Part shown: positions 1-64,000 of the stretch, piece by piece
How the letters are laid out: every line of letters begins with the position of its first letter
How positions within the stretch are numbered: the stretch's first letter is position 1
NCBI RefSeq assembly: GCF_003704095.1
Contig: NW_020844095.1
Coordinates: 62,001 to 126,000 of the forward strand
Direction of reading: 5' to 3'
DNA from: Pocillopora damicornis
Lineage: Eukaryota
Length of the DNA: 64,000 nt
Translations under genes and position numbers: made by a program
Notes under the pieces: generated by a model
The model's database searches: none
The model's input: only the letters and a program-made list of their open reading frames with translations
Told to the model about the DNA's origin: nothing

Positions 1-2327
1 CAAGACCAACCAACAGATCAGTTGTTGCTAGACAACGATACAAGAGTTTGGATGGNNNNNNNNNNGAAGATTCCTTGTGAAGGGCAATGAGGATAAGAGA
101 ATTCCCAAGAGTTGCTGTGATGGAAAGGAGAATGCTGACTGCTGAGAATGAAATGAACTGTAGTTTAAAATCACCTGCCCAATCCGGAGAGCATACCAAT
201 ATCTTAAATGTTTTCGTCTGCGTTGCATTTCCCGTTATATTTATTGTCGCCATCATCCTGCTGTCGNNNNNNNNNNNNNNNNNNNNNNNNNNNNNNNNNN
301 NNNNNNNNNNNNNNNNNNNNNNNNNNNNNNNNNNNNNNNNNNNNNNNNNNNNNNNNNNNNNNNNNNNNNNNNNNNNNNNNNNNNNNNNNNNNNNNNNNNN
401 NNNNNNNNNNNNNNNNNNNNNNNNNNNNNNNNNNNNNNNNNNNNNNNNNNNNNNNNNNNNNNNNNNNNNNNNNNNNNNNNNNNNNNNNNNNNNNNNNNNN
501 NNNNNNNNNNNNNNNNNNNNNNNNNNNNNNNNNNNNNNNNNNNNNNNNNNNNNNNNNNNNNNNNNNNNNNNNNNNNNNNNNNNNNNNNNNNNNNNNNNNN
601 ATTACACAAAAGAGAAAAAGAAGCCGTTTTCTCCGCGCGAATTTGAATTAGTAATAAGGGGAAAGTAAAACTCCATTTTTGATAGGTCAATTCCCCAACA
701 AAACAGAAAAAAAAGAAAAACTTCTTCACTCTAATAAACCTTCAGTGATAGGACATCGAAAGTCAACCGACAGTNNNNNNNNNNTCGACCAATTGCCGGC
801 CGACGCTTTGACCAACGCATCAGCCGACGTGTTGTTTGAATCGGGTTGGTTTTTTTACCCGGATAATAGCATGAATTATTAATTCACGTGATCTTGGGAC
901 GCNNNNNNNNNNNNNNNNNNNNNNNNNNNNNNNNNNNNNNNNNNNNNNNNNNNNNNNNNNNNNNNNNNNNNNNNNNNNNNNNNNNNNNNNNNNNNNNNNN
1001 NNAAGTTACAAGGTGTATTCAGTTAGTTCACAGACAAAATATGGAAACTTCAGCTAAAATATATTTCATACCAGCGTGATCAGAGGAGACCCTTCTCTTC
1101 GACCTTAGTTTGCGTATCAAAAATTCACTACTTTGTACGAAAGAATTCTCAAAATGCAGGCGTTAATAGGACCGAAAAAGCATATCAGTGCATAGTTTAT
1201 ATACCAATGAAGTCACGGATTGCCTCAAAACCGCGGGTATATCTCTAGCTTCCATCCAACAACTTCTTAAAAACAAAGCAAATCCATGTGTTTGCTCAAT
1301 TGCGCTCGTGTCAAAGATCATTTGCATGATTCTTGGAATTGACCAAGATCTCCTTTTGACAGTTCAGACTTCGTTCGTTTATCTTCTACGTTGAGGATTT
1401 TAGGTTTCCACAGCAACTGAATGGAGATTAGGTGCCGAGTTGTCCTAAAACGTTGCGTAAACGTGATCGGTCGTAACGCTTGCGCGCTTGCGTGACTTAC
1501 AAAATAGACAAAGGTGATCGGCAGGCGCCTTCACGATAATTTACGTTGAAATATCAGGTCATGAACTATGCACAGTGTGGAGAAGGTCAAAATTAAAGAA
1601 TAAAATTTGGCACTCTGGTGATAACAGACATATCGCGTTGCTTGAAAGGACACAAAAACAAGTTAAAATAGGTTGCAGTGTTTATATTTACAAAACAACA
1701 CGCACACACTCCGAAACAATTCTTGCAGTTTCTCCCGAGATTTAGTATACGGAACCCGATGAACTAACCCTCTTTGAGCAAATTTGTTCCCGTTATTAAT
1801 GATGTTACGCTCCTATGGACCACAACGGTTTTGAGCGACAAACTCGACATTTCCCAGCGACCATCAAAATCAACTGGACAGATCCAGCTTGATGTATTGC
1901 GTGACGTGATTGTGCAAACTTTTCTCTTCGTCATATGACCTGTTCCGCGGGTTCTACAAATTGAAACCAAAATTAGTTAGTGTAACAAATTTGAATCAAA
2001 AGTTATTAAAATGGACTAAATCATATTTTAATGAGAATTTCAACTTTTAAAAAGGTTTACTTGATTCATGGAAAGCAAAGATTGGAGCGGCTTTGGATAT
2101 TTAAGCTCATAAAAGAAAACTTTTCTCCGACGGGAAGTCGAGAGGACCGCTCCTAGCTTTACTTAAGTGCGTTTGTTTTGAATATGGTGCCATTTCCCCA
2201 TCAGAGTACAGTGTTCTTGAGGTTAGGTAAAGCCGGATGATATTGCGTTACAAAAGCACTATTTTTTTTGTTTGTTTACTTGTTTTCAAGTAACAGTTGT
2301 CTGCCTTATTTCTTTTTTCTGCACCAG

Positions 2328-2445
2328 AACAAGTGTTCGATAAACATATGCCACAATGATGCAACTTGTTTGAATGGATTTACAGATCAGGGTTTCCTTT
2401 GTTTGTGTCAAGCGGGGTACGCGGGAGAATACTGCCAAAAAGGAG
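2328..2445 (+). CDS. Internal exon encoding an EGF-like domain (NKCSINICHNDATCLNGFTDQGFLCLCQAGYAGEYCQKG)
   Basis: Six-Cys EGF spacing ending C-x-C-x2-G-Y-x-G-x2-C; polypyrimidine tract plus CAG acceptor ending at 2327; GT donor at 2446. The rest of the gene is obscured by N-gaps. Confidence 0.8.
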
Positions 2446-2514
2446 GTGAAAACTAAGAAATCATGATATACACTTTCAAATAAACATTAAATGGTTTGAA
2501 TTCGGGGGTAACAT

Positions 2515-2728
2515 GTGATCGTGTAGTCTGATCGTGCTGGTTAGGGTAGTCTTTGTCGGCTGTGGTGACTGACATTTCGACAACCTAAGCGGAAGTCGTC
2601 ATCAGGGTCAAGTGAAGAGATATTGTCAGTCAAATGCATTGTTCTAGTTCCTGTAAACTGATTGGTCAGCTTAGTTGTGATGTTAATGGCCATGAGGCAC
2701 AAGTGGCGCCATTCGGTCATGATTGCAT
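2515..2728. repeat. Interspersed repeat; its 3' part recurs at 3863-3948
   Basis: ctagttcctgtaaactgattggtcagcttagttgtgatgttaatggccatgag...cattcggtcatgattgcatg occurs near-identically at ~2644-2728 and 3863-3948. Confidence 0.6.
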
Positions 2729-2964
2729 GCAGTGGACTGTGGGTGCAGTTCGCTTTAGTTGTCTGTTATGTACCATACATCGCAATGAAAATTGTGATCT
2801 TCCTTAATACAAAGCGATCTCCGAATTTCATCATAATCGAGGGAATGATAATTGTCTTATTGTTATTTAACTCTACTTTAAACCCGTTAATTTACTGCTG
2901 GAGGATAAGTGAAGTGAGACGAGCAGTAAAGCAGACAATCAGACATGTAATCTGCTACGCATAG
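2729..2964 (+). pseudogene. 5'-truncated class A GPCR fragment (TM6, TM7, helix 8)
   Basis: Translation LWVQFALVVCYVPY...LLFNSTLNPLIYCWRISEVRRAVKQ contains the TM6 CxxP and TM7 NSxxNPxxY motifs; upstream sequence is a repeat rather than TM1-5. Confidence 0.75.
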
Positions 2965-4079
2965 AGACCTGTTTTAACGTTGGTATAGACTGTTTCTTCT
3001 GTAGCGTATTTGAAAAATTTTAATCGTTATAAGAGAATGGAGAAGATATGCCATTTCATGATAAAAAGAGTANNNNNNNNNNNNNNNNNNNNNNNNNNNN
3101 NNNNNNNNNNNNNNNNNNNNNNNNNNNNNNNNNNNNNNNNNNNNNNNNNNNNNNNNNNNNNNNNNNNNNNNNTTTAGAAATCTCCAGACTGCTTAAGCAT
3201 GCTGACATACGTATCATAGAACTTTCTAGAACATTTCATCAAGTCACGAAGTTATTACAGAATATTACTTAAATAGTAGTATTATAAGCTTGAATGCGGA
3301 GGNNNNNNNNNNNNNNNNNNNNNNNNNNNNNNNNNNNNNNNNNNNNNNNNNNNNNNNNNNNNNNNNNNNNNNNNNNNNNNNNNNNNNNNNNNNNNNNNNN
3401 NNNNNNNNNNNNNNNNNNNNNNNNNNNNNNNNNNNNNNNNNNNNNNNNNNNNNNNNNNNNNNNNNNNNNNNNNNNNNNNNNNNNNNNNNNNNNNNNNNNN
3501 NNNNNNNNNNNNNNNNNNNNNNNNNNNNNNNNNNNNNNNNNNNNNNNNNNNNNNNNNNNNNNNNNNNNNNNNNNNNNNNNNNNNNNNNNNNNNNNNNNNN
3601 NNNNNNNNNNNNNNNNNNNNNNNNNNNNNNNNNNNNNNNNNNNNNNNNNNNNNNNNNNNNNNNNNNNNNNNNNNNNNNNNNNNNNNNNNNNNNNNNNNNN
3701 NNNNNNNNNNNNNNNNNNNNNNNNNNNNNNNNNNNNNNNNNNNNNNNNNNNNNNNNNNNNNNNNNNNNNNNNNNNNNNNNNNNNNNNNNNNNNNNNNNNN
3801 NNNNNNNNNNNNNNNNNNNNNNNNNNNNNNNNNNNNNNNNNNNNNNNNNNNNNNNNNNNNNNCTAGTTCCTGTAAACTGATTGGTCAGCTTAGTTGTGAT
3901 GTTAATGGCCATGAGACATAAGTGGCGTCATTCGGTCATGATTGCATGATTTGCTGTTTGTCATTGTCTTTGTTTTTAGTTTTACACTCAAAAAGGTGCT
4001 CTCAAGATACAATTTTTTGTGCGGGACACAGAGCGAGGCTTCAAATTAAGTGTACCCTCAAGTGTACCACCTTTTTTAG

Positions 4080-4431
4080 GTGGCAGTGGTGGCGGATTCT
4101 ACTCCAGCGGAAGAAGTGGAACGAATTTTGATGGGAGCATTGGGGATCGGTGAGAAGGTGGTATGGGATTTCTTCAGGGAGGGGTGGGTGGAAGAGCTAA
4201 GACAAACAATATCATGGGTGGGTTTGGAGGTGGTGGTGGATCTTATGGGAAAGGAGGATTGAATGGGGGAGGGGGAGGAGGAGGAGGAGGGTACTCTGGG
4301 GGAGGCAGTGGAGGGAGTGAAAGACATTCCTGTTGGGGTGGAGGTGGATCCTACAATTCTGGAAAGAGTAAAAAAATGAATGCTGTTTCAATGAAGCTGA
4401 GCATGGTCAGGTGACCATCATTTTACTGTAG
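4080..4431 (+). pseudogene. Terminal exon of an ALK/LTK-like glycine-rich domain protein, disrupted by a stop and a frameshift
   Basis: Acceptor ttttttag at 4079; reads GGSGGGFYSSGRSG..., in-frame TGA at 4151-4153, then EGGMGFLQGGVGG...GGFGGGGG...GGGYSGGGSG...GGGGSYNSG; after a shift in the A-run near 4370 it continues NECCFNEAEHGQVTIILL* to 4431. Confidence 0.65.
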
Positions 4432-4818
4432 AACAAAGAGATCACGTCTGTCACCAAACACATTATCGAGTGAAATAAAACTAAAATAAGAGCACAGTCT
4501 GAAAAAATATTAGACAAAATTTCAAGAAAGCCAAAATTAAAAACAAACATGGTTAAACCTCGGAAACGACGATTCCATTTCATCGAAAGGGATTCGGACA
4601 CAGACTGAACAACTCCTTGAACTGTTTAGCCGGACTTTGAACTTTTTTGCGCCTTAAAGATGTGAAGATATCATTGCATATTATTGTTTTGATCGTACGC
4701 GGTTGTTTTGACCAAACGCACGGTTTGAATAAATTATTTTTGCACGTGATGCGCGCTTTTTGCTTATGCTTAATTATGATAGGCCATCCAGTAATTTTTT
4801 CTTCTATATTATTAACAC

Positions 4819-4899
4819 GTAATCACAACATGATTTTTCTCGTGGAATTTGAAATAAACAAGCACTTGTTAATTTTTTCAAAGACCACAGATTGCACTC

Positions 4900-4932
<33 letters not shown>

Positions 4933-4934
4933 AA

Positions 4935-4970
<36 letters not shown>

Positions 4971-4987
4971 TCGTAATCATGTGATTA
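4819..4987. mobile_element. Palindromic MITE-like element
   Basis: Imperfect inverted arms taatcacaacatgatt...aatttgaaataaacaagcac / gtgcttatttattccaaatt...aatcatgtgatta around a central tgcactcgccctacgggctcgtgca. Confidence 0.6.
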
Positions 4988-6344
4988 TCTATACAAATGA
5001 GTTTAATTCGCATGTGAGTGAAAACTTATTGTCATATGAAAGAATGAGCACCAGGACTCATTTTGAAATTGAGTCCAAAGGTAATTCGGAAATGGCCTAT
5101 TCATCGGGAAACTCGTGTCTTTAGCACTCTTTTGTTTTTTCTCCTTTACGTTTTTGCAACAAAGCCCTGTCAATCCAGGGCACCTGCATCCCTCCACACA
5201 TCCGCTTCGATTATCTTTTCCTTTAGGATTGCGCACTCGCGGCCGAACGGGTCACAAGATAAAAAGGTTTTTAATTTGGAAAAAGTGTTTCATTGTGACA
5301 ATTTTGAAAAGAAAAGTAAAAAAAGACAATATATCTTTAACAGTTTTACTGTAATCGGATTTTCTTTGATGTCCGACTTGCTTGAGAACAAACTGTCTTA
5401 CAATTGCGTTCCCTATATCATTTTTTAGATCCATGAAGTTTTAATATAACTTTTTATTCACTCAAATTGCGTCCATCTGCCTTGTCGAGAAAGATAATCG
5501 AAAGCAAAACACATGATGCACTTAAAATTTTTTGCCGGGAAGTTATTCAAATTCGCTTTCATATCCTAGAGGCTTCCTTTGAATAATCGGAAAAAATATT
5601 CAAGTTGGTGTGGATGAGAAGTTCTGGCCGTTTAACCGAATGATCCACTTTTTCGCTCAGCAAGACTCATTTATCGATTTTTCAGAGTTGAAATAACGCA
5701 GCTGCACCTTTCCCACAAATACCCAGTTTGTGTATTTTCCTCCGGTGGGTTTCAGCCGAGGTGCTAAAAACATCTGCCATTGCCTAAACTTTGTATTTTT
5801 TAGTTTTCGATTTCGTTGGTACTAGATCTCAGCTAATCGTTACCAATTTGCTTTCCAAGATAAAAAATGAACGGTAATATTTCTACGTTTTAAAAAAAAA
5901 AACTATGGAGTGTGAAAAGATTTAATACGTCGACGTGTGATTAAGGCAAAATGAGCATGTGACACGCGAAATTGTACAGAAAAGCGAGGGTGAGTCGTGA
6001 ATTACATTCTGAGCCGGCGTGAGGCGTGATTTTAGTCCTGAAATATACGTGATATCTTACCCTTTTTTCTTTGCTTTCGTGTTACCGTGAGCTTATAAAA
6101 AGGTTTCTTCTCAAAACTTCGTTTTGGTAATTCTATTGTAAACAAGGAAATAGCATTTCATTTGAATTTGAATGGAAATTTTGCTGCTACACAAACATGC
6201 TTGTCGAGATAAGTATATTCCAGTCGCTCGTCGAGTATTTCTAATAGGATTAATGATATCATAATTTAACCTATAAGTGCGGACGAAATACGTCTTTGAA
6301 GATTGCTTTTAATGTCTCTGAAAATTTAAGGATAAAAAGCAACA

Positions 6345-6668
6345 CTAGCAAACAATGACGTTTCGCCGACGACATGAATGTCATCATTATCAAATGCAAT
6401 TAAGAAAAGATTACCGATAATGTAAATATATTATGCAGAAAACGAAGTTGTGAAAGATGACATGAAAATGTGAACTAATTGGGAAGTTTTTGAGTGTTTT
6501 CGTGTCTGTTCGAGTGTCCAAGGTTGGTCTTCTTTCCCATATGAGCAACATTTCATGAATGGGGCACTCAAGCGTGTCAAACTTTCCTCGGCAGTTTTTT
6601 AAGATCATTAAATGATGGCGAAGATTACTAAGCCCTTGTAGGTGTTCTTTTAGGTGTTTGCCAATCAC
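6345..6668 (-). mobile_element. Penelope-like retroelement remnant (C-terminal GIY-YIG endonuclease region plus terminal sequence)
   Basis: IGKHLKEH...ILKNCRGKFD...IHEMLLIWERRPTLDTRTD resembles the C-terminus of Penelope GIY-YIG domains (ILKKC..KFDCLIYEMLFI...KPSLN), followed by a GATAATGATGAC...GGCGAAACGTC end motif. Recognised by pattern, not by search. Confidence 0.6.
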
Positions 6669-6847
6669 AGAGTATTTGTGTTCTTCAATGTTTTAAAGGA
6701 GATAACAGCTCGTGAAGCTTATATATTTTGTATCACACGAACAAACGCATTGATTGAAGGTTTGAAGCCAAATCTAAATCGACTTTCGCTTCTAAGAACG
6801 CCGCTTTTGCAAATTTGTCCACGACTAACATGGCGTCAAGGATCGAG

Positions 6848-7975
6848 TTATTCCGTGTCCTCTTCAATCGGAGAAAGGCATTTCTCAAAGTTCATTCTAA
6901 ATCCTTTAGGACCCTCAATGGTTTCCACAGATAATATTACTTCCCTAGGTCTGTCCTCCTGCACTGCTTCGAAATATGCTCGGGAGGATGCCCTTTGGAA
7001 GCTTGCTTGAGTTGTCGAGCTATTTACACCATTCTTGTTATCCAAAATAAATGTAACGCCAAATAGTCTACCGATTCGTATCAGCATTCTTCTAACTCCA
7101 GCACGAAATTCCCTTTTGCGAATTGAATAAATAATTGGGTTTGTTAGTGAGCTTACGTAGAAGATACACCGCGTGAATGGTATAATTTCAAGTAAGAATT
7201 TCTTCTTGTTAAGATAAAACAGGGTATTAGTTATCCACTCGGGTAGATAACAGAGTAAAAATACCGTGATAATGATGCATACGTCGACGGCTGCCTTCCG
7301 ATCTAAGATCCTTTGTACCTCAAATTGCTCCTGTTTATGCAGGTCAGAACCCTCGAGGGATCCGAGTTGTGCTGCTGCTACAATGTTGATCTGAAGTATG
7401 TTTGCTGTTTTAAAAACTCTCCAATTTAGGTAAAGGATTATAATAAAAGGGACAACGAACAAAGTTAATGTCAAAGGAAATATAATCTTGTGGGAGCTCA
7501 CTGCTGACTTGCAAAATGGCACTTCTGGATTGTAAAAGAATCCCGAATCGAAGAAGAAAGGAGCTGAGCACAGAAGGGAAGGCAGCGCCCATATAAGCAC
7601 TAATTCCAGAACTCTTGAGGCAGTTATGGAGCCATCGTATGTCAAAGGCGATTTTACAATGGCGATGTATCGTTCATAAGAAACGGCAATGAAATGGAGA
7701 ACCGTACTCAAATAGAAATATCTTGTAACAGCAATATGAAGAATACACATTGTTTCACCATACAACCATCTCTCTTGAGCTACGCTTGCGATGTTGAGCG
7801 AGTTTCCCAGTATCAAAAGGAGACAGTCTGACACAGCAAGGCTAGCGAGAAGAATATACCGCATCCTATGAAAACTGCTTTCCATGAAAATGGTTGTTAT
7901 CACCAATAAATTTCCAGGTAGACCGACAACGTCGATGACAGCATGCAAACCTGTAAGGATTTGCGAGTAAACCAT
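6848..7975 (-). CDS. Intronless rhodopsin-like (class A) GPCR, 375 aa, ligand unknown
   Basis: TM1 GN, TM2 LAVSD, ECL1 W-x-Y-G plus Cys, TM3 ERYIAI, TM4 W, TM6 CYLP and TM7 NPIIY; ATG start and uninterrupted frame. Confidence 0.93.
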   Translation of the reverse strand: MVYSQILTGLHAVIDVVGLPGNLLVITTIFMESSFHRMRYILLASLAVSDCLLLILGNSLNIASVAQERWLYGETMCILHIAVTRYFYLSTVLHFIAVSYERYIAIVKSPLTYDGSITASRVLELVLIWALPSLLCSAPFFFDSGFFYNPEVPFCKSAVSSHKIIFPLTLTLFVVPFIIILYLNWRVFKTANILQINIVAAAQLGSLEGSDLHKQEQFEVQRILDRKAAVDVCIIITVFLLCYLPEWITNTLFYLNKKKFLLEIIPFTRCIFYVSSLTNPIIYSIRKREFRAGVRRMLIRIGRLFGVTFILDNKNGVNSSTTQASFQRASSRAYFEAVQEDRPREVILSVETIEGPKGFRMNFEKCLSPIEEDTE

Positions 7976-8344
7976 GTTTGATTCGGCACGGCGCTATAAA
8001 AATTTTGCCCTCTTCAAACGATTCTTGGTTTATTTGTGTGATCCAAGGTTTCGCGAAACAGCATGGTTTTAATCTTAGAGAATCAACCACAAAGAAAATT
8101 TTTCAGGAAACAGGTCGAAACGGGGACAACAAATTTGCCTTAGATTTTTAGGGACTATACTTAAACTTCCGTTGGCAAATTTGCTTTCAATTAAACACAA
8201 AGAAACAGCCCCCGTAAATGACGCATGGAAATTAAATCTAACGAATCACAGGTTATTAAAATTCGGAGAAAAACTATGAGCCATGGAGTGTGGCGATGGG
8301 TTTATACATCGACATGATTAAGAAAAACAATTTTTGAGTAATTA

Positions 8345-8510
8345 GGATTAAAATAGAAAGTCAGGGATATTAAGGCTGGCAAGAAGAATATACTGCATTA
8401 TATGAAACTTGATTTCCGTAAAAAATCGTTTTCGCAAACAGTAAATTTCCAGGCAGATCGACAATGTCGATGGTAGCATGAAAACCAGCGAGGAACTGCA
8501 AGAAAACCAT
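8345..8510 (-). pseudogene. Frameshifted, truncated tandem paralog of the 5' end of the adjacent GPCR
   Basis: Reads MVFLQFLAGFHATIDIVDLPGNLLFAKTIF, then after a frameshift TEIKFHIMQYILLASLNIPDFLF, matching MVYSQILTGLHAVIDVVGLPGNLLVITTIFMESSFHRMRYILLASLAVSDCLL; 5' flanks are also similar (ggcacggcgcta; ggttattaaaattc at ~8251 and ~8783). Confidence 0.85.
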
Positions 8511-11500
8511 ATTTGATATGGCACGGCGCTACCAAATGTCTTGTTTGTCTACAGACTCTTGCTCCGTGTGATCTCAGTTTTGATAAACAGATAGTGTCTA
8601 AGCATTTAAGGCGACAGCTAGATAAATGTTGTTAGGATACACGTTTAGAGAGAGCCAATGATACTGCTCTCGACTCTTAGGGAAAATAATTAAATTTCGC
8701 ACGATTTATTTTCCTTTGCCCAAAAACTAATAATGAAATTCTGTTGTCGATTATGCATAAAATTTGGGTCGGAAGATCTTCGGGTTATTAAAATTCACAC
8801 AGTAGCTTGGGAGTGACCAACCTTTTTTTAGGAATTACCATGTTAAAATCTGGAAAAAAAGTCAGGATGACAATTTTTATTAAAAAAATTTAAGAAAAGC
8901 AAATTGCTAGACAAAATGATCGAAAACGATGTAAAGAAAAGTTGCGTTTTAATGCAAACATTTACTTAGTGGACATGTAGTTCAATTAACAATTTTACAA
9001 GAACTGTAGAAGGTCTCGAGGCGCGGGCGCCTGACGTTGTTGACTTCATTTCAATAATATATATGGTTATATGTGGCCAATTTGTGGAGCAGAGAAGCTT
9101 TTGATTGTGTTCCGTTCTGTCTGAAAGCGCGCCGCTAGAGGCTAGAGCACGAAAGAAGTGAAAGGGGACGTAGTCGAGTGTAGTCGAGTGTAGCCGAGTG
9201 TTTCTCCCTACCTCTAAAATTCATGATGCAAGCGAACAAATGTGCGCAATTTTTTTTACAAGAAGCTTGTCAGAGTAAAACTAATAAGACTACCTTTAAT
9301 CTGGCGACTAAGTAGACGATTATTTATATAAAGGAATTAATTGCGCGTTTCAGGTTTAGTTTATTCAGTTAGTTTTTATTGGATCGAGGTCATGTGTAAC
9401 AGTTTGTTTTTCCAAAAGACTCTAGGGGTAGAATTTAGTAATCCTCTTTTATCGGGAGTCTAGGAAGACTTTATATAAAAGGATTAATTTGTAAGTCAAT
9501 GTGAAGCTTTTTCAGCTCCAAGCGGGTCAGTAAAAATGCCAAGATCAGCACAGTTTAGAAAATTAAAGGACTTAAAATGCAAACTTAATATATTAAGGAC
9601 TTATGGTATGTCTTTTCCTCTGCATAGCCACCAAAAAGGCCTGTCACTGCTTGAGTTTATCAATTAGATGGGAAAAGCATTGATATATCACTAAACTAAT
9701 TGAAACTGACCCTTAGGTTAGATAAACAATGTTTAATTAGGAATCACTGACAATTTAGCTGCAAATGTGTAAAACTGGCACGTGTAAGTTTTACATGTCT
9801 GAAAGCGGACGGAATAATCCTGAAACTATCGAAATTTCAACTTTGATTCGATATCAACACATGATTTGGACTAGACCAGGTCATGAAACAAGAGCGCAAA
9901 CATCCCAAATTCTGAATAGCAATTATGCTATTATACAATTATGCAATATTTCAATTATGCTATATTTCCATGTAAATTAGTTGTGATATTTTGGTGTTAA
10001 ATCCAGTTTGATGTGTAACATAATGAAACTGTGGAGGGTTATTTAATACTTGATCGTCACTTCTCATTGGCTAATTGCGCTACGTGTATAAACGTGTAAG
10101 TTAAAGGGTTAAAATTTCAATTCATTCAATTCTGGAACGTTTTCAAAAGTCACAATTTGATATAGAGAAAGATGTTTCTTTTCGTCTTAGCACGAATTTT
10201 GGACAAAGAAAAAAACCCGCGTCCCGTTCGGGAATCAAATCTTGCACTTTCGGAACTTCTTTTCGCGGATCAAAGACATTCGGCAAAATTCAAGTACCGT
10301 AAAATCGCTCTCCGAAACTCGTGACAAAACCCAAAAAAAAAATTATCTCTTTATTTCATGACCAGCTCATAATTAATAATCTTTCTCAATCTAATTAGTT
10401 ACAATGTTTTGTTAGTTTTCAGTGTCGCTCGATTTATCTAATCGCTATTGATGGTCAGACGTTGGATCGCAATAATCCGCCCCTTTAAGGGAATCATAAT
10501 GGCACGAGATGAACACGCGCCAAGTTTCTGACTGGACACATGATTTTCATTTTCTTTACGCCTTAAAACCGATTTGACTACGACTTACTGACATAATGCC
10601 TACTATAAGGAAAATCTGATGGATCGTTAAGCTTCTCTGAAATCATTCCTGAATTCAAATTTCAATAATTTGAGAGTTTAACTCTCCACTGCATCTAAAA
10701 ATTAACAGAAGGTTAACGACCCCCTTATTTTTTCTTAAAATTTACATGAAGGTATCTACCATTCGTGATGAGGGTTCATTGCGATCAAAAATAAGTTCTC
10801 TCAGCAGTTCAGTTATGTTGCTATGTGCTCAGTAAGCCCAAACAACTTAAACCTGAGGTGAAAAAAGTCAACAGATTCAGATTTCATGACTACCGACGAA
10901 AAACGATCATCCCAATTTAGCTTGAAAACAATGATAAGCCCTCAACGGATTTATATCAAACAATATAGAAAGCCCACACTACACACTCATTTACCATGGA
11001 AGTAAAGCGTTATTTACCATAAGTAAATTAAATCTATTTAGTCTGGTTTCTTTCTGTCTTACTATTTTCAATAAAAAGGAACTCTTTTTAAGTATGCAGA
11101 CTGAGGCTACTTAAAAAGCCTACAGTCCTTCCAGTCTCCAGGCTCCAGAAGTGATCAGACAAGACTTGATCATGCATGGTTAGCTTTCTTACCATTTCAC
11201 TAAAATAGCTTTTGTTTTGAGAGCAGTAATTAAAGGATTTGTGGTTGTTGGGTACAACAGACAATCGAAAGCAATATTTTCCCCTATCTGCCAAAAACGT
11301 TAATTCAGTTAAGCATGGCCGCCAAATAACAACAGTTTTCTGCAAAATATAAGCAAACTTAATTCTACAGAAATATCGATCCAAAAATGTATCAACATCG
11401 CATCAGGTCATGCCTCTACTGTCGTTACGCTTTCATCATTCACAAACTACGTCTTATTTCCTTGGTCAAACAGAGACCAATGATTGCGAAAATGTTGGTG

Positions 11501-14500
11501 AAGAACATGAAAAAATTCCGTCAGCCTCTTCTGCAAGCATCTGTTTCGTTAATATCAAACAGAAATAATATTGCGGTTCTTAATTTTTCACGGAACGTTC
11601 GTGAAAAGAAGATTACACTGAAAAGACAAATACCTAGCAACAAAAAGCCGCAAAAACCAATTGCCTTTTGCTCGCAAAAAAGGGAAGAAAGAAAACCTGA
11701 AGAACAAAAAAAAAAAAAAAAAAAAAAAAAAGAAAATAAACGGCATTTGATAAGAGTCTTCCCTCGGTTTGATACTGATGTCAAGTCAGGCCTTTTAGGT
11801 ACCGAGGCTATGAAATTTAATGTAAGTCTGTGAAGTGTCTCTTTTATGTTGCAATTAACTATGTCGTATATATGTCGACACGAATTAAGACTTGTGCTCG
11901 TTACAGTAACAATAACAGCAAGACGAAGTTAAGAAAGAATCATGCAATTTTACAGATAAAGCAAAAATAGATCCAAGAGGTGGCTTACCTACTATTATCA
12001 AATTTTCAGGTTCCTTAATCACCTGAGAGGAAACGGAAAGTCAATTATAAAGAAATTTTCCAAAAGAGGACCGCCCTCATCGTGAAGCAGTTAGCATGGC
12101 TTTAGCGGACACATTCAGAAAGAAACAGAAGCAGAGACAGGAAGTCTGTCTTCAAGACACTTTAAGTGCCGGGTGGTCACTTAAGAAATAGCTCAACTGA
12201 AAGATTAACTTATAATTACTCATAACAAATACTACAATACACAAGATCCACACGTTTAATCCTCACTTGGACTTAGCTCAACGATCAGAGTACCAGCTTA
12301 TGTTTTTGTTTCCATAAAGTTTCATCTTTGTATTGCTCTAGAAACGAGAGAGTGGAGGGAAAAAAGCGATGGAAGAGAGAGTGAAACGAAGCGATGGAAG
12401 AGAGAGAGAAACGAAGCGATGGACCCAAGATTGAGCTTTTATGGGAAGAAGACTGTCTTCCGCCGGTAAACAAAATAGGTCTAGTGCAGCAAGACAGGGC
12501 AAAGATATTCTAATTTCCGAAACATTTAAATTTGGCTGATGCGAACTTTTACAGAAGAGCTGACGTCAGTCAACTTCATCATAGTTCCTACCCTAATCTC
12601 TGTTACCCTTGTTGATAATAATAGTATGGTTGCAAGGAAATAATTAACTAAAAATAGCCATAAATTACACTTCCTTTGTTTGTACTGATCAAGACAGTTT
12701 CAGGTGTCAAAATGGGACGGTGGGTTTCGATAACTTGTACTCCGATTATTTTAGTTTGTGTGAGAAGAAAAAGGAAATTATGGCTATGAAGAGATGGCTT
12801 AGAAAGGATATCCGATCTTGAAATACACAGGAATTCGTTACTTTTATTACTAATACCTCCTTTCCTTTAATTGTCGCAATAGTGATTCAGCACATTTTCT
12901 GAACAAATGTATTATTTCATCGGCACAGTATGCAACCCATGATAGCCCAACAGGAATTTATCTTCTTGTGGATCTGGAGAATATCTAGGCAATAAACCGC
13001 GCATTCTATCGGTTTACCAGCGTAATTACTTCCTGGGGAATAGTTTGAAAAACGAAGACAATTGGTTCATAACGGTGATAAATCGATAGAAAGAGCAGTC
13101 AATTGCTTTTATGAAATAAAGATAGTTTATCGGCATGTATAATAAATGTATAATATAGTGTATCTCAGTATAATAACAAAAGTATCTCAGTAGCTTTATT
13201 AATAAAACTAAATTTGTCGCCAATTGCAGCGAACTTTGACATTATTGGCAACGAATCATCGAGAAAAAAAAGAAGTAGGCATCATCAACTCGATGAGCCA
13301 CACGTTACTTAAAACTCTTAGACCTAAACGCGTATCGGTTGAGGAAACCGGGAAATTTTAAACACGTCATCGCAAATGTTACATCTGATTGGCTCTTTAT
13401 GTAATTTTATGTAATTTTATCAACTGATCTCAAAGTCTCAATCCAGTTTCATTCAATGAGCAACTAATGTCGCGCTCTACTCATCAATTTCTAAATCATT
13501 ACATCCTCTGAAATAAAACCATGAAATCTCGAACGAAACCGACAATTTTTTTCTGTTTCGCAACAAAACTCTCTATACATCAATGAGATTGAGAGCATCA
13601 CATGAAATTTCTGTGTAACGCAAGAAAGGACAATCATTATCTTTAGTTCATTGCGGTAAGCATTCAGTTACATCATAAAGGGCGTGCATGACGTAGAACA
13701 CCGTAGTCAGTGCGAAAGGCTATAAATTGTTACATTTCAATAACAGATCCTTCTGGCACTATAAACCCTCCGACTTCTTGATAAGGACGCCCACAGGAAT
13801 GACCCAGTGATTTCAGTTGGGTAACGCAGGGTAACTGGGAAAAAAGTAAACAAATGCTTGAGAGCCCGTGGAATTTCAAACCCAGGGGGTCAACTTGATG
13901 TCTTTATACAGAAAGCTATAGAATGAAAACTTAATTATCCCAAATTTTTTTGCTAAGTTATTTTGAAAATTTAAGGAATTTCAAACCTGCGGGGACGTTT
14001 AATTTTATTTCATAGAAAACTCATGAAGGAATTCCGCGGTAAGGCTTAAGAGTCTGGCACTGATTTTTTTATCTTGTATAAATGTTTATTATTTTTCATG
14101 TTCTTAGCTTAAAAGTCTTCACAACACTCAATTCTACGAGATCAACAACCATATTTACAAATTTTAAGTTTCCCAACAGACTCAGTGTCAAAGTTCTGAG
14201 TCAATCAAGTTCAATTGCAACCTTTTGAAACTAGGTTTAACCGCTGAGTTAAGCAAATTTACCCATAAACGGGTAACAAAGATTGCGCTACCATTTGCTT
14301 TTCTCTCAACAAATAGCGTTGTAGCTAAAGTAAGTCGCATCATTCAGCTAATGTACTAATGCATGGGCTCGAAATCCGTCGAAGCCTGAATTATTTAACA
14401 GCTTTTTTTCTTTTAATTTCTTAAAATGCTTTTCATCTGTAAGGATCACGTAATAAATCAATTTATCTGACATGGTGTATATGTTTGCACTTTCGTTCCC

Positions 14501-17500
14501 ACAGACAGAATCAGACGAAGCTAGCTAAAGAGAAATTGAATGGCTACAATACGTTTACCACGTGGAGAGCAGAAGGGCGGTCTCCCGTGCTAGAACCCCT
14601 ATGCATGCTTTAGTTATTACGTGGATGAAATGGAGTCGATAGTTGTTTTCCCGTTGGCCTAATCGGTGATCTAAATGAAGCGTTGCAAATATCAGTTTTC
14701 TCCATCGCTACCTGATAGAAGTAGATTTCTAGATAACACATACAATTTATACACTTTATTCGATGGTATAACATGTAAAATGCGGAACATTTTGCGAGCT
14801 GCGTAGCATTTGCGAGTGATGAGCAAAATATCCGTTCGTATCATATGTTAAACGGTCGAATAAGGCATTCATTATTCCACTATCACTCTACTTTACTGAT
14901 ATTTTGCATCGATCCAGTGACCTCAATTGAACATCAAAACAACACACACGAGAGGTGGTATTATGACCAAGAAAAAAAATCTGAAGCGCTTAAAAGGTTT
15001 GGTTAGCGAAGACTGAAAACCGGAAAAAATCAAAGTTTGGATCGTTCAGTTTAGCCACTTTGGTGCTTCGCCTTCCATCCGTATTTTATGCCCTGTTCTA
15101 CAGCGGTTTAAGACCGTGGTACATTTTGCGCTTTCTGTTGCCCTAACATTATAAGTTGGCGTTAAAGAAGGGTAAGAATTTTCATTATTGAATCGAAAGG
15201 AATCAGTAATACTGAACAATCTAGAACTTGTTCTGAATTGTGTACCGCACAACCGGAAATTCCTAATTCCATTTAATTCCATTAAAGCTCCATCATCTAG
15301 AGAAATCTCAGTCTCTAAAAAGAAAGAATAATCCTCTACCTGTCCGAATGATTTAACCAGGCAATGACATTACCACTAATCTGTTTAGGGTGACACGCGC
15401 TCCATTCATTAGAACTGAAAAACAAGCCTATCATTCAGAGGCATTACTTTCATTCTGCTGCACGCATAACATTCCTCTTTCGCCACCTCTGTTCAGAGGA
15501 ATCCCTGGGAAATTTTGATAGTGGTGAGCCGCGGGGTTCCCCAAATCCTGACCCTATTTCAGACCAAATTATGTTCTCAAATTCTGAGCCCAAAGGTCCC
15601 CATTACACTTTACACAACAATGCAAATATATATTAGGTTACTCCCTCTCCCCCTTTTTCTGAGAACCCTAGGAACTTTTGGTAGGGGTGTGCCAAATCCA
15701 TCTGGAGTTGAAATGACAAATTGGCTCATTGCTCTCGTAGATTCCTTAAAAGACGAATACACCGACAACCACAGTAGTCAATTCTATATATACTCGACAG
15801 ACCAAAACTTCTCATAAAACTAGCCCAAAGGGCCAGATTTATGAGAATAGGAGAATTGTTTTGGGGTTTTTGACCTTGGTTGTTTTTACTTATAACTATC
15901 TCACACAGTTTGCATAACAATCTTCGGAATCATTATATAAGCTCAAATAGTACACGCGTCAAGTGTCTGACCAGGAATATGATTTTCCCATTCTTTACAC
16001 CTAGAAAATCGCCTAATAGGGACTTAAACGTGTAAGTACTTTTTAACAATGATAAATTCGAACCGTCAGATTCCTGTTTCATCCTCTTCAATTTTCAAAA
16101 AATATATATATAAAAACAGTATAACAGAGATCTTGAGACCCTCCAACCGAGACAGCAGTTCATTAACACTTTCGAGTCTCGTTTTTCGGTTTTGAAGACA
16201 AAATCAATCATCAATGCTTAGTTTTATTAACTCAGAAGGAGTTAGCCCCAATAAGACCTTAAGCTGTAATTGGATAAAAATTAAACCGTCAAAAGACAGT
16301 TAAAAGTATTTTCCAGGCCGAAACCGCGTCTAGTCGGCGCGTGCAAAGCCTTGGCAATGCTACTGGCTCTCTTTGTTCCAAGAAAATTTGGCTTAAATGT
16401 CTTGATGATCTAAATAAACAAATATCAGTCTATAAAATCTGGTATTTACCGAGCGTTACGTGACTAGGGCTGGATAATGAGTGGCCAATGTGATATTCAG
16501 TCATGTTTCATATTAGCATCTAAAACGTTTTATCATATGGCTAAACGCCGCATTCATGAAATTCTCGCTTGGCGCTTTTTCTGAGTAGCACGTTCCTTAG
16601 CAGATAGGTCAAAACACAACAGATAATTATCTGTAGTTAATCACCCTATGGAAGAAACCTTCTTAGTTCAAATTGCCGCAGATTAGTGAATAATTTTGTT
16701 CATAAGAACGGATTACTTGTTCTTAGCTGTTCTTTACTGCAGCCATTGAAAACTTCATAGCAGTGCTATTTGAAAAGAGCATGAGTTAAATTTAGAGATA
16801 AGTTTTGAAGAATTCTCCGACAAATCACTACACAACCATTTGAGTCATCCTTAGCTCCCAGCCCTTATTGAAATTTTCATTTATACAGACGTCAAATATC
16901 CAATAATTTCTTCGGTTTAAAAATTAAATTAGAGATGACAATTATGTCGTTGTTAGAAATTATATCAACTTGGCGTATTAACTTTTTTTTATGCAGAGCT
17001 TTTTTGTACTTAACTCACAGTACTCAAGTTAATTAACTTTTTTATAATAGGAAGAAATAATTCTAAAGCGAACATGCTTTATTTTGGAAGACTGAAATAG
17101 CTTGTACGCGAGCTTAGTTTTCGTGCAGGTGATCACTGTATTCGGTGCAAGCTTCCACGCCGTGCTCTCCACTGGTATTTCATTATTTGAATATTTTTTA
17201 TGGACATTAACATAATACGAAAAACATCACTCGTCCACTTAAAGATGCGAAGTTATCTTCTCGAGTGAATAGAACCTCTCGCTCTTCCACTACGCTTACT
17301 TGTGAAGGAAATTATTGACACTCAAAATAAAATTATAATCCCCCCTCGAGGGCAAACATGCACGAATGAAGTGAAAACAAAAAAACAAAGAAAAAAAAAA
17401 CAAGAGGAAATATGAATAATTAGTGATGGAGAAGATTAGTACGGTTTGCATGGGAGTAAAAACCAAAAATTTTACTTGAGCATTCCTTGACGTCACTCCT

Positions 17501-20500
17501 CAAGAAAAAATGATCAGGCTATCGGAAGTATTGTTCCTGGAAGTTTGTGCGAGTGGGCAGAATGAAAAAACTCCCTTTCAATTAGATCAGGATGTCAGTT
17601 AGGGATATCCTAACCAAAACTTCACTAGCTTTGCTTACGTACTGTCATAACGGATTCAAACAAAGACCGATAGCTGTCATAGATAATGCAAAACAGTCGT
17701 AATTTTAAGCGGCATCGATCACGAGCGTGGAATAAAGAAAATGTTCCTTCCTCGTAGGACTTATCAATGTCTAGGCCTGATACCTAAAAAGAAAAGACTG
17801 AGCTACGTTTGTGAACTAGGACATACACTAAGCTCCACAATAAATAATGGTTATGGAAATCCTGGTGATGCAATTAGGGAAAATATGGAAAAAAACCCCT
17901 TTCGATTACATCCGGATGAAAGAAATGTAACGGACATTCAAACCAAAATCCATTAGTTTTGCTTACGCACTGTTACAGAGAAATCAAACAAAGGACGATC
18001 GTTATCGAAGATGTACTTAAACACTTGCTGTGTATGTATTGGGCAGGTAACAGATATGACGTTTTTCCTTTCGACATTTTGTTAGTAATCTTTTAGAGTT
18101 TCCGTACCCTTTTAATGACGTCAAGACATTCAGTAAGAGACAAAAAGAGGTGTTTTGTTGTGTTGGCACTCTTACACTATGTTTATTTACCACTGGACGT
18201 GTTCCTTGGCTATTTTCGTGCGTTGCTAAGATACGTGCTTAAGAAAGAGACATTAGTAGAGCAGTGCTTCGCGACGTCGATGAAACGTGCTACGATTCAT
18301 ATGACAACTGAAGTTGTCAAACGCGAACGTGGAAAAGTAATCATCATCAATCGATGTTTAACGATCGACAGGCCATGGCGTCAATTAACCATCAACTGCG
18401 TAGACTCAAAAATTAGTTCTAGGGTAAATTCTGAGCGATGATTCTCAGCCTTTCTTTAATACGTGAGTTCGAGCATTATATTTTGGAACATCAATTATTC
18501 TAAAAGTTCACAAGCCTTGAAATAAACTGGCACATAACCAAGAAAAAAATGATCGTAGGGTGAAGTCGATTGAAAGATACTTTACTGCTTATCATAACAA
18601 CTACGTGCGCTGTAATGGGTAAATTTAGTTGGCATTTCTTTTACTGTTCGACCCGCTTAACGTCTAAAGCTGCTTCCGNNNNNNNNNNNNNNNNNNNNNN
18701 NNNNNNNNNNNNNNNNNNNNNNNNNNNNNNNNNNNNNNNNNNNNNNNNNNNNNNNNNNNNNNNNNNNNNNNNNNNNNNTATACGTAGTAAGTACAGTTCA
18801 GAATTAAGCACGGAAAACAAAGCACTTGAGGAAATACAAACAGACAAAAGAAAAAATAATCGTACAGGATCCGTGAAAGATATAAAACTAAATTATAACT
18901 TAATTATTTCAGTAACTGAAGTTGTGCTTGATGCTTTGTTCCCAACTCCAAGAAGCGACCAACACGTAACTTCTACTCATGTCATCGCTACATTATCCAG
19001 CCAACAGTTGACGAGAATTGAAAAAAAACATCAGCCAATGCGCGATAAGCTTTTAATTTCATTTCGCAGATATTTATTTTCGGAAAAAAGTGGAGATTAA
19101 ATCCCGCCAAAGAAAGGCACAACAAGATATATTTGGTAGGAATTGTGTTTTAATTCAGTTGCGTGTCCGGCTGAAGCTGACCTTTCATTCGTAAAATCGG
19201 TCACATGAAAGTTAGAGAGTAGAAATCAAATGCAGTACTTCAGATTGTGCCTAGCTGAGATTGTTATGTTTTCCCGTTCTTGATGAAGCCAGCTTCTGCC
19301 AAGTTTTTAATTGAAAGCAATTCAAACTATTACAACGACTCACGTTTCACTTGAAACTGAAGATGAATTGAGAATCATCCGCCAAAAACGATGTTATAAA
19401 CTCAAACAGTCGATGTTCTTTATCGATGTTCTTTATCGATGTTAAAGCTGATTTATCAATTCTCTCACGTAGGGGGTGTTTGATTTTGACATTTTATTTG
19501 AAATTTGAGTACTTGCTGGTCCAATTTTAAACTCAAACATTGGGAGGGAAAGATAGATAATCAGCTGATTATCGACTTACGAATAACTGAACTCCAAAGC
19601 TGTTGACCTTGTCTACTTCGAGTCATAAAAATATATCTGCAGTCAAGGTAAACATCTCATTTAAAGTAACGTCAGGAAAAAAGGCTTCGGAGTAGAGGGA
19701 GGGTGAAATTGGCAAATTCTCCAGAAATCTCGGCCATAATCTTACATTTTAGTTACTTCCCACACTTCATTACTTAGTTAGAGATGAAAAGGTTAAATTT
19801 GCTCTCGACGTTACCTTGAAACCAGACCCAATTTAAGAGCATATTGGTTAAAATTTGACCGTAACGGCTTCGAAAAACATACCCGCTGAGATGACTCATA
19901 CCTGAATAACTCGTATGAGGACGTTCCCCCCCCCTCCCCCAGTGAGAAGTGTATGGTTATCGCAATCTTGACTTGCCACAACTTCCCTTACACCTGTGTT
20001 TTGTCGACACACCTAAAAGCTGCTAAATCACTGCATCTCACGTTGTTTGAAACGATGAGACAAAATACCTTTAACGTAAAGGAAACCACAAAATATTACA
20101 TACTTTTAGATAAGATAAACAAAAATTAAAATAGCAAGAGGTGCTGAAAATGGATCGTGGGTCGTAAGAGGTCCAGAACATGAAAACGGATTGAAAATGA
20201 TAACCGTGCAAGCTTTAAGATAATTTGTGCAAAGTTTCTTAGCTTCTTGGAGAAAGTTCACACTTTGTGTTTTGAGTTGTCCTGGTAATTCATGAAGCAC
20301 AGAGTCACTCTGACGTTATAATTATAGTAGATCTGATTAGATTGGCACAGCTTGGTGTATTTCCATTTCCTTCTCACATAGCAAAAGACAGTAAGCAAAA
20401 TTAAACCCCGGCCCTTGCAAGCAGAATAACAGTAGTAAAAATATTGACGGCAGACAATAAGAATTGACTCTGTGAATTTTTCACTCGCTCGATCTCCAAA

Positions 20501-22311
20501 AAATATCGATTTTCCTCTGCTATCAGTTACAATTTTGTTATCAAAAACAGCAATACCCCTATGTAAATATTTTCTTTTTTTATCTCATTTCGCTCATCTA
20601 TGGATATTGTCAGAAAAAAAATTGATACAGAGCAAAGATGTCTCTCTATGAGATTCGCGAGGCCGTTAACTTTTGCCCACATTCCTGACGCGTTTCTCGT
20701 TCTTAAATGCAGCACCGCTGTTTACGCCAAGCGCGCCTTAGCAGCCTACCATTCACGCGCAAACATCGTGATGATAATTAGACAATCACGTTTTGCAAGT
20801 ATCACATGATCAGTTCATGATTCATGTAAACTGTTCATGACTGTCGCCGATGCACGTAAGATAACAGACGTCCCGTTTTCTATGATTATCAAACTCTTCT
20901 TTCAGCAGCACAATGTAAAAAAAAAACAAAACACAAAATACAAAACAACTCCAAAATGGATTTGAAACTCACGTAGAAAACCAAGTGTATATGATACATG
21001 AATACTGAGGACGAAGTAAAAAGTTACGACTTAGAGCTTCAGCAAAGCCGGACGCCGTCGACATCTTAACTCCTCTTTAGGAAAAGAAGTTTAAAGAATA
21101 ACCTGTCGCCTCTTTTATACAAATCGTAGCTGTGGTCTACTTTCTATAATAATCAGGAATGGTGTAGAGTGAAATTTACCCTCTGTCGTAGATTATCGCT
21201 ATCTGGATAGCAATAAGCTATTAGGAAAATGGCCTGGAATGTTTTGATTGAGTCATTAAAAAAACTGTAGCTCGTTTATGAAAGTGCATTGAATAGTCGA
21301 AATGTAAAAACCGAAAAAATCAGGTCGTGCGCTCTTTTCCTAGCAGTTATCGAAGGCTGAAAATTTCGACTTTTTATATATATATTTTTTAACTTCCTTT
21401 ATCTCAGACTAAAGTTTGTCAACTGATACTTCTATGGTTACCAAAATGACTCCTATATAAATATTCGTCTCACAATATTGTTCTGGTCTCAACCCGTTAT
21501 CGAAAGGATTGACCCCAAGAAGTATTCGTTAATAGTCTCTCGAAGTTTCATTGATTAATCATTCTTTTCTACCTTATGCCCTTGCAGAATTTGATGTAAG
21601 TCAATTTCATTAGCTCAATTTCCATCGAAAAAGAAGTGGTTTATGAAAATATTTTTCAGATAATCCTAAATTGCGTCTTAAACCTGGATAAAATCGATTT
21701 TCCAAGGGATTTGGCACTCGCAGTTCTTTTTTTTTTTTTTTTTGGCGAATTTTGCGGTAACTTTTGATGACATTGTAAGAAACGTCTAAGTCCGGAAAGA
21801 TTATTTGCTTTGTTCATGAGCTGCTAAGGATGTGAATATTACAGTGGAAGAGACCTCATATGACGCAGGTCAAAGCTGAAAAAGGAAATTTCTGATGCAT
21901 TGTAAAGGGCGAATGCAAGAATAGAATATCTTGATGGCATGTAGAGATATGAACCAACTGCGTGTGTGAATTTATTATTAACCTATGAGGAGACCTTGAC
22001 TATTTTTGCAAAATTTGGTAACAATAGCTTGATTCTGCTGAGTAACTATGATATTTTTCGTGGGATTAGGCGAGGACGTTTCTTGTTGCACTTAAAAGGA
22101 GAAGTGTTGAGCAAAAGTCGCCCTGCACCGTTTAACATTGATTTTACGTGGGCAATAAACAAAGTGTAATATAAGACGAGTTTTCCCGTCTAATTATAGT
22201 CCCCGAGAAACGGTCATTCCTACCAACTCAAACAGGAACCATATGGCAAAGGTCAAGTTCCCACAAATTCGATTCGTTGACAAGTGATATTTCCATTTTC
22301 CTCGAGGGGCG

Positions 22312-22347
22312 TATAAATGCCGCGTCGCGATGCATCGAAGTCATTAG
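22312..22347 (+). promoter_or_regulatory. Putative core promoter of CSTEL gene 1 (TATA box plus Inr)
   Basis: TATAAAT at 22312-22318 lies about 30 nt upstream of an Inr-like TCATT at 22341; the predicted ATG is at 22460. Confidence 0.55.
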
Positions 22348-22459
22348 ATAGACATCTGTGCTCGAGGAGGACACCGCAAAAAGATAGAGATTGTGAAATA
22401 CGTTTCAAGGATTCTACCTAACTTTGTTGCACAAGAGGCAACGCCGCTAGAAATATACC

Positions 22460-23371
22460 ATGAAAGAAGTGAAAACTCAGAGAGATTGGCATGACATCGC
22501 CTTTCGCTTATCAGGTATGGTGTTCAAGATGATATGACGATTTATTTACTCGCCTAAGCCGCGCTGTTTACCACGCATCTTAACTGATGCAAGTTTTAAT
22601 TGAGAGAGAATAATTGTTCATACGAGAGTGTCGCGAAGAATAGTAAAATACTCTGACAATTTAATTGCTAAGAATTCGAGAACAAGGCTCGTCTTCGACC
22701 AGATATCTTCCTTCAAAATAAGAGCATTTTTGAAGCAAATGGATCTAAGCTGCAGTCGAGCCAGGGTCTTTTGACGAAGTGACGCCATTTTCACATCTTA
22801 CTGGTTCGTGTCTACATCCGACGAATATCGAAAAGTCGTTGTTAGAGATCATGAAGAGAAATACGGCAGTTTTGAAATACTAGTTTTCAAATAGATTTGT
22901 TTCTGAGATTACTGTTTCATTGGTGGTTACTTTCTCTTAAGCCTTCCGACACGCGTGTTTTTTTCGCTCATCCTTTTGTTCTGAGAAGCTGAAGCTCATT
23001 ATATCCGGTCGTCTTTTTACATTGCAGCTCTTTGTGGAGGATTTGAAAAATACGACATCGTGGAAGATACAGGCTTTAGTGCTAAGAATAGAAGAAAATC
23101 TTCCCAAGAAAGACCAAATGACCAAGACTTAATCAGGAGAGGCTCTCTTCCCCAAGCACGTAAGAAAGGAACTCAGGCTCCACTCCAAGACTCACGCATT
23201 TCCCTCACCAAAAGAAGTTTTAGTGACGGGGTAGTAGTTGTAGAGAAGAACACGGATTTTTCAACAAGAAAAATCGACAGATCGCCCAAATCACATTCAC
23301 TGGACTTAGACGTCTCGTCTTTCGACTTCAGCGAGCTCAGGAGCTCAAGTTTATGCTCTACGGAGTTATAG
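22460..23371 (+). CDS. CSTEL-family gene 1, two coding exons (22460-22514 and 23028-23371), ~132 aa, ending ELRSSSLCSTEL
   Basis: accATG at 22460 reads MKEVKTQRDWHDIAFRLS; phase-1 donor G|GTATGG at 22515 and acceptor ctttttacattgcAG at 23027 join in frame with the 23060 ORF (which the track starts at GTG); shared C-terminal motif. Confidence 0.75.
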
Positions 23372-26300
23372 ACAGTACATAAACATTTTACAAGGCCGCT
23401 CACAAGGCAGCTTGGCTCGGGACGAAAAAAAACACTGAACCAAATGAAAGCTTTCACCTATTTATGTTTGCGTATATTGTTTATTTGTATATATGAAATC
23501 AAGATGTTAAAATTTCAAGGCCAAAATTATGTACCATTTTAGAAGTGAAGGCTAAGGTCCTTAGCTAAAAAAAGCTCTAGAATAATAACTTATTATCTAT
23601 TGTAGCCGGCCAGACTACAAGTCCTACAAATTAAAAGTCAAGTATCAAAGTATTGAATCCTTTCGTTGAGTTTGCTTTTATCAGCCAAATATTGGCGAAA
23701 TAAGTTTGTTTTTGTTCTTTAAAATTTTATTCTGTTGCTCTTCCCTAACTTCGCGTGCAAAGTTTGAGAGCGCAAGTTCCTAAGGAACTTCTCACTCGAA
23801 GCTTTAAATTTAGCGAGATGCATATCGCTGTTTACAAATTTAGAAGTGTCCCGTAAGTCGAGGAGGGATATCCATTTCAAGGCTCTTAGAGCCAGATGCG
23901 ACTCTTGCTATAAAAACATAAAACTCATTTGTTCAACAGTACAACATTAGTTATGTTTATCTTGTTACGCAGCACACATTTCCATTGAATTCAGCGAGGA
24001 AATGTGCTTAAAAGCAACGTTTTTCGACTCCAAGAACCTCTCCAAGCGCTCGAGGTATTTCCTGATTGAGGACGTAAGCACGAGAGCATGTCCGAGACGT
24101 CAATTGACCTCTTTTTCTTCTTGGCTTACCTTGGTTTCTCAGGAATTTGCTAAATCACAAGTGATAAGGGAAAAAATCCGGCAGTTAATTTGCGAAAATC
24201 TCATTAGGATCTGACCTCAGAAATGCGTCCAGAAAGTTCGCCGAAAATGATCCCATAGTATCACTTCAATCCTTTGTTTTGTTTTCTGCTAACGTATCGG
24301 CAATGAGATATTTTACAAATACTCGCGGATCTTTATGTTAAGCTTTCATACGAACTATTGTCTAGACGAATTGGCTTCGGATGATGCGAATTTCTTTGGA
24401 TTTTGCCTCAAGATTTAGGATTTTTTCGCAGGCAAACCCCAGTGCCTCTTTGAAAGTTTATAAGGATTCTCGAGGCTCTTGACATTTCAATGGAGTCTTT
24501 TGAAGTTTCATTTCTTTAATCCCTTTAAATTTTCAGAAGAAGCCGACACTATCACTAACATTTCACTTTGTGTCATTAACTACACCTTTCAGAGGTGAAC
24601 CGACAGAGTTTTACGTGCCAAACGGTAACAATTTTTCAAGCCCGCTTCTCGCCTGTAATACGCCGAAATTCATAAAATCATCGTTCGATTCTAAATCTAC
24701 TTTGATTTTCCTGCTTTACCGGAGAGTTATTATCAAGTATCCAACTGTTAATCTCCAACGTTTTTCTAATAGAAATATTTGTGCTTCGTTATGTCCAGCT
24801 TTAGACTCTCGACTCCCTATAGATTTTAATAACGCGTGAGGAGTGAGTACAGTTGCATGAAAAGTACGATTTTTACGACAACATAAAAAAACGATGTCTC
24901 TGTGCGCTGGGTAGTCGACGATGTAAGGTTAGGAGATAAATTTTCACGCGTTGGCTAACGATCAAAAGCCAGGCAATGAATTTTTTTTGTAATGAATTGT
25001 TATCGTTTGGCTAAGGATGCCTAGTCCTTTCCGATGCGGTGGCGAGCTTTCTACTGTCATTCAGTCTTTTCTGGGCGATGAAGTCGATTAGTTACATGAA
25101 AAAGAACTACTGCATGAGGTAGTCGAAAGGTCTTGCTTCACAGCGGAAGTGACTGCATTGTGAAACAATCGATAACAGTTCATTTCTCAGAAGTGTATTC
25201 ATCACTACCACCTGATTTTGTCACTATAAATAACTAAACTTTTAACGATATGAGGTTAATTTTTAGAAACCATTTAACAACGTTCAAAGCCTTCAGTTCA
25301 TTTGAATTTACAATTTTGGACATTTAAAACAAAAAAAAAAGAAAACATGTTTGCATACTTTCAAGATTGTTTGCATTATTTTTCTTTCCATTTAAGAGAT
25401 AAATTCTAGAAAAAACAATCTCGACAAGAGCCTTCACCTCTTTTATTGCTTTGAGAAGTTTTCGTGGCAACAAACGCCGGAAGAGCATTTCCCTTGTTCA
25501 TAAAGGGCAGAGATACAAGTTGACAGTGCTATCTCGGGTAATTATTGTGGATCCGGTATTTTTCCTTTTTTTTCCTCTTTTTTTTTGGTTATTTCCTGTG
25601 ATTCGTGACGATGTAGGAAACCACCAGTTGCCAGACAATAGTGGTTGTTGACGAAAAAATGATAAAAGAATGATTCATCATCTTCTTGTGAAAGTGAAAA
25701 TTTATGTTTGATGCTCGCTTGCCTGTTATCTTAATTAGCAAGTCTTTTCAAAAGAGTGCTTCTCAAAACAATTAATTAGATTTAATTGAAAAAGAGCGGT
25801 TTGAAGCTGGATTAATCTTCTCTTACGTAAGCACTTCACGAAATTTTCAGAAGGTATTTGGCACTGTTTTTGAAGGAAAGGAAATAGCATTGCAACATAT
25901 ATAATGGAGGAATCAGTTGTGGGGTTAGGAAAGTAACCAGACTGAGTACTGTAGCACTGAAAGAGCAACACGAAATGAAACGAGAAAAAGTGTCGATGTT
26001 TACCAAATGCATGCTTGGTACAAGCGAGAGTGTAAACTGCGATTAGCAGATGTTAAACAGCGCAAAATCCGATTATAAACATTGCGCTAAATGTCGTAAT
26101 GAGAAGCACCGACCATGCGAAGCCACACGCGAGGAAGAAATTAACAGAATGTACATAGTAAAAGGAGTTAGCCCATTTAACCCCAAGTGTGATCAACATT
26201 CAATTTCTTCTTACAGTAACACTGCTATGGGAAAGATAAAGGTGCTGAGAAAAAAAACAAACAATCCGGAAGGGAAAGACGCCGTTGGACATGTTTTTCT

Positions 26301-28454
26301 CATCTTGGTTTTATGATGATGTTTGAACGTCAGTTAACTTTACAGCGAATATGTGTGCTGACATTAAGTTTTGAGGACTTAATTTAGGACATTTTCAAGC
26401 AATTTTCCCGATTTTTAAAACACGTGTAACTCCAATCTAAATGCGCATTTGCAAATGGGCATAAAGCCCTTGACACGATGACCTCGCAAAATCCGCTCGC
26501 CCATAAGTGATTCACAAAATAGCCAGTTGCTTTTCCGTTTTGTAACATTTTTTTAACGATGACAACGACTGTGAGGAAATTTTATGTAAAAAAAAAAAGA
26601 AAGAAAAACCCGCAATTTTTCTATTCGTGGGCCTAAAAAGCATCTCTGAACTTGTCTTGCGGTAAGCTTTGTTGCGCTAATTGCTTACGTGGGCATTTTA
26701 TCTTCTGTCCTCCAAACAGGATCCGATTAGAAATTATTTCGTGGGAAATATTCAACTAAATGTTTTGAACTGATAAGGAATCTTTGACTGATACTTCCAC
26801 TCCCTCTATTCAAACATCTTCATGTCTTATCATTTCATCTTCGTTTCTTGTGCCTTTAGCTGTGAAACTTGTGTGCAGGCCCTTATGAATAGCTTTGCAG
26901 GAAGCGCGTTTCTCGTCCCGCGGGAAGATTGGAGATCGGTTCGGACGGAGGTTTGCCAGGAGTCTAGCACTATATCAGTTATACCCCTTGCAGGAGAGGC
27001 TTAGTAGGAATATTGCTCTTTCGGTTAGCGTTTTATATTATTGGCCATTTTACGGCTAACAGTTAATGTCTTCATATTGCTGTCCCCAGCAATTATTCCT
27101 ACGGTTATCCTTTTTTACAACTAACAGCCAAAAAGTGACAAAATTTACGCCTAACAGCTAAATCTCAAGCAGACTTTTTGCCGTTTCGCGTTCAGTCAAG
27201 GCTTCATACTTTCTTCTTTACCCCAAGCAAAGAAACGCTCGAACTTCAATGAGGGCCTGATTACTGGCTCTTAGTTGTAAGAAATTGAAGTGAAATCAAA
27301 CAAAATCCATTTGTAAGTTAAAAACTTATGTGACTTAAACTTAACATAAAGTTAACAAAAGTTTTAATTTTTGACAACTTAAAAGTCGAGGCAGGAGTTT
27401 TATATCATACATATAAATTTTCATTTCCATATGGACATAACGGCTTTTTGCGATTAACGACACCTTTCGGCAACCAGCGGGCCTCGCTACCTGAGTGCTT
27501 GCACTAATATTTCTACGACATGTACCTTAGAAATAGCCATGTTAGGGAATTTAAAATGGATCAAGAGATTACTTTTGTCTAATTTTATTAAAAGAAGCAA
27601 AACTTTCTGACAATTTCCAACAATTGCAAGGAGATTTTGTTATCACGTTGGATTAAGTTAGAAGAATTTGAGTCTTGTTGCACTTGGCTAAGATTGAAAC
27701 ATGCATGTGTTAAAGCTTGTCAATACAAATTGATCGATTCGCTTTTCATGATTAACTCCAATGTTTTTTTCAAAATTGGTCACAGAATGATCTCGTGTGC
27801 ACTTTTATCATTTAAACTACGGTGTTATACAACGATTTCCAGCCCTGAGAAAAGCCGTAACAACACACGTGTAAAAATACGATATTCTTTCACGCGTGTT
27901 TGATATCGCCAATAAGCAGCTGACACGACACTCGCCTTTCGCGCTACTCGGTCAAGTTGATAAATGGACGATAAAGCCTTCAGATTCTCAATACAAGATA
28001 GTTTCTCGGATGATGGCCGCTATACGCTAAAAAATCCGTATCGCTCACAGACAATGACGTTCAAACTTTCCTGTAAGGGGAAGAAAATCAATTATGTAAT
28101 ATACGAATAGAAAAACCGAAAGTTACGTATTGGGTGGCTATGGTGATGGCATTTCTCGCGGCTGAGAATGAAAATCGACAACTGGAAGATTTGCCGCAGG
28201 CCGATTTTAGCCGTTTATCGGAAAGACTTCTTCTGTCGGTAAGGACAAAGTCGATAAATAAGAATTTTATAAATTGAAAATTGCGCCCATTGTTCTTTTT
28301 ATAATCATGATTCAACGCATTTTTTCATCTTAAGAGTTAGCGCCAATGCACTCCTCGATTGTTATTTGGGGCTTGTCGATTCATTTATTTTCACCCATGA
28401 ATGAAGCCGGCTTTTCTTTTCAGTAAAGGGCTATTGTGTTTCTACGATAAACAA

Positions 28455-28604
28455 AATAATACATGGTTGCTTGTAGATTTGTAGATATGGAATGTCTCTC
28501 ATCGTGTTCAACTCAACATCTCACTCGTTCGCTGCGCTCCTTCGTGAGCTATCGAGTCGAACAATCGAAGAGAAATTCCATATCTACGTGCACCCATGTA
28601 TTAT
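28455..28604. mobile_element. Palindromic MITE-like element
   Basis: Inverted arms aataatacatgg...gtagatatggaat / attccatatctac...ccatgtattatt around a ctcactcgttcgctgcgctccttcgtgag core. Confidence 0.65.
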
Positions 28605-29674
28605 TCTCTATTTAGCACACAGAACCCAAGCTCTTACACATTTTGTTTAGATAATTGTCCTCATTCCAAGCAGTTTTAAAATGCTTAGGTAACTACTGTC
28701 AAATCGGAAAGCTAATGTTTCCATAAAAAATATCCTATTTGGAATCATAACTAAAGAATGCTCTTTAACGAATTTGCAGATTGCAATTGATTTATTGGAA
28801 AAATCTTTAAGTAGGCAGAGTTGACCTTTCCACTTAGCATATCCTATTTGGATGAGTATTTGTACAATGCAAAATAATTCTGTGGCACTACAGGAGAGGT
28901 CAGCTCATTCATAGAATTCAAAAAAGAATTTTGAAAAGATTATCGATAATAAAGACTGTCTGGAGAGGGATAGTGAAGTCAATTTGAATGAATATAACTA
29001 GTTAAGAGTCGGAAAACATCAAAGTCAGCCCTATATCAGTGTTGTGCATTAAGTATGTCAGCAATTGCTGAAACAATTACTGAGGTATGAATAATGAAAA
29101 CGCCAATTCAAAAGAAAATTGAGAGCAGAATTGCATTTTATAAAGTATAATTGAACATTATAACTGGTTCAATCATATACTATTGTGCTGTAGCCTTTAT
29201 CACGTCAGATCTCAAGGAGCTGTTACCCGTTTATAGGCGTACACACTTTCAAACTTGTTCACAATACCTACAATGTATCTGTAGCTTAATACTACGGGTT
29301 TATGCCAAACTTGAATGCACCTTTAATAAACTCTCAGATAAACAAATGTAAAGATTAAAGATGTGTAAACGTGTAAACGTGATTCGTCTGAAAATAAATA
29401 ATAATACAAATATCTACATACAAATGTGATAACGACACGAATCACGGCTACCGGGGTTACGTAAACCTTACGTTAACTATCTAAAATAATTTGGCAGTTC
29501 TTAATGATAAACAAATGCAAATGCAAATTCTAGTTGCTACGACGGTATCATTTAAAAATGTCAAAATCTTAGGTTTTTTCATATACGTTATATTCCTATT
29601 AATATAATAACTCTGCTATTAAAATACGTTGCTTTACATGTCCATAACAATTCTGGAAAACAGTACCGGTTTGT

Positions 29675-29676
<2 letters not shown>

Positions 29677-29712
<36 letters not shown>

Positions 29713-29724
29713 GTTATTATTATT
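29677..29724. repeat. (TTA)n microsatellite
   Basis: About 15 tta units with one ttg interruption. Confidence 0.95.
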
Positions 29725-30049
29725 TGATCTAGGAATGGACCTAAGAAGGAAATTAAAATTAGTGTGTTTTAAAACAATGAAAACCAATAATTCACCCCTT
29801 TTTGCCTTTTTCAACAAATTCCAGATATTATCATTAGATGCAGCTAAATAGTACTAGATAAGGCAGGAGATTTAGCAAGCTCTATTGAGCTTTCAGAAAG
29901 ATTGTGCTATAGTATTCTCATTTATTTGATACAAAAGGCGTTCATAGTTCTGTTTCAATAGTAACAGGGAAATTAAATACACGAAAATACACGTAAAAAG
30001 AGTTTTATCTTTAATAACACCCAACATAAACACCTTAAAGTACATTATA

Positions 30050-30365
30050 TGGCAGATTTTGGATATATAATTTTAGCAACTTCATAGACAAATGAAATGA
30101 CTTTATGCCTCTAATGTCACTCGTAAACTTGCTCCATAGAAATGCTCCTCCATACCTAGCAAAAAATTTCCACAATTCGTTCTTGTATATACAATATGTA
30201 TTTTGGATTTTGATCGTGTATCATAAGTCGCATTTTGTCATTTTTAGGAAAGAAATTATCAAAATACATTGGTAGATTGCTGTGGTTATATAATTACATG
30301 AAAATTACTATAACATATGTGTTGAGCTGATGATATATATTCAATATTTTTAAAGATTCAAGCTA
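30050..30365 (-). mobile_element. Degenerate LINE (CR1/L2-like) ORF2 3' end
   Basis: Minus-strand translation across stops and frameshifts gives LKILNIYHQLNTY...FM*LYNHSNLPMYFDNFF...TRTNCG...RYGGAFLWS...IRGIKSFHL..KLLK, the usual post-RT C-terminal pattern of these LINEs. Confidence 0.6.
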
Positions 30366-32377
30366 TGGCGTCGATTCTTCCGTGCGATTCGAAAAGGTCA
30401 TTACTCTCATTCATCTTTTCTGAATCTGGAATATAGACTGTAATCTCGTTGAATACGCACTTGTCCAAACGACGTTGCAATATGTTAGATCTAGATATAA
30501 CATAGTGTTATACAGTATTTTAAGTGTTGGAAGGGATAGTTACGTAGTGTCTCGCCTGATCATTATACCTGTCATCTTTGACACTTTCATTGCAATGTGA
30601 TTAATATGGTGTTTCTACGATAGTTCCTCATTAAGCTATGAACAGAGTCTTTTTACAAGAAATTTTAAGTACGGTAACTTTGTCAATGGTCGGGGACATT
30701 TTCTCATGAATCATATAGGCTCGTTGCTGTATTATCTTTTACTTTAGTTTGAAAAGGCTTTGAACCAAGATTTCCTTGAAACTCCGCTTAAAGATAAATC
30801 TTGATTTGTAGGTTTCAGTTTACTGGCTGAAAAAAATTGGAGACATCGAGGTCAGTTTGGAGTTTTAGGCGTATGAAGCGATAATCAAGGGTGGATCTTA
30901 AACACTGTAACAACATATCGTAACCAACTGTTATATAATAAAGTCCATGCAATGATCACTGCTTGTAAGCAATAATCACGGATTTTCTGATACGCTTTTA
31001 AATAATACTTAAGACATAAACAAATGATGGTGTCGATTCATCAGAAAGTTACTGTTCAATGATAACTTAACACTTTTAAACTACTTAACACGTTTCAGTT
31101 TTCTCAGTATCATCTGTGAGGTTTTATGTTTCTTTTTCCCAAGAAAAATGCAAAAATTTAATGCAAGTGACAAAGGTTGGGCAGATGTTCTAAATACCGA
31201 CATCGAAGATAACGTTGGAGATTTCTCGATCAACGCTTGAAACGCATTTGTGTATCTTGAATGGTGCAAATTCAAGCATGAACGTTTGTATCCGTTTCAC
31301 CATTCATACATTTCGATGGAATTGAAAATAATTGCTAAATAAAATCATCATCAATTTCGGTGCATGACCTTGGCTAAGCTTTAATGAATGTTATCTCCTG
31401 AAAGGTCTAGTATAGCAGTTAAACGTTTTGATTCAAAATACTTCAAGTGTCACGAAAGATACATTTCGGTTTATTTACATGTTATTTAACTCTTTTGGCT
31501 GGCAGTATCTCAAGATCGATACCTCTGCACTTATAAAGGAAGTTCTAGAAATTTCACACTTTTGTCGGATAAGACATTGAAACTACAAAGCGAAGCTAGT
31601 GAATAGACATCCTTAGGGGTTAAAACGTTTATTCATCAAAGTTCATGAAATAATGTATCATCTGACTGACAGTATGAATGGATAACTTACTTCGTTCATG
31701 CACGTGCCGTTTGACCTCTATACGGCTAAGTTATGTAATGCATTACGTAATTATAAAATAACTTAGCGCTTTGCACTGAGGTCACGCGTTCATGAGAAAC
31801 AACTGAAGCATTTATGATGTCCAACGAGTGGACCTTTAGAAAACCTTCTATTCACCCTGCAGTTGGCCAGATTACGCATTAAATGCCTATTTTAGTCCTT
31901 ATTTGACCAGATCCGATTAAAGAGGGATTGTCTTTCCATTTTATGTACATCAAGACTGCTACGTTCATCTGAACTACAGATGAAATAAGAAACAATTAAT
32001 TGAAAGATCACTACCAAAACTCATCGACAGTTCAATATAGACAACTAGTATGTTAATTTATATCGTTACGCCTGGAACCTTGAACAAAATTGGAACACAA
32101 GGATCAATTGGAATCCATCTGAGTGGACACTGATTTTCAAAAAAAAAGGTTTTCTCGAGGATGAAAACTACCCATAAAATTTTAACTTAAAATTGATTGC
32201 CTTTTCTTGACTTTTCATTTAATAGTTTGTTTTCGCACTCCGAATTCGTGGAGAACAGAATGTAATCACTTAATTGTTGATCATCTTTTCGCGAGTAACA
32301 ATAAATGAAGGTGGCTAACGTCTATCAGCACGAGGCCCCGCCGCATGTCAAATATAAGAAAAGAGGTAATAATTCAA

Positions 32378-32404
32378 GTCACGTGCACAGTGGGTATATA
32401 AAAA
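32378..32404 (+). promoter_or_regulatory. E-box (GTCACGTG) plus TATA box upstream of CSTEL gene 2
   Basis: GTCACGTG at 32378-32385 and TATATAAAAA at 32395-32404, about 70 nt before the ATG at 32470. Confidence 0.6.
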
Positions 32405-32469
32405 ACACGACATCTTTCGTGTACATAAGTTATCAATTCATGGCGTAGTTTCGATCAAACGTTTATAAC

Positions 32470-32904
32470 ATGAAATGTGAATTACGCAAAGTTTGGGCAA
32501 TTGTTACTTCAAAGAAGTCAGAAAAACAACCGAGGCCACGCTCTAAGTCCATTTCCTGCTCAAGAGAAGCTTCACATCCAGAAGCCAGTATTCTCTTTCA
32601 TAACAAAGAATTTGAGATTGAAAAACAGACTCACATCCCCTACCGTATCAGGCAAAGGCGACGACGATCTCAGCCTGAAGGAAGAAAAGGCCAAATAGGT
32701 CGTGGCGACCCACGGAATAGCAGCCCTTCTATTAAGAGAGAGATGGACGCCAGTAAAAAACGTCTTTCCACAGACTTTCTGCAAGGCCTTGAGATCGAGG
32801 ACAAACAAGCAATTTGGAATCCACTTAAATTAACGAAAGTCTTCAGTGACACTAGTATTCAAGATGGTTTTTTGACAACCACACTTTGTTCAACAGAGCT
32901 TTGA
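32470..32904 (+). CDS. CSTEL-family gene 2, single coding exon, 144 aa, ending QDGFLTTTLCSTEL
   Basis: ATG with A at -3, proximal TATA box, RPRSKS and RRRSQP motifs, shared C-terminus. Confidence 0.85.
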   Translation: MKCELRKVWAIVTSKKSEKQPRPRSKSISCSREASHPEASILFHNKEFEIEKQTHIPYRIRQRRRRSQPEGRKGQIGRGDPRNSSPSIKREMDASKKRLSTDFLQGLEIEDKQAIWNPLKLTKVFSDTSIQDGFLTTTLCSTEL

Positions 32905-33102
32905 GCTTCACAGGCTTCCAGACCAAACGTCGCCGGTCCATAGGTTTTTAGTCGGTGAAAAATTTAACGCTACTTCATGTGGTGTTCTGCAATTACATGG
33001 TCTGATGTCCTTCTATTTTGAATCTAGCATGAGGGCTCATGGAAACTGAACAAAGAAATCCTTGACAAGACATTTCTTTTCTGGCTTCATTGCTTCAGGC
33101 GA

Positions 33103-33157
33103 TGTACCCACCTACTACGCTTGTGTTCGATTGTACCCACCTACTACGCTTGTGTTC
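33103..33157. repeat. Tandem duplication (period 29) in the probable 3' UTR of gene 2
   Basis: tgtacccacctactacgcttgtgttc starts at both 33103 and 33132. Confidence 0.9.
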
Positions 33158-34484
33158 AACCTTTTTGTTGTATAATACATCGTCTCTCATAATTCCACTG
33201 TGGGCAGCTCTACGAATTTCACATTTTAGCCATCTCTGAAGGACTTCAGCATGAATCAAAGATCAACCGGAGCCGCTGTTGCATTTAAAACACATGTGTA
33301 TATATGTAGAGGTATTCAATACATTTAAGTATGCACTCAGACCACTACCGGATGATGCGAATGATACGAGCTATCATTTATCGGAATAATCATTAGGAAA
33401 CGTTGGGCTTAGATTCTATATTTTCCTGTTATCAATGAAAGCATGGGTCTAATGTGACGCACATAACCGTGTCACTTAGAAAATAGGATTATTAAGTTCG
33501 TAGTTTAACACTATCTACATAAACTTGACCCTAAGGTAAAAAACCTGCGCCAAAGGGAGACAATAAAGCTGATTTCTTTTTGTCCAACAGATAGATATCA
33601 TATCGTTCGTGAACATTTTGGGTTTGTATACACAACTTTAATGAGATACTCCAGATTTGAAACCTATACCTCCCCTCCCCCCAAAAAAACATATATTATT
33701 ACTGCAAAATCAACGATGAAGCATCTACGTTTGTATTTGAAATCGACTTCAATTTTGTATTACACTCCTAAGCGTCTAATTTTGGGACTGAGGCTGAACT
33801 TTCCTATCTTCGGTTTTTTTTTTTTTGTTTTTTTTTTTTTGCATATTGAGCTTAAAAACATTCTTAACATCTTCTTGAAGTTGTGAGGTAGTATTTCATG
33901 ATGAATCACCTAGATTGTGACCAGACTAAGTTCGATTACAAACTGAGTTGTTCTTCGGTGTATCGTGTTAATCAGAATAAGTTGATCACAATTTTAAAAG
34001 TAATTGATTTTGCAGAAGTGGGAAAGTACTGTGGATCGTACTGTAGACGTAGTAAATAAAGTGACTTTTATTCAATTTGCCATTTTGCCATACAAAGCTT
34101 CATTGATATCGTGAACTTAACCCCTACGAGAGTCCTAAATTTATTTTTGAATCGATCTCTTCGAAGAGTGTTGTCATTTAACAGAAAAAAAGTCATCGAT
34201 TGAGTTAGGCTTGGGTCAAACATACAACCCCCCTTCCGGTTGCATCTTGCTAATTTGATGTCTGTTTGCCTTCGCAAACTGTAATCCAATAGTATTTTTC
34301 GCCTGCAAAAAACTCTATGGTCCCAGAAAAGCAGTTTAAAACATCGTGACTTTACTTCTCATAGCATTTGTAAAGTTCATTTGGATGATTGACGTGGTTG
34401 TTGCAGAGGGTGAGAATGTCTGAAAACAGCATTTGGTTCAAAGGCTTTCAGTTTTCTGTGATCTGCCTAAAAGTTTGAGACGGA

Positions 34485-34835
34485 TGTCTTTTTCGTCTTG
34501 TCATGAGCTTGGGAGAAAGAAAAAATTCTGAGTACCCTCGAATAGGAATCGAGCCTTCGCGCTCCGATGCTCTACCACTGAGCCACAGAGACTCCACGGT
34601 GAGCGAGGTCTATTACGAAGTTCATATGACACGCGTCCTACATACTGTTAGGATCAACAATGTCTACAGCGTAATGTTTTTAGATAGAATTAAGAGAGAT
34701 GGTAAGTTTTAATCTCGGTGAAGAAATAGGGAAAGACATTTTTTTCGTCTTGTCACGAGCGTGGGACAAGACGAAAAAAAAGATGTTTCTCTATTTCTTT
34801 ACCGAACTCAAAACTTATACTCTCTCTTATTTCTA
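34485..34835 (-). mobile_element. tRNA-derived SINE-like repeat (degenerate copy at ~10170-10370)
   Basis: Minus strand has A-box TGGCTCAGTGGTAGAGC and B-box-like GGCTCGATTCC; tttttcgtcttgtca(t/c)gagc occurs at ~34488 and ~34741. Confidence 0.6.
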
Positions 34836-37800
34836 TCTACATAAAAGTCATTTGAACTTGGCCATCATTCTCCGTACCCGTAATGTGCCCTTATTTACGC
34901 TCTTTTATTATTAAAAATTTTAATTATTAATTAATTAATTATTTTAAAATTTTCAAATAAGAACCTTTTTATAAGAACGTTCAGACTGAGATAAACCAAA
35001 ATTTTAAGAACATACCAAGCACATACCCAAACTGAGAGTCATTCAAGAACGTCTTTACTTTGCTCTTTTTTGTGAGCAGTAAAAATAAAGGTAAAAGAAA
35101 TGTAAAACTGTGGTCTGAAGAGAAAGTTAACTGAAATACATAGGGGCCCTTTTTAAACAATGATAATAAAATAAGGTTTTCCTATTGCACGATACGCTGG
35201 AGAACAGCTCAGTTTGTATTATGGTTAAACTTAGACCGCTCACGTCCGCACTGATTGCTATTGAAATACTATAACTCACAGCTTTAAATGTTAAGAACGT
35301 TTTTAGGGTCAAATCGCAAAAAAAATAATAATAAAGCTCAGCTTCAGCCCCACAATTAGACGCTCTTAGCAAATAAAAGGAGTGTAATACAAAAATGAAG
35401 TCCATTCCATTTTAAATACAAACATTCTTCCTCACGAACACTGATTTTGCAGCGAGTAACCAAATGCAAATAAAATGTAACTCGACTTCCACTTTAAGCT
35501 AAGCATTTCGATTTAGTGCATCTGAAAATACCAATCACAAAGGCTCCTAAAATGAATAATCAAGCTTCTGTTATTTTGTTAAAAAAAAGTGCTAGTTGTT
35601 CATCGTGATGAGAAAAGATAAGAGATTGGTCAATATTCCCCACCTGGAGGAGGGGGGGAGGCAGAGTCGGAGGATTTTGCTCGAATCACAATAAAATTTA
35701 CCCGATCCCGATAAGGTCTCTGTAGTATTCTAATGACACTGCCCCCCCACCCCGTCCCCCAATTAGCTGTCATATGTCTCCTCCTTAGACGAGGTTAGAG
35801 ACGAATGAACACTCTTCGTTTCCCCTGAATACCATTTGATCCTCCCCAAAATGCTCAACCCTCTCCTCCCCCTACACGGGGCATTCAATAAAGACAGGTC
35901 CCCTTAAAAATGAAGTATCATCGTTTATCTCATGAAATAAACCATAGTTACTCTTCGTCATAAGGTGACGTGGAACCAGTCGAACCCATCGCCTAAAAAA
36001 GAAATTTTGGAATGGAGCAGTTTTGTTTGAGGATCAACGGATTTCATCTTAAAAAAGCCCTAAATTGCAAAATTTTGTCAAATTACAATGAATAATTAAA
36101 TAAAAAAAATAAGCAACTCAACATCATTGAAAATGCAGTGGATTGGGGATTAGTTGGAGAATTCTTGCCCAGATTCCGTTTTCTTTTCGAAACTTTTCAA
36201 ACTGGATATAGCTTTGTTCATCATCCTTTGGTCCTGGTTGCCATGTTACGTTGTCGCTTATCGACTAAAGTTTCATTTTTTTTAATATCTAGGATAGTTA
36301 AGCGATTTAATCGCAAACTCTGTTTCTTAAACACCAGCAAANNNNNNNNNNNNNNNNNNNNNNNNNNNNCCCCCCCCCCCCCGAAAAAATAATAGCAACA
36401 TTGAACTGGCACTAAAGAAGAGAAGCAAAGCGTACACATGTTTGAACACCCATAGAAACTTCATTACTACCATGATAACGTCGCAACGACGCGCCAGGCC
36501 AAAACACTGCGTAAACAACCTGATTTGTATCTCAACCTACACCACCTTAAAGAATACCGTCGAAACACCGCGACAAACACCGGAAGTACTTGCATCGTGG
36601 AACTTCCTATAAATAATTTATTGTTTATGTCTGTCTCATTTCGGTGACCTCTCGGTTCACTAGTGACCTTAAAATTCCAAATTCTACATGTCGGTGAACC
36701 TAGAAGCGAGCAGACACAGTGTTGAGTTTCAAGTCGGTTATCAATCCAAGAATTGACTTCCTCGCGTAAGACAAAAACCGCGACCGCTCCGTCATATTAT
36801 ACGCATTGCCCGCAAAATTGACGGGCAATGCGTGTTTTTCGTTATGAATCACTTTTTAAACGGCGGATAAAAGGGAACTGAAACCACCCTATTTCATTAC
36901 ATTAACCTTGCTAAGAGACGGGTTATTTTCTAAAATTTCTCCCACCCTCCAAGACTATTATACTGACGATCCTACTCTCATTGGCAGTCTATTTTTTGTT
37001 GTCCCCTCTCTATACTCTGTTAACGACGACTGATCTCCCCCCCCCCCCCCCGTACATTTCCCCTTAAATCGTATCATCGCCCCCCAAAAGCCCCCGACCC
37101 TCCCTCCCTCCTCAGGCAATTGATAACGACTATTAACTATCTTTCATTAAGCCAGGTATTGTCTTTCCAATAGAAAGAAACGTGAGGGCATTCGTTTTTG
37201 GCAGATATCAGGTTCCACATCACAAATTTTCCAAACACGATAACCGTTAACAGACTTTTTAACTTTATTTTAAACCTTATTTTCACTACTACTTGAGTAG
37301 TGTTCATTATTGCGAGGATCGCTTCCATGTTCATTTCTTTATCCACATTTGACATAGATGATATTCATATATTTACAGTCATTTAGACTTTTTAGTAATC
37401 GAACCAACTTCTTAGTCGCGATATACAAGTAAAGTCTTTAAAGTCCTTAGATTACAACTTAAAACAAGAACCTAGAAAAAAAAACCGCATTCATATCTTT
37501 TAGCATCCGCCTCTCAGCAAAATTAACTTGTGACTCCCTGGCGAAAGAATAGGCAGCTACTTATGTCTGCTCCTTTCAAATGACTTTAGATCTTTGAAGG
37601 GTAGACACAATGAGCAAAAACTACTCACAGGGAAAGAAGAAAAACAAAAAAACATTGGAAAGACATCGTTTGTTCCTTTTCGGTGTTTTCGTTTACGTTT
37701 GTAAATTGTTTCACTGTTCATTGGATTCGAGATAACCAAGCAGCTCAGATATAATTCCATTTACCTAGGTTTCCTTTTTTTTCCTCTACAAGTCCTTAAG

Positions 37801-39256
37801 ACGTTTGTGAAAAGGTAGCTAAAAGTAGTTACTCATTCAATAGATATCTACCCCGTACTACTTGCCATACTCAAGGTAAACTCCTCTATGGGTAAAACAA
37901 TTATAATCGCCGATCCAAGTGCCAAATGTTTTTAGAATCGGCCAAACTTTACCACTTCTGGAGAAAAGAAGAAGGTGCGAACATCTGACAGATCACGCCA
38001 GCTTGACTAAGTAAAATTCTTCGAAAGTTTACGGCGTAATCATAAATGCACAATTTATCTAAAAGTGAACATAAGTCTTGCTCCTCCTGAATTGCGGACG
38101 AAGTTTAGCAAAGAAACCGCAATCACAGCGGGCTATTGTCTTATCGTAGAAGCCTGTCACGTTTTTATTTGTTTTACCCTTTTTAGAACATTAAGCCACT
38201 CTGATAGTATCCCTGAGTCACGTGGTAAACTTAATACCTCCGATGAATTAGCTTTTATCAGACCACTTAGATACGCTTCATAGTTTACGTCTGTTGGGAC
38301 AAAACACCTAAATTCTTAGCAGTAGCCCGAGTCTCGAAAAATCTAACAAACAAGCCATCCTTTTCCGAACTCTAATTATTTTTGAAAGATTTGCATTACG
38401 AGGTAGCACTACTTACAGTGAACAATTTTTTTTAGTTTATTTACAATGATCACGTAGGTTGAATGAAATTGTGCATTCTTATCTTTTTCAAAGCGAAGCA
38501 ACGTATTTATCCAGTAACTAACTAAATGTCAGCATGCGGGTCACCCAGACTAGAGGCGATGAACAAACGTTAACTAATGTTATAATAACTTTGACAGTAC
38601 ATCCGCAAGCAACTTCATAATTGCGATCTCTGTCAACTGTTGTTACTGTTTTCATTTCTTATCATAGCTGCAAGTAAAAAACACCACACTCGAAGAGCTG
38701 ACTGATAACTTTGAAATGCTCCTTCCATGCAAACATTCCGTAAACGTTAATTTCAGTGATAGCTTCAAACTGGAAATAACCAGAAAAAGGTTTTCCTTCC
38801 ACCTTTTACTGGAAATTAAAACAAGTTTATAGATTTTTGACTTGTGGTTGGAGCATTCTCATCTTTCATTTTTCGCATGTCTTTGTCTCAGCGTACATGC
38901 GTAACACACATAATTCAAGTCGTTGAGCAGCAAGCATGATGTAAGAGACAACGAAGGATGCAGTAAATATATGATATCTTATAAATATTTTGCCCATAGC
39001 CATAGCTGCAAAGAGTTGCCAGATTATCTTGTTTGTCGCCAGAGTTAAATCACTTTTACCAGAAACTTTATCTATAAACATCCTCAAGAAAAAGAAATAC
39101 TTAATGATACTGGCCGACTCTATCCTCAACTTATGGAGGTTTTTCAAATGGGAGCGTCGATTGCCAGAAGTCGGTAACCAGTGGCAACAAGTCAAGAAAA
39201 AACTGAAAAGAGGCAACACCTTGTTAGAAGGAGTGCTTGTTTTGGCTACCTTTCAA

Positions 39257-39580
39257 TCAAAGCTCCGTTGAACAGAGTGTTGTAGTAGGCAGCTCTTGAA
39301 AGCTTGAAGCATCCAGTTTAGTACTGAAATGTTGGTCGAATGCCTCATCAGTTGAATAGCACTGAAAGCGCCTCACATGTGGAACGGACTTGCTTCTACC
39401 CTGGCGACGTTTTTTTGCGATTTCCGCCATGTCTATGATTTGGGCTTCCACTTCACTAAAACTGTTTTCCATCACTGGGGTCGAATTACCGCTGCAAGAA
39501 GAAGTTTCCCTGGACGCTGAGCTGATATTCAAAGAAATGGATCGACGCCTTGGTATTTTACCATACTTTAACTTCTCCAT
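39257..39580 (-). CDS. CSTEL-family gene 3, single coding exon, 107 aa, ending QELPTTTLCSTEL
   Basis: ATG-initiated ORF with RRRSIS and RSKSVP motifs and the shared C-terminus. Confidence 0.85.
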   Translation of the reverse strand: MEKLKYGKIPRRRSISLNISSASRETSSCSGNSTPVMENSFSEVEAQIIDMAEIAKKRRQGRSKSVPHVRRFQCYSTDEAFDQHFSTKLDASSFQELPTTTLCSTEL

Positions 39581-41582
39581 CGCTATTTCCTGAGTGATTG
39601 TTTCGGAACACGTAGACTACGAAGTTAGAGGCTTTCCGAGTACACTTTGACCTGTGTGTTGCTCATAAAAAAAAAACGTCTATTTGTCATGTGATTACAC
39701 TAAGCTTTCAAACTCGCTGATTGGTGTGTTATGTGGCAATGTGCTGTGTCATTTGACGGTAATTGCAGCCTTAAGCCAGGAATCCAAACACTTCGACAAG
39801 TGCTGCATCAATAAAACACTTCGTATTTGAAAGATGTTCCGATAACCTCGGGCTAAAATTAGATTGTTAATTTAACTCGGCTGCTAACAATGCAAGGTCA
39901 AAGATTAACGAAGATCATCAAATATTCAGTCACACTCATAGATTTAGCCCTAAATAATTTTAGTCTGTGTGCTTCATCGACAGCCACATCCTTGTTTACA
40001 ACATGAAGGTATATAGATTTCCCACGGGTCCCATTAAAACCATTAAATGCCTGAGTGCAGGATCAAAGTACACGCTAAGCATTGAAGACGTTTCCATTGT
40101 TCAGTGGTCACACTCAACTTGGATCTAAAAATAACCCTGGTTTAGATAAATATATCTGAAGAGTGCTTTTGTACGTACATAGAAACAATAGACAGTTACT
40201 GCATAAACGTTTTGGAAAATTAGAGCTTTTGTGTGCATTGGATGAAAAAATTAGACCCGCCAGATAATGGCCAACAAAACAGATATTAGTACCTATGACG
40301 ACCACGAAAAGTTATTTTTGGCATGTTTCCGAAGGAATTGCGATCATTGGTTCGACTATAGGATTTTGATGGACAGCTGCTCAAACATTACAGTCAAGCT
40401 TGCGTTTGTGCCTCTATACGTGATCCTAAATTGTTTTTGCGATTTCCTCTGGACTCTTTTCTGGAGAGTTTTTGTACAATCGGTGATCAACATACAATCC
40501 TTAGTGAAAAAAGAGTTAGCTAAAATTTTCCTTACATGACTGACAAATAACAATTATGGTAACATGTGTCTATAGAAATAGAGGAGTGCCCCTGACCAAC
40601 GATTGAGTTTGATAAACAACAGCGGCTACAATAGCTATCCAAGCCCACTCCGGGGGCAAGGAGGGGGGGAGGAGGAGAGGGGAGCCGGGTTGAGAGGGGG
40701 GGTAGTCTTTCGCAAAAACCTGAACTTGGTAAGCTTTGGTAATACTTTTCTCCAGATATAGCCTTGAACAATATCTATCTACAAAATCTTGCCAGTAACG
40801 ACACACTTACTTGACTCTGTCCTCTGCATGTTTAGTTAGAGCATCATGAAAGACCGTCATAACGAATAAAAATGTATGTCAGATGATCACTTTTGAACCG
40901 GGTTCCAGGCCTATTCCCTCTTTCATTTCTGACCCAGCGATCTTAGCTCGTTTTTCCTCTTTCCTGCAGGAATGAGTCCGTCTAATGGTAGCCCTGAAAA
41001 TGCCATTCGGTTTTATTAGCGTTCAATAACTGTGCTGAAAAGATAATCTCTATGCGCAGTAATCAGCTATCTATTGAATTGAACTTTCTAACCTATGAAA
41101 AATATTCATGTATTTCACCTTAAAAGGGCTGATCATTTTAAGCCATCTATATATGGTAAGAATGCTACTACAATAGCCAAAATTATTTCCATCACATAGA
41201 ATGTTTTCGCACTCAATTAAGGTATATCAAATGCTTTTCAAATTCAAAATACCTGCCTTTAAAGAGAGAGAAACCCGGCAGTCTTGCCAAACATAGCTTA
41301 CCAAAATGGAAAGAATTGACCAAAAAGATACGAGAAAGCTTGAACACGGAGAAAAGCAGGTGGGATTGTAAACGAAAAGCCTATAAAAGCATGTGGTTGT
41401 TATTTTCACGAGTCACCAACGGCCGTGTAGCCTTTTTATACTGCCGCTGAGTCATGGCGTAAAATGGGTCAAATAAAACAGTTTGTCTTGATACTATCCA
41501 TCAGTTTGCTTGTATCAAAGTCGAATTGCAGGTTATGAAAATTATAGTCAGTGTAGAATACGAACGAAGACACAACCACCTA

Positions 41583-41763
41583 GCTCAATATTGTTGAATA
41601 ATAATATAAATAAATAATTATAAAATATAACAATTATAATTATTATTATTATAATAATTATAATATATATTATTATATTATAATTATTATAATTATTAAT
41701 TATAATAATATAATTGTAAAATTATTATAATTGTTATTAATTATATGCTCAATATTGTTGAAT
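41583..41763. repeat. AT-rich low-complexity tract flanked by a 17-bp direct repeat
   Basis: gctcaatattgttgaat at 41583-41599 and 41747-41763 brackets ~147 nt of almost pure A/T. Confidence 0.8.
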
Positions 41764-44700
41764 CAAATATCATTTGCACTGCATTCTGTCTCCAAGTTTA
41801 GGGTTATGTTCCGAGGATATCCTTTTTTCAAAAGCGACGCAGGAAGTTACTCAAAACATGGTAATTATGATAAAAATCCTTCAATCTAAGGCTTAGTCGT
41901 CATACATTAACAACAAAAGTGATTAAGGGAATAACTGATAAAAGTGTCGATGGATTCACAGACATGAGAGTTACTACAGAAATAAATTGACAACAAATTC
42001 TTAACTTTGGAAACAAAACATGAACTTGAGCTCAAATTTAAGAACAGATGAACCTGGTTAATATTCAATCATAACTGAATAATTACCACCTTAAAAAAAG
42101 GCGCTCATTGTTAAGTTGATCACTTCAAACTCAAATTAAGGTAATCGAATTGTTCATTACGTTGCTGTGGTGACTTGCTTTGTCGGCTGTGTTGTTTATT
42201 AAAGAATGCTCAAAAGCTGTGAAGGAGTCTGTTTCAGAATAATCGTTAACACGATCATCTAAGGATGAGTTGGTGGTACTCATGACGTCAAAGATTAATT
42301 CAAGGACGTAAAGACCTTCTCAAGTGTACGCACGCAATATAATGATATCAGATGATAAATATAATATGAAAAGACTTGATCAGAGCAAAACCAAAATACA
42401 AAAAGCTATGGTCGAAAAAGGGCCAGCCATTACTTTGAGTCATGCAATTCCCCTTAGTTCTGTTACAAACCACCACAAATCATTTACTGCCAAGATCCCA
42501 AAGATAAGACAAAACATTTCTTTGTAAGTTACACATGTGAGAGGTTGGTTTTATCTCCACACTCTATCAGTTTTTTTCAATCCGGTATCATGACCTGAGT
42601 GCTTTATTTCGTGTCAGAAGATGAATTTTAAAATTTATTGATCATTGATTGCAAAACAAATCCAGAGTGCAATAAGTCGTTTCAGAGCAACAAATCCAGT
42701 GCGCAGTGAGTCGTCGGCCCCTGAGCGAAAAAACAAACAAACAAACAAAAACAAAGGCACGCTTACTCTATGTAATTGCCGTGAAACTCTCGAGATCTGA
42801 TTCATAGTTCTTTTTAGCCAATCATTTCATTGTAAATAAGTAAAGAGGATTTGGCATCATCGAATATAACACCCACTGCCTCATACGTGTACCCGTTTTT
42901 ATTTATTTTTATATTTCACAGTTCTAACATATTAGAGCACCGGAACGCCAAAAAAATTCCACGGTATAGTACAAGGCAAAATAAAGACGGAAAGTAGAAA
43001 AAGATAATGGGCCCAGTGAAAGTTCCAAGCTTTGCTTATTTCCGGTGTATAAGCCTTTTCCTATTGAGCAAAGAACTTCTAAGTACGTCAGTTTTTTTTA
43101 AATTAGTTTAATAGTTTCGTTTGTGTTGTTTTTCCGCACTTTCGCCCACGCCTCAAGCGATCGATACAATGCTCGGATTAGTCCGTCGAAATTATAATTA
43201 TAAGCTAAAATACTAGAAAAGTGAATAACGGTGGAATAATAAATCACATATTCAATGGTTTGACGTATAATACGCGCGAAAATTTTGCTCACTGCTCGTA
43301 TTTTTTCTCGCCCATTAGTACGAACCTCGTGAAAAAACAACGCAACTCGCAGAAGATCCGGCCGTTTAAAATGTTTCACAATCGAATAAGCCGTTTTCAT
43401 TACATGGTTGCTAGATAATGAATCATTGGCCTTATAGGGAGAAGTTATATGTTGAATTGCTATAATAATATTTATATTGGCAATCTTCTACTTAAGGCTT
43501 AAGGTAAACTTGCCTAATCCGTGACTATGGTGTTTTTCCGAAGTTTCCATCGGAAGCTTAAAAGTGATTTTCTATGACGTTAAACATTCGAAAAATCGTA
43601 GGCGGACCATGAAAGTCGTGACGACTTTTTTTTTTAATATATATATATCTTTCAGAAAGATGCTCTGAGCGCGGCTTAAGATGACACCAAATACGTCATA
43701 AGGAGTCAAAGTTAGTCTAAATTAACTAAGCTTGCTCAAAGCGAATTTTGAAACAATAACTTAAACATGTTGGCAGCTCATATTGTTGACAGGACGGATG
43801 GGTTGTACTTGAACTTCCTGCGTCAACCAGGGTATCCACCTAGATAGTTTGCTTAAATCGATTGTGTTGATAATTTGAATTGGCCATCGTCTGAGCTCTG
43901 ACGGAGGGCTAACGCTCGTAACGTCAGCTTAAAAATCCTTTTAATAAGATGGCCACTTCAAAGTACTAATTCAAACAAATTATCTTGTGATACCTCCGCC
44001 AAAGCAAGCATCACAGTTTCTTCAGAAACTTATTCTAAGATATCCGTCTGCTCCAAAAAGTGACTGAAGCTTGAATCGCATTAGGAACTATAGACACAAA
44101 ATGGCATGAGGTGTAATCCAGAGGTGCTCAATTCATCCGCAAAACGTTATTCTCAAACAACTTAATGCAACCATTACCTCTCAATTACAGCTAACTACAC
44201 CTATATTAGCACGATGGTTATTGATATATTATATTACCTCATGTTTTATCAATTATAGGAAGTTATGAACGTTGATGAAGAGTCTGACAGTATTTTGTTT
44301 TTCTCCTTAACATTTACTTTCGTTTATACTCAGCTGCTGCCGATGAAATCGTAGTCATAGTGGCCACTGGTTGCAATTTAAGTCCTCTACTCAGAAAACC
44401 AAGATTTTTCTTTCCCTCTCGATTTTTAAAAACAACATTAGACTGCATTTGCTGTTGTTGACCTTAAAGTTCCTGACAAGGTGTTAACAGTGCAATCCTC
44501 TTTAACTTAATTCAAAAACAGAAAGATGGCTGGTTTCGCCATGCCACTTCGTGGTGTAACAGAAAATCAATCTGTACGCTTGACCACATAACAGCATCAA
44601 AAGAGCGCGGATCGTTTGAGCACAGGAAACCAGGCGTTGTTCGTTAATCGAAAGGAAATTTGGGTTATCTATCACACGCGTAGATCTTTGCGTGACTTTT

Positions 44701-44825
44701 AGCATGTGACTTGAATGTCATTTTCTTTAAATAACTGAAGTCAAAGGTATACTAGCAACATCTATCGTTGAGTCCATCAGAGAGTACTTTTCTACGAGTA
44801 ATTCCGTCGTATTACCACTTCAAAA

Positions 44826-45578
44826 ATGGCCACAGTGAGACAAAAAATGCGTAAGAGAAAAGATGGTCATATTTGTTTGAAAAATATTTCTATGCAACAG
44901 GAGATTGGAGGGTCAGCTGAAAGCATTCCTTGCGCTAACTTCGAGAACCGTCCTTCTGTTGGTCAAAGTGGGGAAGAGCTTCGAAGAACCAGATCGTTCT
45001 CCCTGCCAAGAGTGTTAAAGAAAGAAAACGACACGCAAACCTTACTTCAGATCCTGTTTAGAACAAAAAACCGGCTTAAAAAAAGTAACTCAAATTGCGG
45101 CACTTTGTTTACAAGTAACGAGAACGACAAAATATTTAACCAGGACGACAATTGCACTAAGGTTAGTCAGCCGCCTTCCCAGATTGAAGGCTTAAAATTA
45201 GAGCAAAATAACTTTGTGATTCCTACAATTTGCATTCAACCACCCGAAGAAGTGGACAGAACCTCTCACTTAACGCATCCAATCACAACAGTCGAGCAGG
45301 CGAACACAGCACAACAGCTGGCAAACGATCCAACAAAGGGTTTAATGGAGGATCCTAAACAGGCTTCAGCTATAAGCCGCTCTGAAACAACCACTACAAC
45401 TACAAAGAGAGGAAACAAAACGCCACCGCGAAGGAAAAGAAGCTTCTCGTGGAGCGATATTTATACCATTGGGAATTTGAGAATTAGCCCTACGGAGGTA
45501 TTGAAAGGGAGCAGTTCGTGGAGTGAGCTCCTCAACTCGGCTGCGAGAGAAACCGACCTGTGCTCAACTGATCTGTAG
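44826..45578 (+). CDS. CSTEL-family gene 4, single coding exon, 250 aa, ending RETDLCSTDL
   Basis: Good Kozak context (aaaATGg); long hydrophilic ORF with RTRSFSLP, RKRSFSW and PTICIQPP motifs; shared C-terminus. Confidence 0.88.
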   Translation: MATVRQKMRKRKDGHICLKNISMQQEIGGSAESIPCANFENRPSVGQSGEELRRTRSFSLPRVLKKENDTQTLLQILFRTKNRLKKSNSNCGTLFTSNENDKIFNQDDNCTKVSQPPSQIEGLKLEQNNFVIPTICIQPPEEVDRTSHLTHPITTVEQANTAQQLANDPTKGLMEDPKQASAISRSETTTTTTKRGNKTPPRRKRSFSWSDIYTIGNLRISPTEVLKGSSSWSELLNSAARETDLCSTDL

Positions 45579-46834
45579 GAGGACAATGAGGTCAGTGGAA
45601 ACTTTAATAGTACTCGACAGCTTTAAATTAATATAAAAAGGGATGAATAACAAATAGTTTATATAAATTGTTGTTTGTTAAAACTTTACCATTCGCTAAT
45701 TAGTATCGCTATCAAAATTTGTCAATCACCGTTTCCTGTAAGTTATACACAAGTCATAAATGTCCAATTTACGACTGCTATAATCCTACAGACAAACAAA
45801 ACCTGATAGTATTCGAAACTGATCTTATTTTTCAATTTCATCAATTGACTAGCTTCTATTCATATGATACTGATACGTACTTCTCGCATGAGGAGTTTAC
45901 TTCAGACTTAATTAAAAATATAACTCTGCTGAAAGAAATAGGAATTACTTTGCGGTTATAAATGCTTTTTTTACGTCTGTGTGGGCGAAAGCGAAAATCA
46001 CGGAAGGAGAGCATTTTTCATTCAGGCTGCTGTATCACCTCCATGCGTTTTATTCGGTTGCGATGATTCGATCAAAGCCGGAGTTAAATATTTGGATGGA
46101 GAATTTGATCTGACAGAATTTCATATGAAACACAGACTGGTAAATTTAAAAGATCCCTCTCAGACGCCGCTTTCTGCCAAGTCATATCAAATATGTAAGT
46201 CCCCCACGATTGACCTTTCCCGTACGTTTCAGAGCAGTCCCAAACAAAAGTTAAATTCTTCGTAAAGATTAACTCAACATCCAATTACACTTTGCAAGAA
46301 TAGCCATCATCAACATAAATAAAATTGTCAGACATAAACACATTGAAAAACAAAGTTTCGAGGTGAGAGCGTCTACGCCAAATTTAAGTCTTCCAGTGGG
46401 GGATCAAACGAGGTGTCCGCTAGGTGTTTTCTACATTTGGATACCATAATCTATTAACCTCTCTTTCTCTCATATCCCATCTCTCTGATATTGCATTCCT
46501 AGCAGCCATTTCCTCCTAGATCCCTCTTTCCTTATTTAATACTCTATGTTCGATGGACCCTCTATCTAGTGCCGCTCTCTCTTTTACCTCCTCTCTCCAG
46601 TAACCGCGTTTCTTCTGGCCTTTTTTTCCCCCTCTTTTTACCTAAAAATTCCTCCACTCCGCCTGTGGTAGCCACAATCAGATCTCTTCCTTTATTTGAA
46701 GGCAATAGGTAATTGCATGACCTTGAGCGAACTATTTTGTGACGAATATACAGATCTTGCAACTGAAAATGTCGACTTTTTGGGTGATTGGTAAATTACG
46801 AAATCGATTTTCAAGTCAAAAGGGTGTTTTGCCT

Positions 46835-47042
46835 TTACCCTTTAACTCCCAAGATCTGATTGTTAGTTCTCCCCTATAACTGCCACACTTTTCCTTTAGA
46901 TAAGTAAAGAGAATTTGGTTTGAGATCAAGATAACAACCCCAACCTGATAAGTTTGAATATTCTTATAACCTGTTTGCTGGATAATGTTTAGATATTATA
47001 GGGAGAGGTTACTTGTTGATCAATTCTGGGAGTTCAGGGTTA
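46835..47042. mobile_element. MITE with terminal inverted repeats
   Basis: Left end taccctttaactcccaagat and right end attctgggagttcagggtta are imperfect inverted repeats; related ends near 26168. Confidence 0.6.
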
Positions 47043-50000
47043 CTACTCGTATTTGAGATGGTAATTTTAACAATATGATATGGACGAAAACGATCATTAA
47101 ATCGATGTAAATTTTTTATGCTTTAAGTGAAGTGGTGATTATTGAGCATCAAGAATAAAGTATCACATGGATCCTATTCAAGAGAGTCCCGCCCCCTTTC
47201 TAGGAGGCCATCCGACTGTAATTATATTGGGAGTGATCCCTCCTCGCAAATGAAAAACGTGTTTTCTCGAGTTAATTAGATCGGTATGTTTTGAGGAAAA
47301 TACTTACAATCGGTGTTACCCTTGTAAATGGTTTAAACACGGGAATTATTGTGATTTTGATGAGCACTCATTCCTCGAAAGTGCCCGCATCTTAAACAGC
47401 CTCATTGGAGTATCTAAATCTTCAGCATTGTAATGAATATTCTCACTCAAAAACCAGTCTGCAACGTTTTGATTCCTATTTTTGGTGCTTGAATTGCAAG
47501 ACTATTCAAAGAAAAGACACAGACCACATTAAAAAAGGAAAACCACTGAACAAACAAAACAAAAACAAGGTCGATAGGCCAAATCCCAGGATACTATCCA
47601 ACGTACAGGTTTTTCATGTAGGCTACACGAAAAACCTATACGTTGTCATGGTAATTGCAAAGCGTGCTTCGGCCCTGGGTATACATAAAAGGAAATATGT
47701 ACGGTAACAGGTCCTAACTTTTTGATGAGCTGAACACAACTTTCTGAAAAAAGCATTTTTATGATGATTTTCACTCGGAATGTCCAAAATCAGTCTCTGT
47801 TTTCGACGACACCATTTCGCCCTCAGTCGTATGAACATCTCAGAAGAGATCGAGGAGTCTCTGATGAAAAAGCAACTTCTCAAGTAAATCCTTTCTCGCT
47901 CAAAAGTACCTTTGAGGTTTATTAAGTTTCAAAGATTCTATTGGTGATCATAGATCGACTCTGTTATGAGTAATTTTGAATCTACAGATTTAGTCTCCTA
48001 TAAATCAAAATCTGTAGGAACAAGAATCATCGCCGGCGCTTATCACCACTCCGACGATTCATTTACAAAATGCCAGAAATAGCCCATGTCATGATCGAAT
48101 TATCACTTTTCTTATCGTTACGTGCACCTCTTCAGAGAGAGCGACTAAGGAGACTTTCTCCTTTTAATGATGGCATTAAGTTAACGTTGACCAAAAGTGT
48201 ACCTGTCCCTCATAAAATTCACACCAAAGTTATTGCTTGTCACATTGGTTAATTTGATGGGTTTTCTTCTTCTTAAATCCTAATCCTTCTCACGGAGAGT
48301 GTTCTTATATTTTCTATTGAGTTTATGAAACGACAAAGGCGCACGGAGTCGAAAACGTGCCATCAAAATTATGATTGAAGAGTGAAAGTCGTAATATTAT
48401 GTTTCTTGATCTTTCTTCCATTTTGTTGCGTTCTTTTGATGACATATGACTTAAGTTACGATTGTGTTGTTGACATACACAAGCTGTTTACTGCATGCCT
48501 AAACGTAAGGCGTAGTGCAATACTGGAACATGTTTCTGAACTGTAACGATCAGGATTGAACGATGATTGAAAATTTCACCAAAGTCAAACTTGACTAGAA
48601 CAAACGTGAAAGCATGCCAACCCTTGAGTAAATAAAGGATGTTGATCTCAAGCAATTTTTTTTTTTTTTTTACTGACGTAGTGATCAAAAACATCGTGCG
48701 AAGGGATTTCAATGTCTGACAATGCAGACATCTACGGGAGGAGCTTTCAAAAGACAACTCCTTCACTGCTTCGGCATTTTGTAATCCTGGCCAATTTTCT
48801 CCATTCGTACTTCTCTTCCACCAACTCTTTCCCCTTTGGGATTTTTTTCTGCCCGAGTAAACTTTTATCTAAACGTCCTCATCCAATTAAAGTTATAATG
48901 ATGTAGCTCCGTGAAGTAATTGAATGATTTAGTGGAGGAAATGCCATTTTCTACACTTCTACTGATTCTTAAACGGATAAAAATCGTAGCTGCCAGGCGT
49001 TCAATCAAAGTGTAATTATTTCCAGGAGTCTCCCAATCATTCTTGACACTTTTCTGTCTAGAGTGATTTATTGAATTTGACCAGGGATGTAAGCAGAACC
49101 TCTATGTTTATCAGTTTTATACTTACGTTATGCTCTGAAGAGCTATTCACATTAAATTTCTCTAAACACTATCTGTACAACTAACTCAAAGAATTTTATG
49201 AAAATGTAACGAAGTCCTCGTTACTTCAGTCAAAGGATTCCTGAGGAGAATTTCTACTTTGAGCATTCTGTGACAAGGCCGAGTGTTAATGGAGTTTCAA
49301 GTTTATTATTAGGAATCGAAAACCGTGGAGAGCGTCACGACACTTGTAAAAAGTCAATCCCGGTATGTTTTCTCTTCACTTTATTTCGTACAAAGCAGCA
49401 ATTCTTCAATAGATGTTTCAAAAGATCAGTTGTAACAGCTTGAGACAGTTTTATAAAACCACGCTCGATTCTTTTGGCATGAAGCGTTTCCGCTTCTCTG
49501 AAAATGTGAATGTTACAAATTTAGATCTTACAGTTGACTGATTTCGCTCAGGAAACCAGGGGTTGTTAATTGATTATTGGCCTCAAACCGCTTTCTAAGT
49601 AACATAACAAATGTTTTATTTGTGTACAAGTTAGATCTTCCTTTTAGATGTGTACAAAAGTAAAGGATAAGTTATTTATGATAGGATAACACTAGTCGGC
49701 ATAGATAAGCTTAAGATCATGTGATAAGACATGATCCATCATTCTGAGTAAAACTATTATACAATTTGACTGCTCGAATTTGGGTCAACATTTCGACTGA
49801 CCTGCTTAGAAATGCATTACACGATTAGGCAATAAAAAAACCTCGCATAGTCGAAGTGGTTGTAACTTCTTCAAAGAAACAAACAGTTCCAGTTGACTGC
49901 TGAGGCATCATTTACATTCAGAACGGATTACAACTCCTTGACCCTTTTATTGTCAATAAATTCGGCTCTTTTAGAGCTTTTGCTAATCAAGGATTTTGCC

Positions 50001-50262
50001 ATGCAAACATCCGGATCTAAACATTAATAAATCGCATAAGATTTAATCAAGTTTCTGCTGTAATTCCAGATAGACCGTCCGTATTCCACCAGAAACTACA
50101 TTTCAGCTCGCCACAACGTAGACAACAGACAATTTATTTATCAATTTCAAGTCGCACGGGTCAAGTACTAAGGCAACTCAGTCTATGGCAGCCTTACATC
50201 AACTTATCAAAGTAACATCACATATTCTTGTTCTCGATTTCAAGTATTGAATGGCAAACCTT

Positions 50263-51258
50263 TCAAAGCTCAGTTGAACACAGATCTGTCTCAATCATAC
50301 CCTGTTCAAATCTAAATCCTTTTAAGGCCATATAGCTTAAGCGTTTTCCATTTGCGCACTCTTCGCCGTTCGAGGAAGAAGTAACATAAATTTGGGGGCA
50401 TAGTTTGGCCGTGTTATTTCCGTTTGTTTCGTTTACATCTTCTGCCATGTAATTATGATTTGGTAACGTTCTAGAAATTGCGTTCTTAGTGCTGCGAATG
50501 CTGTCCACGTTGCCACTAAACGAATTGCTTCTAGTTCGTACCAGTTTTCGTGCACCTGGTTTGCCGCTGTCGTTCCCATTCGCTTGTTTATTAGGTTGCT
50601 TAGCTCCGTGTCTCCAGTTCAACAAACCAGTGAAAGACTTACTTCGTTTGGGACGCCTCGGTCGTTTCGCTTTTATCTTTTTGTCGTCGTGTTCCTCGGT
50701 CTGACTCTCTCCAACTGCAACACGATATGTCGCGGAAGACATTTCACAAGATCTTTCCTCACCCTTTCCGTTCTTGTCGGTTCCAAGGCCATCGACATTA
50801 TTTTCTTTGAGACTTTCCTCACTAAAACCATTTGCGGAGCTTCCTTTCCGCTCGTCAAATTGCTTAAGATTAAGGTCTTGGTTTGGACGTGTGTATTTTG
50901 CTAAATCAGAGCGAGCCTTCCGAGAAAGAACTGGCCGTAGCGCAGCTTTGATAGAGCTTCGGCGCTCTTTACATTCCACGTCTTCGTCCAGATCATTCCT
51001 CGAATGCCGTCTTTGTGTAATTAGTTGCTCAACACTGTTCGATCCTGAGGCTCCATCGTTTTCCAAATTATCCTCGGACAAAGTGTTCTCCGACTGAACG
51101 TCCAAGCTGCTCTTACCTGCTAATTCATCCGTGGAAGAGAACACATCACTATCACTGCCAGATGGAGATCGATTACGCATCCGGAGCCCAAGTTTAGAAA
51201 TCTCTTGGCCGAGTCGACGAACTGCGGATGTCATAACTGTACGGTTGTCTTGTTTCAT
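50263..51258 (-). CDS. CSTEL-family gene 5, ~331 aa from the first ATG, ending GMIETDLCSTEL
   Basis: Open frame of about 1 kb; first in-frame ATG (MKQDN) at 51258 whereas the track uses TTG at 51333; possible upstream acceptor (acttAG, minus strand) near 51335; RNRSPS, KRSKSF, RTRSNSF and PQIYVT motifs. Confidence 0.88.
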   Translation of the reverse strand: MKQDNRTVMTSAVRRLGQEISKLGLRMRNRSPSGSDSDVFSSTDELAGKSSLDVQSENTLSEDNLENDGASGSNSVEQLITQRRHSRNDLDEDVECKERRSSIKAALRPVLSRKARSDLAKYTRPNQDLNLKQFDERKGSSANGFSEESLKENNVDGLGTDKNGKGEERSCEMSSATYRVAVGESQTEEHDDKKIKAKRPRRPKRSKSFTGLLNWRHGAKQPNKQANGNDSGKPGARKLVRTRSNSFSGNVDSIRSTKNAISRTLPNHNYMAEDVNETNGNNTAKLCPQIYVTSSSNGEECANGKRLSYMALKGFRFEQGMIETDLCSTEL

Positions 51259-53598
51259 TCTCCAGAATCCATTTAAAAGGCAGCCAGATGCTCCCCTTGA
51301 AAAGACATCTACGCCAATGACCTCGAATAACAACCTAAGTATATAGGTTCTTGTTTATATTGTACACTATTGTGTCTTGGACTGTTTTGGTAAGATTCCG
51401 TTCTTGATATATCACTCAACCAAAAGACTGCAAGTTTTCGAACAGCAAATATCAACTCGAACAACGCGAACCAATCAGTTCCTTTTCCATTCCTGTTACC
51501 AGTCCGTAGATCTATCGTTTCGTCGAGATATTTATCGTCTGAAGAATTGTCTATTCTAGGCGAAGAGCTTTTGAGTGTTTTTCAATTGAAGACCAGACAA
51601 ATGAGACAACGATCACGGCCGGGCCAAGAGCTTTTCGTTGTGAATATAGACATTCAATCAGGCAAAACACAAGCTGTGTATTGTGTTTCGTGACGCACGG
51701 CCAATTAATAATGCCTGGTGTCAGGTTGCAGTACTTAGAAAGGTTCAAGTGACTTCTTTCGTCTTTCGCGTGACCTCGCTCTAGACGCTGCAATCACAAC
51801 ACAGCTGGAGGACATAAATAGCTCCTAATTCCATTAAAATTGATCAAATAACTGTTTCGCTGATAAGGTAGTGGCATACGGACGGTAAATCGAAGTCACG
51901 CAAAGGAGGATTATCAGCGTGTGACTCTTCCTCATCTGTCAGAAGGTAATCTTTTAAGAACTCTTTTGAAGGACGTGAAATGATTTCAAAATAACCAAAG
52001 ATTTGCGAAGCAGATTGCTCATTTAAGCTGTAACAAAGTGTGCATGTAACTGACATTTGGCGCGAAACTGTTTATGATCTGTCATTTCGTTCCTTTGTGG
52101 AATTCTGGTTCGATCTTGATCGATTAAACGCCGAAAAAAAGCCATTCTAATTTCTTCTTACTATACCAAACTTGCTCAATAATAATAAATTAATAATTAA
52201 AGTAACAAAGGAACAGATACCTTTAGTGTGGAGCAAGGGCTTTCATAATATCGTTAATATTGAAGCTGCAGAGCTTCAGCGATGATATGGTTCGTGTTGC
52301 TTATAGACGAATGACTGCCAGAAATACTAGTTACAGGGCTGCTTACTCATCTTAACGTTGACGACTGGAGTTTACTCCTGTCATAACCCGGATTGAGAAA
52401 CTAAGCTTGCGTGAGTTATTTGAGAACTTCCCCTCAATTGCATTCCTTTGCAAGGCCACAAAAACTTGTATTAACTTTTGGGTGAAAGACAATTCCGATA
52501 ACAAATGTGCCTAAACTACCCACTCGGCAAAGGAGATTCAAAAGAAACATCTTACATCCAACCGGAAAGACTCTAAAACTTCCGCGTGATGCAAAAGCAT
52601 ACATATTTTCGACCTAATCTCTGATAGGACATCTCATATCCATGCCAGCAAGACGCTGAGAAATATCAGATATCGCGGATACGATTATCTAACTATTTTG
52701 GAATTTCCTCTGGTTTTCATCGTTAGCCTTCATGAAAAGGTTTAAGAAAATGAAATACATCCGAGCAGATTCAAACGCTTGGAATGTTTGCCTCAGCGTT
52801 TTAATAAGTTCGGCATTTAGTTTGTACATCAATCCCTACCTCAAACCTCTTGACCTTCAATTGAATATCAGCTTAAGTGGTCTGTTCAAAAGAAAAGTTT
52901 AAATTGGTCTGATGAAACCTTGGTAAAACTCAAGCTGCAAAAAAGTCTAAAGGATTCACTTAAATTGTGAGCATTCGTTTTAGTAAATGAACTAGCAATT
53001 TCAGAGTTTGAATGCCAAGGTTCCGAGCAGTCCATCCTTATCTGGAACATCTCTCTGTCGATATCACTTCAGTCAGTCGGCTTGATGTCTGGTGCTTTTC
53101 AGTGAGTGCTCGAAGTAAAGATAAAATCATCGTCAATGGTCTATGATGTTTAAAAGCCGTTGAATATTTTGTAGCTATTAATGGATACCGAGGCGACTCG
53201 AAATCTCACCCGATTCAATTCAGTGATTGAGGCCTACAACCCGAAGATGCCCCTTACGGGTACGAGGGATTTTAATATTAAACTTTTCTAGGAATTCTTA
53301 TTCGATAAATGGCCCATTAATTAGTTCCAGGAGGAATACTCAACAAACTCCATCGATGGATCCTCTACTAGCTGTGATTTTCAAATCCCTCCCCATTTAT
53401 AAAACACCTTTAGTTCAAAAGGTGTATTTCCCATATCTAGAACAATTTCCTAATAACTGCTGACAGTATGCGTGATTGCTTTGTTGTTTCCTCAATTCGC
53501 ACTGTGATTGGCTTAGAAACCTTGCATCACTCTTCTTTCTATGAATTGCGAATAGTGCCAGCCTGAAGAAAAATGTAAGCTTTGATGTAATTCGCACC

Positions 53599-53826
53599 CC
53601 AGTCTCCCAGAGCACTGATAACCAAATTTCTGATAATACTTCATTTTGCCAAAGATTGTCAAGTGTTAGCATCGTAAACTAAAAACAGTCGTTTTCTTTT
53701 CCAAAAATTCAGGCTTTGAAGGAATTTGCATCCTAGTCTCTCAGAACACTGATAAGCAAATTTGTGATAAGATTACATTTAGCTGTGACCAAAGATTATC
53801 ACGTGTTAGCATTGTAGGCTAAACAC
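53599..53826. repeat. Diverged ~90-bp tandem duplication
   Basis: agtctc..aga.cactgataa.caaattt.tgataa...ccaaagatt.tca.gtgttagcat.gta occurs at ~53600-53685 and ~53733-53826. Confidence 0.75.
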
Positions 53827-55074
53827 AAACATTCGTTTACATTGCTAAGGTCAGCATTTAGTTGCCGTTAGCTATAGGGAGCTGAAATTACAAGTAGCAA
53901 GTAGCATTGTCCTAACTTATATTTTTTCTTATCCTAGGTGTCGCCCACTCGTGACAGATGCATAGATTGAATAACACACCAACGGCACTATTTCGAACAT
54001 TGAAAAATGGCTTTAAAATGTTAATTTGAGTAAATTAAATCTGTATTATGGAGTAAAGAACGAGTAGTCGAATCAAATAATGACCAAATGAATTAACTGA
54101 TGAGAATAAACTGTTCAGCCGTCCATTTGGACAACATTCTTCATGCGCAAAGCGAGTTAATCCTGCTCAACCTACACCGTCTTAGCTCTTTACTTGATTA
54201 CTGCTGACCCTCCTGTTGCAATCGATTTTTTAAGCTGAGACATATTCTTAGTGTCGTGAAATTGTATGGTTTGAAAAACGGCAAGTAAAAGATCTACTTT
54301 TGGCAAAACGTACATAGGATCTTCTGGCTAAATTTACAAGCTCATATGAACGCAATGATGATTTTCACCTCTCCAACGCGCTATCCTTTTCACTACCAAC
54401 TGACTTAACATGCTCGTAAACACTCAGACGCACGCACGCATGTAGTCTTCCGGGAAAAGTGAACTTTTATAAAGTGCTGAATGTCAACTATCTTTTGGCG
54501 AAACCTTTAACCTACAAGCCTGTATTGGAATATGGGAATATTAACGTATGAACATTTTCAGTATAGCAAGGTTATCCTTATGCTTTTTCTTGTTGTGGTA
54601 ACTGTAACGATACACCTTGTGAAGAAATTTGCCGTTATCTTTAAACATAATAAAGCTGATAGAACGCACATGCGGCGGACTCGCATCTGAAATTCTTTCT
54701 AATTAGTCACTTGTAAAAAACGGGCAGATTTATCAGCTGGCATGCACTGTTTTCATTACTTAACACCTCCCGAAAAGTATTGTTTGACGTCACATCTTAC
54801 ACTTGACATCAAATAATAAATGGATTTTGCTTTCGTACTATGGCGATAATTATCGAGGGCTTTATTTCTCTTATCCGTTTTAAGCCCCCAGTTTACTTTT
54901 ATGACCCGAAATTTGCCCATAATACCTATCGCGTTCAGTACTAAATGAAATTCTAGTGCAATCCTCGAAGTGATATCGGTTCATTTTTCTCATTTTGATT
55001 TCATGTGTAAGGAACCGTATGCTCATTACAACTTCTCATCATGCTTAAGAAGCTTGGAGGATAGATTTTCTTAT

Positions 55075-55117
55075 TTATATATTTTTTTATATATTTTTAT
55101 ATTTTATATATATTTTT

Positions 55118-55149
<32 letters not shown>
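55075..55149. repeat. (TA)n / AT-rich microsatellite
   Basis: Runs of tatata and ttttata. Confidence 0.85.
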
Positions 55150-55151
<2 letters not shown>

Positions 55152-56399
55152 AATTTTAAAAAACCCTGGTTTGTGTATCTTGAAAACCAAAGCAATCCAT
55201 TTCGACCAACGCCATCTTCTCTCGTCAATGTTTCTTTTTGGTATCTTATCGCCTATTTTATTGTTTTTTTAGTTTACCAAACTGACATAATGATTTACCG
55301 TCCATCTCAATATTCTTCATCCTCAGCCATTTTTACTTCTTCTTGGTTTATCTTTCTTGTTCCTCCATCCTTTGTGTTTGTTTACAATCCGTGTCATTCT
55401 CTTTCATCCTTAAGCATAACCGGAAGTTTTTGATTTAATCTTTTTTAACTGGTTTTCTTTTCCATAGCGAGCGATTATTTTCAAGCTTCTTTCTGTTTAA
55501 AGGAATACGTCTTCGAGTGACGAGAAAAGATGCGAGCTTATATTAATGTAACACAAAACTAGCTAGACCATTTTTCAGGGAAATCTGAGGCTGTCCGAGT
55601 GGAAAATTACTTATCAGTCAGGCGGATCTTCGAGTTTTATTTAATTTAAAGTTTTCATTTTCCCTGGAGAAACTGTGTCACATAGCCAAGTCGAAAATTC
55701 CTTCTAAATGATATTTCAAACGTAGGTCTATTGGTTCATCGTCCTCGTTTAAGAAAAAATTGGCATTTCCCACGGGCAGTAAAGGGTTAAGCAACGGGTA
55801 AGCTTTCTTGAAATAACCGACCCATATCAGGATCTATTTTGTCTCCCTTGCTCTACTTAATGACAATTACTGATTTAGTTTTTGAATGATTTGTTTAATA
55901 CAAATGAGCCGAAATAACAGCATCATCAAATAATACTTTTCAATGGAAAGCTCATATTGCCGCGGCTACGTGGTGTGATTTTATTCATGTCTCAGCTCAG
56001 TATCAATCATAACTAGGAAATGAAAAATTGCTTTTGTAGGTGCACAAGCACTTTGACATGATAAAATACAAATGTCACATTTTCCGCTTGTTACAACTGA
56101 ATCTGCACTTGAAAACATCAGGTTCGTGTCCGTGAGAAATCTGTAACCTCTTCTAAAATTTTTTTTAATCCAAGCTTAAACAAGGAGAGAGAGGATTAGG
56201 ATAAAGATTCACTGTTGTTATGAGGAGGTTACCTATACACTTAACCGCATTACAGAGAAAAAAAAATCGTTTTATCCTAAAAGCAAACTTTTAAATACTT
56301 TGTTAATAAAGCTAAAAATAATGCCTGCCCGTGTAGAGGACTCGCAGTGTCAGGTTTAATTAACTCCCCAATATTTCCTTGTCATGCACCACTTCGAGG

Positions 56400-56553
56400 G
56401 TTTATTTGGAACCAACATATAATAACCAGTTCCCAGTTGGCGTGTTAGCTCAGTTGGTAGAGCGTTGCACCGGTATCGTAGGGGTCATGGGTTCAAATCC
56501 CGAACGAGGCCTATTTCCACTATGTTCATAACTGCAAGGATCGCTTCCATATT
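56400..56553 (+). mobile_element. tRNA-derived SINE
   Basis: A-box TAGCTCAGTTGGTAGAGC and B-box GGTTCAAATCC, followed by a SINE body (tgttcataactgcaaggatcgcttccat) also seen at ~37300-37330; no proper acceptor stem. Confidence 0.7.
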
Positions 56554-57618
56554 TTCCATCCCATGCAAATTTAAATCGAAAAAGCCGGAAAACTTAATAT
56601 CAAATTAGTTTTAATCTGTTGTCACTCATTGTCCTTAAAGGCTATTTTTAGGTTACATTTGCGCATTCAACAGGAATCTAGGTTTCTCTTCAGAACACTT
56701 AAACTGAGCGCTATTTTAATGCATGCTTTTTGCGTTACAGTTATTTCCTGATTAATTAAATATTCGATTATCCAATAAAATCATGCAAATAGCAAATATG
56801 CAAACGCCCTTAGGGCATGGTTGGAAGAAAATCAAAAATAATTTTATCCAATCTTTATAAGAAAGTTTAGTTTCTTTTAAAGCTGTCTGCATGTAGTCGC
56901 ACTCAATTCTGTTTTCTTTTCTATGATAATCTAATGAATGGAATGCGACTTTTATTTATTGAGAAGACAAAACACTACACTGCTGTCTTGCTAGTTTCCC
57001 TCGTTAACATAAATAAGCATTCATCAATTAAACATTGTCACACATCCAGATAGAGGAGAGACATTGGCCAAAAATTTCAATATTACTATTCAAATATGCA
57101 AGCATCTCGGAATGCTCTTGTTCAACAAACAAAAGGTATTCTTAAACAGCTTTGAATTACTTTCAAGGCCTACAACGATTTTAATATTTTAAGAAAATAT
57201 TTATTTCTTTTTAAGAAAACATTATCTTTCTACAAGTCACGTCACTTTGCAGATGACACGATCTGTCAGAGATAGGGATTGGTCACATGACTGCCAAAAG
57301 CCACTTAAAAGTGGAACTGTGGTTACTAGCTGATTAAAATCAACATTAACGAGGCGGTGAAAAGGTGCAAAGGACATCATTTCTGGTAATTCATCTACAA
57401 AATCTTATAGTGTCGCCTTTCTGATGTGATGTCGGTTGGAAAAGTTTGGAGAAAGGATTTCATATCGCGGAGTAATTGAGAATCAACAATTATCAAAGTT
57501 TAAGGTGTACATGGTCGACATCACGTCAAGTTGTAGATCACGTACAGACGAAAGGCTAAGGTGAAATATCCCTAAGTAGACCTGTTTAATACCAGCATTT
57601 ATCGAGACCTGTAGAACA

Positions 57619-57978
57619 ATGAGCAGTCCTGTTATTCACCCGGGTGACAAGGTGACCATTACATTGAGTTTAGACGGCCAGGATCTGTCAAACAGTAACG
57701 AACTGGGTAACAAATCAAAACAGGAAGAATCCAACCTTCAGAAACAAATATTCCTCAAGAAAGCCGACACAACGTCCCCAGCAAAACCACCCTTAGTGAC
57801 GCGGAGAACGAGCTCACTACTCAAACTAAACATCGAAGGACTGTTAGTTGTTCCAGAGTTGGAAATAAGACTCAGAAGGAACTCTTATGGTGGTAAGTCT
57901 GTCCACGATGAAAGACACACCGAAGTTGATCCATCGGATGGAATGCTTACCACATCACTGTGTACAACGGAGCTTTGA
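57619..57978 (+). CDS. CSTEL-family gene 6, single coding exon, 119 aa, ending SDGMLTTSLCTTEL
   Basis: acaATG start; RRTSS and RRNSY motifs; shared C-terminus. Confidence 0.85.
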   Translation: MSSPVIHPGDKVTITLSLDGQDLSNSNELGNKSKQEESNLQKQIFLKKADTTSPAKPPLVTRRTSSLLKLNIEGLLVVPELEIRLRRNSYGGKSVHDERHTEVDPSDGMLTTSLCTTEL

Positions 57979-60900
57979 TGGACACTGATAGCGTAATGTA
58001 GCGATTGGATTCCAAAATATGTTGGCGTAAATGTTTTAGCATACTTATTTTGCCTCTGAGCATGACATGTTATGAAAATTTGAAGTAGACAGAATAGCCA
58101 TAAGAGCTTAAAAGAGCATGAAGAAAGAAGATTGCTTCCGTTGTGGAAAGCGGGTTTGATATTAACCATCAGATTCCAGCACCATGGAATGACATGATAC
58201 TTACTCTGAGACTGTTACTCGTCTTAAGCAACTAAGACACTCTCGGTGGTTGAGGGATTCAGTTGAGGCTTTTTTCAGAGTGAAACCTGTGCATTGAACT
58301 GCAAAAATGAAACCCACACAAATGAGCCTTTGCGTGTAATCACGAATGCTCATTACCGTAGTCAGAAAATCGTTTGGAAGCTTGGATAAACATCTGATGT
58401 TCTGTGGGAGTCCCAGTCTTTGTTGATTCCTTACAATATTTCTTACTCGGACAGCAGCGACTTAACGGAAACATTGTAATTATCATTTGAAGCTGAAGGT
58501 CTCAATGGTGTTGTTAACGGTTTTATATGCCCTTCCTTTCAATTCCCACGAGTTTAAGAAACATTTTAAGGAACGGTTCAACGTTACTAAACGCAATACC
58601 ACCAGGAAAGATAAGCTTATTAAGACCGCCGTGAAGCTAGAGCCTGCTGTGTAATATTTCTCGAAAATGACAACAAAATCAGTCACGAAAGACATTTCGC
58701 CCTGAGGGACCCGACTTAATGTGCAAAGAAAACAAAAGATTTCTCATAAAGCTCTTGACCGTAAGAAATAAACAATTCGTTTGCAGCTAGACATGTTAGA
58801 TCATTTTGAGATTTCTGTTTGGCAGAAAGAAATTAAAGTTGTTCAGGTTGAGAAGAACTCTGCATTTCTTTAGAAATAAATGTCCCGGATAACATTTTGT
58901 TAATTACCTATGACGATATGTTTAACCTGTGATAACAAACGGTCTGATAACTCCATTATCCTTAATTATCATGTGAAAGTATATTGACTTTGGCTGGGTT
59001 TCATAACATGTATTTCTTTCGATAAAAAATTGCTTAGTAAAAATTCGCGATAGGATCGGTAAGATAACTAGAAATTGAGAAATACTAGATTCTAATGCAC
59101 TAAACTTCTTAGTGTGGAACAATTTTTTAGTTCATTGCCCAAGGCTCTGAGAGACAGCAAGACGACATTTAGGTAATTATTTATTGATTACGTCACACCA
59201 TCAAGTGGATCCTATTCTTTAAGAATGTTTTGTTGTGTGTAAGTAAACAATACAAGCACTTGTGTCTTTGAAGCAAAGGGTGTTTGTTTTTACTTCTAGG
59301 CGATCCAAATAATACAATGAACCAACAGTTGTTCGCAATAATAAAGCACACCACAAAGTTGTGCCATGTAATTAATATTATTATAAGTTTGGATCTCCGC
59401 CTTTCGTATCAACCATCAGTTGCCGCATCTTTCTAAACGGAACATCAATTAATTATTTTCATATTGCCTTGTCAAGCCTGTCAGCAAATCTTATATTGAG
59501 CAACATCAAATTAGTCATCGTGAATTGAAACTCCGCCTCTCTGTGTCCTTTTTTTTCGTGGTAAGCCCGACTGCTCAAGACTAGTCGAAGACGAGTTTTC
59601 AATCATCAGCAAAGTCAAAGGGAAGGGAATAAGCTGAAGTTCTGTAGCGACGCTGACATAGTTTTCCAAAGACTTCTTCTGGATATCTATGGATTTTTAG
59701 ATCTTCATAAAACTAATTGAGGCTCCTATAGATTACAGTGAGAACAAAAACATTTTCTGCTAACAGTATCTGCTCCAATTCACAGTCAGCAGCTTCTTTT
59801 CTCATGTTCAAGTGTCTCTCATCTCTAGTTAACTTAACAGATTCAAATTATTTATCAACGATACAAAAATGCCTATCAAACAAAATCGGTAGTTATTCTG
59901 AATAGAATTATAATTGCTTATTTTATCCTATCTTTTGATTGTTCGAGATACACGTGACCTTAGTTTCATCCAATTGAAAATTACGCCTTCAGGGCGCGTC
60001 TCCAAGTATTTTTCCGCTCTTTCGCAGTTCAGTTTGTATCTAACCCAGGAAAGATAAAAATTAAAAAGGGGTAACAGAGAACTTTCTGCTTCATCTTCAA
60101 TAACTCAGAAATCACGAAAGAGAGTTTCTGGATTGACTGAACCGCTCAAAACAATGTGAAAACTTAATCTGAGAAATTAATGGTCAAAATTCCCTGGTGA
60201 ACAGCTTGTGCTGCATATATTGGACGTAGTAACGGCGTCGGTTGTTCCAACATCAGATCAATCTTTATCCGGCGGATAGCGCAGTAAATTTGAATAACAC
60301 TTCTCCGCTGGATAGCGCTTTATCTGTTGGATATCGTTATCCGTCCTTGAACTGGGCGCTGATGTCAATAAGAGATAGGGCACATCAAGTGCCGAAGTCT
60401 ATATTTGTAGTCGACAAGAAAGGATATATCACGATGTTTTGAGGGCCCTGTCCCAACGTTTCTTTTATATGTAAATGACAGGATACATTAGAGAGCCCTT
60501 TTTCTGACATTTCCTATGCCTTTAAAAATTCTTGTATCCTGAATTGATTAGCCAGAATCGCGCATTTTCATATTTCTTAATTTACCTTTAAAAAAAGCAA
60601 TTTAATTATAGCTTCACAAGAATACAATAGAGCATTCATTTTAACAAAAAAATGATTAATCATCTGCCACAACTGTTTGTCCTTGTGACAAACCCATTGT
60701 CGCTTGCGCTTTCTAAAACGCTTTTAATTCGCTTTCATGAAACCATTGCACGTTCACAAAAGCACACTATCGAGGTGTTGAAGGACAGAGGAACCGAGAG
60801 ATTGCTGACTGACCAGGCAAATCACTCACAGAGAAGGTTAACTACTGGTAGTAATTCTTGTGAGACAAAAGAGCATTTGACATCAAGGTTAACTTAAATT

Positions 60901-61025
60901 ATAGGAGTAGTCTAAGAAAATTTTCGAAATAAAAGAATTCATTATTAATTGCATAGTTGTTAAGTGGACCTTGTAATTACTCATAACAGCGCAATCGAAT
61001 TCGGTTACACGAGAAGTTGGTAGAA

Positions 61026-61499
61026 ATGTCAAAATCTGTTTGTTATTTCGATAGAAATTTAACAGAATTGAGAAAATCTGACGCCATAAAAATTTGCAAG
61101 AACAACTTCAGTGTGGATAGAAACCCAGCAGAATTGAAAGAACCTGCGGAAACAACGTGTATATTTACAAATGTGGACGAACCAACGGAAAGAAACCGTG
61201 TTTTGGGTCTGAGTGATGGCGTAGGCAAAGAAAATGACCAAATATTGATCGAAAATATATCGGAAAGTGTTACAGAGACCGAAGAAAAGGACGAAAGGAA
61301 GCGTGAAATAAGGAGAAAACGAAGCAGCTCACTGAGTTCTTTAGCACTTCTTAAGCAAACATTACAAGTGATTACAGTTGATGACAAATACGAACAGAAA
61401 CTACGAAGGGTCAGCTCGGTTCCCGGAACATGCAACTCAGGAGAAACTCAACTTGAAGATGGGTTATTGACAACAACGTTTTGTTCCACAGAGTTATAA
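61026..61499 (+). CDS. CSTEL-family gene 7, single coding exon, ~157 aa, ending EDGLLTTTFCSTEL
   Basis: First ATG at 61026 (track starts at TTG 61017); RKRSSS and RRVSSVP motifs; shared C-terminus; AATAAA at 61513 and 61691. Confidence 0.85.
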   Translation: MSKSVCYFDRNLTELRKSDAIKICKNNFSVDRNPAELKEPAETTCIFTNVDEPTERNRVLGLSDGVGKENDQILIENISESVTETEEKDERKREIRRKRSSSLSSLALLKQTLQVITVDDKYEQKLRRVSSVPGTCNSGETQLEDGLLTTTFCSTEL

Positions 61500-64000
61500 T
61501 CAGATCATGTATAATAAAAACGCTATGATCAAAATATAGGCTGGTTATCATGGTCTCGAGGTAAATAATAATTAGATCTATCTTTGGCTTGCGCATGAGT
61601 GCACGCGATGAGTCGGCTTCGAACAAGGTCAAATCATTTAGAAAAGAGATTAAATCTTGAGAAGAGATTGGTTCATGTGCCCTGTAATTGAATAAAGAAC
61701 TACTTAGTAGAAAATACTATGCTACGATATCCTTAAAATGAATGCAGCCTTATATTCTTTACTTCGCATGTACTGAAATGACTAATTATGCAGAAAGTAA
61801 ATAGAATTTTCAATGGTGACCCTAAATTGTGAGGTTAAAATAAATTCCTTTATCATCATACCCACAATATGATGATAAACATATATTTTATAACAATACA
61901 TAAAATTTATTCATGACTGAAGTAAACGCAGTCAAACGTTTGCATTCATTAAAAGACAAGCTAAACCTCTGTATAGCATGGAAAGCTATCAAAATTGTTT
62001 TCAACTAGTCATAGAAGTCAAATTGCAGTTGAGCCTATTACAATCCTGTAAGAGATTCATTCGCGCAGCTTGCAGTTATGTTAGCTTGCGATTATGTCTG
62101 TTGCAGATATTGAAGGAAAGTTATGTAAATGTAAATGCCTTCAGTCATGCCAAGTTACCTGCTATTTGTGAAAGACATTAATTCATTGTTCATTTACTAG
62201 TTTATCATTTGAATTTCTAGCAGACTTGACTTTCTCTGCATGTTTATGACGGAAAGAGGTTTACTTTAATTAGCAAGCAGGTCCACTGGAGATTATTTAG
62301 ACAAGCCAAATGTTTTTTTTGGCTGCCAAACACAACACGGAGAACTTACACACATCAATATCACGTGGCTTGTCGCCGAATGTCACACTAAAAACTTCAA
62401 TTCCAAGTTGTAAGATTGGCCACGAGGTTGGCACCTATTCTTTGAAATTTCAAACATTGCATCATCTTCATTTTTTTTAGGGTGTTCCAGTTCAGAAAAA
62501 CAGTTAAAAACAACTGTAGATGCCTCGATTGTTCGAAAGCGGTAAATGAACAATTGAGAAAGCTCAAGGGAGTTCACTAAACAACCGCATTTTTCTCTTT
62601 ACGAGCTACAAAATGTTCGTTCGCGCCTACGAGACGTGTGAAGCGTTAAATTGCCTCATCAACATTGATTCTATCTCTGTTTTGGTAAAATTTCCGCACA
62701 GCCCCATACTATTGTAAAACAAATCTGTTTTCCCAATGGCAATGTATTGTTTTAGTCATTGTTTTCTCTATTCAAGAACTGAATGTATAATGAAGTATGG
62801 GGCTGTGCGGAAATTTTACCTCTGTTTTTGTTTCGAACTTTCCCTAAATATGACATGACTCGACTGCAGAAAAGCTCATCCCAAAGTTGGTCAGTGGTTC
62901 ACTTTAAGGTTAGAAGTCTACTCCATGAAACATTCAGCGCACGGAATATGATATCCACAATAAAGCATCTATGACATTGCATTCCTACTAACAACTATTC
63001 ACTGAAGTGGAGGTGGTTACTGGTGGATAATAAAATCTACCTCTAGACACCGACACTGAGGGAGCAAATAAAAAAAGACGGTTTTAAATACAGTATTTTC
63101 GGGTACAAGTCCTGCACGAGTTCCTCGAAAGTCAATAGCAAAGGATATTCAGAGTTTGTGGTCAATCAGAGCGCGCCTTCAACATTATCCACTGTCTTAG
63201 TATGTACTATACTGACTATGAACATTAACCTTACCATATAAACTTATTATGGGCTATCCATTTGAAAACGATGGTAAAACAAAATTACAATATTTCAGTT
63301 TAACTGCAACCAGCACACTTGCGATGATCATTGCTTCACTTCATTTCCATACAGAGGTCCAATAAAATTTATTCCATTTAAATTGTGAGAAATCTTGGAA
63401 AATTTCTGATTCCAAGAGAGACAACTGTCTCTGTGCCACAGAACTCTGACTTTCAAATTGCAGATCACATTAGAGTTGAACATTTTCCCATGCCAACCCT
63501 CAGGAAACTGCGGGTAACTTTTGTTAAAACATGTAATTTTACGATGAAATGGTTTAAACAATACCAAACGAGATCACTTTAAACCTTTCCTTATGCTTGC
63601 CATCAGCTAATTCTCTATTTACATTAACTTTTCGCCACTATCTCGAGTCAATTTCTTTAGCCCTACGGTACAGAACTTTCTTCAACTTAATAAGCGATAC
63701 TAATAATTATCAGTTCGATGAAACAAAAAGAAAATTACAAGAGGTGATAATAAACCAGAGGCAAAATGATAGCTAAGGGTGAAGGAAGTTCAAAAGATGA
63801 CACTTGACACTGAAATCGAGGCTGACATTTTGGAAGAAGCAAAAACAATGGAGACAACACAAAAGACAAAACCAACACACTGATTTTCGAATGGCACGTG
63901 ACAGTACACGTGAGCGGTGAGCGGTGAGCGTTGGACGGATTACAACTCTTCGCGACAGCGATTCTTGCACGGAAACTACATTGGAAGTATTTGTCAAACT

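What the first reader, a model, noticed from the sequence alone, without database searches (positions are those of the whole stretch)
23060..61499. Every paralog carries basophilic kinase sites; five have 14-3-3-type RxxSxP motifs
Seen: g1 RRKSS, RRGSLP, KRSFSDG; g2 RPRSKS, RRRSQP, KRLST; g3 RRRSIS, RSKSVP; g4 RTRSFSLP, RKRSFSW; g5 RNRSPS, RRHS, RRSS, KRSKSF, RTRSNSF, KRLSY; g6 RRTSS, RRNSY; g7 RKRSSS, RRVSSVP. Established: RRxS is the PKA consensus, RxRxxS the Akt/SGK/S6K consensus, and RSxpSxP the 14-3-3 mode I motif. Inference: these sites are the second family-wide conserved trait, often paired as expected for binding a 14-3-3 dimer, making the proteins phospho-switched adaptors.
Basis: partly seen in the sequence, partly recalled or inferred. 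Interest (0 to 1): 0.7.

Follow-up and report, generated by a model that had tools for sequence, protein, structure and literature searches.

The report
Coral motif-only signalling protein cluster
A stony-coral gene cluster encodes at least ten uncharacterised proteins, predicted to be unfolded, that share a conserved tail and, in the paralogs tested, mostly conserved arginine-serine motifs; the tail likely docks on PDZ scaffold proteins, the motifs are likely kinase sites, and some likely recruit 14-3-3 once phosphorylated.

Summary
All 20 listed motifs are in seven expressed coral genes, and three more paralogs lie just downstream. Against composition-matched shuffles, RRxS/T is 9 vs 1.6, RxRxxS/T 9 vs 1.6 and RxxS/TxP 6 vs 0.8; reversed motifs are not enriched. 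In other corals, 16 of 18 testable sites keep Arg(-3) plus Ser/Thr; g2 KRLST and g5 KRLSY do not. The 14-3-3 claim is weaker. The +2 Pro is kept in g7 (31/32), g4 (9/11) and g2 (3/4), lost in g1 (2/17), and untestable in g3. No window gene has two conserved mode I sites, and 8 of 34 tail-found relatives lack any dibasic site. The one universal trait is a 9-17-residue tail ending C-[ST]-T-[ED]-L, a class I PDZ-ligand pattern. Best reading: an unnamed family of motif-only adaptors or competitors at PDZ scaffolds, likely switched by AGC/CAMK kinases, with 14-3-3 in a subset. The motif logic is textbook; the family is new. No phosphorylation or binding is shown.

The parts
22460..22514 (+). g1 coding exon 1 (18 codons + 1 nt); missed when reading ORFs alone
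   Evidence: GT..AG joint in one RNA run; sequence; a named Pocillopora meandrina protein has the same spliced N-terminus (P0180)
23028..23371 (+). g1 exon 2 (protein 132 aa): RRKSS 23090-23104, RRGSLP 23135-23152, KRSFSDG 23210-23230, tail ...LCSTEL
   Evidence: Arg(-3)+S/T kept 17/17, 16/17, 16/17; +2 Pro 2/17
32470..32904 (+). g2 (144 aa): RPRSKS 32533-32550, RRRSQP 32659-32676, KRLST 32758-32772, tail
   Evidence: 4/4, 3/4 (with Pro), 0/4
39257..39580 (-). g3 (107 aa): RRRSIS 39533-39550, RSKSVP 39380-39397, tail
   Evidence: only members of its own 90% cluster were available, so conservation is untested
44826..45578 (+). g4 (250 aa): RTRSFSLP 44985-45008, PxIxIQ calcineurin-type motif 45222-45239, RKRSFSW 45432-45452, tail ...ETDLCSTDL
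   Evidence: 11/11 sites, Rxx[ST]xP 9/11, PxIxIQ 11/11
45591..53937 (+). 8,347-nt intron in the g4 3' UTR, starting 12 nt after the stop; it contains g5 on the opposite strand
   Evidence: same GT..AG joint in 4 of 4 RNA runs; sequence
50263..51258 (-). g5 (331 aa): amphipathic, export-signal-like helix 51184-51222; RNRSPS, RRHS, RRSS, KRSKSF, RTRSNSF, KRLSY; internal tail-like VF[SC]STDEL 51121-51144; PQIYVT 50380-50397; tail
   Evidence: five sites kept 27-28/28, KRLSY 0/28; helix pattern 28/28; PxIx[IV]T 13/28
57619..57978 (+). g6 (119 aa): RRTSS 57802-57816, LxVP-type 57841-57855, RRNSY 57874-57888, tail ...LCTTEL
   Evidence: 9/9 each; 8 of the 9 orthologs were first found by the tail alone
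61026..61499 (+). g7 (157 aa): RKRSSS 61314-61331, RRVSSVP 61404-61424, tail 61458-61496
   Evidence: 32/32 and 31/32 (Pro kept); motif columns 0.93 vs 0.34 identity elsewhere

Best explanation
The seven genes, with three more just downstream, form a tandem family of coral proteins predicted to be disordered, whose conserved parts are short motifs: a shared C-terminal tail that likely binds a PDZ-domain scaffold, and arginine-directed Ser/Thr motifs that are likely phosphorylated by AGC/CAMK kinases, after which a subset (g2, g4, g7, g9, perhaps g3) would bind 14-3-3. Shown: the genes, their transcripts, motif enrichment and conservation, and the lack of any Pfam domain or hydrophobic segment. 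Inferred: unphosphorylated protein sits on, or competes for, a PDZ scaffold; cAMP, growth-factor or CAMK-group signalling phosphorylates the basic sites; 14-3-3 then sequesters or relocates it; calcineurin, docked through PxIxIQ/PxIxVT (g4, g5) or LxVP (g6), would reverse this. Each paralog would feed a different kinase/phosphatase input into a common tail.
For: It also recurs in 34 relatives found by the tail alone (RRx[ST] 30 vs 5.1; Rxx[ST]xP 16 vs 2.8; related sequences, not independent). Own-genome control ORFs are lower (5 disorder-like: 0.13 RRx[ST] per 100 aa vs 0.67). Ser/Thr with Arg at -3 is more conserved than other Ser/Thr (g1 0.78 vs 0.49, g4 0.70 vs 0.50, g5 0.81 vs 0.48, g6 1.00 vs 0.47, g7 0.90 vs 0.43). 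Around 83 Rxx[ST] sites, +2 Pro is 13 vs 3.8 expected and +1 hydrophobic 38 vs 20. The tail fits the class I PDZ consensus given in PMC7961048 (passages), with Thr(-7) in 67 of 68 distinct tails. No signal or TM segment (max 19-residue hydropathy 1.03); Atlas models of g5 and g4 orthologs have pLDDT 0.37 and 0.41. The genome holds 14-3-3 genes and 75 PDZ matches. 14-3-3 dimer + g7 88-157: weak support, score 0.57 vs best control 0.02, runs share at least 47% of contacts, partner pLDDT at least 36; the mark was reached by 51 of 78 solved and 2 of 108 mismatched pairs, but scores of 0.60 or under came from only 5 of the 78 and all 4 passing mismatches; unphosphorylated, peptides uncalibrated, like complexes are solved, so it may be memory.
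Against: No phosphorylation, binding or localisation data. 2 of 18 sites are not conserved; g1's +2 Pro is kept in 2 of 17; no window paralog has two conserved mode I sites. In g9 and g10 the Arg(-3) Ser/Thr class is not clearly better conserved (0.24 vs 0.44; 0.42 vs 0.24 on 3 sites), and g10's RRGS is absent from 4 of 4 relatives. 8 of 34 relatives lack dibasic sites. PxIxIT is enriched in the 10 paralogs (3 vs 0.29) but not in the 34 relatives (1 vs 0.64), and was noticed after the fact. Orthologs of g1, g2, g4, g5 and most of g7 came from word-seeded searches that can favour motif-keeping sequences. The disorder-like control is only 5 ORFs and itself shows RxxS 1.7-fold over shuffles. The PDZ partner is unidentified and PDZ binding was not modelled.
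Confidence: 0.55

Rival explanations
1. The sites are kinase sites, but 14-3-3 is incidental: phosphorylation acts directly (charge switch, export, degradation, or kinase/phosphatase regulation as in DARPP-32-type proteins), and the tail binds a PDZ domain.
For: Arg(-3)+Ser is kept where the +2 Pro is not (g1 16/17 vs 2/17). g5, g6, g8 and g10 have no Rxx[ST]xP. g5 has a conserved export-signal-like helix (consensus recalled).
Against: +2 Pro is 3.4-fold enriched and near-invariant in g7, g4 and g9. PMC2860806 (abstract) says fewer than half of real 14-3-3 sites have the Pro, so its absence does not exclude binding.
Confidence: 0.22
2. The basic sites work as in the best explanation, but the tail is not a PDZ ligand: it is a C-terminal degron (-EL type), an acylated or phosphorylated tail, or a mode III 14-3-3 site.
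For: Conservation runs 9-17 residues with an invariant Cys(-4) in the collected tails, more than a minimal PDZ ligand needs. Positions -6 and -8 alternate between Thr/Ser and Asp/Glu among paralogs, as phosphosites can. g5 carries an internal tail-like copy. Degron and acylation roles are recalled, not tested.
Against: Thr(-2) and Leu(0) match class I PDZ exactly. Asp replaces Glu(-1) in 7 of 68 tails, which an -EL degron (recalled) should not tolerate. Tails were collected by a pattern that fixes C, T and L, so their invariance is partly by construction.
Confidence: 0.15
3. The basic clusters are nuclear-import or membrane/RNA-binding patches, and the serines ride along by composition.
For: Proteins are 13-22% R+K; 'at least one site per gene' is not significant once R/K positions are fixed.
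Against: With R/K fixed, Ser/Thr is still placed 3 residues after Arg 2.6-fold above chance and never enriched on the reverse side; the acceptor residue itself is conserved.
Confidence: 0.05
4. They are pseudosubstrate kinase inhibitors of the INKA/PKI kind, or peptide precursors cut at dibasic sites.
For: ESM Atlas lists FAM212 (INKA) clusters at 0.77-0.78 for two members; scores under 0.9 are leads only.
Against: No Pfam FAM212 match in 7 window proteins or 29 g5-family members. The sites keep a phosphorylatable Ser/Thr. No signal-peptide-like segment.
Confidence: 0.03

Closest known systems
Tandem-site 14-3-3 clients in disordered regions (Johnson et al. 2010, PMC2860806; abstract and section 14 read)
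   Same: Basophilic AGC/CAMK-type sites in disordered sequence; pairs 24-40 residues apart in g1, g2, g6, g7; differential distribution across a paralog family.
   Different: Those clients carry a folded domain or activity that 14-3-3 controls; these proteins have no detected domain, and binding is unproven.
PDZ/14-3-3 switch proteins such as HPV E6 (PMC7961048, PMC8786283; passages read)
   Same: Class I C-terminal PDZ pattern together with 14-3-3-type sites.
   Different: In E6 the kinase site is the PDZ motif itself, with Arg just upstream. Here the tail has no basic residues near -2 and the basic sites lie about 20-300 residues upstream; no sequence homology was found.
Motif-only signalling proteins: DARPP-32/inhibitor-1, AKAP79, CRTC, SPATA33 (first three recalled; SPATA33 motif from PMC8786283 passage)
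   Same: Disordered, kinase sites plus calcineurin docking; g10 has the same PQIIIT hexamer reported for SPATA33.
   Different: No homology found. No RVxF enrichment in the 10 paralogs (1 vs 2.1). None is known to me as a ten-gene tandem family with a shared long tail. g10's PQIIIT is not kept in its relatives.
INKA1/2 (FAM212, PF15342) and MACIR (PF15435)
   Same: Weak language-model resemblance (0.75-0.78), probably reflecting motif-bearing disorder.
   Different: No Pfam match; below the Atlas bar.

Membership tests
14-3-3 client (mode I) | Rxx[ST]xP motif above chance | tested here: met
   6 vs 0.79 in 5 of 7 genes; 16 vs 2.8 in 34 relatives
14-3-3 client (mode I) | Motif, including +2 Pro, conserved in orthologs for all five named genes | tested here: not met
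   g7 31/32, g4 9/11, g2 3/4, g1 2/17, g3 no distant orthologs
14-3-3 client (mode I) | Two sites at least about 15-19 residues apart in disorder | tested here: inconclusive
   Conserved Arg(-3) pairs at 24 (g6), 29-31 (g7), 40 (g2), 14/26/40 (g1), about 149 (g4); never two with conserved Pro
14-3-3 client (mode I) | Phosphorylation-dependent binding | not testable with these tools
   Only an unphosphorylated model, weak support
AGC/CAMK kinase substrate | Arg(-3) Ser/Thr enriched, oriented and conserved | tested here: met
AGC/CAMK kinase substrate | Phosphorylated in vivo by a named kinase | not testable with these tools
   No phosphoproteomic data available here
Class I PDZ ligand | x-[ST]-x-[LVIC] at the free C-terminus, conserved | tested here: met
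   Stop follows T-[ED]-L in 10 of 10 paralogs; kept in 27 of 28 g5 and 32 of 32 g7 homologs found by whole-protein search
Class I PDZ ligand | Binds a PDZ domain | not tested
   Partner unknown among 75 PDZ matches
Calcineurin-docking proteins | Conserved PxIxIT or LxVP | tested here: inconclusive
   g4 PxIxIQ 11/11, g6 Lx[V]P 9/9, g5 13/28, g10 not kept; not enriched in 34 relatives; regexes recalled
INKA/FAM212 | PF15342 match | tested here: not met
   0 of 7 and 0 of 29

The most novel reading that the evidence does not exclude
Stony corals have built a bank of ten or more motif-only 'signal-coded plugs'. All end in the same extended, phospho-tunable 17-residue ligand for one PDZ hub, and each paralog carries its own conserved combination of PKA/Akt/CAMK sites, 14-3-3 sites, calcineurin docking or an export signal. 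Which paralog occupies the hub would then report the cell's cAMP, Ca2+ and growth state. This would be a coral-specific signalling layer, kept in the same gene order across species.
Probability: 0.25. Interest if true: 0.72.

Novelty: new variant of a known kind. Interest (0 to 1): 0.45.

Why it matters
The motif types are textbook, but the carrier is an unannotated family that Pfam, the PDB sequence search and the ESM Atlas did not place. It is kept across Pocillopora, Stylophora, Desmophyllum, Oculina, Porites, Acropora and Montipora. It gives named residues to look up in coral phosphoproteomes and a defined tail peptide for pull-downs. It is also a clean natural case of paralogs keeping one docking motif while diverging in kinase inputs, which PMC2860806 speculates drives family evolution.

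Tried and rejected
Pfam on 7 window proteins and on 29 g5-family members: nothing over a curated cut-off for the window proteins, and five families each matched by a single g5-family member at E>=0.001. PDB sequence search with the tail profile: 1 hit at E 1.1, chance. ESM Atlas: no usable hit for g7, leads under 0.9 for g5 and g4 orthologs, structure TM at most 0.31. Alternative last exons of one gene: rejected, since genes lie on both strands with their own UTR cover. Secreted precursor: rejected on hydropathy. PP1 RVxF: not enriched in the 10 paralogs. Promoter motifs: full CRE 0 and CArG 0 in 10 upstream regions, no clear AU-rich excess in 7 downstream regions. Other family loci in the genome: a 30-aa tail search found 4 matches, all in the cluster, and missed six known members, so it is insensitive; 36 of 43 pattern matches lie off the cluster contig against 26 control matches and were not followed, except one stretch that showed no family ORF. 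No distant g3 ortholog was recovered. Some database proteins extend past the tail through a Trp at the stop position; I read these as gene-calling artefacts, not readthrough, and the window's g1 stop is TAG. Literature: 'CSTEL' (84 papers, 20 listed, none on topic by listing), five gene ids (0 papers) and three concept searches gave nothing on this family; subscription papers and supplements were not searched and could list these genes. Earlier findings of the scan: none.
Full report
Setting. The window is AT-rich animal DNA at G000:C730. Near-identical named proteins come from Pocillopora meandrina, and RNA runs that hold it are coral or marine. A six-frame scan finds seven ORFs ending C-[ST]-T-[ED]-L-stop. 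The next 40 kb hold three more (g8-g10), and the 20 kb upstream of the window hold none. RNA contigs from 4 runs of 4 studies cover the genes. They show a coding intron in g1 (1 of 4 runs; the spliced product matches a named protein) and an 8.3-kb 3' UTR intron in g4 (4 of 4 runs) that contains g5 in antisense. These are separate genes, not exons of one gene. They have no Pfam family, no hydrophobic segment and low-confidence Atlas models, consistent with disorder.

Is the motif observation real? Yes. All 20 motifs translate at the coordinates given. In 5000 shuffles of the seven proteins, RRx[ST] is 9 vs 1.6, RxRxx[ST] 9 vs 1.6, RxxS 33 vs 12.7 and Rxx[ST]xP 6 vs 0.8 (5 of 7 genes). Local 20-residue shuffles and shuffles with R/K fixed leave the excess significant. 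Reversed motifs are at or below chance. As a baseline I took 80 stretches of 10 kb from five other contigs: 55 ORFs of at least 170 aa, 5 of them disorder-like. RRx[ST] density was 0.06 and 0.13 per 100 aa against 0.67 in the family; the small disorder-like set still showed RxxS at 1.7-fold over shuffles. 'At least one RxxS per gene' is expected by chance (p=0.20), and strict RSx[ST]xP is in g3 and g4 only.

Conservation. Orthologs came from whole-protein searches, a tail-only DNA scan (33 loci) and a tail-profile search (43 hits). For per-site counts I left out near-identical copies, duplicates and fragments; n = 17 (g1), 4 (g2), 11 (g4), 28 (g5), 9 (g6), 32 (g7), identity 0.24-0.91. g2 KRLST (0/4) and g5 KRLSY (0/28) do not, and g5 RTRSNSF keeps RxxS (27/28) but not the Akt-type RxRxxS (2/28). 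Motif columns are islands: 0.93 vs 0.34 identity in g7, 0.91 vs 0.51 in g4, 0.84 vs 0.54 in g5, 0.80 vs 0.49 in g1, but only 0.76 vs 0.67 in g2 on 3 sequences. Word-seeded searches can favour motif-keepers; tail-found g6 (6/6) and g7 (5/5) loci keep their sites too. The +2 Pro is kept in g7 31/32, g4 9/11 (11/11 allowing Lys at -3), g2 3/4 and g9 5/5, but in g1 only 2/17. For g3 only members of its 90% cluster were available (15 listed of 76), which is uninformative.

Is it family-wide? Not strictly. Of 43 tail-profile hits I dropped 9 (3 unrelated repeat proteins, 5 close copies of cluster genes including one fused model, 1 fragment). In the remaining 34, RRx[ST] is 30 vs 5.1 and Rxx[ST]xP 16 vs 2.8, yet 8 have no [RK][RK]x[ST] and 21 have no Rxx[ST]xP. 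The g10-like lineage is poor in sites, and g10's own RRGS is absent from 4 of 4 relatives.

Which kinases? Across 83 Rxx[ST] sites from the 10 paralogs and 8 chosen distant relatives, -5 is aliphatic (29 vs 16) or Arg (17 vs 7), -2 basic (34 vs 15) or Ser/Thr (27 vs 16), +1 hydrophobic (38 vs 20), and +2 Pro (13 vs 3.8) or Ser/Thr. Overlapping sites inflate some counts. This is the AGC/CAMK profile that PMC2860806 (abstract and section 14 read) and PMC8786283 (passages read) link to 14-3-3; both note the Pro is often missing in real sites. It does not single out PKA or Akt. Conserved pairs lie 24 (g6), 29-31 (g7), 40 (g2) and 14-40 (g1) residues apart; the paper puts the minimum for a dimer at about 15-19. 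A model of a coral 14-3-3 dimer with g7 88-157 gave weak support: 0.57 vs best control 0.02, at least 47% shared contacts, partner pLDDT at least 36. The mark was reached by 51 of 78 solved and 2 of 108 mismatched pairs, but at 0.60 or under by only 5 of the 78 and by all 4 passing mismatches. The peptide was unphosphorylated and similar complexes are solved, so this moves the odds little.

The universal trait is the tail. Over 68 distinct tails: Gly(-11) 63, Thr(-7) 67, Leu/Phe(-5) 68, then C-[ST]-T-[ED]-L (fixed by the selection pattern). The end fits the class I PDZ consensus quoted in PMC7961048 (passages read). Positions -8 and -6 switch between Thr/Ser and Glu/Asp across paralogs (48+1 vs 19; 43+6 vs 18), which hints at phosphosites (inference). 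Calcineurin-type motifs occur in g4 (PxIxIQ, 11/11), g6 (Lx[V]P, 9/9), g5 (13/28) and g10 (PQIIIT, not kept in relatives). They were noticed after the fact and are not enriched in the 34 relatives. g5 begins with a helix matching a recalled export-signal spacing in 28 of 28 orthologs. Gene order and orientation g6(+), g7(+), g8(-) recur on two metagenome contigs.

Mechanism. Most likely these are motif-only adaptors or competitors: the tail docks on a PDZ scaffold, basophilic kinases phosphorylate upstream sites, 14-3-3 captures a subset, and calcineurin resets some (0.55; all binding steps inferred). Rivals: kinase sites without a 14-3-3 role (0.22), a non-PDZ tail (0.15), composition or import signals (0.05), pseudosubstrate or precursor (0.03).

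Known and new. Named homologs are all 'uncharacterized' or 'hypothetical' scleractinian proteins. Several divergent members are unnamed, so the range beyond stony corals is open. Six literature searches (listings and abstract starts seen) found nothing on the family; closed papers and supplements were not seen. It works like tandem-site 14-3-3 clients and motif-only regulators, but belongs to no family tested. Verdict: observation confirmed, interpretation partly supported, new variant of a known kind, interest 0.45.

Noticed in passing
window 45591-53937 and 50263-51258: g5 is nested antisense in an 8.3-kb intron of g4's 3' UTR; the intron starts 12 nt after g4's stop (4 of 4 RNA runs).
   Followed up: partly
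L001:1318-1809(-), L001:6098-6862(+), L002:2277-2822(+): Three more paralogs (g8-g10) just beyond the window; g9 has an internal expansion of about 100 aa absent from 5 relatives.
   Followed up: yes
window 51121-51144 (-): g5 carries an internal tail-like copy, VF[SC]STDEL, with Cys in 14 of 28 orthologs; similar STD-hydrophobic stretches occur in g2, g3 and g10-like relatives.
   Followed up: partly
tails of all paralogs: Positions -6 and -8 alternate between Thr/Ser and Asp/Glu among paralog lineages, a natural phosphomimic pattern.
   Followed up: partly
window 22485-23519: One RNA run has a contig running through the g1 intron (retention, pre-mRNA or DNA), another has the spliced form.
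   Followed up: no
1.5 kb upstream of g2, g4, g6, g7, g8: E-box GTCAC[AG]TG upstream of 5 of 10 genes against 0.8 expected from random genomic stretches; post hoc, and the background is not promoter-matched.
   Followed up: partly
window 6851-7993 (-); 2-601 (-); L005, L006: Intronless rhodopsin-family GPCR (7tm_1, E 6e-36) and further GPCR-like ORFs flank the cluster upstream.
   Followed up: no
L121:1471-2226, L122:1474-2217 (G000:C2648): Two adjacent intronless 14-3-3 genes, 61% identical; further split 14-3-3 matches on C2811 and C2929.
   Followed up: partly
P0226 (Stylophora pistillata model PFX33150.1): One predicted protein appears to fuse parts of g6, g7 and g9, likely a gene-model error that also implies the same gene order there.
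   Followed up: no
window about 43500-44100, 46820-47480, 56100-56800, 62100-63400, 27300-28600, 34500-35200: Short repeats that attract many unrelated RNA contigs; probably dispersed elements.
   Followed up: no

Follow-up and report, generated by a model that had tools for sequence, protein, structure and literature searches.

The Bearded family of Drosophila is characterised by its family sequence motifs, a basic amphipathic domain and Neuralized binding. The BEX/TCEAL genes form a eutherian tandem cluster encoding small disordered proteins. A third point of reference is given by phospho-switchable PDZ ligands such as YAP/TAZ (14-3-3 site plus C-terminal PDZ-binding motif) and the NHERF ligands ([DS]-[ST]-x-L end), which have AGC-kinase/14-3-3-type sites together with a Leu-ending C-terminal ligand of class I.

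The gene family presented here was found in a window of Pocillopora damicornis DNA (the whole stretch analysed, 64,000 nucleotides) and shares features with each of these systems. As in the Bearded family and the E(spl) complex, small non-globular proteins are encoded in a tandem cluster, the paralogs are recognisable only by short motifs and presumably have one common partner. However, no sequence relationship is apparent and the coral proteins seem to contain no Bearded motifs; unlike Bearded proteins they have a PDZ-type carboxy-terminus and are rich in RRxS/RxRxxS sites, and the comparison is one of analogy. With mammalian BEX/TCEAL the coral genes have in common that they are clustered, lineage-restricted and compact in their coding regions, and encode small disordered proteins with conserved termini; BEX/TCEAL are young, whereas the coral array predates the coral–anemone split, and the sequences appear unrelated. 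The coral proteins also combine putative AGC-kinase/14-3-3-type sites with a class I ending in Leu, but YAP/TAZ and the NHERF ligands either contain folded domains (WW, TEAD-binding) or belong to the membrane proteins, whereas the coral family consists of motifs alone and has a constrained tail of 13–18 residues with an invariant Cys; no homology to them was found.

Gene content of the locus

The features of the seven window genes (m1 to m7) are the following:

22460..22514, plus strand: m1 exon 1, ATG plus 18 codons plus 1 base, then a GTATGG donor
23028..23371, plus strand: m1 exon 2, ends SSSLCSTEL-stop; acceptor AG at 23026-23027
32470..32904, plus strand: m2, 144 aa, ends DGFLTTTLCSTEL-stop
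39257..39580, minus strand: m3, 107 aa, ends QELPTTTLCSTEL-stop
44826..45578, plus strand: m4, 250 aa, ends ETDLCSTDL-stop; convergent with m5
50263..51258, minus strand: m5, 331 aa, ends GMIETDLCSTEL-stop
57619..57978, plus strand: m6 coding sequence, 119 aa, ends DGMLTTSLCTTEL-stop
56678..59371, plus strand: m6 mRNA, unspliced; RNA contigs from four poly(A)/oligo-dT studies, with no joint
61026..61499, plus strand: m7 coding sequence, 157 aa, ends EDGLLTTTFCSTEL-stop

The first-pass annotation had placed the seven tails correctly: the stops end at 23371, 32904, 45578, 57978 and 61499 on the plus strand and begin at 39257 and 50263 on the minus strand. Its ORF lengths of 107–331 aa were reproduced when counting from the first ATG. 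Its number of genes applies to the window, but the family is larger: the own-genome scan found three further intact members beyond the right end of the window on the same contig (C730:127315-, 132865+ and 138825+) and an eleventh on contig C192. Tandem expansion, which it had proposed, is borne out by 10 intact genes on both strands within ~54 kb of one contig. In the 234 Mb of the genome, intact copies number only 11, besides two decayed tail relics; a further genomic match to the motif, on C4129, was rejected as chance (8-aa ORF only). The family profile finds 10 of the 11 members in the coral's own genome, m1 being absent from the matches listed. At least ten genes lie side by side, independently transcribed and for the most part with a single exon; seven of them are in the window, and the eleventh gene is elsewhere in the genome. 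All belong to one hexacorallian gene family, which is under moderate purifying selection centred on a few short motifs.

Transcription of the seven ORFs had been named as a point to check; RNA contigs from the four studies were compared with positions 55601-61600 and directly show mRNAs of m6 and m7, two of the seven genes in the window. The 5′ ends of the m6 mRNA vary (56678, 57005, 57285, 57357); its poly(A) tail is located at 59371 (in one contig as a loose end of 23 A), with AATAAA ~24 nt before it and a 3′ UTR of ~1.4 kb. Concerning m7, the contigs from all four runs are unspliced, start at 61000-61011 and extend to or near 61600, the end of the stretch compared.

The long ORF of m1 contains no ATG; m1 is a two-exon gene (GT..AG, phase 1), and its joined frame of 132 aa differs in 2 residues from P0070 (congener assembly GCA_942486045.1), a gene model of 132 aa across 912 nt, a span equal to 22460-23371. 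Exon 2 of m1, used alone as query, matched no Pfam family. A TATAAA sequence is present ~148 nt upstream of exon 1. For m2, the own-genome HMM match has an E of 5.7e-23, and the related cluster representative P0058 begins at the same Met; m3 without its tail is best matched by the m2-type HMM (E 8.6e-5).

The conserved C-terminal tail

The pattern [LF]C[ST]T[ED]L-stop was observed in 7 ORFs of the window against 0.01 ± 0.10 expected (degenerate DNA pattern, 100 dinucleotide shuffles). The codons for Leu, Cys, Ser and Thr in the tail differ among the seven copies, all three stop codons occur, and the DNA 3′ of the stop does not align among the copies; the tail is thus constrained as protein and is not a DNA repeat. 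Conservation extends past the final six residues: the constrained stretch covers 13–18 residues, is almost invariant and reads roughly [DE]Tx[LIV]x[DN]G[LF]LTT[TS][LF]C[ST]TEL-COOH. Every member and every homolog examined has the Cys at -4.

As a working definition, a family member is a small domain-less protein which ends in [DN/E]G-x-[LFR]-[TE]T-x-[LF]C[ST]T[ED]L-COOH, with one or more RRxS or RxRxxS sites upstream. Each of the seven window genes ends in [LF]C[ST]T[ED]L-COOH and has one or more such sites, and m1, m3 and m4 deviate from the [DN/E]G-x-[LFR]-[TE]T portion. The view that the genes are united only by the tail is slightly too strong: the tail is indeed common to them, but so are the basophilic phosphosites and the [DE]Tx[LIV]x[DN]G segment. 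KDEL-type ER retrieval, considered for the xTEL variants, was rejected because there is no signal peptide or hydrophobic N-terminal segment.

Candidate phosphosites and other internal motifs

Basophilic sites, of which each protein has one to several, are 2.6- to 5-fold more frequent than in shuffled sequences: RRx[ST] occurs 27 times (10.4 ± 3.1 in shuffles) and RxRxx[ST] 13 times (2.5 ± 1.5), values reached in none of the 1000 shuffles in either case. By consensus, RRxS is a PKA-type site, RxRxxS followed by a hydrophobic residue is of the Akt/SGK/RSK type, and some sites fit 14-3-3 mode 1 (RSxSxP); from the consensus alone, the RRxS and RxRxxS sites would be phosphorylated. The mode 1 consensus is found in m3 (RSKSVP, within RGRSKSVP, which is both RxRxxS and 14-3-3 mode-1-like) and in m4 (RSFSLP), and RRVSSxP of m7 is related. 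A relaxed mode 1 pattern matches 12 times (2.3 ± 1.6 in shuffles), with 5 of the 11 members lacking any match.

The sites of m4 are RTRSFSLP and RKRSFSW. The m5 protein contains an N-terminal helix (residues 11-22), the sites KRSKSF and RTRSNSF, and a PQIYVT segment. Beyond the tail, m5 and m8 have in common an N-terminal basic helix motif, [RH]RL[SG]xxIxK[LF]G. In the alignment of m7 orthologs hardly any column is invariant outside RKRSSSL, LRRVSSxP and the 17-residue tail, in agreement with the earlier proposal that conservation lies in short motifs. The array is a natural case of protein evolution under linear-motif constraint alone, its paralogs aligning nowhere but in the motifs.

Absence of known domains and predicted disorder

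The family proteins had been described as disordered and devoid of a recognisable fold, and the predictions agree with this. None of 17 family proteins is at or near the Pfam gathering score, and no TM helix or signal peptide was found, the maximal 19-residue Kyte–Doolittle mean being ≤1.03 across all members. In AF2 models, m5 and m8 each have a mean pLDDT of 46, with no confident fold and a single helix in m5. The last 33 residues of m8 have a pLDDT below 50 and the last block of m5 averages 43, and the tail is thereby predicted to be accessible and unstructured. A tblastx comparison of the window with itself revealed no shared exons except one tail pair, and hence no hidden common domain. 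In the ESM Atlas, m7 was without a usable match; the matches of m5 (≤0.82; uncharacterised arthropod clusters, FAM189B, FAM212/INKA, DUF4797) were discarded, as they are at chance level by the calibration of the tool.

Orthologs, synteny and database status

Orthologs of m5, m7 and m8 are found throughout the scleractinians with 44–86% identity; m5, whose orthologs cover this range, is the best conserved paralog, and each paralog tested has its own orthologs. Orthologs elsewhere begin at the same Met. The dN/dS ratios that had been proposed as a check are 0.32 for m5 against its 86%-identical ortholog, found on intronless contigs of 2.0–2.4 kb collinear with window positions 49625-52061, and 0.42 for m7 against a 73%-identical ortholog. 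A profile search of 1.84 billion representatives returned 49 clusters at E ≤1e-3; those examined all carry the tail, nearly all at the very end of the protein.

In Nematostella, five members are present within 16 kb in the type order m5-m6-m7-m8-m9, as in Pocillopora. Types were assigned by HMMs with the tails removed (E, in order, 9e-13, 4e-13, 5.5e-3, 1.8e-5 and 3.7e-7); the ORF Nv2 is of the m6 type (E 3.9e-13, tails removed), whereas Nv3 can be assigned to m7 only weakly (E 0.0055, 8 models compared). Relative to Pocillopora, the m5-type gene and the m6-type gene of Nematostella are each on the other strand. Synteny, compared over 20-kb pieces, is kept in four other genomes; in two corals other than Pocillopora it is partial. 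The family had been called old, and conservation of the cluster and of the motif with its stop in other species had been named as points to check: the scleractinian orthologs and the 16-kb cluster of Nematostella, whose types follow one another as in Pocillopora, bear out both age and synteny, the latter partial in the two other corals, and presence of motif plus stop in other corals and Nematostella excludes non-conservation. On the sequences compared, the paralogs are older than the split between stony corals and sea anemones and have retained their relative order.

Family members already in databases are EDO45356.1 / A7RSY2_NEMVE / XP_001637419.1, a Nematostella vectensis "predicted protein" which is Nv3, in the middle of the five Nematostella genes, and the "hypothetical proteins" OS493_008493 (Desmophyllum pertusum) and ACROYT_G043800 (Oculina patagonica). 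In tail and basophilic sites these agree with the Pocillopora proteins, and they are true members; the entries have no function, family name or Pfam domain. Full-text literature searches with the tail strings, STEL with PDZ and the Nematostella accessions returned nothing relevant. The suggestion that such genes escape annotation is right in that they have no Pfam domain, but some gene models do exist under these uninformative names. Such families are invisible to domain-based annotation and whole-protein clustering, yet 11 coral genes and at least five Nematostella genes are under selection; short single-exon ORFs in "intergenic" cnidarian DNA can be ancient genes.

Several longer gene models were set aside. 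P0034 and P0035, longer versions of m8, are gene-caller artefacts whose N-terminal extension is upstream read-through in a congener; P0051 (453 aa) is a fused model of three neighbours and not biology; and P0069 and P0086 are gene-caller artefacts which run beyond the tail and have W in place of the stop.

Possible function of the tail and alternative explanations

The ELM pattern LIG_PDZ_Class_1 ([ST]-x-[ACVILF], free carboxylate) is present, as T-[ED]-L directly before the stop, in each of the 11 members in the genome and in the homologs read, and a class I PDZ ending fits in all of the ~60 sequences examined. A complex was modelled between the m8 tail (40 aa) and PDZ1 of an NHERF1-like protein of the same genome, which was identified by an E of 6e-21 to EBP50 and chosen for the general preference for C-terminal Leu. 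The complex scores 0.50 and the best of 3 controls 0.15, peptides and disordered chains being outside the calibration; the runs agree in ≥59% of contacts and the partner pLDDT is ≥39. Of 78 solved complexes, 51 reach the mark set for such models, as do 2 of 108 mismatched pairs; with a score ≤0.60 it is reached by only 5 of the 78 solved complexes and by all 4 mismatches that passed. PDZ–peptide complexes are abundant in the training data of the complex model. The model weakly suggests that the tail may dock an NHERF-like PDZ domain of the coral. A PDZ ligand normally needs 4–7 residues; the constraint on 13–18 residues, among them an invariant Cys at -4 which PDZ binding leaves unexplained, counts against this reading.

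The best overall explanation, which we consider somewhat more probable than not, is a hexacorallian family of disordered motif proteins which would serve as phospho-switchable adaptors with a class I PDZ-type docking C-terminus. The free C-terminus would serve for docking, and its Thr at -2 and Leu at 0 most likely make it a class I PDZ ligand; the DG/NG turn with the Thr-rich strand before the carboxylate may form an extended hairpin-like recognition element specific for a single hub protein. The bodies of the proteins, which are variable and disordered, bear putative kinase sites and in places candidate 14-3-3 or calcineurin-type sites; the proteins could thus act as small phospho-switchable adaptors or competitive ligands on a PDZ scaffold, each paralog coupling this hub to its own set of signals. 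It is conceivable, but doubtful, that the array is an ancient collinear motif-only set of interchangeable phosphorylation-gated ligands of one hub, with a 13–18-residue hairpin-plus-carboxylate code new to motif catalogues, each paralog being a different signalling input to the scaffold and the kept order reflecting shared regulation. The invariant tail offers a defined peptide for partner fishing in a cnidarian amenable to genetics. Should the partner prove to be a scaffold for polarity or transport, of the NHERF, Scribble or Dlg type, this family would represent a cnidarian-specific regulatory layer on conserved epithelial machinery, of relevance to coral cell biology.

The tail may instead dock a reader other than a PDZ domain, such as 14-3-3 in mode III (pT-E-L-COOH), the machinery of a C-terminal degron, or a cnidarian-specific domain gripping the 13–18-residue hairpin, the PDZ-like ending then being incidental. 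The constrained stretch far exceeds a PDZ ligand and includes the invariant Cys and the DG/NG turn, the T-E-L-COOH spacing matches mode III (pS/pT-X1-2-COOH), the bodies already hold 14-3-3 mode-1-like sites, and the PDZ complex model is itself weakly supported; yet mode III sites usually have an upstream Arg, which is absent from the tail, class I PDZ rules fit every one of the ~60 sequences and the modelled score is above those of the controls, so that we regard such a reader as rather unlikely. Less probable still is that the tail is mainly a lipidation or membrane-targeting signal, with the Cys S-palmitoylated or prenylated (extended C(x)3X type) and the proteins acting as small membrane-tethered kinase substrates. 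Extended C(x)3X farnesylation has been described, and the Cys at -4 is invariant with Leu/Phe at -5 and LL before it. However, a canonical CaaX box, which needs Cys at -3 with two aliphatic residues after it, was rejected; the S/T-T-E/D-L after the Cys is polar or acidic, unlike known prenyl acceptors; T(-2), E(-1) and L(0) are as strictly kept as the Cys, a strictness that palmitoylation does not require; and there is no adjacent basic or myristoyl anchor.

Two further explanations concern the genes themselves. That the ORFs are last or alternative 3′ exons of one or a few larger multi-exon genes with a known upstream domain is suggested by the upstream exon of m1 and by the extension of several ORFs upstream of the first ATG; but that exon contributes only 18 residues, the genes are on both strands, the m6 contigs are collinear with the genome for 2–2.7 kb and have their own poly(A) site, the m7 contigs begin 15–26 nt ahead of the ATG, and the orthologs begin at the same Met. 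With no shared upstream exons by tblastx and no long domain-bearing ORF between the genes, this reading is close to refuted. A chance pattern, repeat- or transposon-borne ORFs, or an assembly artefact has nothing in its favour beyond assembly gaps in the window and is refuted by the excess of tails over expectation, the unrelated flanks, the low number of intact copies in the genome and the synteny in four other genomes; the gap at 36342-36369 touches no member. This gap separates the 3′ ends of m2 (32904) and m3 (39257), which are convergent; its distance from every family ORF exceeds 2.8 kb, and it is crossed by none of the reading frames.

Occurrence of the tail and extent of the array

A six-frame scan of the window (G+C ~37%) for [LF]C[ST]T[ED]L directly before a stop codon gave exactly seven occurrences, each where the first-pass annotation had placed it. 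The degenerate DNA pattern for tail and stop is observed 7 times, against 0.01 ± 0.10 expected from 100 dinucleotide-preserving shuffles. The codons for Leu, Cys, Ser and Thr vary between the seven copies, TAG, TGA and TAA are all used as stops, and the DNA 3' of the stops is unrelated between copies; therefore, the constraint acts on the peptide. Chance, repeats and assembly artefact were excluded as sources of the tails. A gap in the assembly (36342-36369) separates the 3' ends of m2 and m3, which are convergent; it is >2.8 kb from both ORFs, and none of the reading frames of the seven window genes (m1-m7) depends on it.

In the 234-Mb assembly (4393 contigs; the window is C730:62001-126000) the tail pattern has 26 matches, against 19 with a reversed control. 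Ten of the 26 fall inside 54 kb of C730, seven of them within the window and the other three shortly past its right end. A search of the whole genome with a family profile returned the same member set again, m1 not being listed, and nothing further convincing, so the genome contains 11 intact members, ten of them in one two-strand array. The seven-gene cluster described at first pass is real but belongs to a larger set. The intact members outside the window are:

m8: C730, right of the window, minus strand, intact ORF of 160 aa
m9: C730, right of the window, intact ORF of 219 aa
m10: C730, right of the window, intact ORF of 174 aa
m11: contig C192, intact ORF of 135 aa

Two further copies of the tail, both decayed, are found past m10. 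The sequence ..STTTLCSTEIEVL-stop at C730:139054-139080 (+), ~230 nt past the m10 stop (locus L006), stands in an otherwise closed frame and is probably a relic of partial duplication. A 44-aa ORF ending ..DTALIDGLFTATLCSTKL-stop at C730:141415-141549 (+) (locus L006 5415-5549; profile E 0.0044) adjoins a repeat-like segment, and represents a pseudogene or else the terminal exon of a divergent twelfth member.

Protein features

The 17 members tested gave no Pfam match at threshold, and in none of the members does a 19-residue window reach the hydrophobicity of a TM helix or signal peptide. Polar or disorder-promoting residues make up about two thirds of the sequence. AlphaFold2 with ortholog alignments gave a mean pLDDT of 46 for both m5 and m8, with a single helix in m5 (residues 11-22, pLDDT ~79) and low-confidence helices only in m8. 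The proteins are thus, as initially proposed, disordered and without recognisable fold.

The members had also been described as united only by their C-terminal motif. The tail is indeed common to all, but the common part is longer: the family-wide alignment gives [DE]-T-x-[LIV]-x-[DN]-G-[LFM]-[LR]-T-T-[TS]-[LF]-C-[ST]-T-[ED]-L, with a basic Ser cluster 40-60 residues upstream. The members are strongly enriched in consensus sites for basophilic kinases: [RK][RK]x[ST] sites number 27, compared with 10.4 ± 3.1 in shuffles, and RxRxx[ST] sites 13, compared with 2.5 ± 1.5; each count was reached by 0 of 1000 shuffles. An N-terminal motif, [RH]RL[SG]xxIxK[LF]G, is common to m5, m8 and the Nematostella member Nv4, and a PxIx[IV]T-like segment of m5, which could be a docking site for calcineurin, is retained in some of its orthologs.

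Conservation and synteny

Full-length orthologs of m7 were found down to ~36% identity, and their alignment is invariant at little more than RKRSSSL, LRRVSSxP and the C-terminal 17 residues, which agrees with the expectation that conservation is concentrated in short motifs. Orthologs of m8 and m5 have 46-51% and 44-86% identity, respectively. Against close orthologs, dN/dS is 0.32 for m5 and 0.42 for m7. In all sources the orthologs are named only 'hypothetical protein' (Desmophyllum pertusum, Oculina patagonica) or 'predicted protein'.

The family profile matched 49 clusters at E<=1e-3 among 1.84 billion representatives, and in nearly all of them the match extends to the cluster's own C-terminus. 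One is A7RSY2 of Nematostella vectensis, and the 20 kb around its gene contain five family members on both strands. These were typed, with their tails removed, against HMMs of the coral paralog types.

Best coral type of each Nematostella family ORF
Nv1: m5, E 9e-13
Nv2: m6, E 4e-13
Nv3 (A7RSY2): m7, E 5.5e-3 (weak)
Nv4: m8, E 1.8e-5
Nv5: m9, E 3.7e-7

The resulting order, m5-m6-m7-m8-m9, is that of the window and its right flank; the strand of the m5 type and that of the m6 type are reversed in Nematostella relative to the coral. Of two other coral assemblies, one has m6-m7-m8 as neighbours and the other m9, m7 and m8. The synteny proposed as a check in related corals and anemones is thus partial in two corals and reaches a five-gene order in Nematostella; the matching order indicates that the duplications predate the Scleractinia/Actiniaria split and that the array has been kept together since, as suits the old tandem family first suggested. 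The taxonomic range covered is that of the coral assemblies and one named non-coral species, Nematostella.

The gene table for the Nematostella locus (DS469536.1:177990-198466, L012) contains a gene call for only one of the five family ORFs, and the Nv5 ORF is interrupted by a 100-N gap. Several public gene calls for members are faulty: P0051 (453 aa) joins three adjacent members into one artefactual model, P0069 and P0086 extend past the tail with W in place of the stop, and the N-terminal extensions of P0034 and P0035 are upstream read-through artefacts.

Transcription and gene structure

RNA contigs were placed on one 6-kb stretch of the window (55601-61600). In contigs of four poly(A)-selected or oligo-dT RNA studies, m6 is covered by one unspliced piece over 57285-59326 or more, and in one contig 23 A residues have been added at 59371, ~24 nt past AATAAA; the m6 mRNA therefore comprises one exon, with ~1.4 kb of 3' UTR. 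The m7 contigs begin at 61000-61011 in all four runs, 15-26 nt ahead of the ATG, and reach, or nearly reach, the end of the stretch. For m5, related-species contigs of 2.0-2.4 kb are collinear with 49625-52061 without an intron. The long ORF of m1 lacks an ATG; joining an upstream exon that opens with an ATG at 22460 and stops at a GT donor just past 22514 to the sequence from 23028 on, which follows an AG acceptor, yields a 132-aa protein in frame. This joined model was compared with P0070 alone, a gene model with two exons over 912 nt from the assembly of a congener, and differs from it by two residues; the database searches for m1 used exon 2 only. Of the transcripts anticipated at first pass, those of m6 and m7 are thus seen in RNA contigs of four studies or runs, and we infer those of m1-m4 from gene models and orthologs, since reads were placed on the one stretch only.

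In two runs a second RNA contig matches the window only at 57621-57872 (250 nt of the m6 coding region), and its flanks on either side are unrelated; the contig may be chimeric, or may represent a close paralog or allele from a different coral present in the sample. Numerous very short contigs pile up at 56387-56553 (depth up to ~750), ahead of the main m6 transcript by ~0.7-1 kb; they all run on into different sequences, which looks like an expressed multi-copy repeat. Two runs have a 9-nt insertion in the m6 5' UTR (57445-57449). The insertion directly repeats local sequence and represents an indel that is polymorphic between colonies or species.

Proposed mode of action and comparison with known systems

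The family is real, ancient and constrained almost solely in short motifs. Its free C-terminus probably serves as a docking peptide: counting the last residue as 0, the tail has Thr at -2 and Leu at 0 without exception, following the class I PDZ rule. Judging from turn propensities, the DG/NG pair and the Thr-rich stretch after it would form a turn and a strand that could extend the contact. A 40-residue m8 tail was modelled with the first PDZ domain of the NHERF1-like gene of the same genome, alongside three controls. The model scored 0.50 against 0.15 for the best control, which the test rates as weak support, peptides and disordered chains lying outside the calibration of the score; contact agreement between runs was at least 59% and partner pLDDT at least 39. 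Among 78 solved complexes, 51 attain the model-score mark; among 108 mismatched pairs, 2 do. At a score of 0.60 or under it is attained by only 5 of the 78 solved complexes and by 4 of 4 passing mismatches. The model is compatible with PDZ binding, and is not proof of it. Phosphorylation-dependent control of the members is likely, given the RRxS and RxRxxS sites, some of which are in a 14-3-3 mode-1 context.

PDZ binding explains neither the length of the constrained tail nor the invariant Cys at -4. Both would be accommodated if the tail were read by another partner (14-3-3 mode III, a degron or some other domain), which we consider unlikely, and the Cys alone if it were lipidated, which seems quite improbable; the defining features of a canonical CaaX box and of an ER-retrieval signal are absent from the tail, and both were rejected. 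The strand arrangement, the RNA contigs and the start codons of orthologs contradict the view that the ORFs are merely the terminal exons of larger genes, which is hardly credible.

Judged by sequence, the members lie outside every described family, their nearest entries being uncharacterised orthologs, and the literature searched mentions neither the tail motif nor the Nematostella accession. The Bearded-family and BEX/TCEAL clusters, both of small motif-defined regulators, and the phospho-switchable PDZ ligands are alike in kind, without homology. The main interest lies in how deep the conservation goes in a collinear array whose proteins retain motifs only, and the invariant tail makes its partner directly testable.

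Other features of the window and contig

Intronless rhodopsin-type GPCR-like ORFs are found left of the array in the window and at further positions on C730 (loci L002 and L007):

6851-7993, minus strand, window
2662-2961, plus strand, window
8354-8532, minus strand, window
C730:44899-45885, further GPCR-like ORF
C730:52499-53011, further GPCR-like ORF

One is full (381 aa) and the rest are fragments or relics with ~60% similarity to it; they resemble a tandem array of GPCR genes, with no apparent relation to the tail family. A glycine-rich ORF with GGGGS/GGYSGGG runs at 4154-4411 (+) overlaps an opposite-strand Ser/Thr/Pro-rich ORF and adjoins masked stretches; it could be a low-complexity coding sequence or a simple repeat.

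Follow-up and report, generated by a model that had tools for sequence, protein, structure and literature searches.

The described systems that come closest to the sequence element reported here are peptides recognized at a free C-terminus. Class 1 PDZ ligands follow the pattern X[T/S]X-phi-COOH, with a maximum of 7 C-terminal residues being read by a PDZ domain (PMC2553845); in cadherin-23, for instance, the consensus PDZ-binding end is -ITEL (PMC2928128). Longer PDZ ligands exist as well: PDZ2 of ZO-1 requires the last 12 residues of Cx43 (PMC3121883). A second system is the mode III site of 14-3-3 proteins, p[S/T]-X1-2-COOH, for which upstream arginines are preferred (RRXp[S/T]; PMC12421828). 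The third is the prenylation box; pentapeptide 'CaaaX' ends can be farnesylated as well, their last three residues being read as in CaaX (PMC11121372).

The window analysed here, by which we mean the whole stretch of 64,000 nucleotides (C730:62001-126000), holds a cluster of ORFs with open frames of 119-363 codons, and in a six-frame scan 7/7 of them end in [LF]C[ST]T[ED]L-stop (stops at 23371+, 32904+, 39257-, 45578+, 50263-, 57978+ and 61499+). We refer to the end of these ORFs by the shorthand …DGLLTTTLCSTEL-stop, a 13-residue C-terminal peptide, and number its residues backwards from the final Leu (position 0). This tail resembles class I PDZ motifs in its free C-terminus and in its Thr at -2 and Leu at 0; it may also resemble them in its context, since it stands at the end of a region predicted to be disordered and perhaps accessible, and the nearby phospho-acceptor sites could gate binding. 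It differs from them in the length of the conserved stretch (13-18 residues versus the usual 4-7), in that odd and even positions are equally fixed, with an invariant Cys at -4, and in that it defines a whole family of paralogs, whereas PDZ motifs decorate proteins that are otherwise recognizable. As in 14-3-3 mode III sites, a Ser/Thr stands two residues from the free end, and, as is the case for two-site 14-3-3 clients, the short tail proteins have additional basophilic sites upstream; unlike mode III sites, the tail has no arginines beside the terminal Thr and its conserved flank is much longer. The likeness to CaaX/CaaaX boxes lies in an invariant Cys at a fixed distance from the free C-terminus, and the difference in its position, -4, and in the residues that follow it, S-T-E-L, which are polar or acidic where aliphatic ones are required.

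The genome searched is a 234 Mb eukaryotic assembly of 4,393 contigs and belongs to a hexacoral. Past the window edge, a degenerate DNA pattern applied to the whole genome added three copies to the cluster (L010 on the minus strand, L011 and L012 on the plus strand), which on this contig thus amounts to ten tail genes in 53.5 kb. Genome-wide there are 12 members: the ten of the cluster and two dispersed ones, on contigs C192 (end ...DGVLTTNFCSTEL) and C2193 (end ...VTDLCTTEL). Without a stop, the hexapeptide pattern occurs at chance level across the 234 Mb (138 occurrences versus 149 in a reversed control). With TRR following, it occurs 18 times versus 6 in the reversed control, and the family accounts for 12/18, so that the excess of the stop-linked motif over the control corresponds to the 12 family members. 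The remaining matches (on C770, C1708, C1935, C2721, C3577 and C4129) were taken as chance, since their frames are only 8-50 codons long and their tally agrees with the 6 control hits.

A search with a tail profile found a decayed eleventh copy of the cluster outside the window, at C730:141475-141543 (L036:1441-1575). It ends in ...DGLFTATLCSTKL-stop after a 44-codon frame, has repeat-like translated sequence directly upstream and carries two replacements, T-7 to A and E-1 to K, both at positions that are otherwise near-invariant. We read this copy as a pseudogene, and it serves as a natural control for relaxed constraint.

Table 1. Tail genes of the window (window coordinates)
Feature	Position	Strand	Product and end
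g1 exon 1	22460..22514	+	MKEVKTQRDWHDIAFRLS plus first base of a split codon, then GT donor; six-frame match to the N-terminus of P0038
g1 intron	22515-23027	+	GT..AG
g1 exon 2	23028..23371	+	end ...SELRSSSLCSTEL-TAG
g2 CDS	32470..32904	+	144 aa, single exon, end ...IQDGFLTTTLCSTEL-TGA
g2 tail, 13 conserved codons plus stop	32863..32904	+	DGFLTTTLCSTEL*
g3 CDS	39257..39580	-	107 aa, end ...QELPTTTLCSTEL-TGA
g4 CDS	44826..45578	+	250 aa, end ...RETDLCSTDL-TAG ('TD' tail variant)
g5 CDS	50263..51258	-	331 aa from first ATG, end ...IETDLCSTEL-TGA
g6 CDS	57619..57978	+	119 aa, end ...SDGMLTTSLCTTEL-TGA
g7 CDS	61026..61499	+	157 aa, end ...EDGLLTTTFCSTEL-TAA

The spliced product of g1 has 132 aa, which equals the length of P0038. 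Two further features of the window were recorded. Upstream of the cluster, positions 6848-7975 of the minus strand hold an intronless 375-aa ORF with the look of a rhodopsin-class GPCR. About 200 nt 3' of the g2 stop, at 33100-33158, a unit of ~29 bp (gta ccc acc tac tac gct tgt gtt c...) is present as two tandem copies.

According to the original prediction, made from the seven window genes, the tail is conserved as protein and not as DNA. The codons quoted for these genes are all present in the sequence, and the statements built on them extend to the 12 copies. Third positions were said to vary freely, and the mean pairwise identity over the last six codons is indeed 0.79, 1.00 and 0.32 at codon positions 1, 2 and 3, respectively. 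All three stop codons recur (TGA six times, TAG and TAA three times each). The sequence after the stop was described as not aligning; over the 39 nt past the stop identity is 0.276, which is background (0.258 for unaligned upstream coding sequence). Similarity running beyond the stop, which the prediction had named as the sign of a repeat, was looked for by blastn with 500 nt on either side of the 12 stops, and only the last ~45 nt of coding sequence match, the matches ending no more than 4 nt from the stop. Pooled Nei-Gojobori estimates for the last six codons are pS 0.90 and pN 0.085, and for the gap-free codons that precede them pN/pS is 0.97.

Gene conversion is excluded because it would homogenize synonymous sites. 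More generally, the codon pattern and the absence of similarity past the stop, together with the single copy of the g6 locus in the genome, rule out that the conservation stems from a DNA repeat, from gene conversion or from an RNA element. The stop comes right after the final Leu in 12/12 genomic copies, in every ortholog for which DNA was at hand and in 57/57 unique proteins, as expected from the proposal of selection on a free C-terminus. The tail is under very strong purifying selection at the protein level, and its free C-terminus is fixed. The one point on which the prediction has to be amended is length: the conserved end that it described stands, and the conserved peptide comprises 13 and arguably 17-18 residues, not six.

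Orthologs lead to the same picture. In a 20-kb locus of another species (L022), g6, g8 and g7 all have syntenic orthologs, and a further g8 ortholog was found at L023. For ortholog pairs dS ranges from 1.4 to >2.6, i.e. it is saturated, and dN/dS, the measure put forward with the original prediction, is 0.15-0.36; over the 13 tail codons the pairs show 6-14 synonymous versus 0-2 non-synonymous differences. Between g6 and its L022 ortholog, for example, dN/dS is 0.15 and the tails differ at 10 synonymous and no non-synonymous sites. For g2 the comparison could be made at two distances. The close ortholog (P0008/L039) has pS 0.24 and pN 0.12, with 2 synonymous and no non-synonymous differences in the tail, and a 3'UTR that is alignable at 78%, a level to be expected of orthologous DNA so little diverged. 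In the distant ortholog (P0041/L040; pS 0.74) the tail shows 7 synonymous and 2 non-synonymous differences and the 3'UTR is unalignable.

The way in which the family was searched determined what was found: a word-indexed search with the g8 tail returned g8 orthologs only, and it was an unindexed profile search that opened up the family. An HMM built from the 12 tails gave 42 matches at E<=1e-3 among 1.84 billion protein representatives, nearly all of them proteins of 106-293 aa matching at their extreme C-terminus, and a search with a profile of the full family added 57 more relatives. All named relatives are called 'hypothetical' or 'uncharacterized'. They include three members in Desmophyllum pertusum, all on one 4-Mb contig (OS493_008486, 008491 and 008492), one in Oculina patagonica (LOC144638042) and one in Nematostella vectensis (A7RSY2 / XP_001637419). 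As known so far, on a taxonomic range based on four named species, the family appears to come from hexacorals only (stony corals and sea anemones). The libraries searched hold no Pfam entry, named relative or paper for the family or the motif, and a full-text literature search with LCSTEL, TLCSTEL and STEL-COOH returned no relevant paper, the matches to CSTEL being unrelated words. In P0122, P0106, P0026 and P0076 the protein seems to extend past ...TEL; these extensions were rejected as artefacts, since they start with Trp, i.e. with a TGA misread as sense by a metagenome gene caller. Such artefacts could mislead length-based searches.

In Nematostella, scaffold DS469536.1:177990-198466 (L038) holds five tail-bearing ORFs within 20 kb, so that the tandem cluster must be older than the divergence of sea anemones from stony corals. 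This divergence dates back on the order of half a billion years. An ortholog of g5 within the Nematostella cluster is likely from the sequences compared. Only one of the five Nematostella ORFs is listed as a called gene; the other four may be unannotated in that version of the assembly.

The tail logo derived from 57 unique sequences, which come from several hexacoral species, reads [ED]T-x-[LI]-x-[DN]-G-h-h-T-T-x-[LF]-C-[ST]-T-[ED]-L-COOH. C(-4), T(-2) and L(0) are each found in 57/57 sequences, as are the alternatives L/F at -5 and S/T at -3, while T(-7) occurs in 56/57 and E(-1) in 55/57; farther out come T(-8) and G(-11) (50/57 each), D/N(-12) (48/57) and T(-16) (36/57). R-R-x-S-type sites at about -62 and -33 from the end recur in many members. 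Outside the conserved islands alignment is poor, with a mean column identity of 15%. Polar residues make up 60-72% of the proteins, and a TM-like or signal-like segment occurs in no member. The products are small (about 105-330 aa) and fast-evolving, probably soluble and by prediction largely disordered, and from the absence of signal and TM features we infer a probable cytosolic location.

When g6 was modelled by AF2 with the family alignment, mean pLDDT was 62 and pTM 0.22, confidence (77-88) being limited to the last ~19 residues (101-119). In this part the model predicts a short beta-hairpin that turns at D-G and continues into an extended ...LCTTEL end; for the hairpin there is thus a single AF2 model, modest in its overall confidence, and for our structural statements as a whole there are two such AF2 models. 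Domain and structure resources yielded little for the small proteins: Pfam gave no match at E below 0.06 for 11 small members, precomputed Pfam annotation is empty for 57/57 of the relatives listed with the family profile, and the ESM Atlas contains no usable neighbour for g6.

Several candidate signals were considered and rejected. A weak LIM match (E 0.15) where the C192 frame begins has no counterpart in the orthologs P0035 and P0036. For a caspase-type site between D and G at -12/-11, P4 is not conserved and N replaces D in 7/57 sequences. ER retrieval of the KDEL type, as defined in PROSITE, involves a signal peptide and an end of the form [KRHQSA]-[DENQ]-E-L; the end S/T-T-E-L has Thr where D/E/N/Q is expected, and no member has a hydrophobic N-terminus. 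The LC8 motif is 'TQT'-like and contains Gln, which the tail lacks. As a separate observation, the g6 subfamily shares a conserved string, 'EGLL[VI]VPE' (window 57830-57900 and orthologs), which is LxVP-like and stands 8 residues before 'RLRRxSYGG'. An LxVP-like string ahead of an RRxS site recalls calcineurin substrates of the RII-peptide type, which we mention as an idea only.

One member departs from the small disordered type. The N-terminal ~140 residues of the C2193 protein are predicted to adopt an EVH1/RanBD-type fold. Its Pfam score for WH1 (PF00568) is 21.3 bits, just under the cut-off of 22.4, and the same domain is precomputed for five of its orthologs; the UniRef name of the Desmophyllum ortholog is 'WH1 domain-containing protein'. 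In Foldseek, models of this type (P0040 and relatives) match the EVH1 domains of N-WASP and ENAH as well as Ran-binding domains (E 2e-5 to 1e-4, TM(target) up to 0.73), the N-terminal pLDDT of the model being only 65-87. A sequence search of the PDB with P0040 returned noise only. The predicted domain thus resembles in fold that of EVH1/WH1 proteins (Ena/VASP, N-WASP, Homer and Dcp1, with the RanBD fold). Known EVH1 architectures carry an EVH2, VCA, coiled coil or SPR segment after the domain; C2193 has none of these, and a disordered region follows instead, with the end ...TDLCTTEL. C2193 orthologs down to 40% identity all end in ...TDLCTTEL, and the TD variant is found in g4 and g5 as well. 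Since the tail also ends a protein with a predicted EVH1 fold, it behaves as a portable module.

RNA was examined over g6 and g7. Of the words sampled from window 56000-62000, 38-49% occur in RNA-seq runs (eight on record as polyA, the rest guessed to be RNA). In the four runs from four studies that were assembled over 56200-62199, two of them recorded as polyA RNA-seq and two of guessed RNA status, g6 is covered by one unspliced contig per run. Assembled contigs of this kind demonstrate presence and continuity of the RNA, not its ends or levels: the g6 contigs start at 56642-57285 and end at 58859-59326 depending on the run, and the longest imply a 3'UTR of ~1.3 kb. RNA contigs over g7 span 60994-61820 and are likewise unspliced. 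Among the g7 variants listed in them, 9/11 in codons 1-86 are replacements, and in the C-terminal third two are listed, both of them synonymous. The tail genes are real protein-coding genes, mostly intronless and, judged from g6 and g7, expressed.

Some transcript features of this region were noted apart from these. A second contig, present in 4/4 RNA runs, matches only 252 nt of the inner coding sequence of g6 (57621-57872; >=95% identity) and has unrelated sequence on both sides. No second genome copy was found for it, and none of the loci retrieved contains the 30-mers that flank the match; an unassembled paralog, a chimera among the contigs or trans-splicing could account for it. Within g6, at about 57886-57895, a donor-like GT-AAG site follows '...RRNSYGG'. 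P0011, a predicted 453-aa protein of a relative, joins the N-terminus of g6 to g7-like and g9-like sequence and has the g9 tail at its end, and may reflect either read-through splicing between genes of the cluster or an artefact of the gene model. Roughly 1 kb upstream of g6, at 56400-56599, many short RNA contigs with odd joints pile up at a very high word depth of 400-1,450. This pile-up could stem from a repeat, or else from an abundant small RNA common to other loci.

What could such a tail do? We consider the best explanation as a whole to be an expressed hexacoral family in which the tail acts as a docking peptide, with a PDZ domain as the leading candidate for its reader, and give this combination about an even chance of being correct. 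The PDZ domain leads because T(-2) together with L(0) makes a canonical class I ligand; these residues are present at the extreme C-terminus in every unique sequence. The tail would be read at its free carboxylate, a PDZ domain would recognize the class I pattern, and the upstream hairpin and the invariant Cys(-4) would add further, partner-specific contacts. The R-R-x-S sites, which suggest control by a basophilic kinase or by 14-3-3, would make docking regulable, and the paralogs could then be interchangeable, fast-diversifying adaptors or competitors that plug into one common partner. The genome has at least 75 PDZ exon matches, and no PDZ gene linked to the tail cluster was found. Against a PDZ domain, E(-1), S/T(-3), L/F(-5) and T(-7) are fixed like the even positions, so that both faces of the predicted strand are conserved, and we know of no standard PDZ explanation for Cys(-4). 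Moreover, the assignment draws on a pattern of three residues that is common among unrelated C-termini. Judged from these sequence features, a PDZ domain as the reader has a chance that comes close to even, or at best reaches it.

The length of 13-18 residues, the fact that both strand faces are conserved and the invariant Cys, all of which exceed what a PDZ domain needs, would be accommodated by another kind of reader: a cullin-type ligase might recognize the tail as a C-terminal degron, or the tail might be bound by a lineage-specific reader or enzyme that takes up the whole hairpin-plus-tail module. Such a reader would suit a family seemingly restricted to one lineage, and disordered proteins that evolve fast, are tandemly amplified and keep a fixed end resemble regulated short-lived factors. 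This explanation is reached by exclusion, no specific reader being indicated, and to our knowledge no C-degron class resembles the tail sequence; we regard it as unlikely. The same holds for a more specific form, in which the tail would be no ordinary PDZ ligand but the handle of a dedicated recognition or modification system, known so far from hexacorals only, Cys(-4) would be used chemically (acylated, oxidized or covalently captured), and disordered kinase-regulated proteins from an old cluster that keeps duplicating would compete with the EVH1 protein for the same reader; we rate this scenario as doubtful, to a similar degree.

A reading as a phospho-dependent 14-3-3 mode III site (pT-E-L-COOH), clamped to a 14-3-3 dimer together with the R-R-x-S sites, appears improbable. 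The core T(-2)-E-L-COOH fits mode III, and many members have R-R-x-S or R-x-x-S-[FY]-x-G at about -62 and -33, like 14-3-3 or AGC-kinase sites. Yet the preferred upstream Arg is absent, residues -5 to -3 being [LF]-C-[ST] in 57/57 sequences, and no kinase consensus is evident around T(-2). In addition, mode III needs only ~3-5 residues, which leaves the 13-18 conserved ones and the invariant Cys unexplained.

Lipidation of Cys(-4), by S-acylation or by prenylation through an extended C-x-x-x-X box, would turn the tail into a membrane anchor signal. The Cys is present in 57/57 sequences, always after L/F, and enzymes of the CaaX type need a free, exactly positioned C-terminus. A canonical CaaX box was rejected, since its Cys lies at -3, whereas the tail Cys lies at -4 and is followed by polar or acidic residues; the geometry agrees with the extended CaaaX form only, and there too the intervening residues are S/T, T and E/D and not aliphatic. 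Prenyltransferases prefer an aliphatic residue in the middle positions of CaaX, and the tripeptide rule places Glu in that position. The polar flanks (T-T-T, S-T-E) are unlike known acylation or prenylation contexts, and conservation out to -12 or -17 would go unexplained, which makes a lipid anchor as improbable as the 14-3-3 site.

That the tails come from a DNA repeat, as the seven to eleven copies in ~55 kb might suggest at first sight, or from a transposon, that they represent a conserved RNA element, or that the ORFs are there by chance, can practically be dismissed, given invariant second and random third codon positions, three stop codons, no likeness past the stop, single-copy loci with syntenic orthologs elsewhere at a dN/dS well below 1, transcription of the genes, and a motif at chance level genome-wide unless a stop follows.

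Taken together, random third positions, the use of three stop codons and a fixed stop position are a reliable signature of a functional C-terminal motif. Families that are defined by a short terminal peptide alone are missed by domain databases and often by gene callers. What is new here is a family defined by its tail, which is unusual in the length and depth of conservation of this tail, in its invariant Cys, in the age of its cluster and in the reuse of the tail on an EVH1 protein; the family now has a definition at the sequence level, and both it and its tandem cluster are common to stony corals and one sea anemone. The functional question thereby comes down to the binding partner of an 18-residue peptide whose end is free. 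Should this reader be a PDZ scaffold, the tail proteins would be lineage-specific adaptors or competitors under kinase control, acting in cnidarian cell signalling; if it is something else, the tail would represent a new kind of C-terminal recognition signal.
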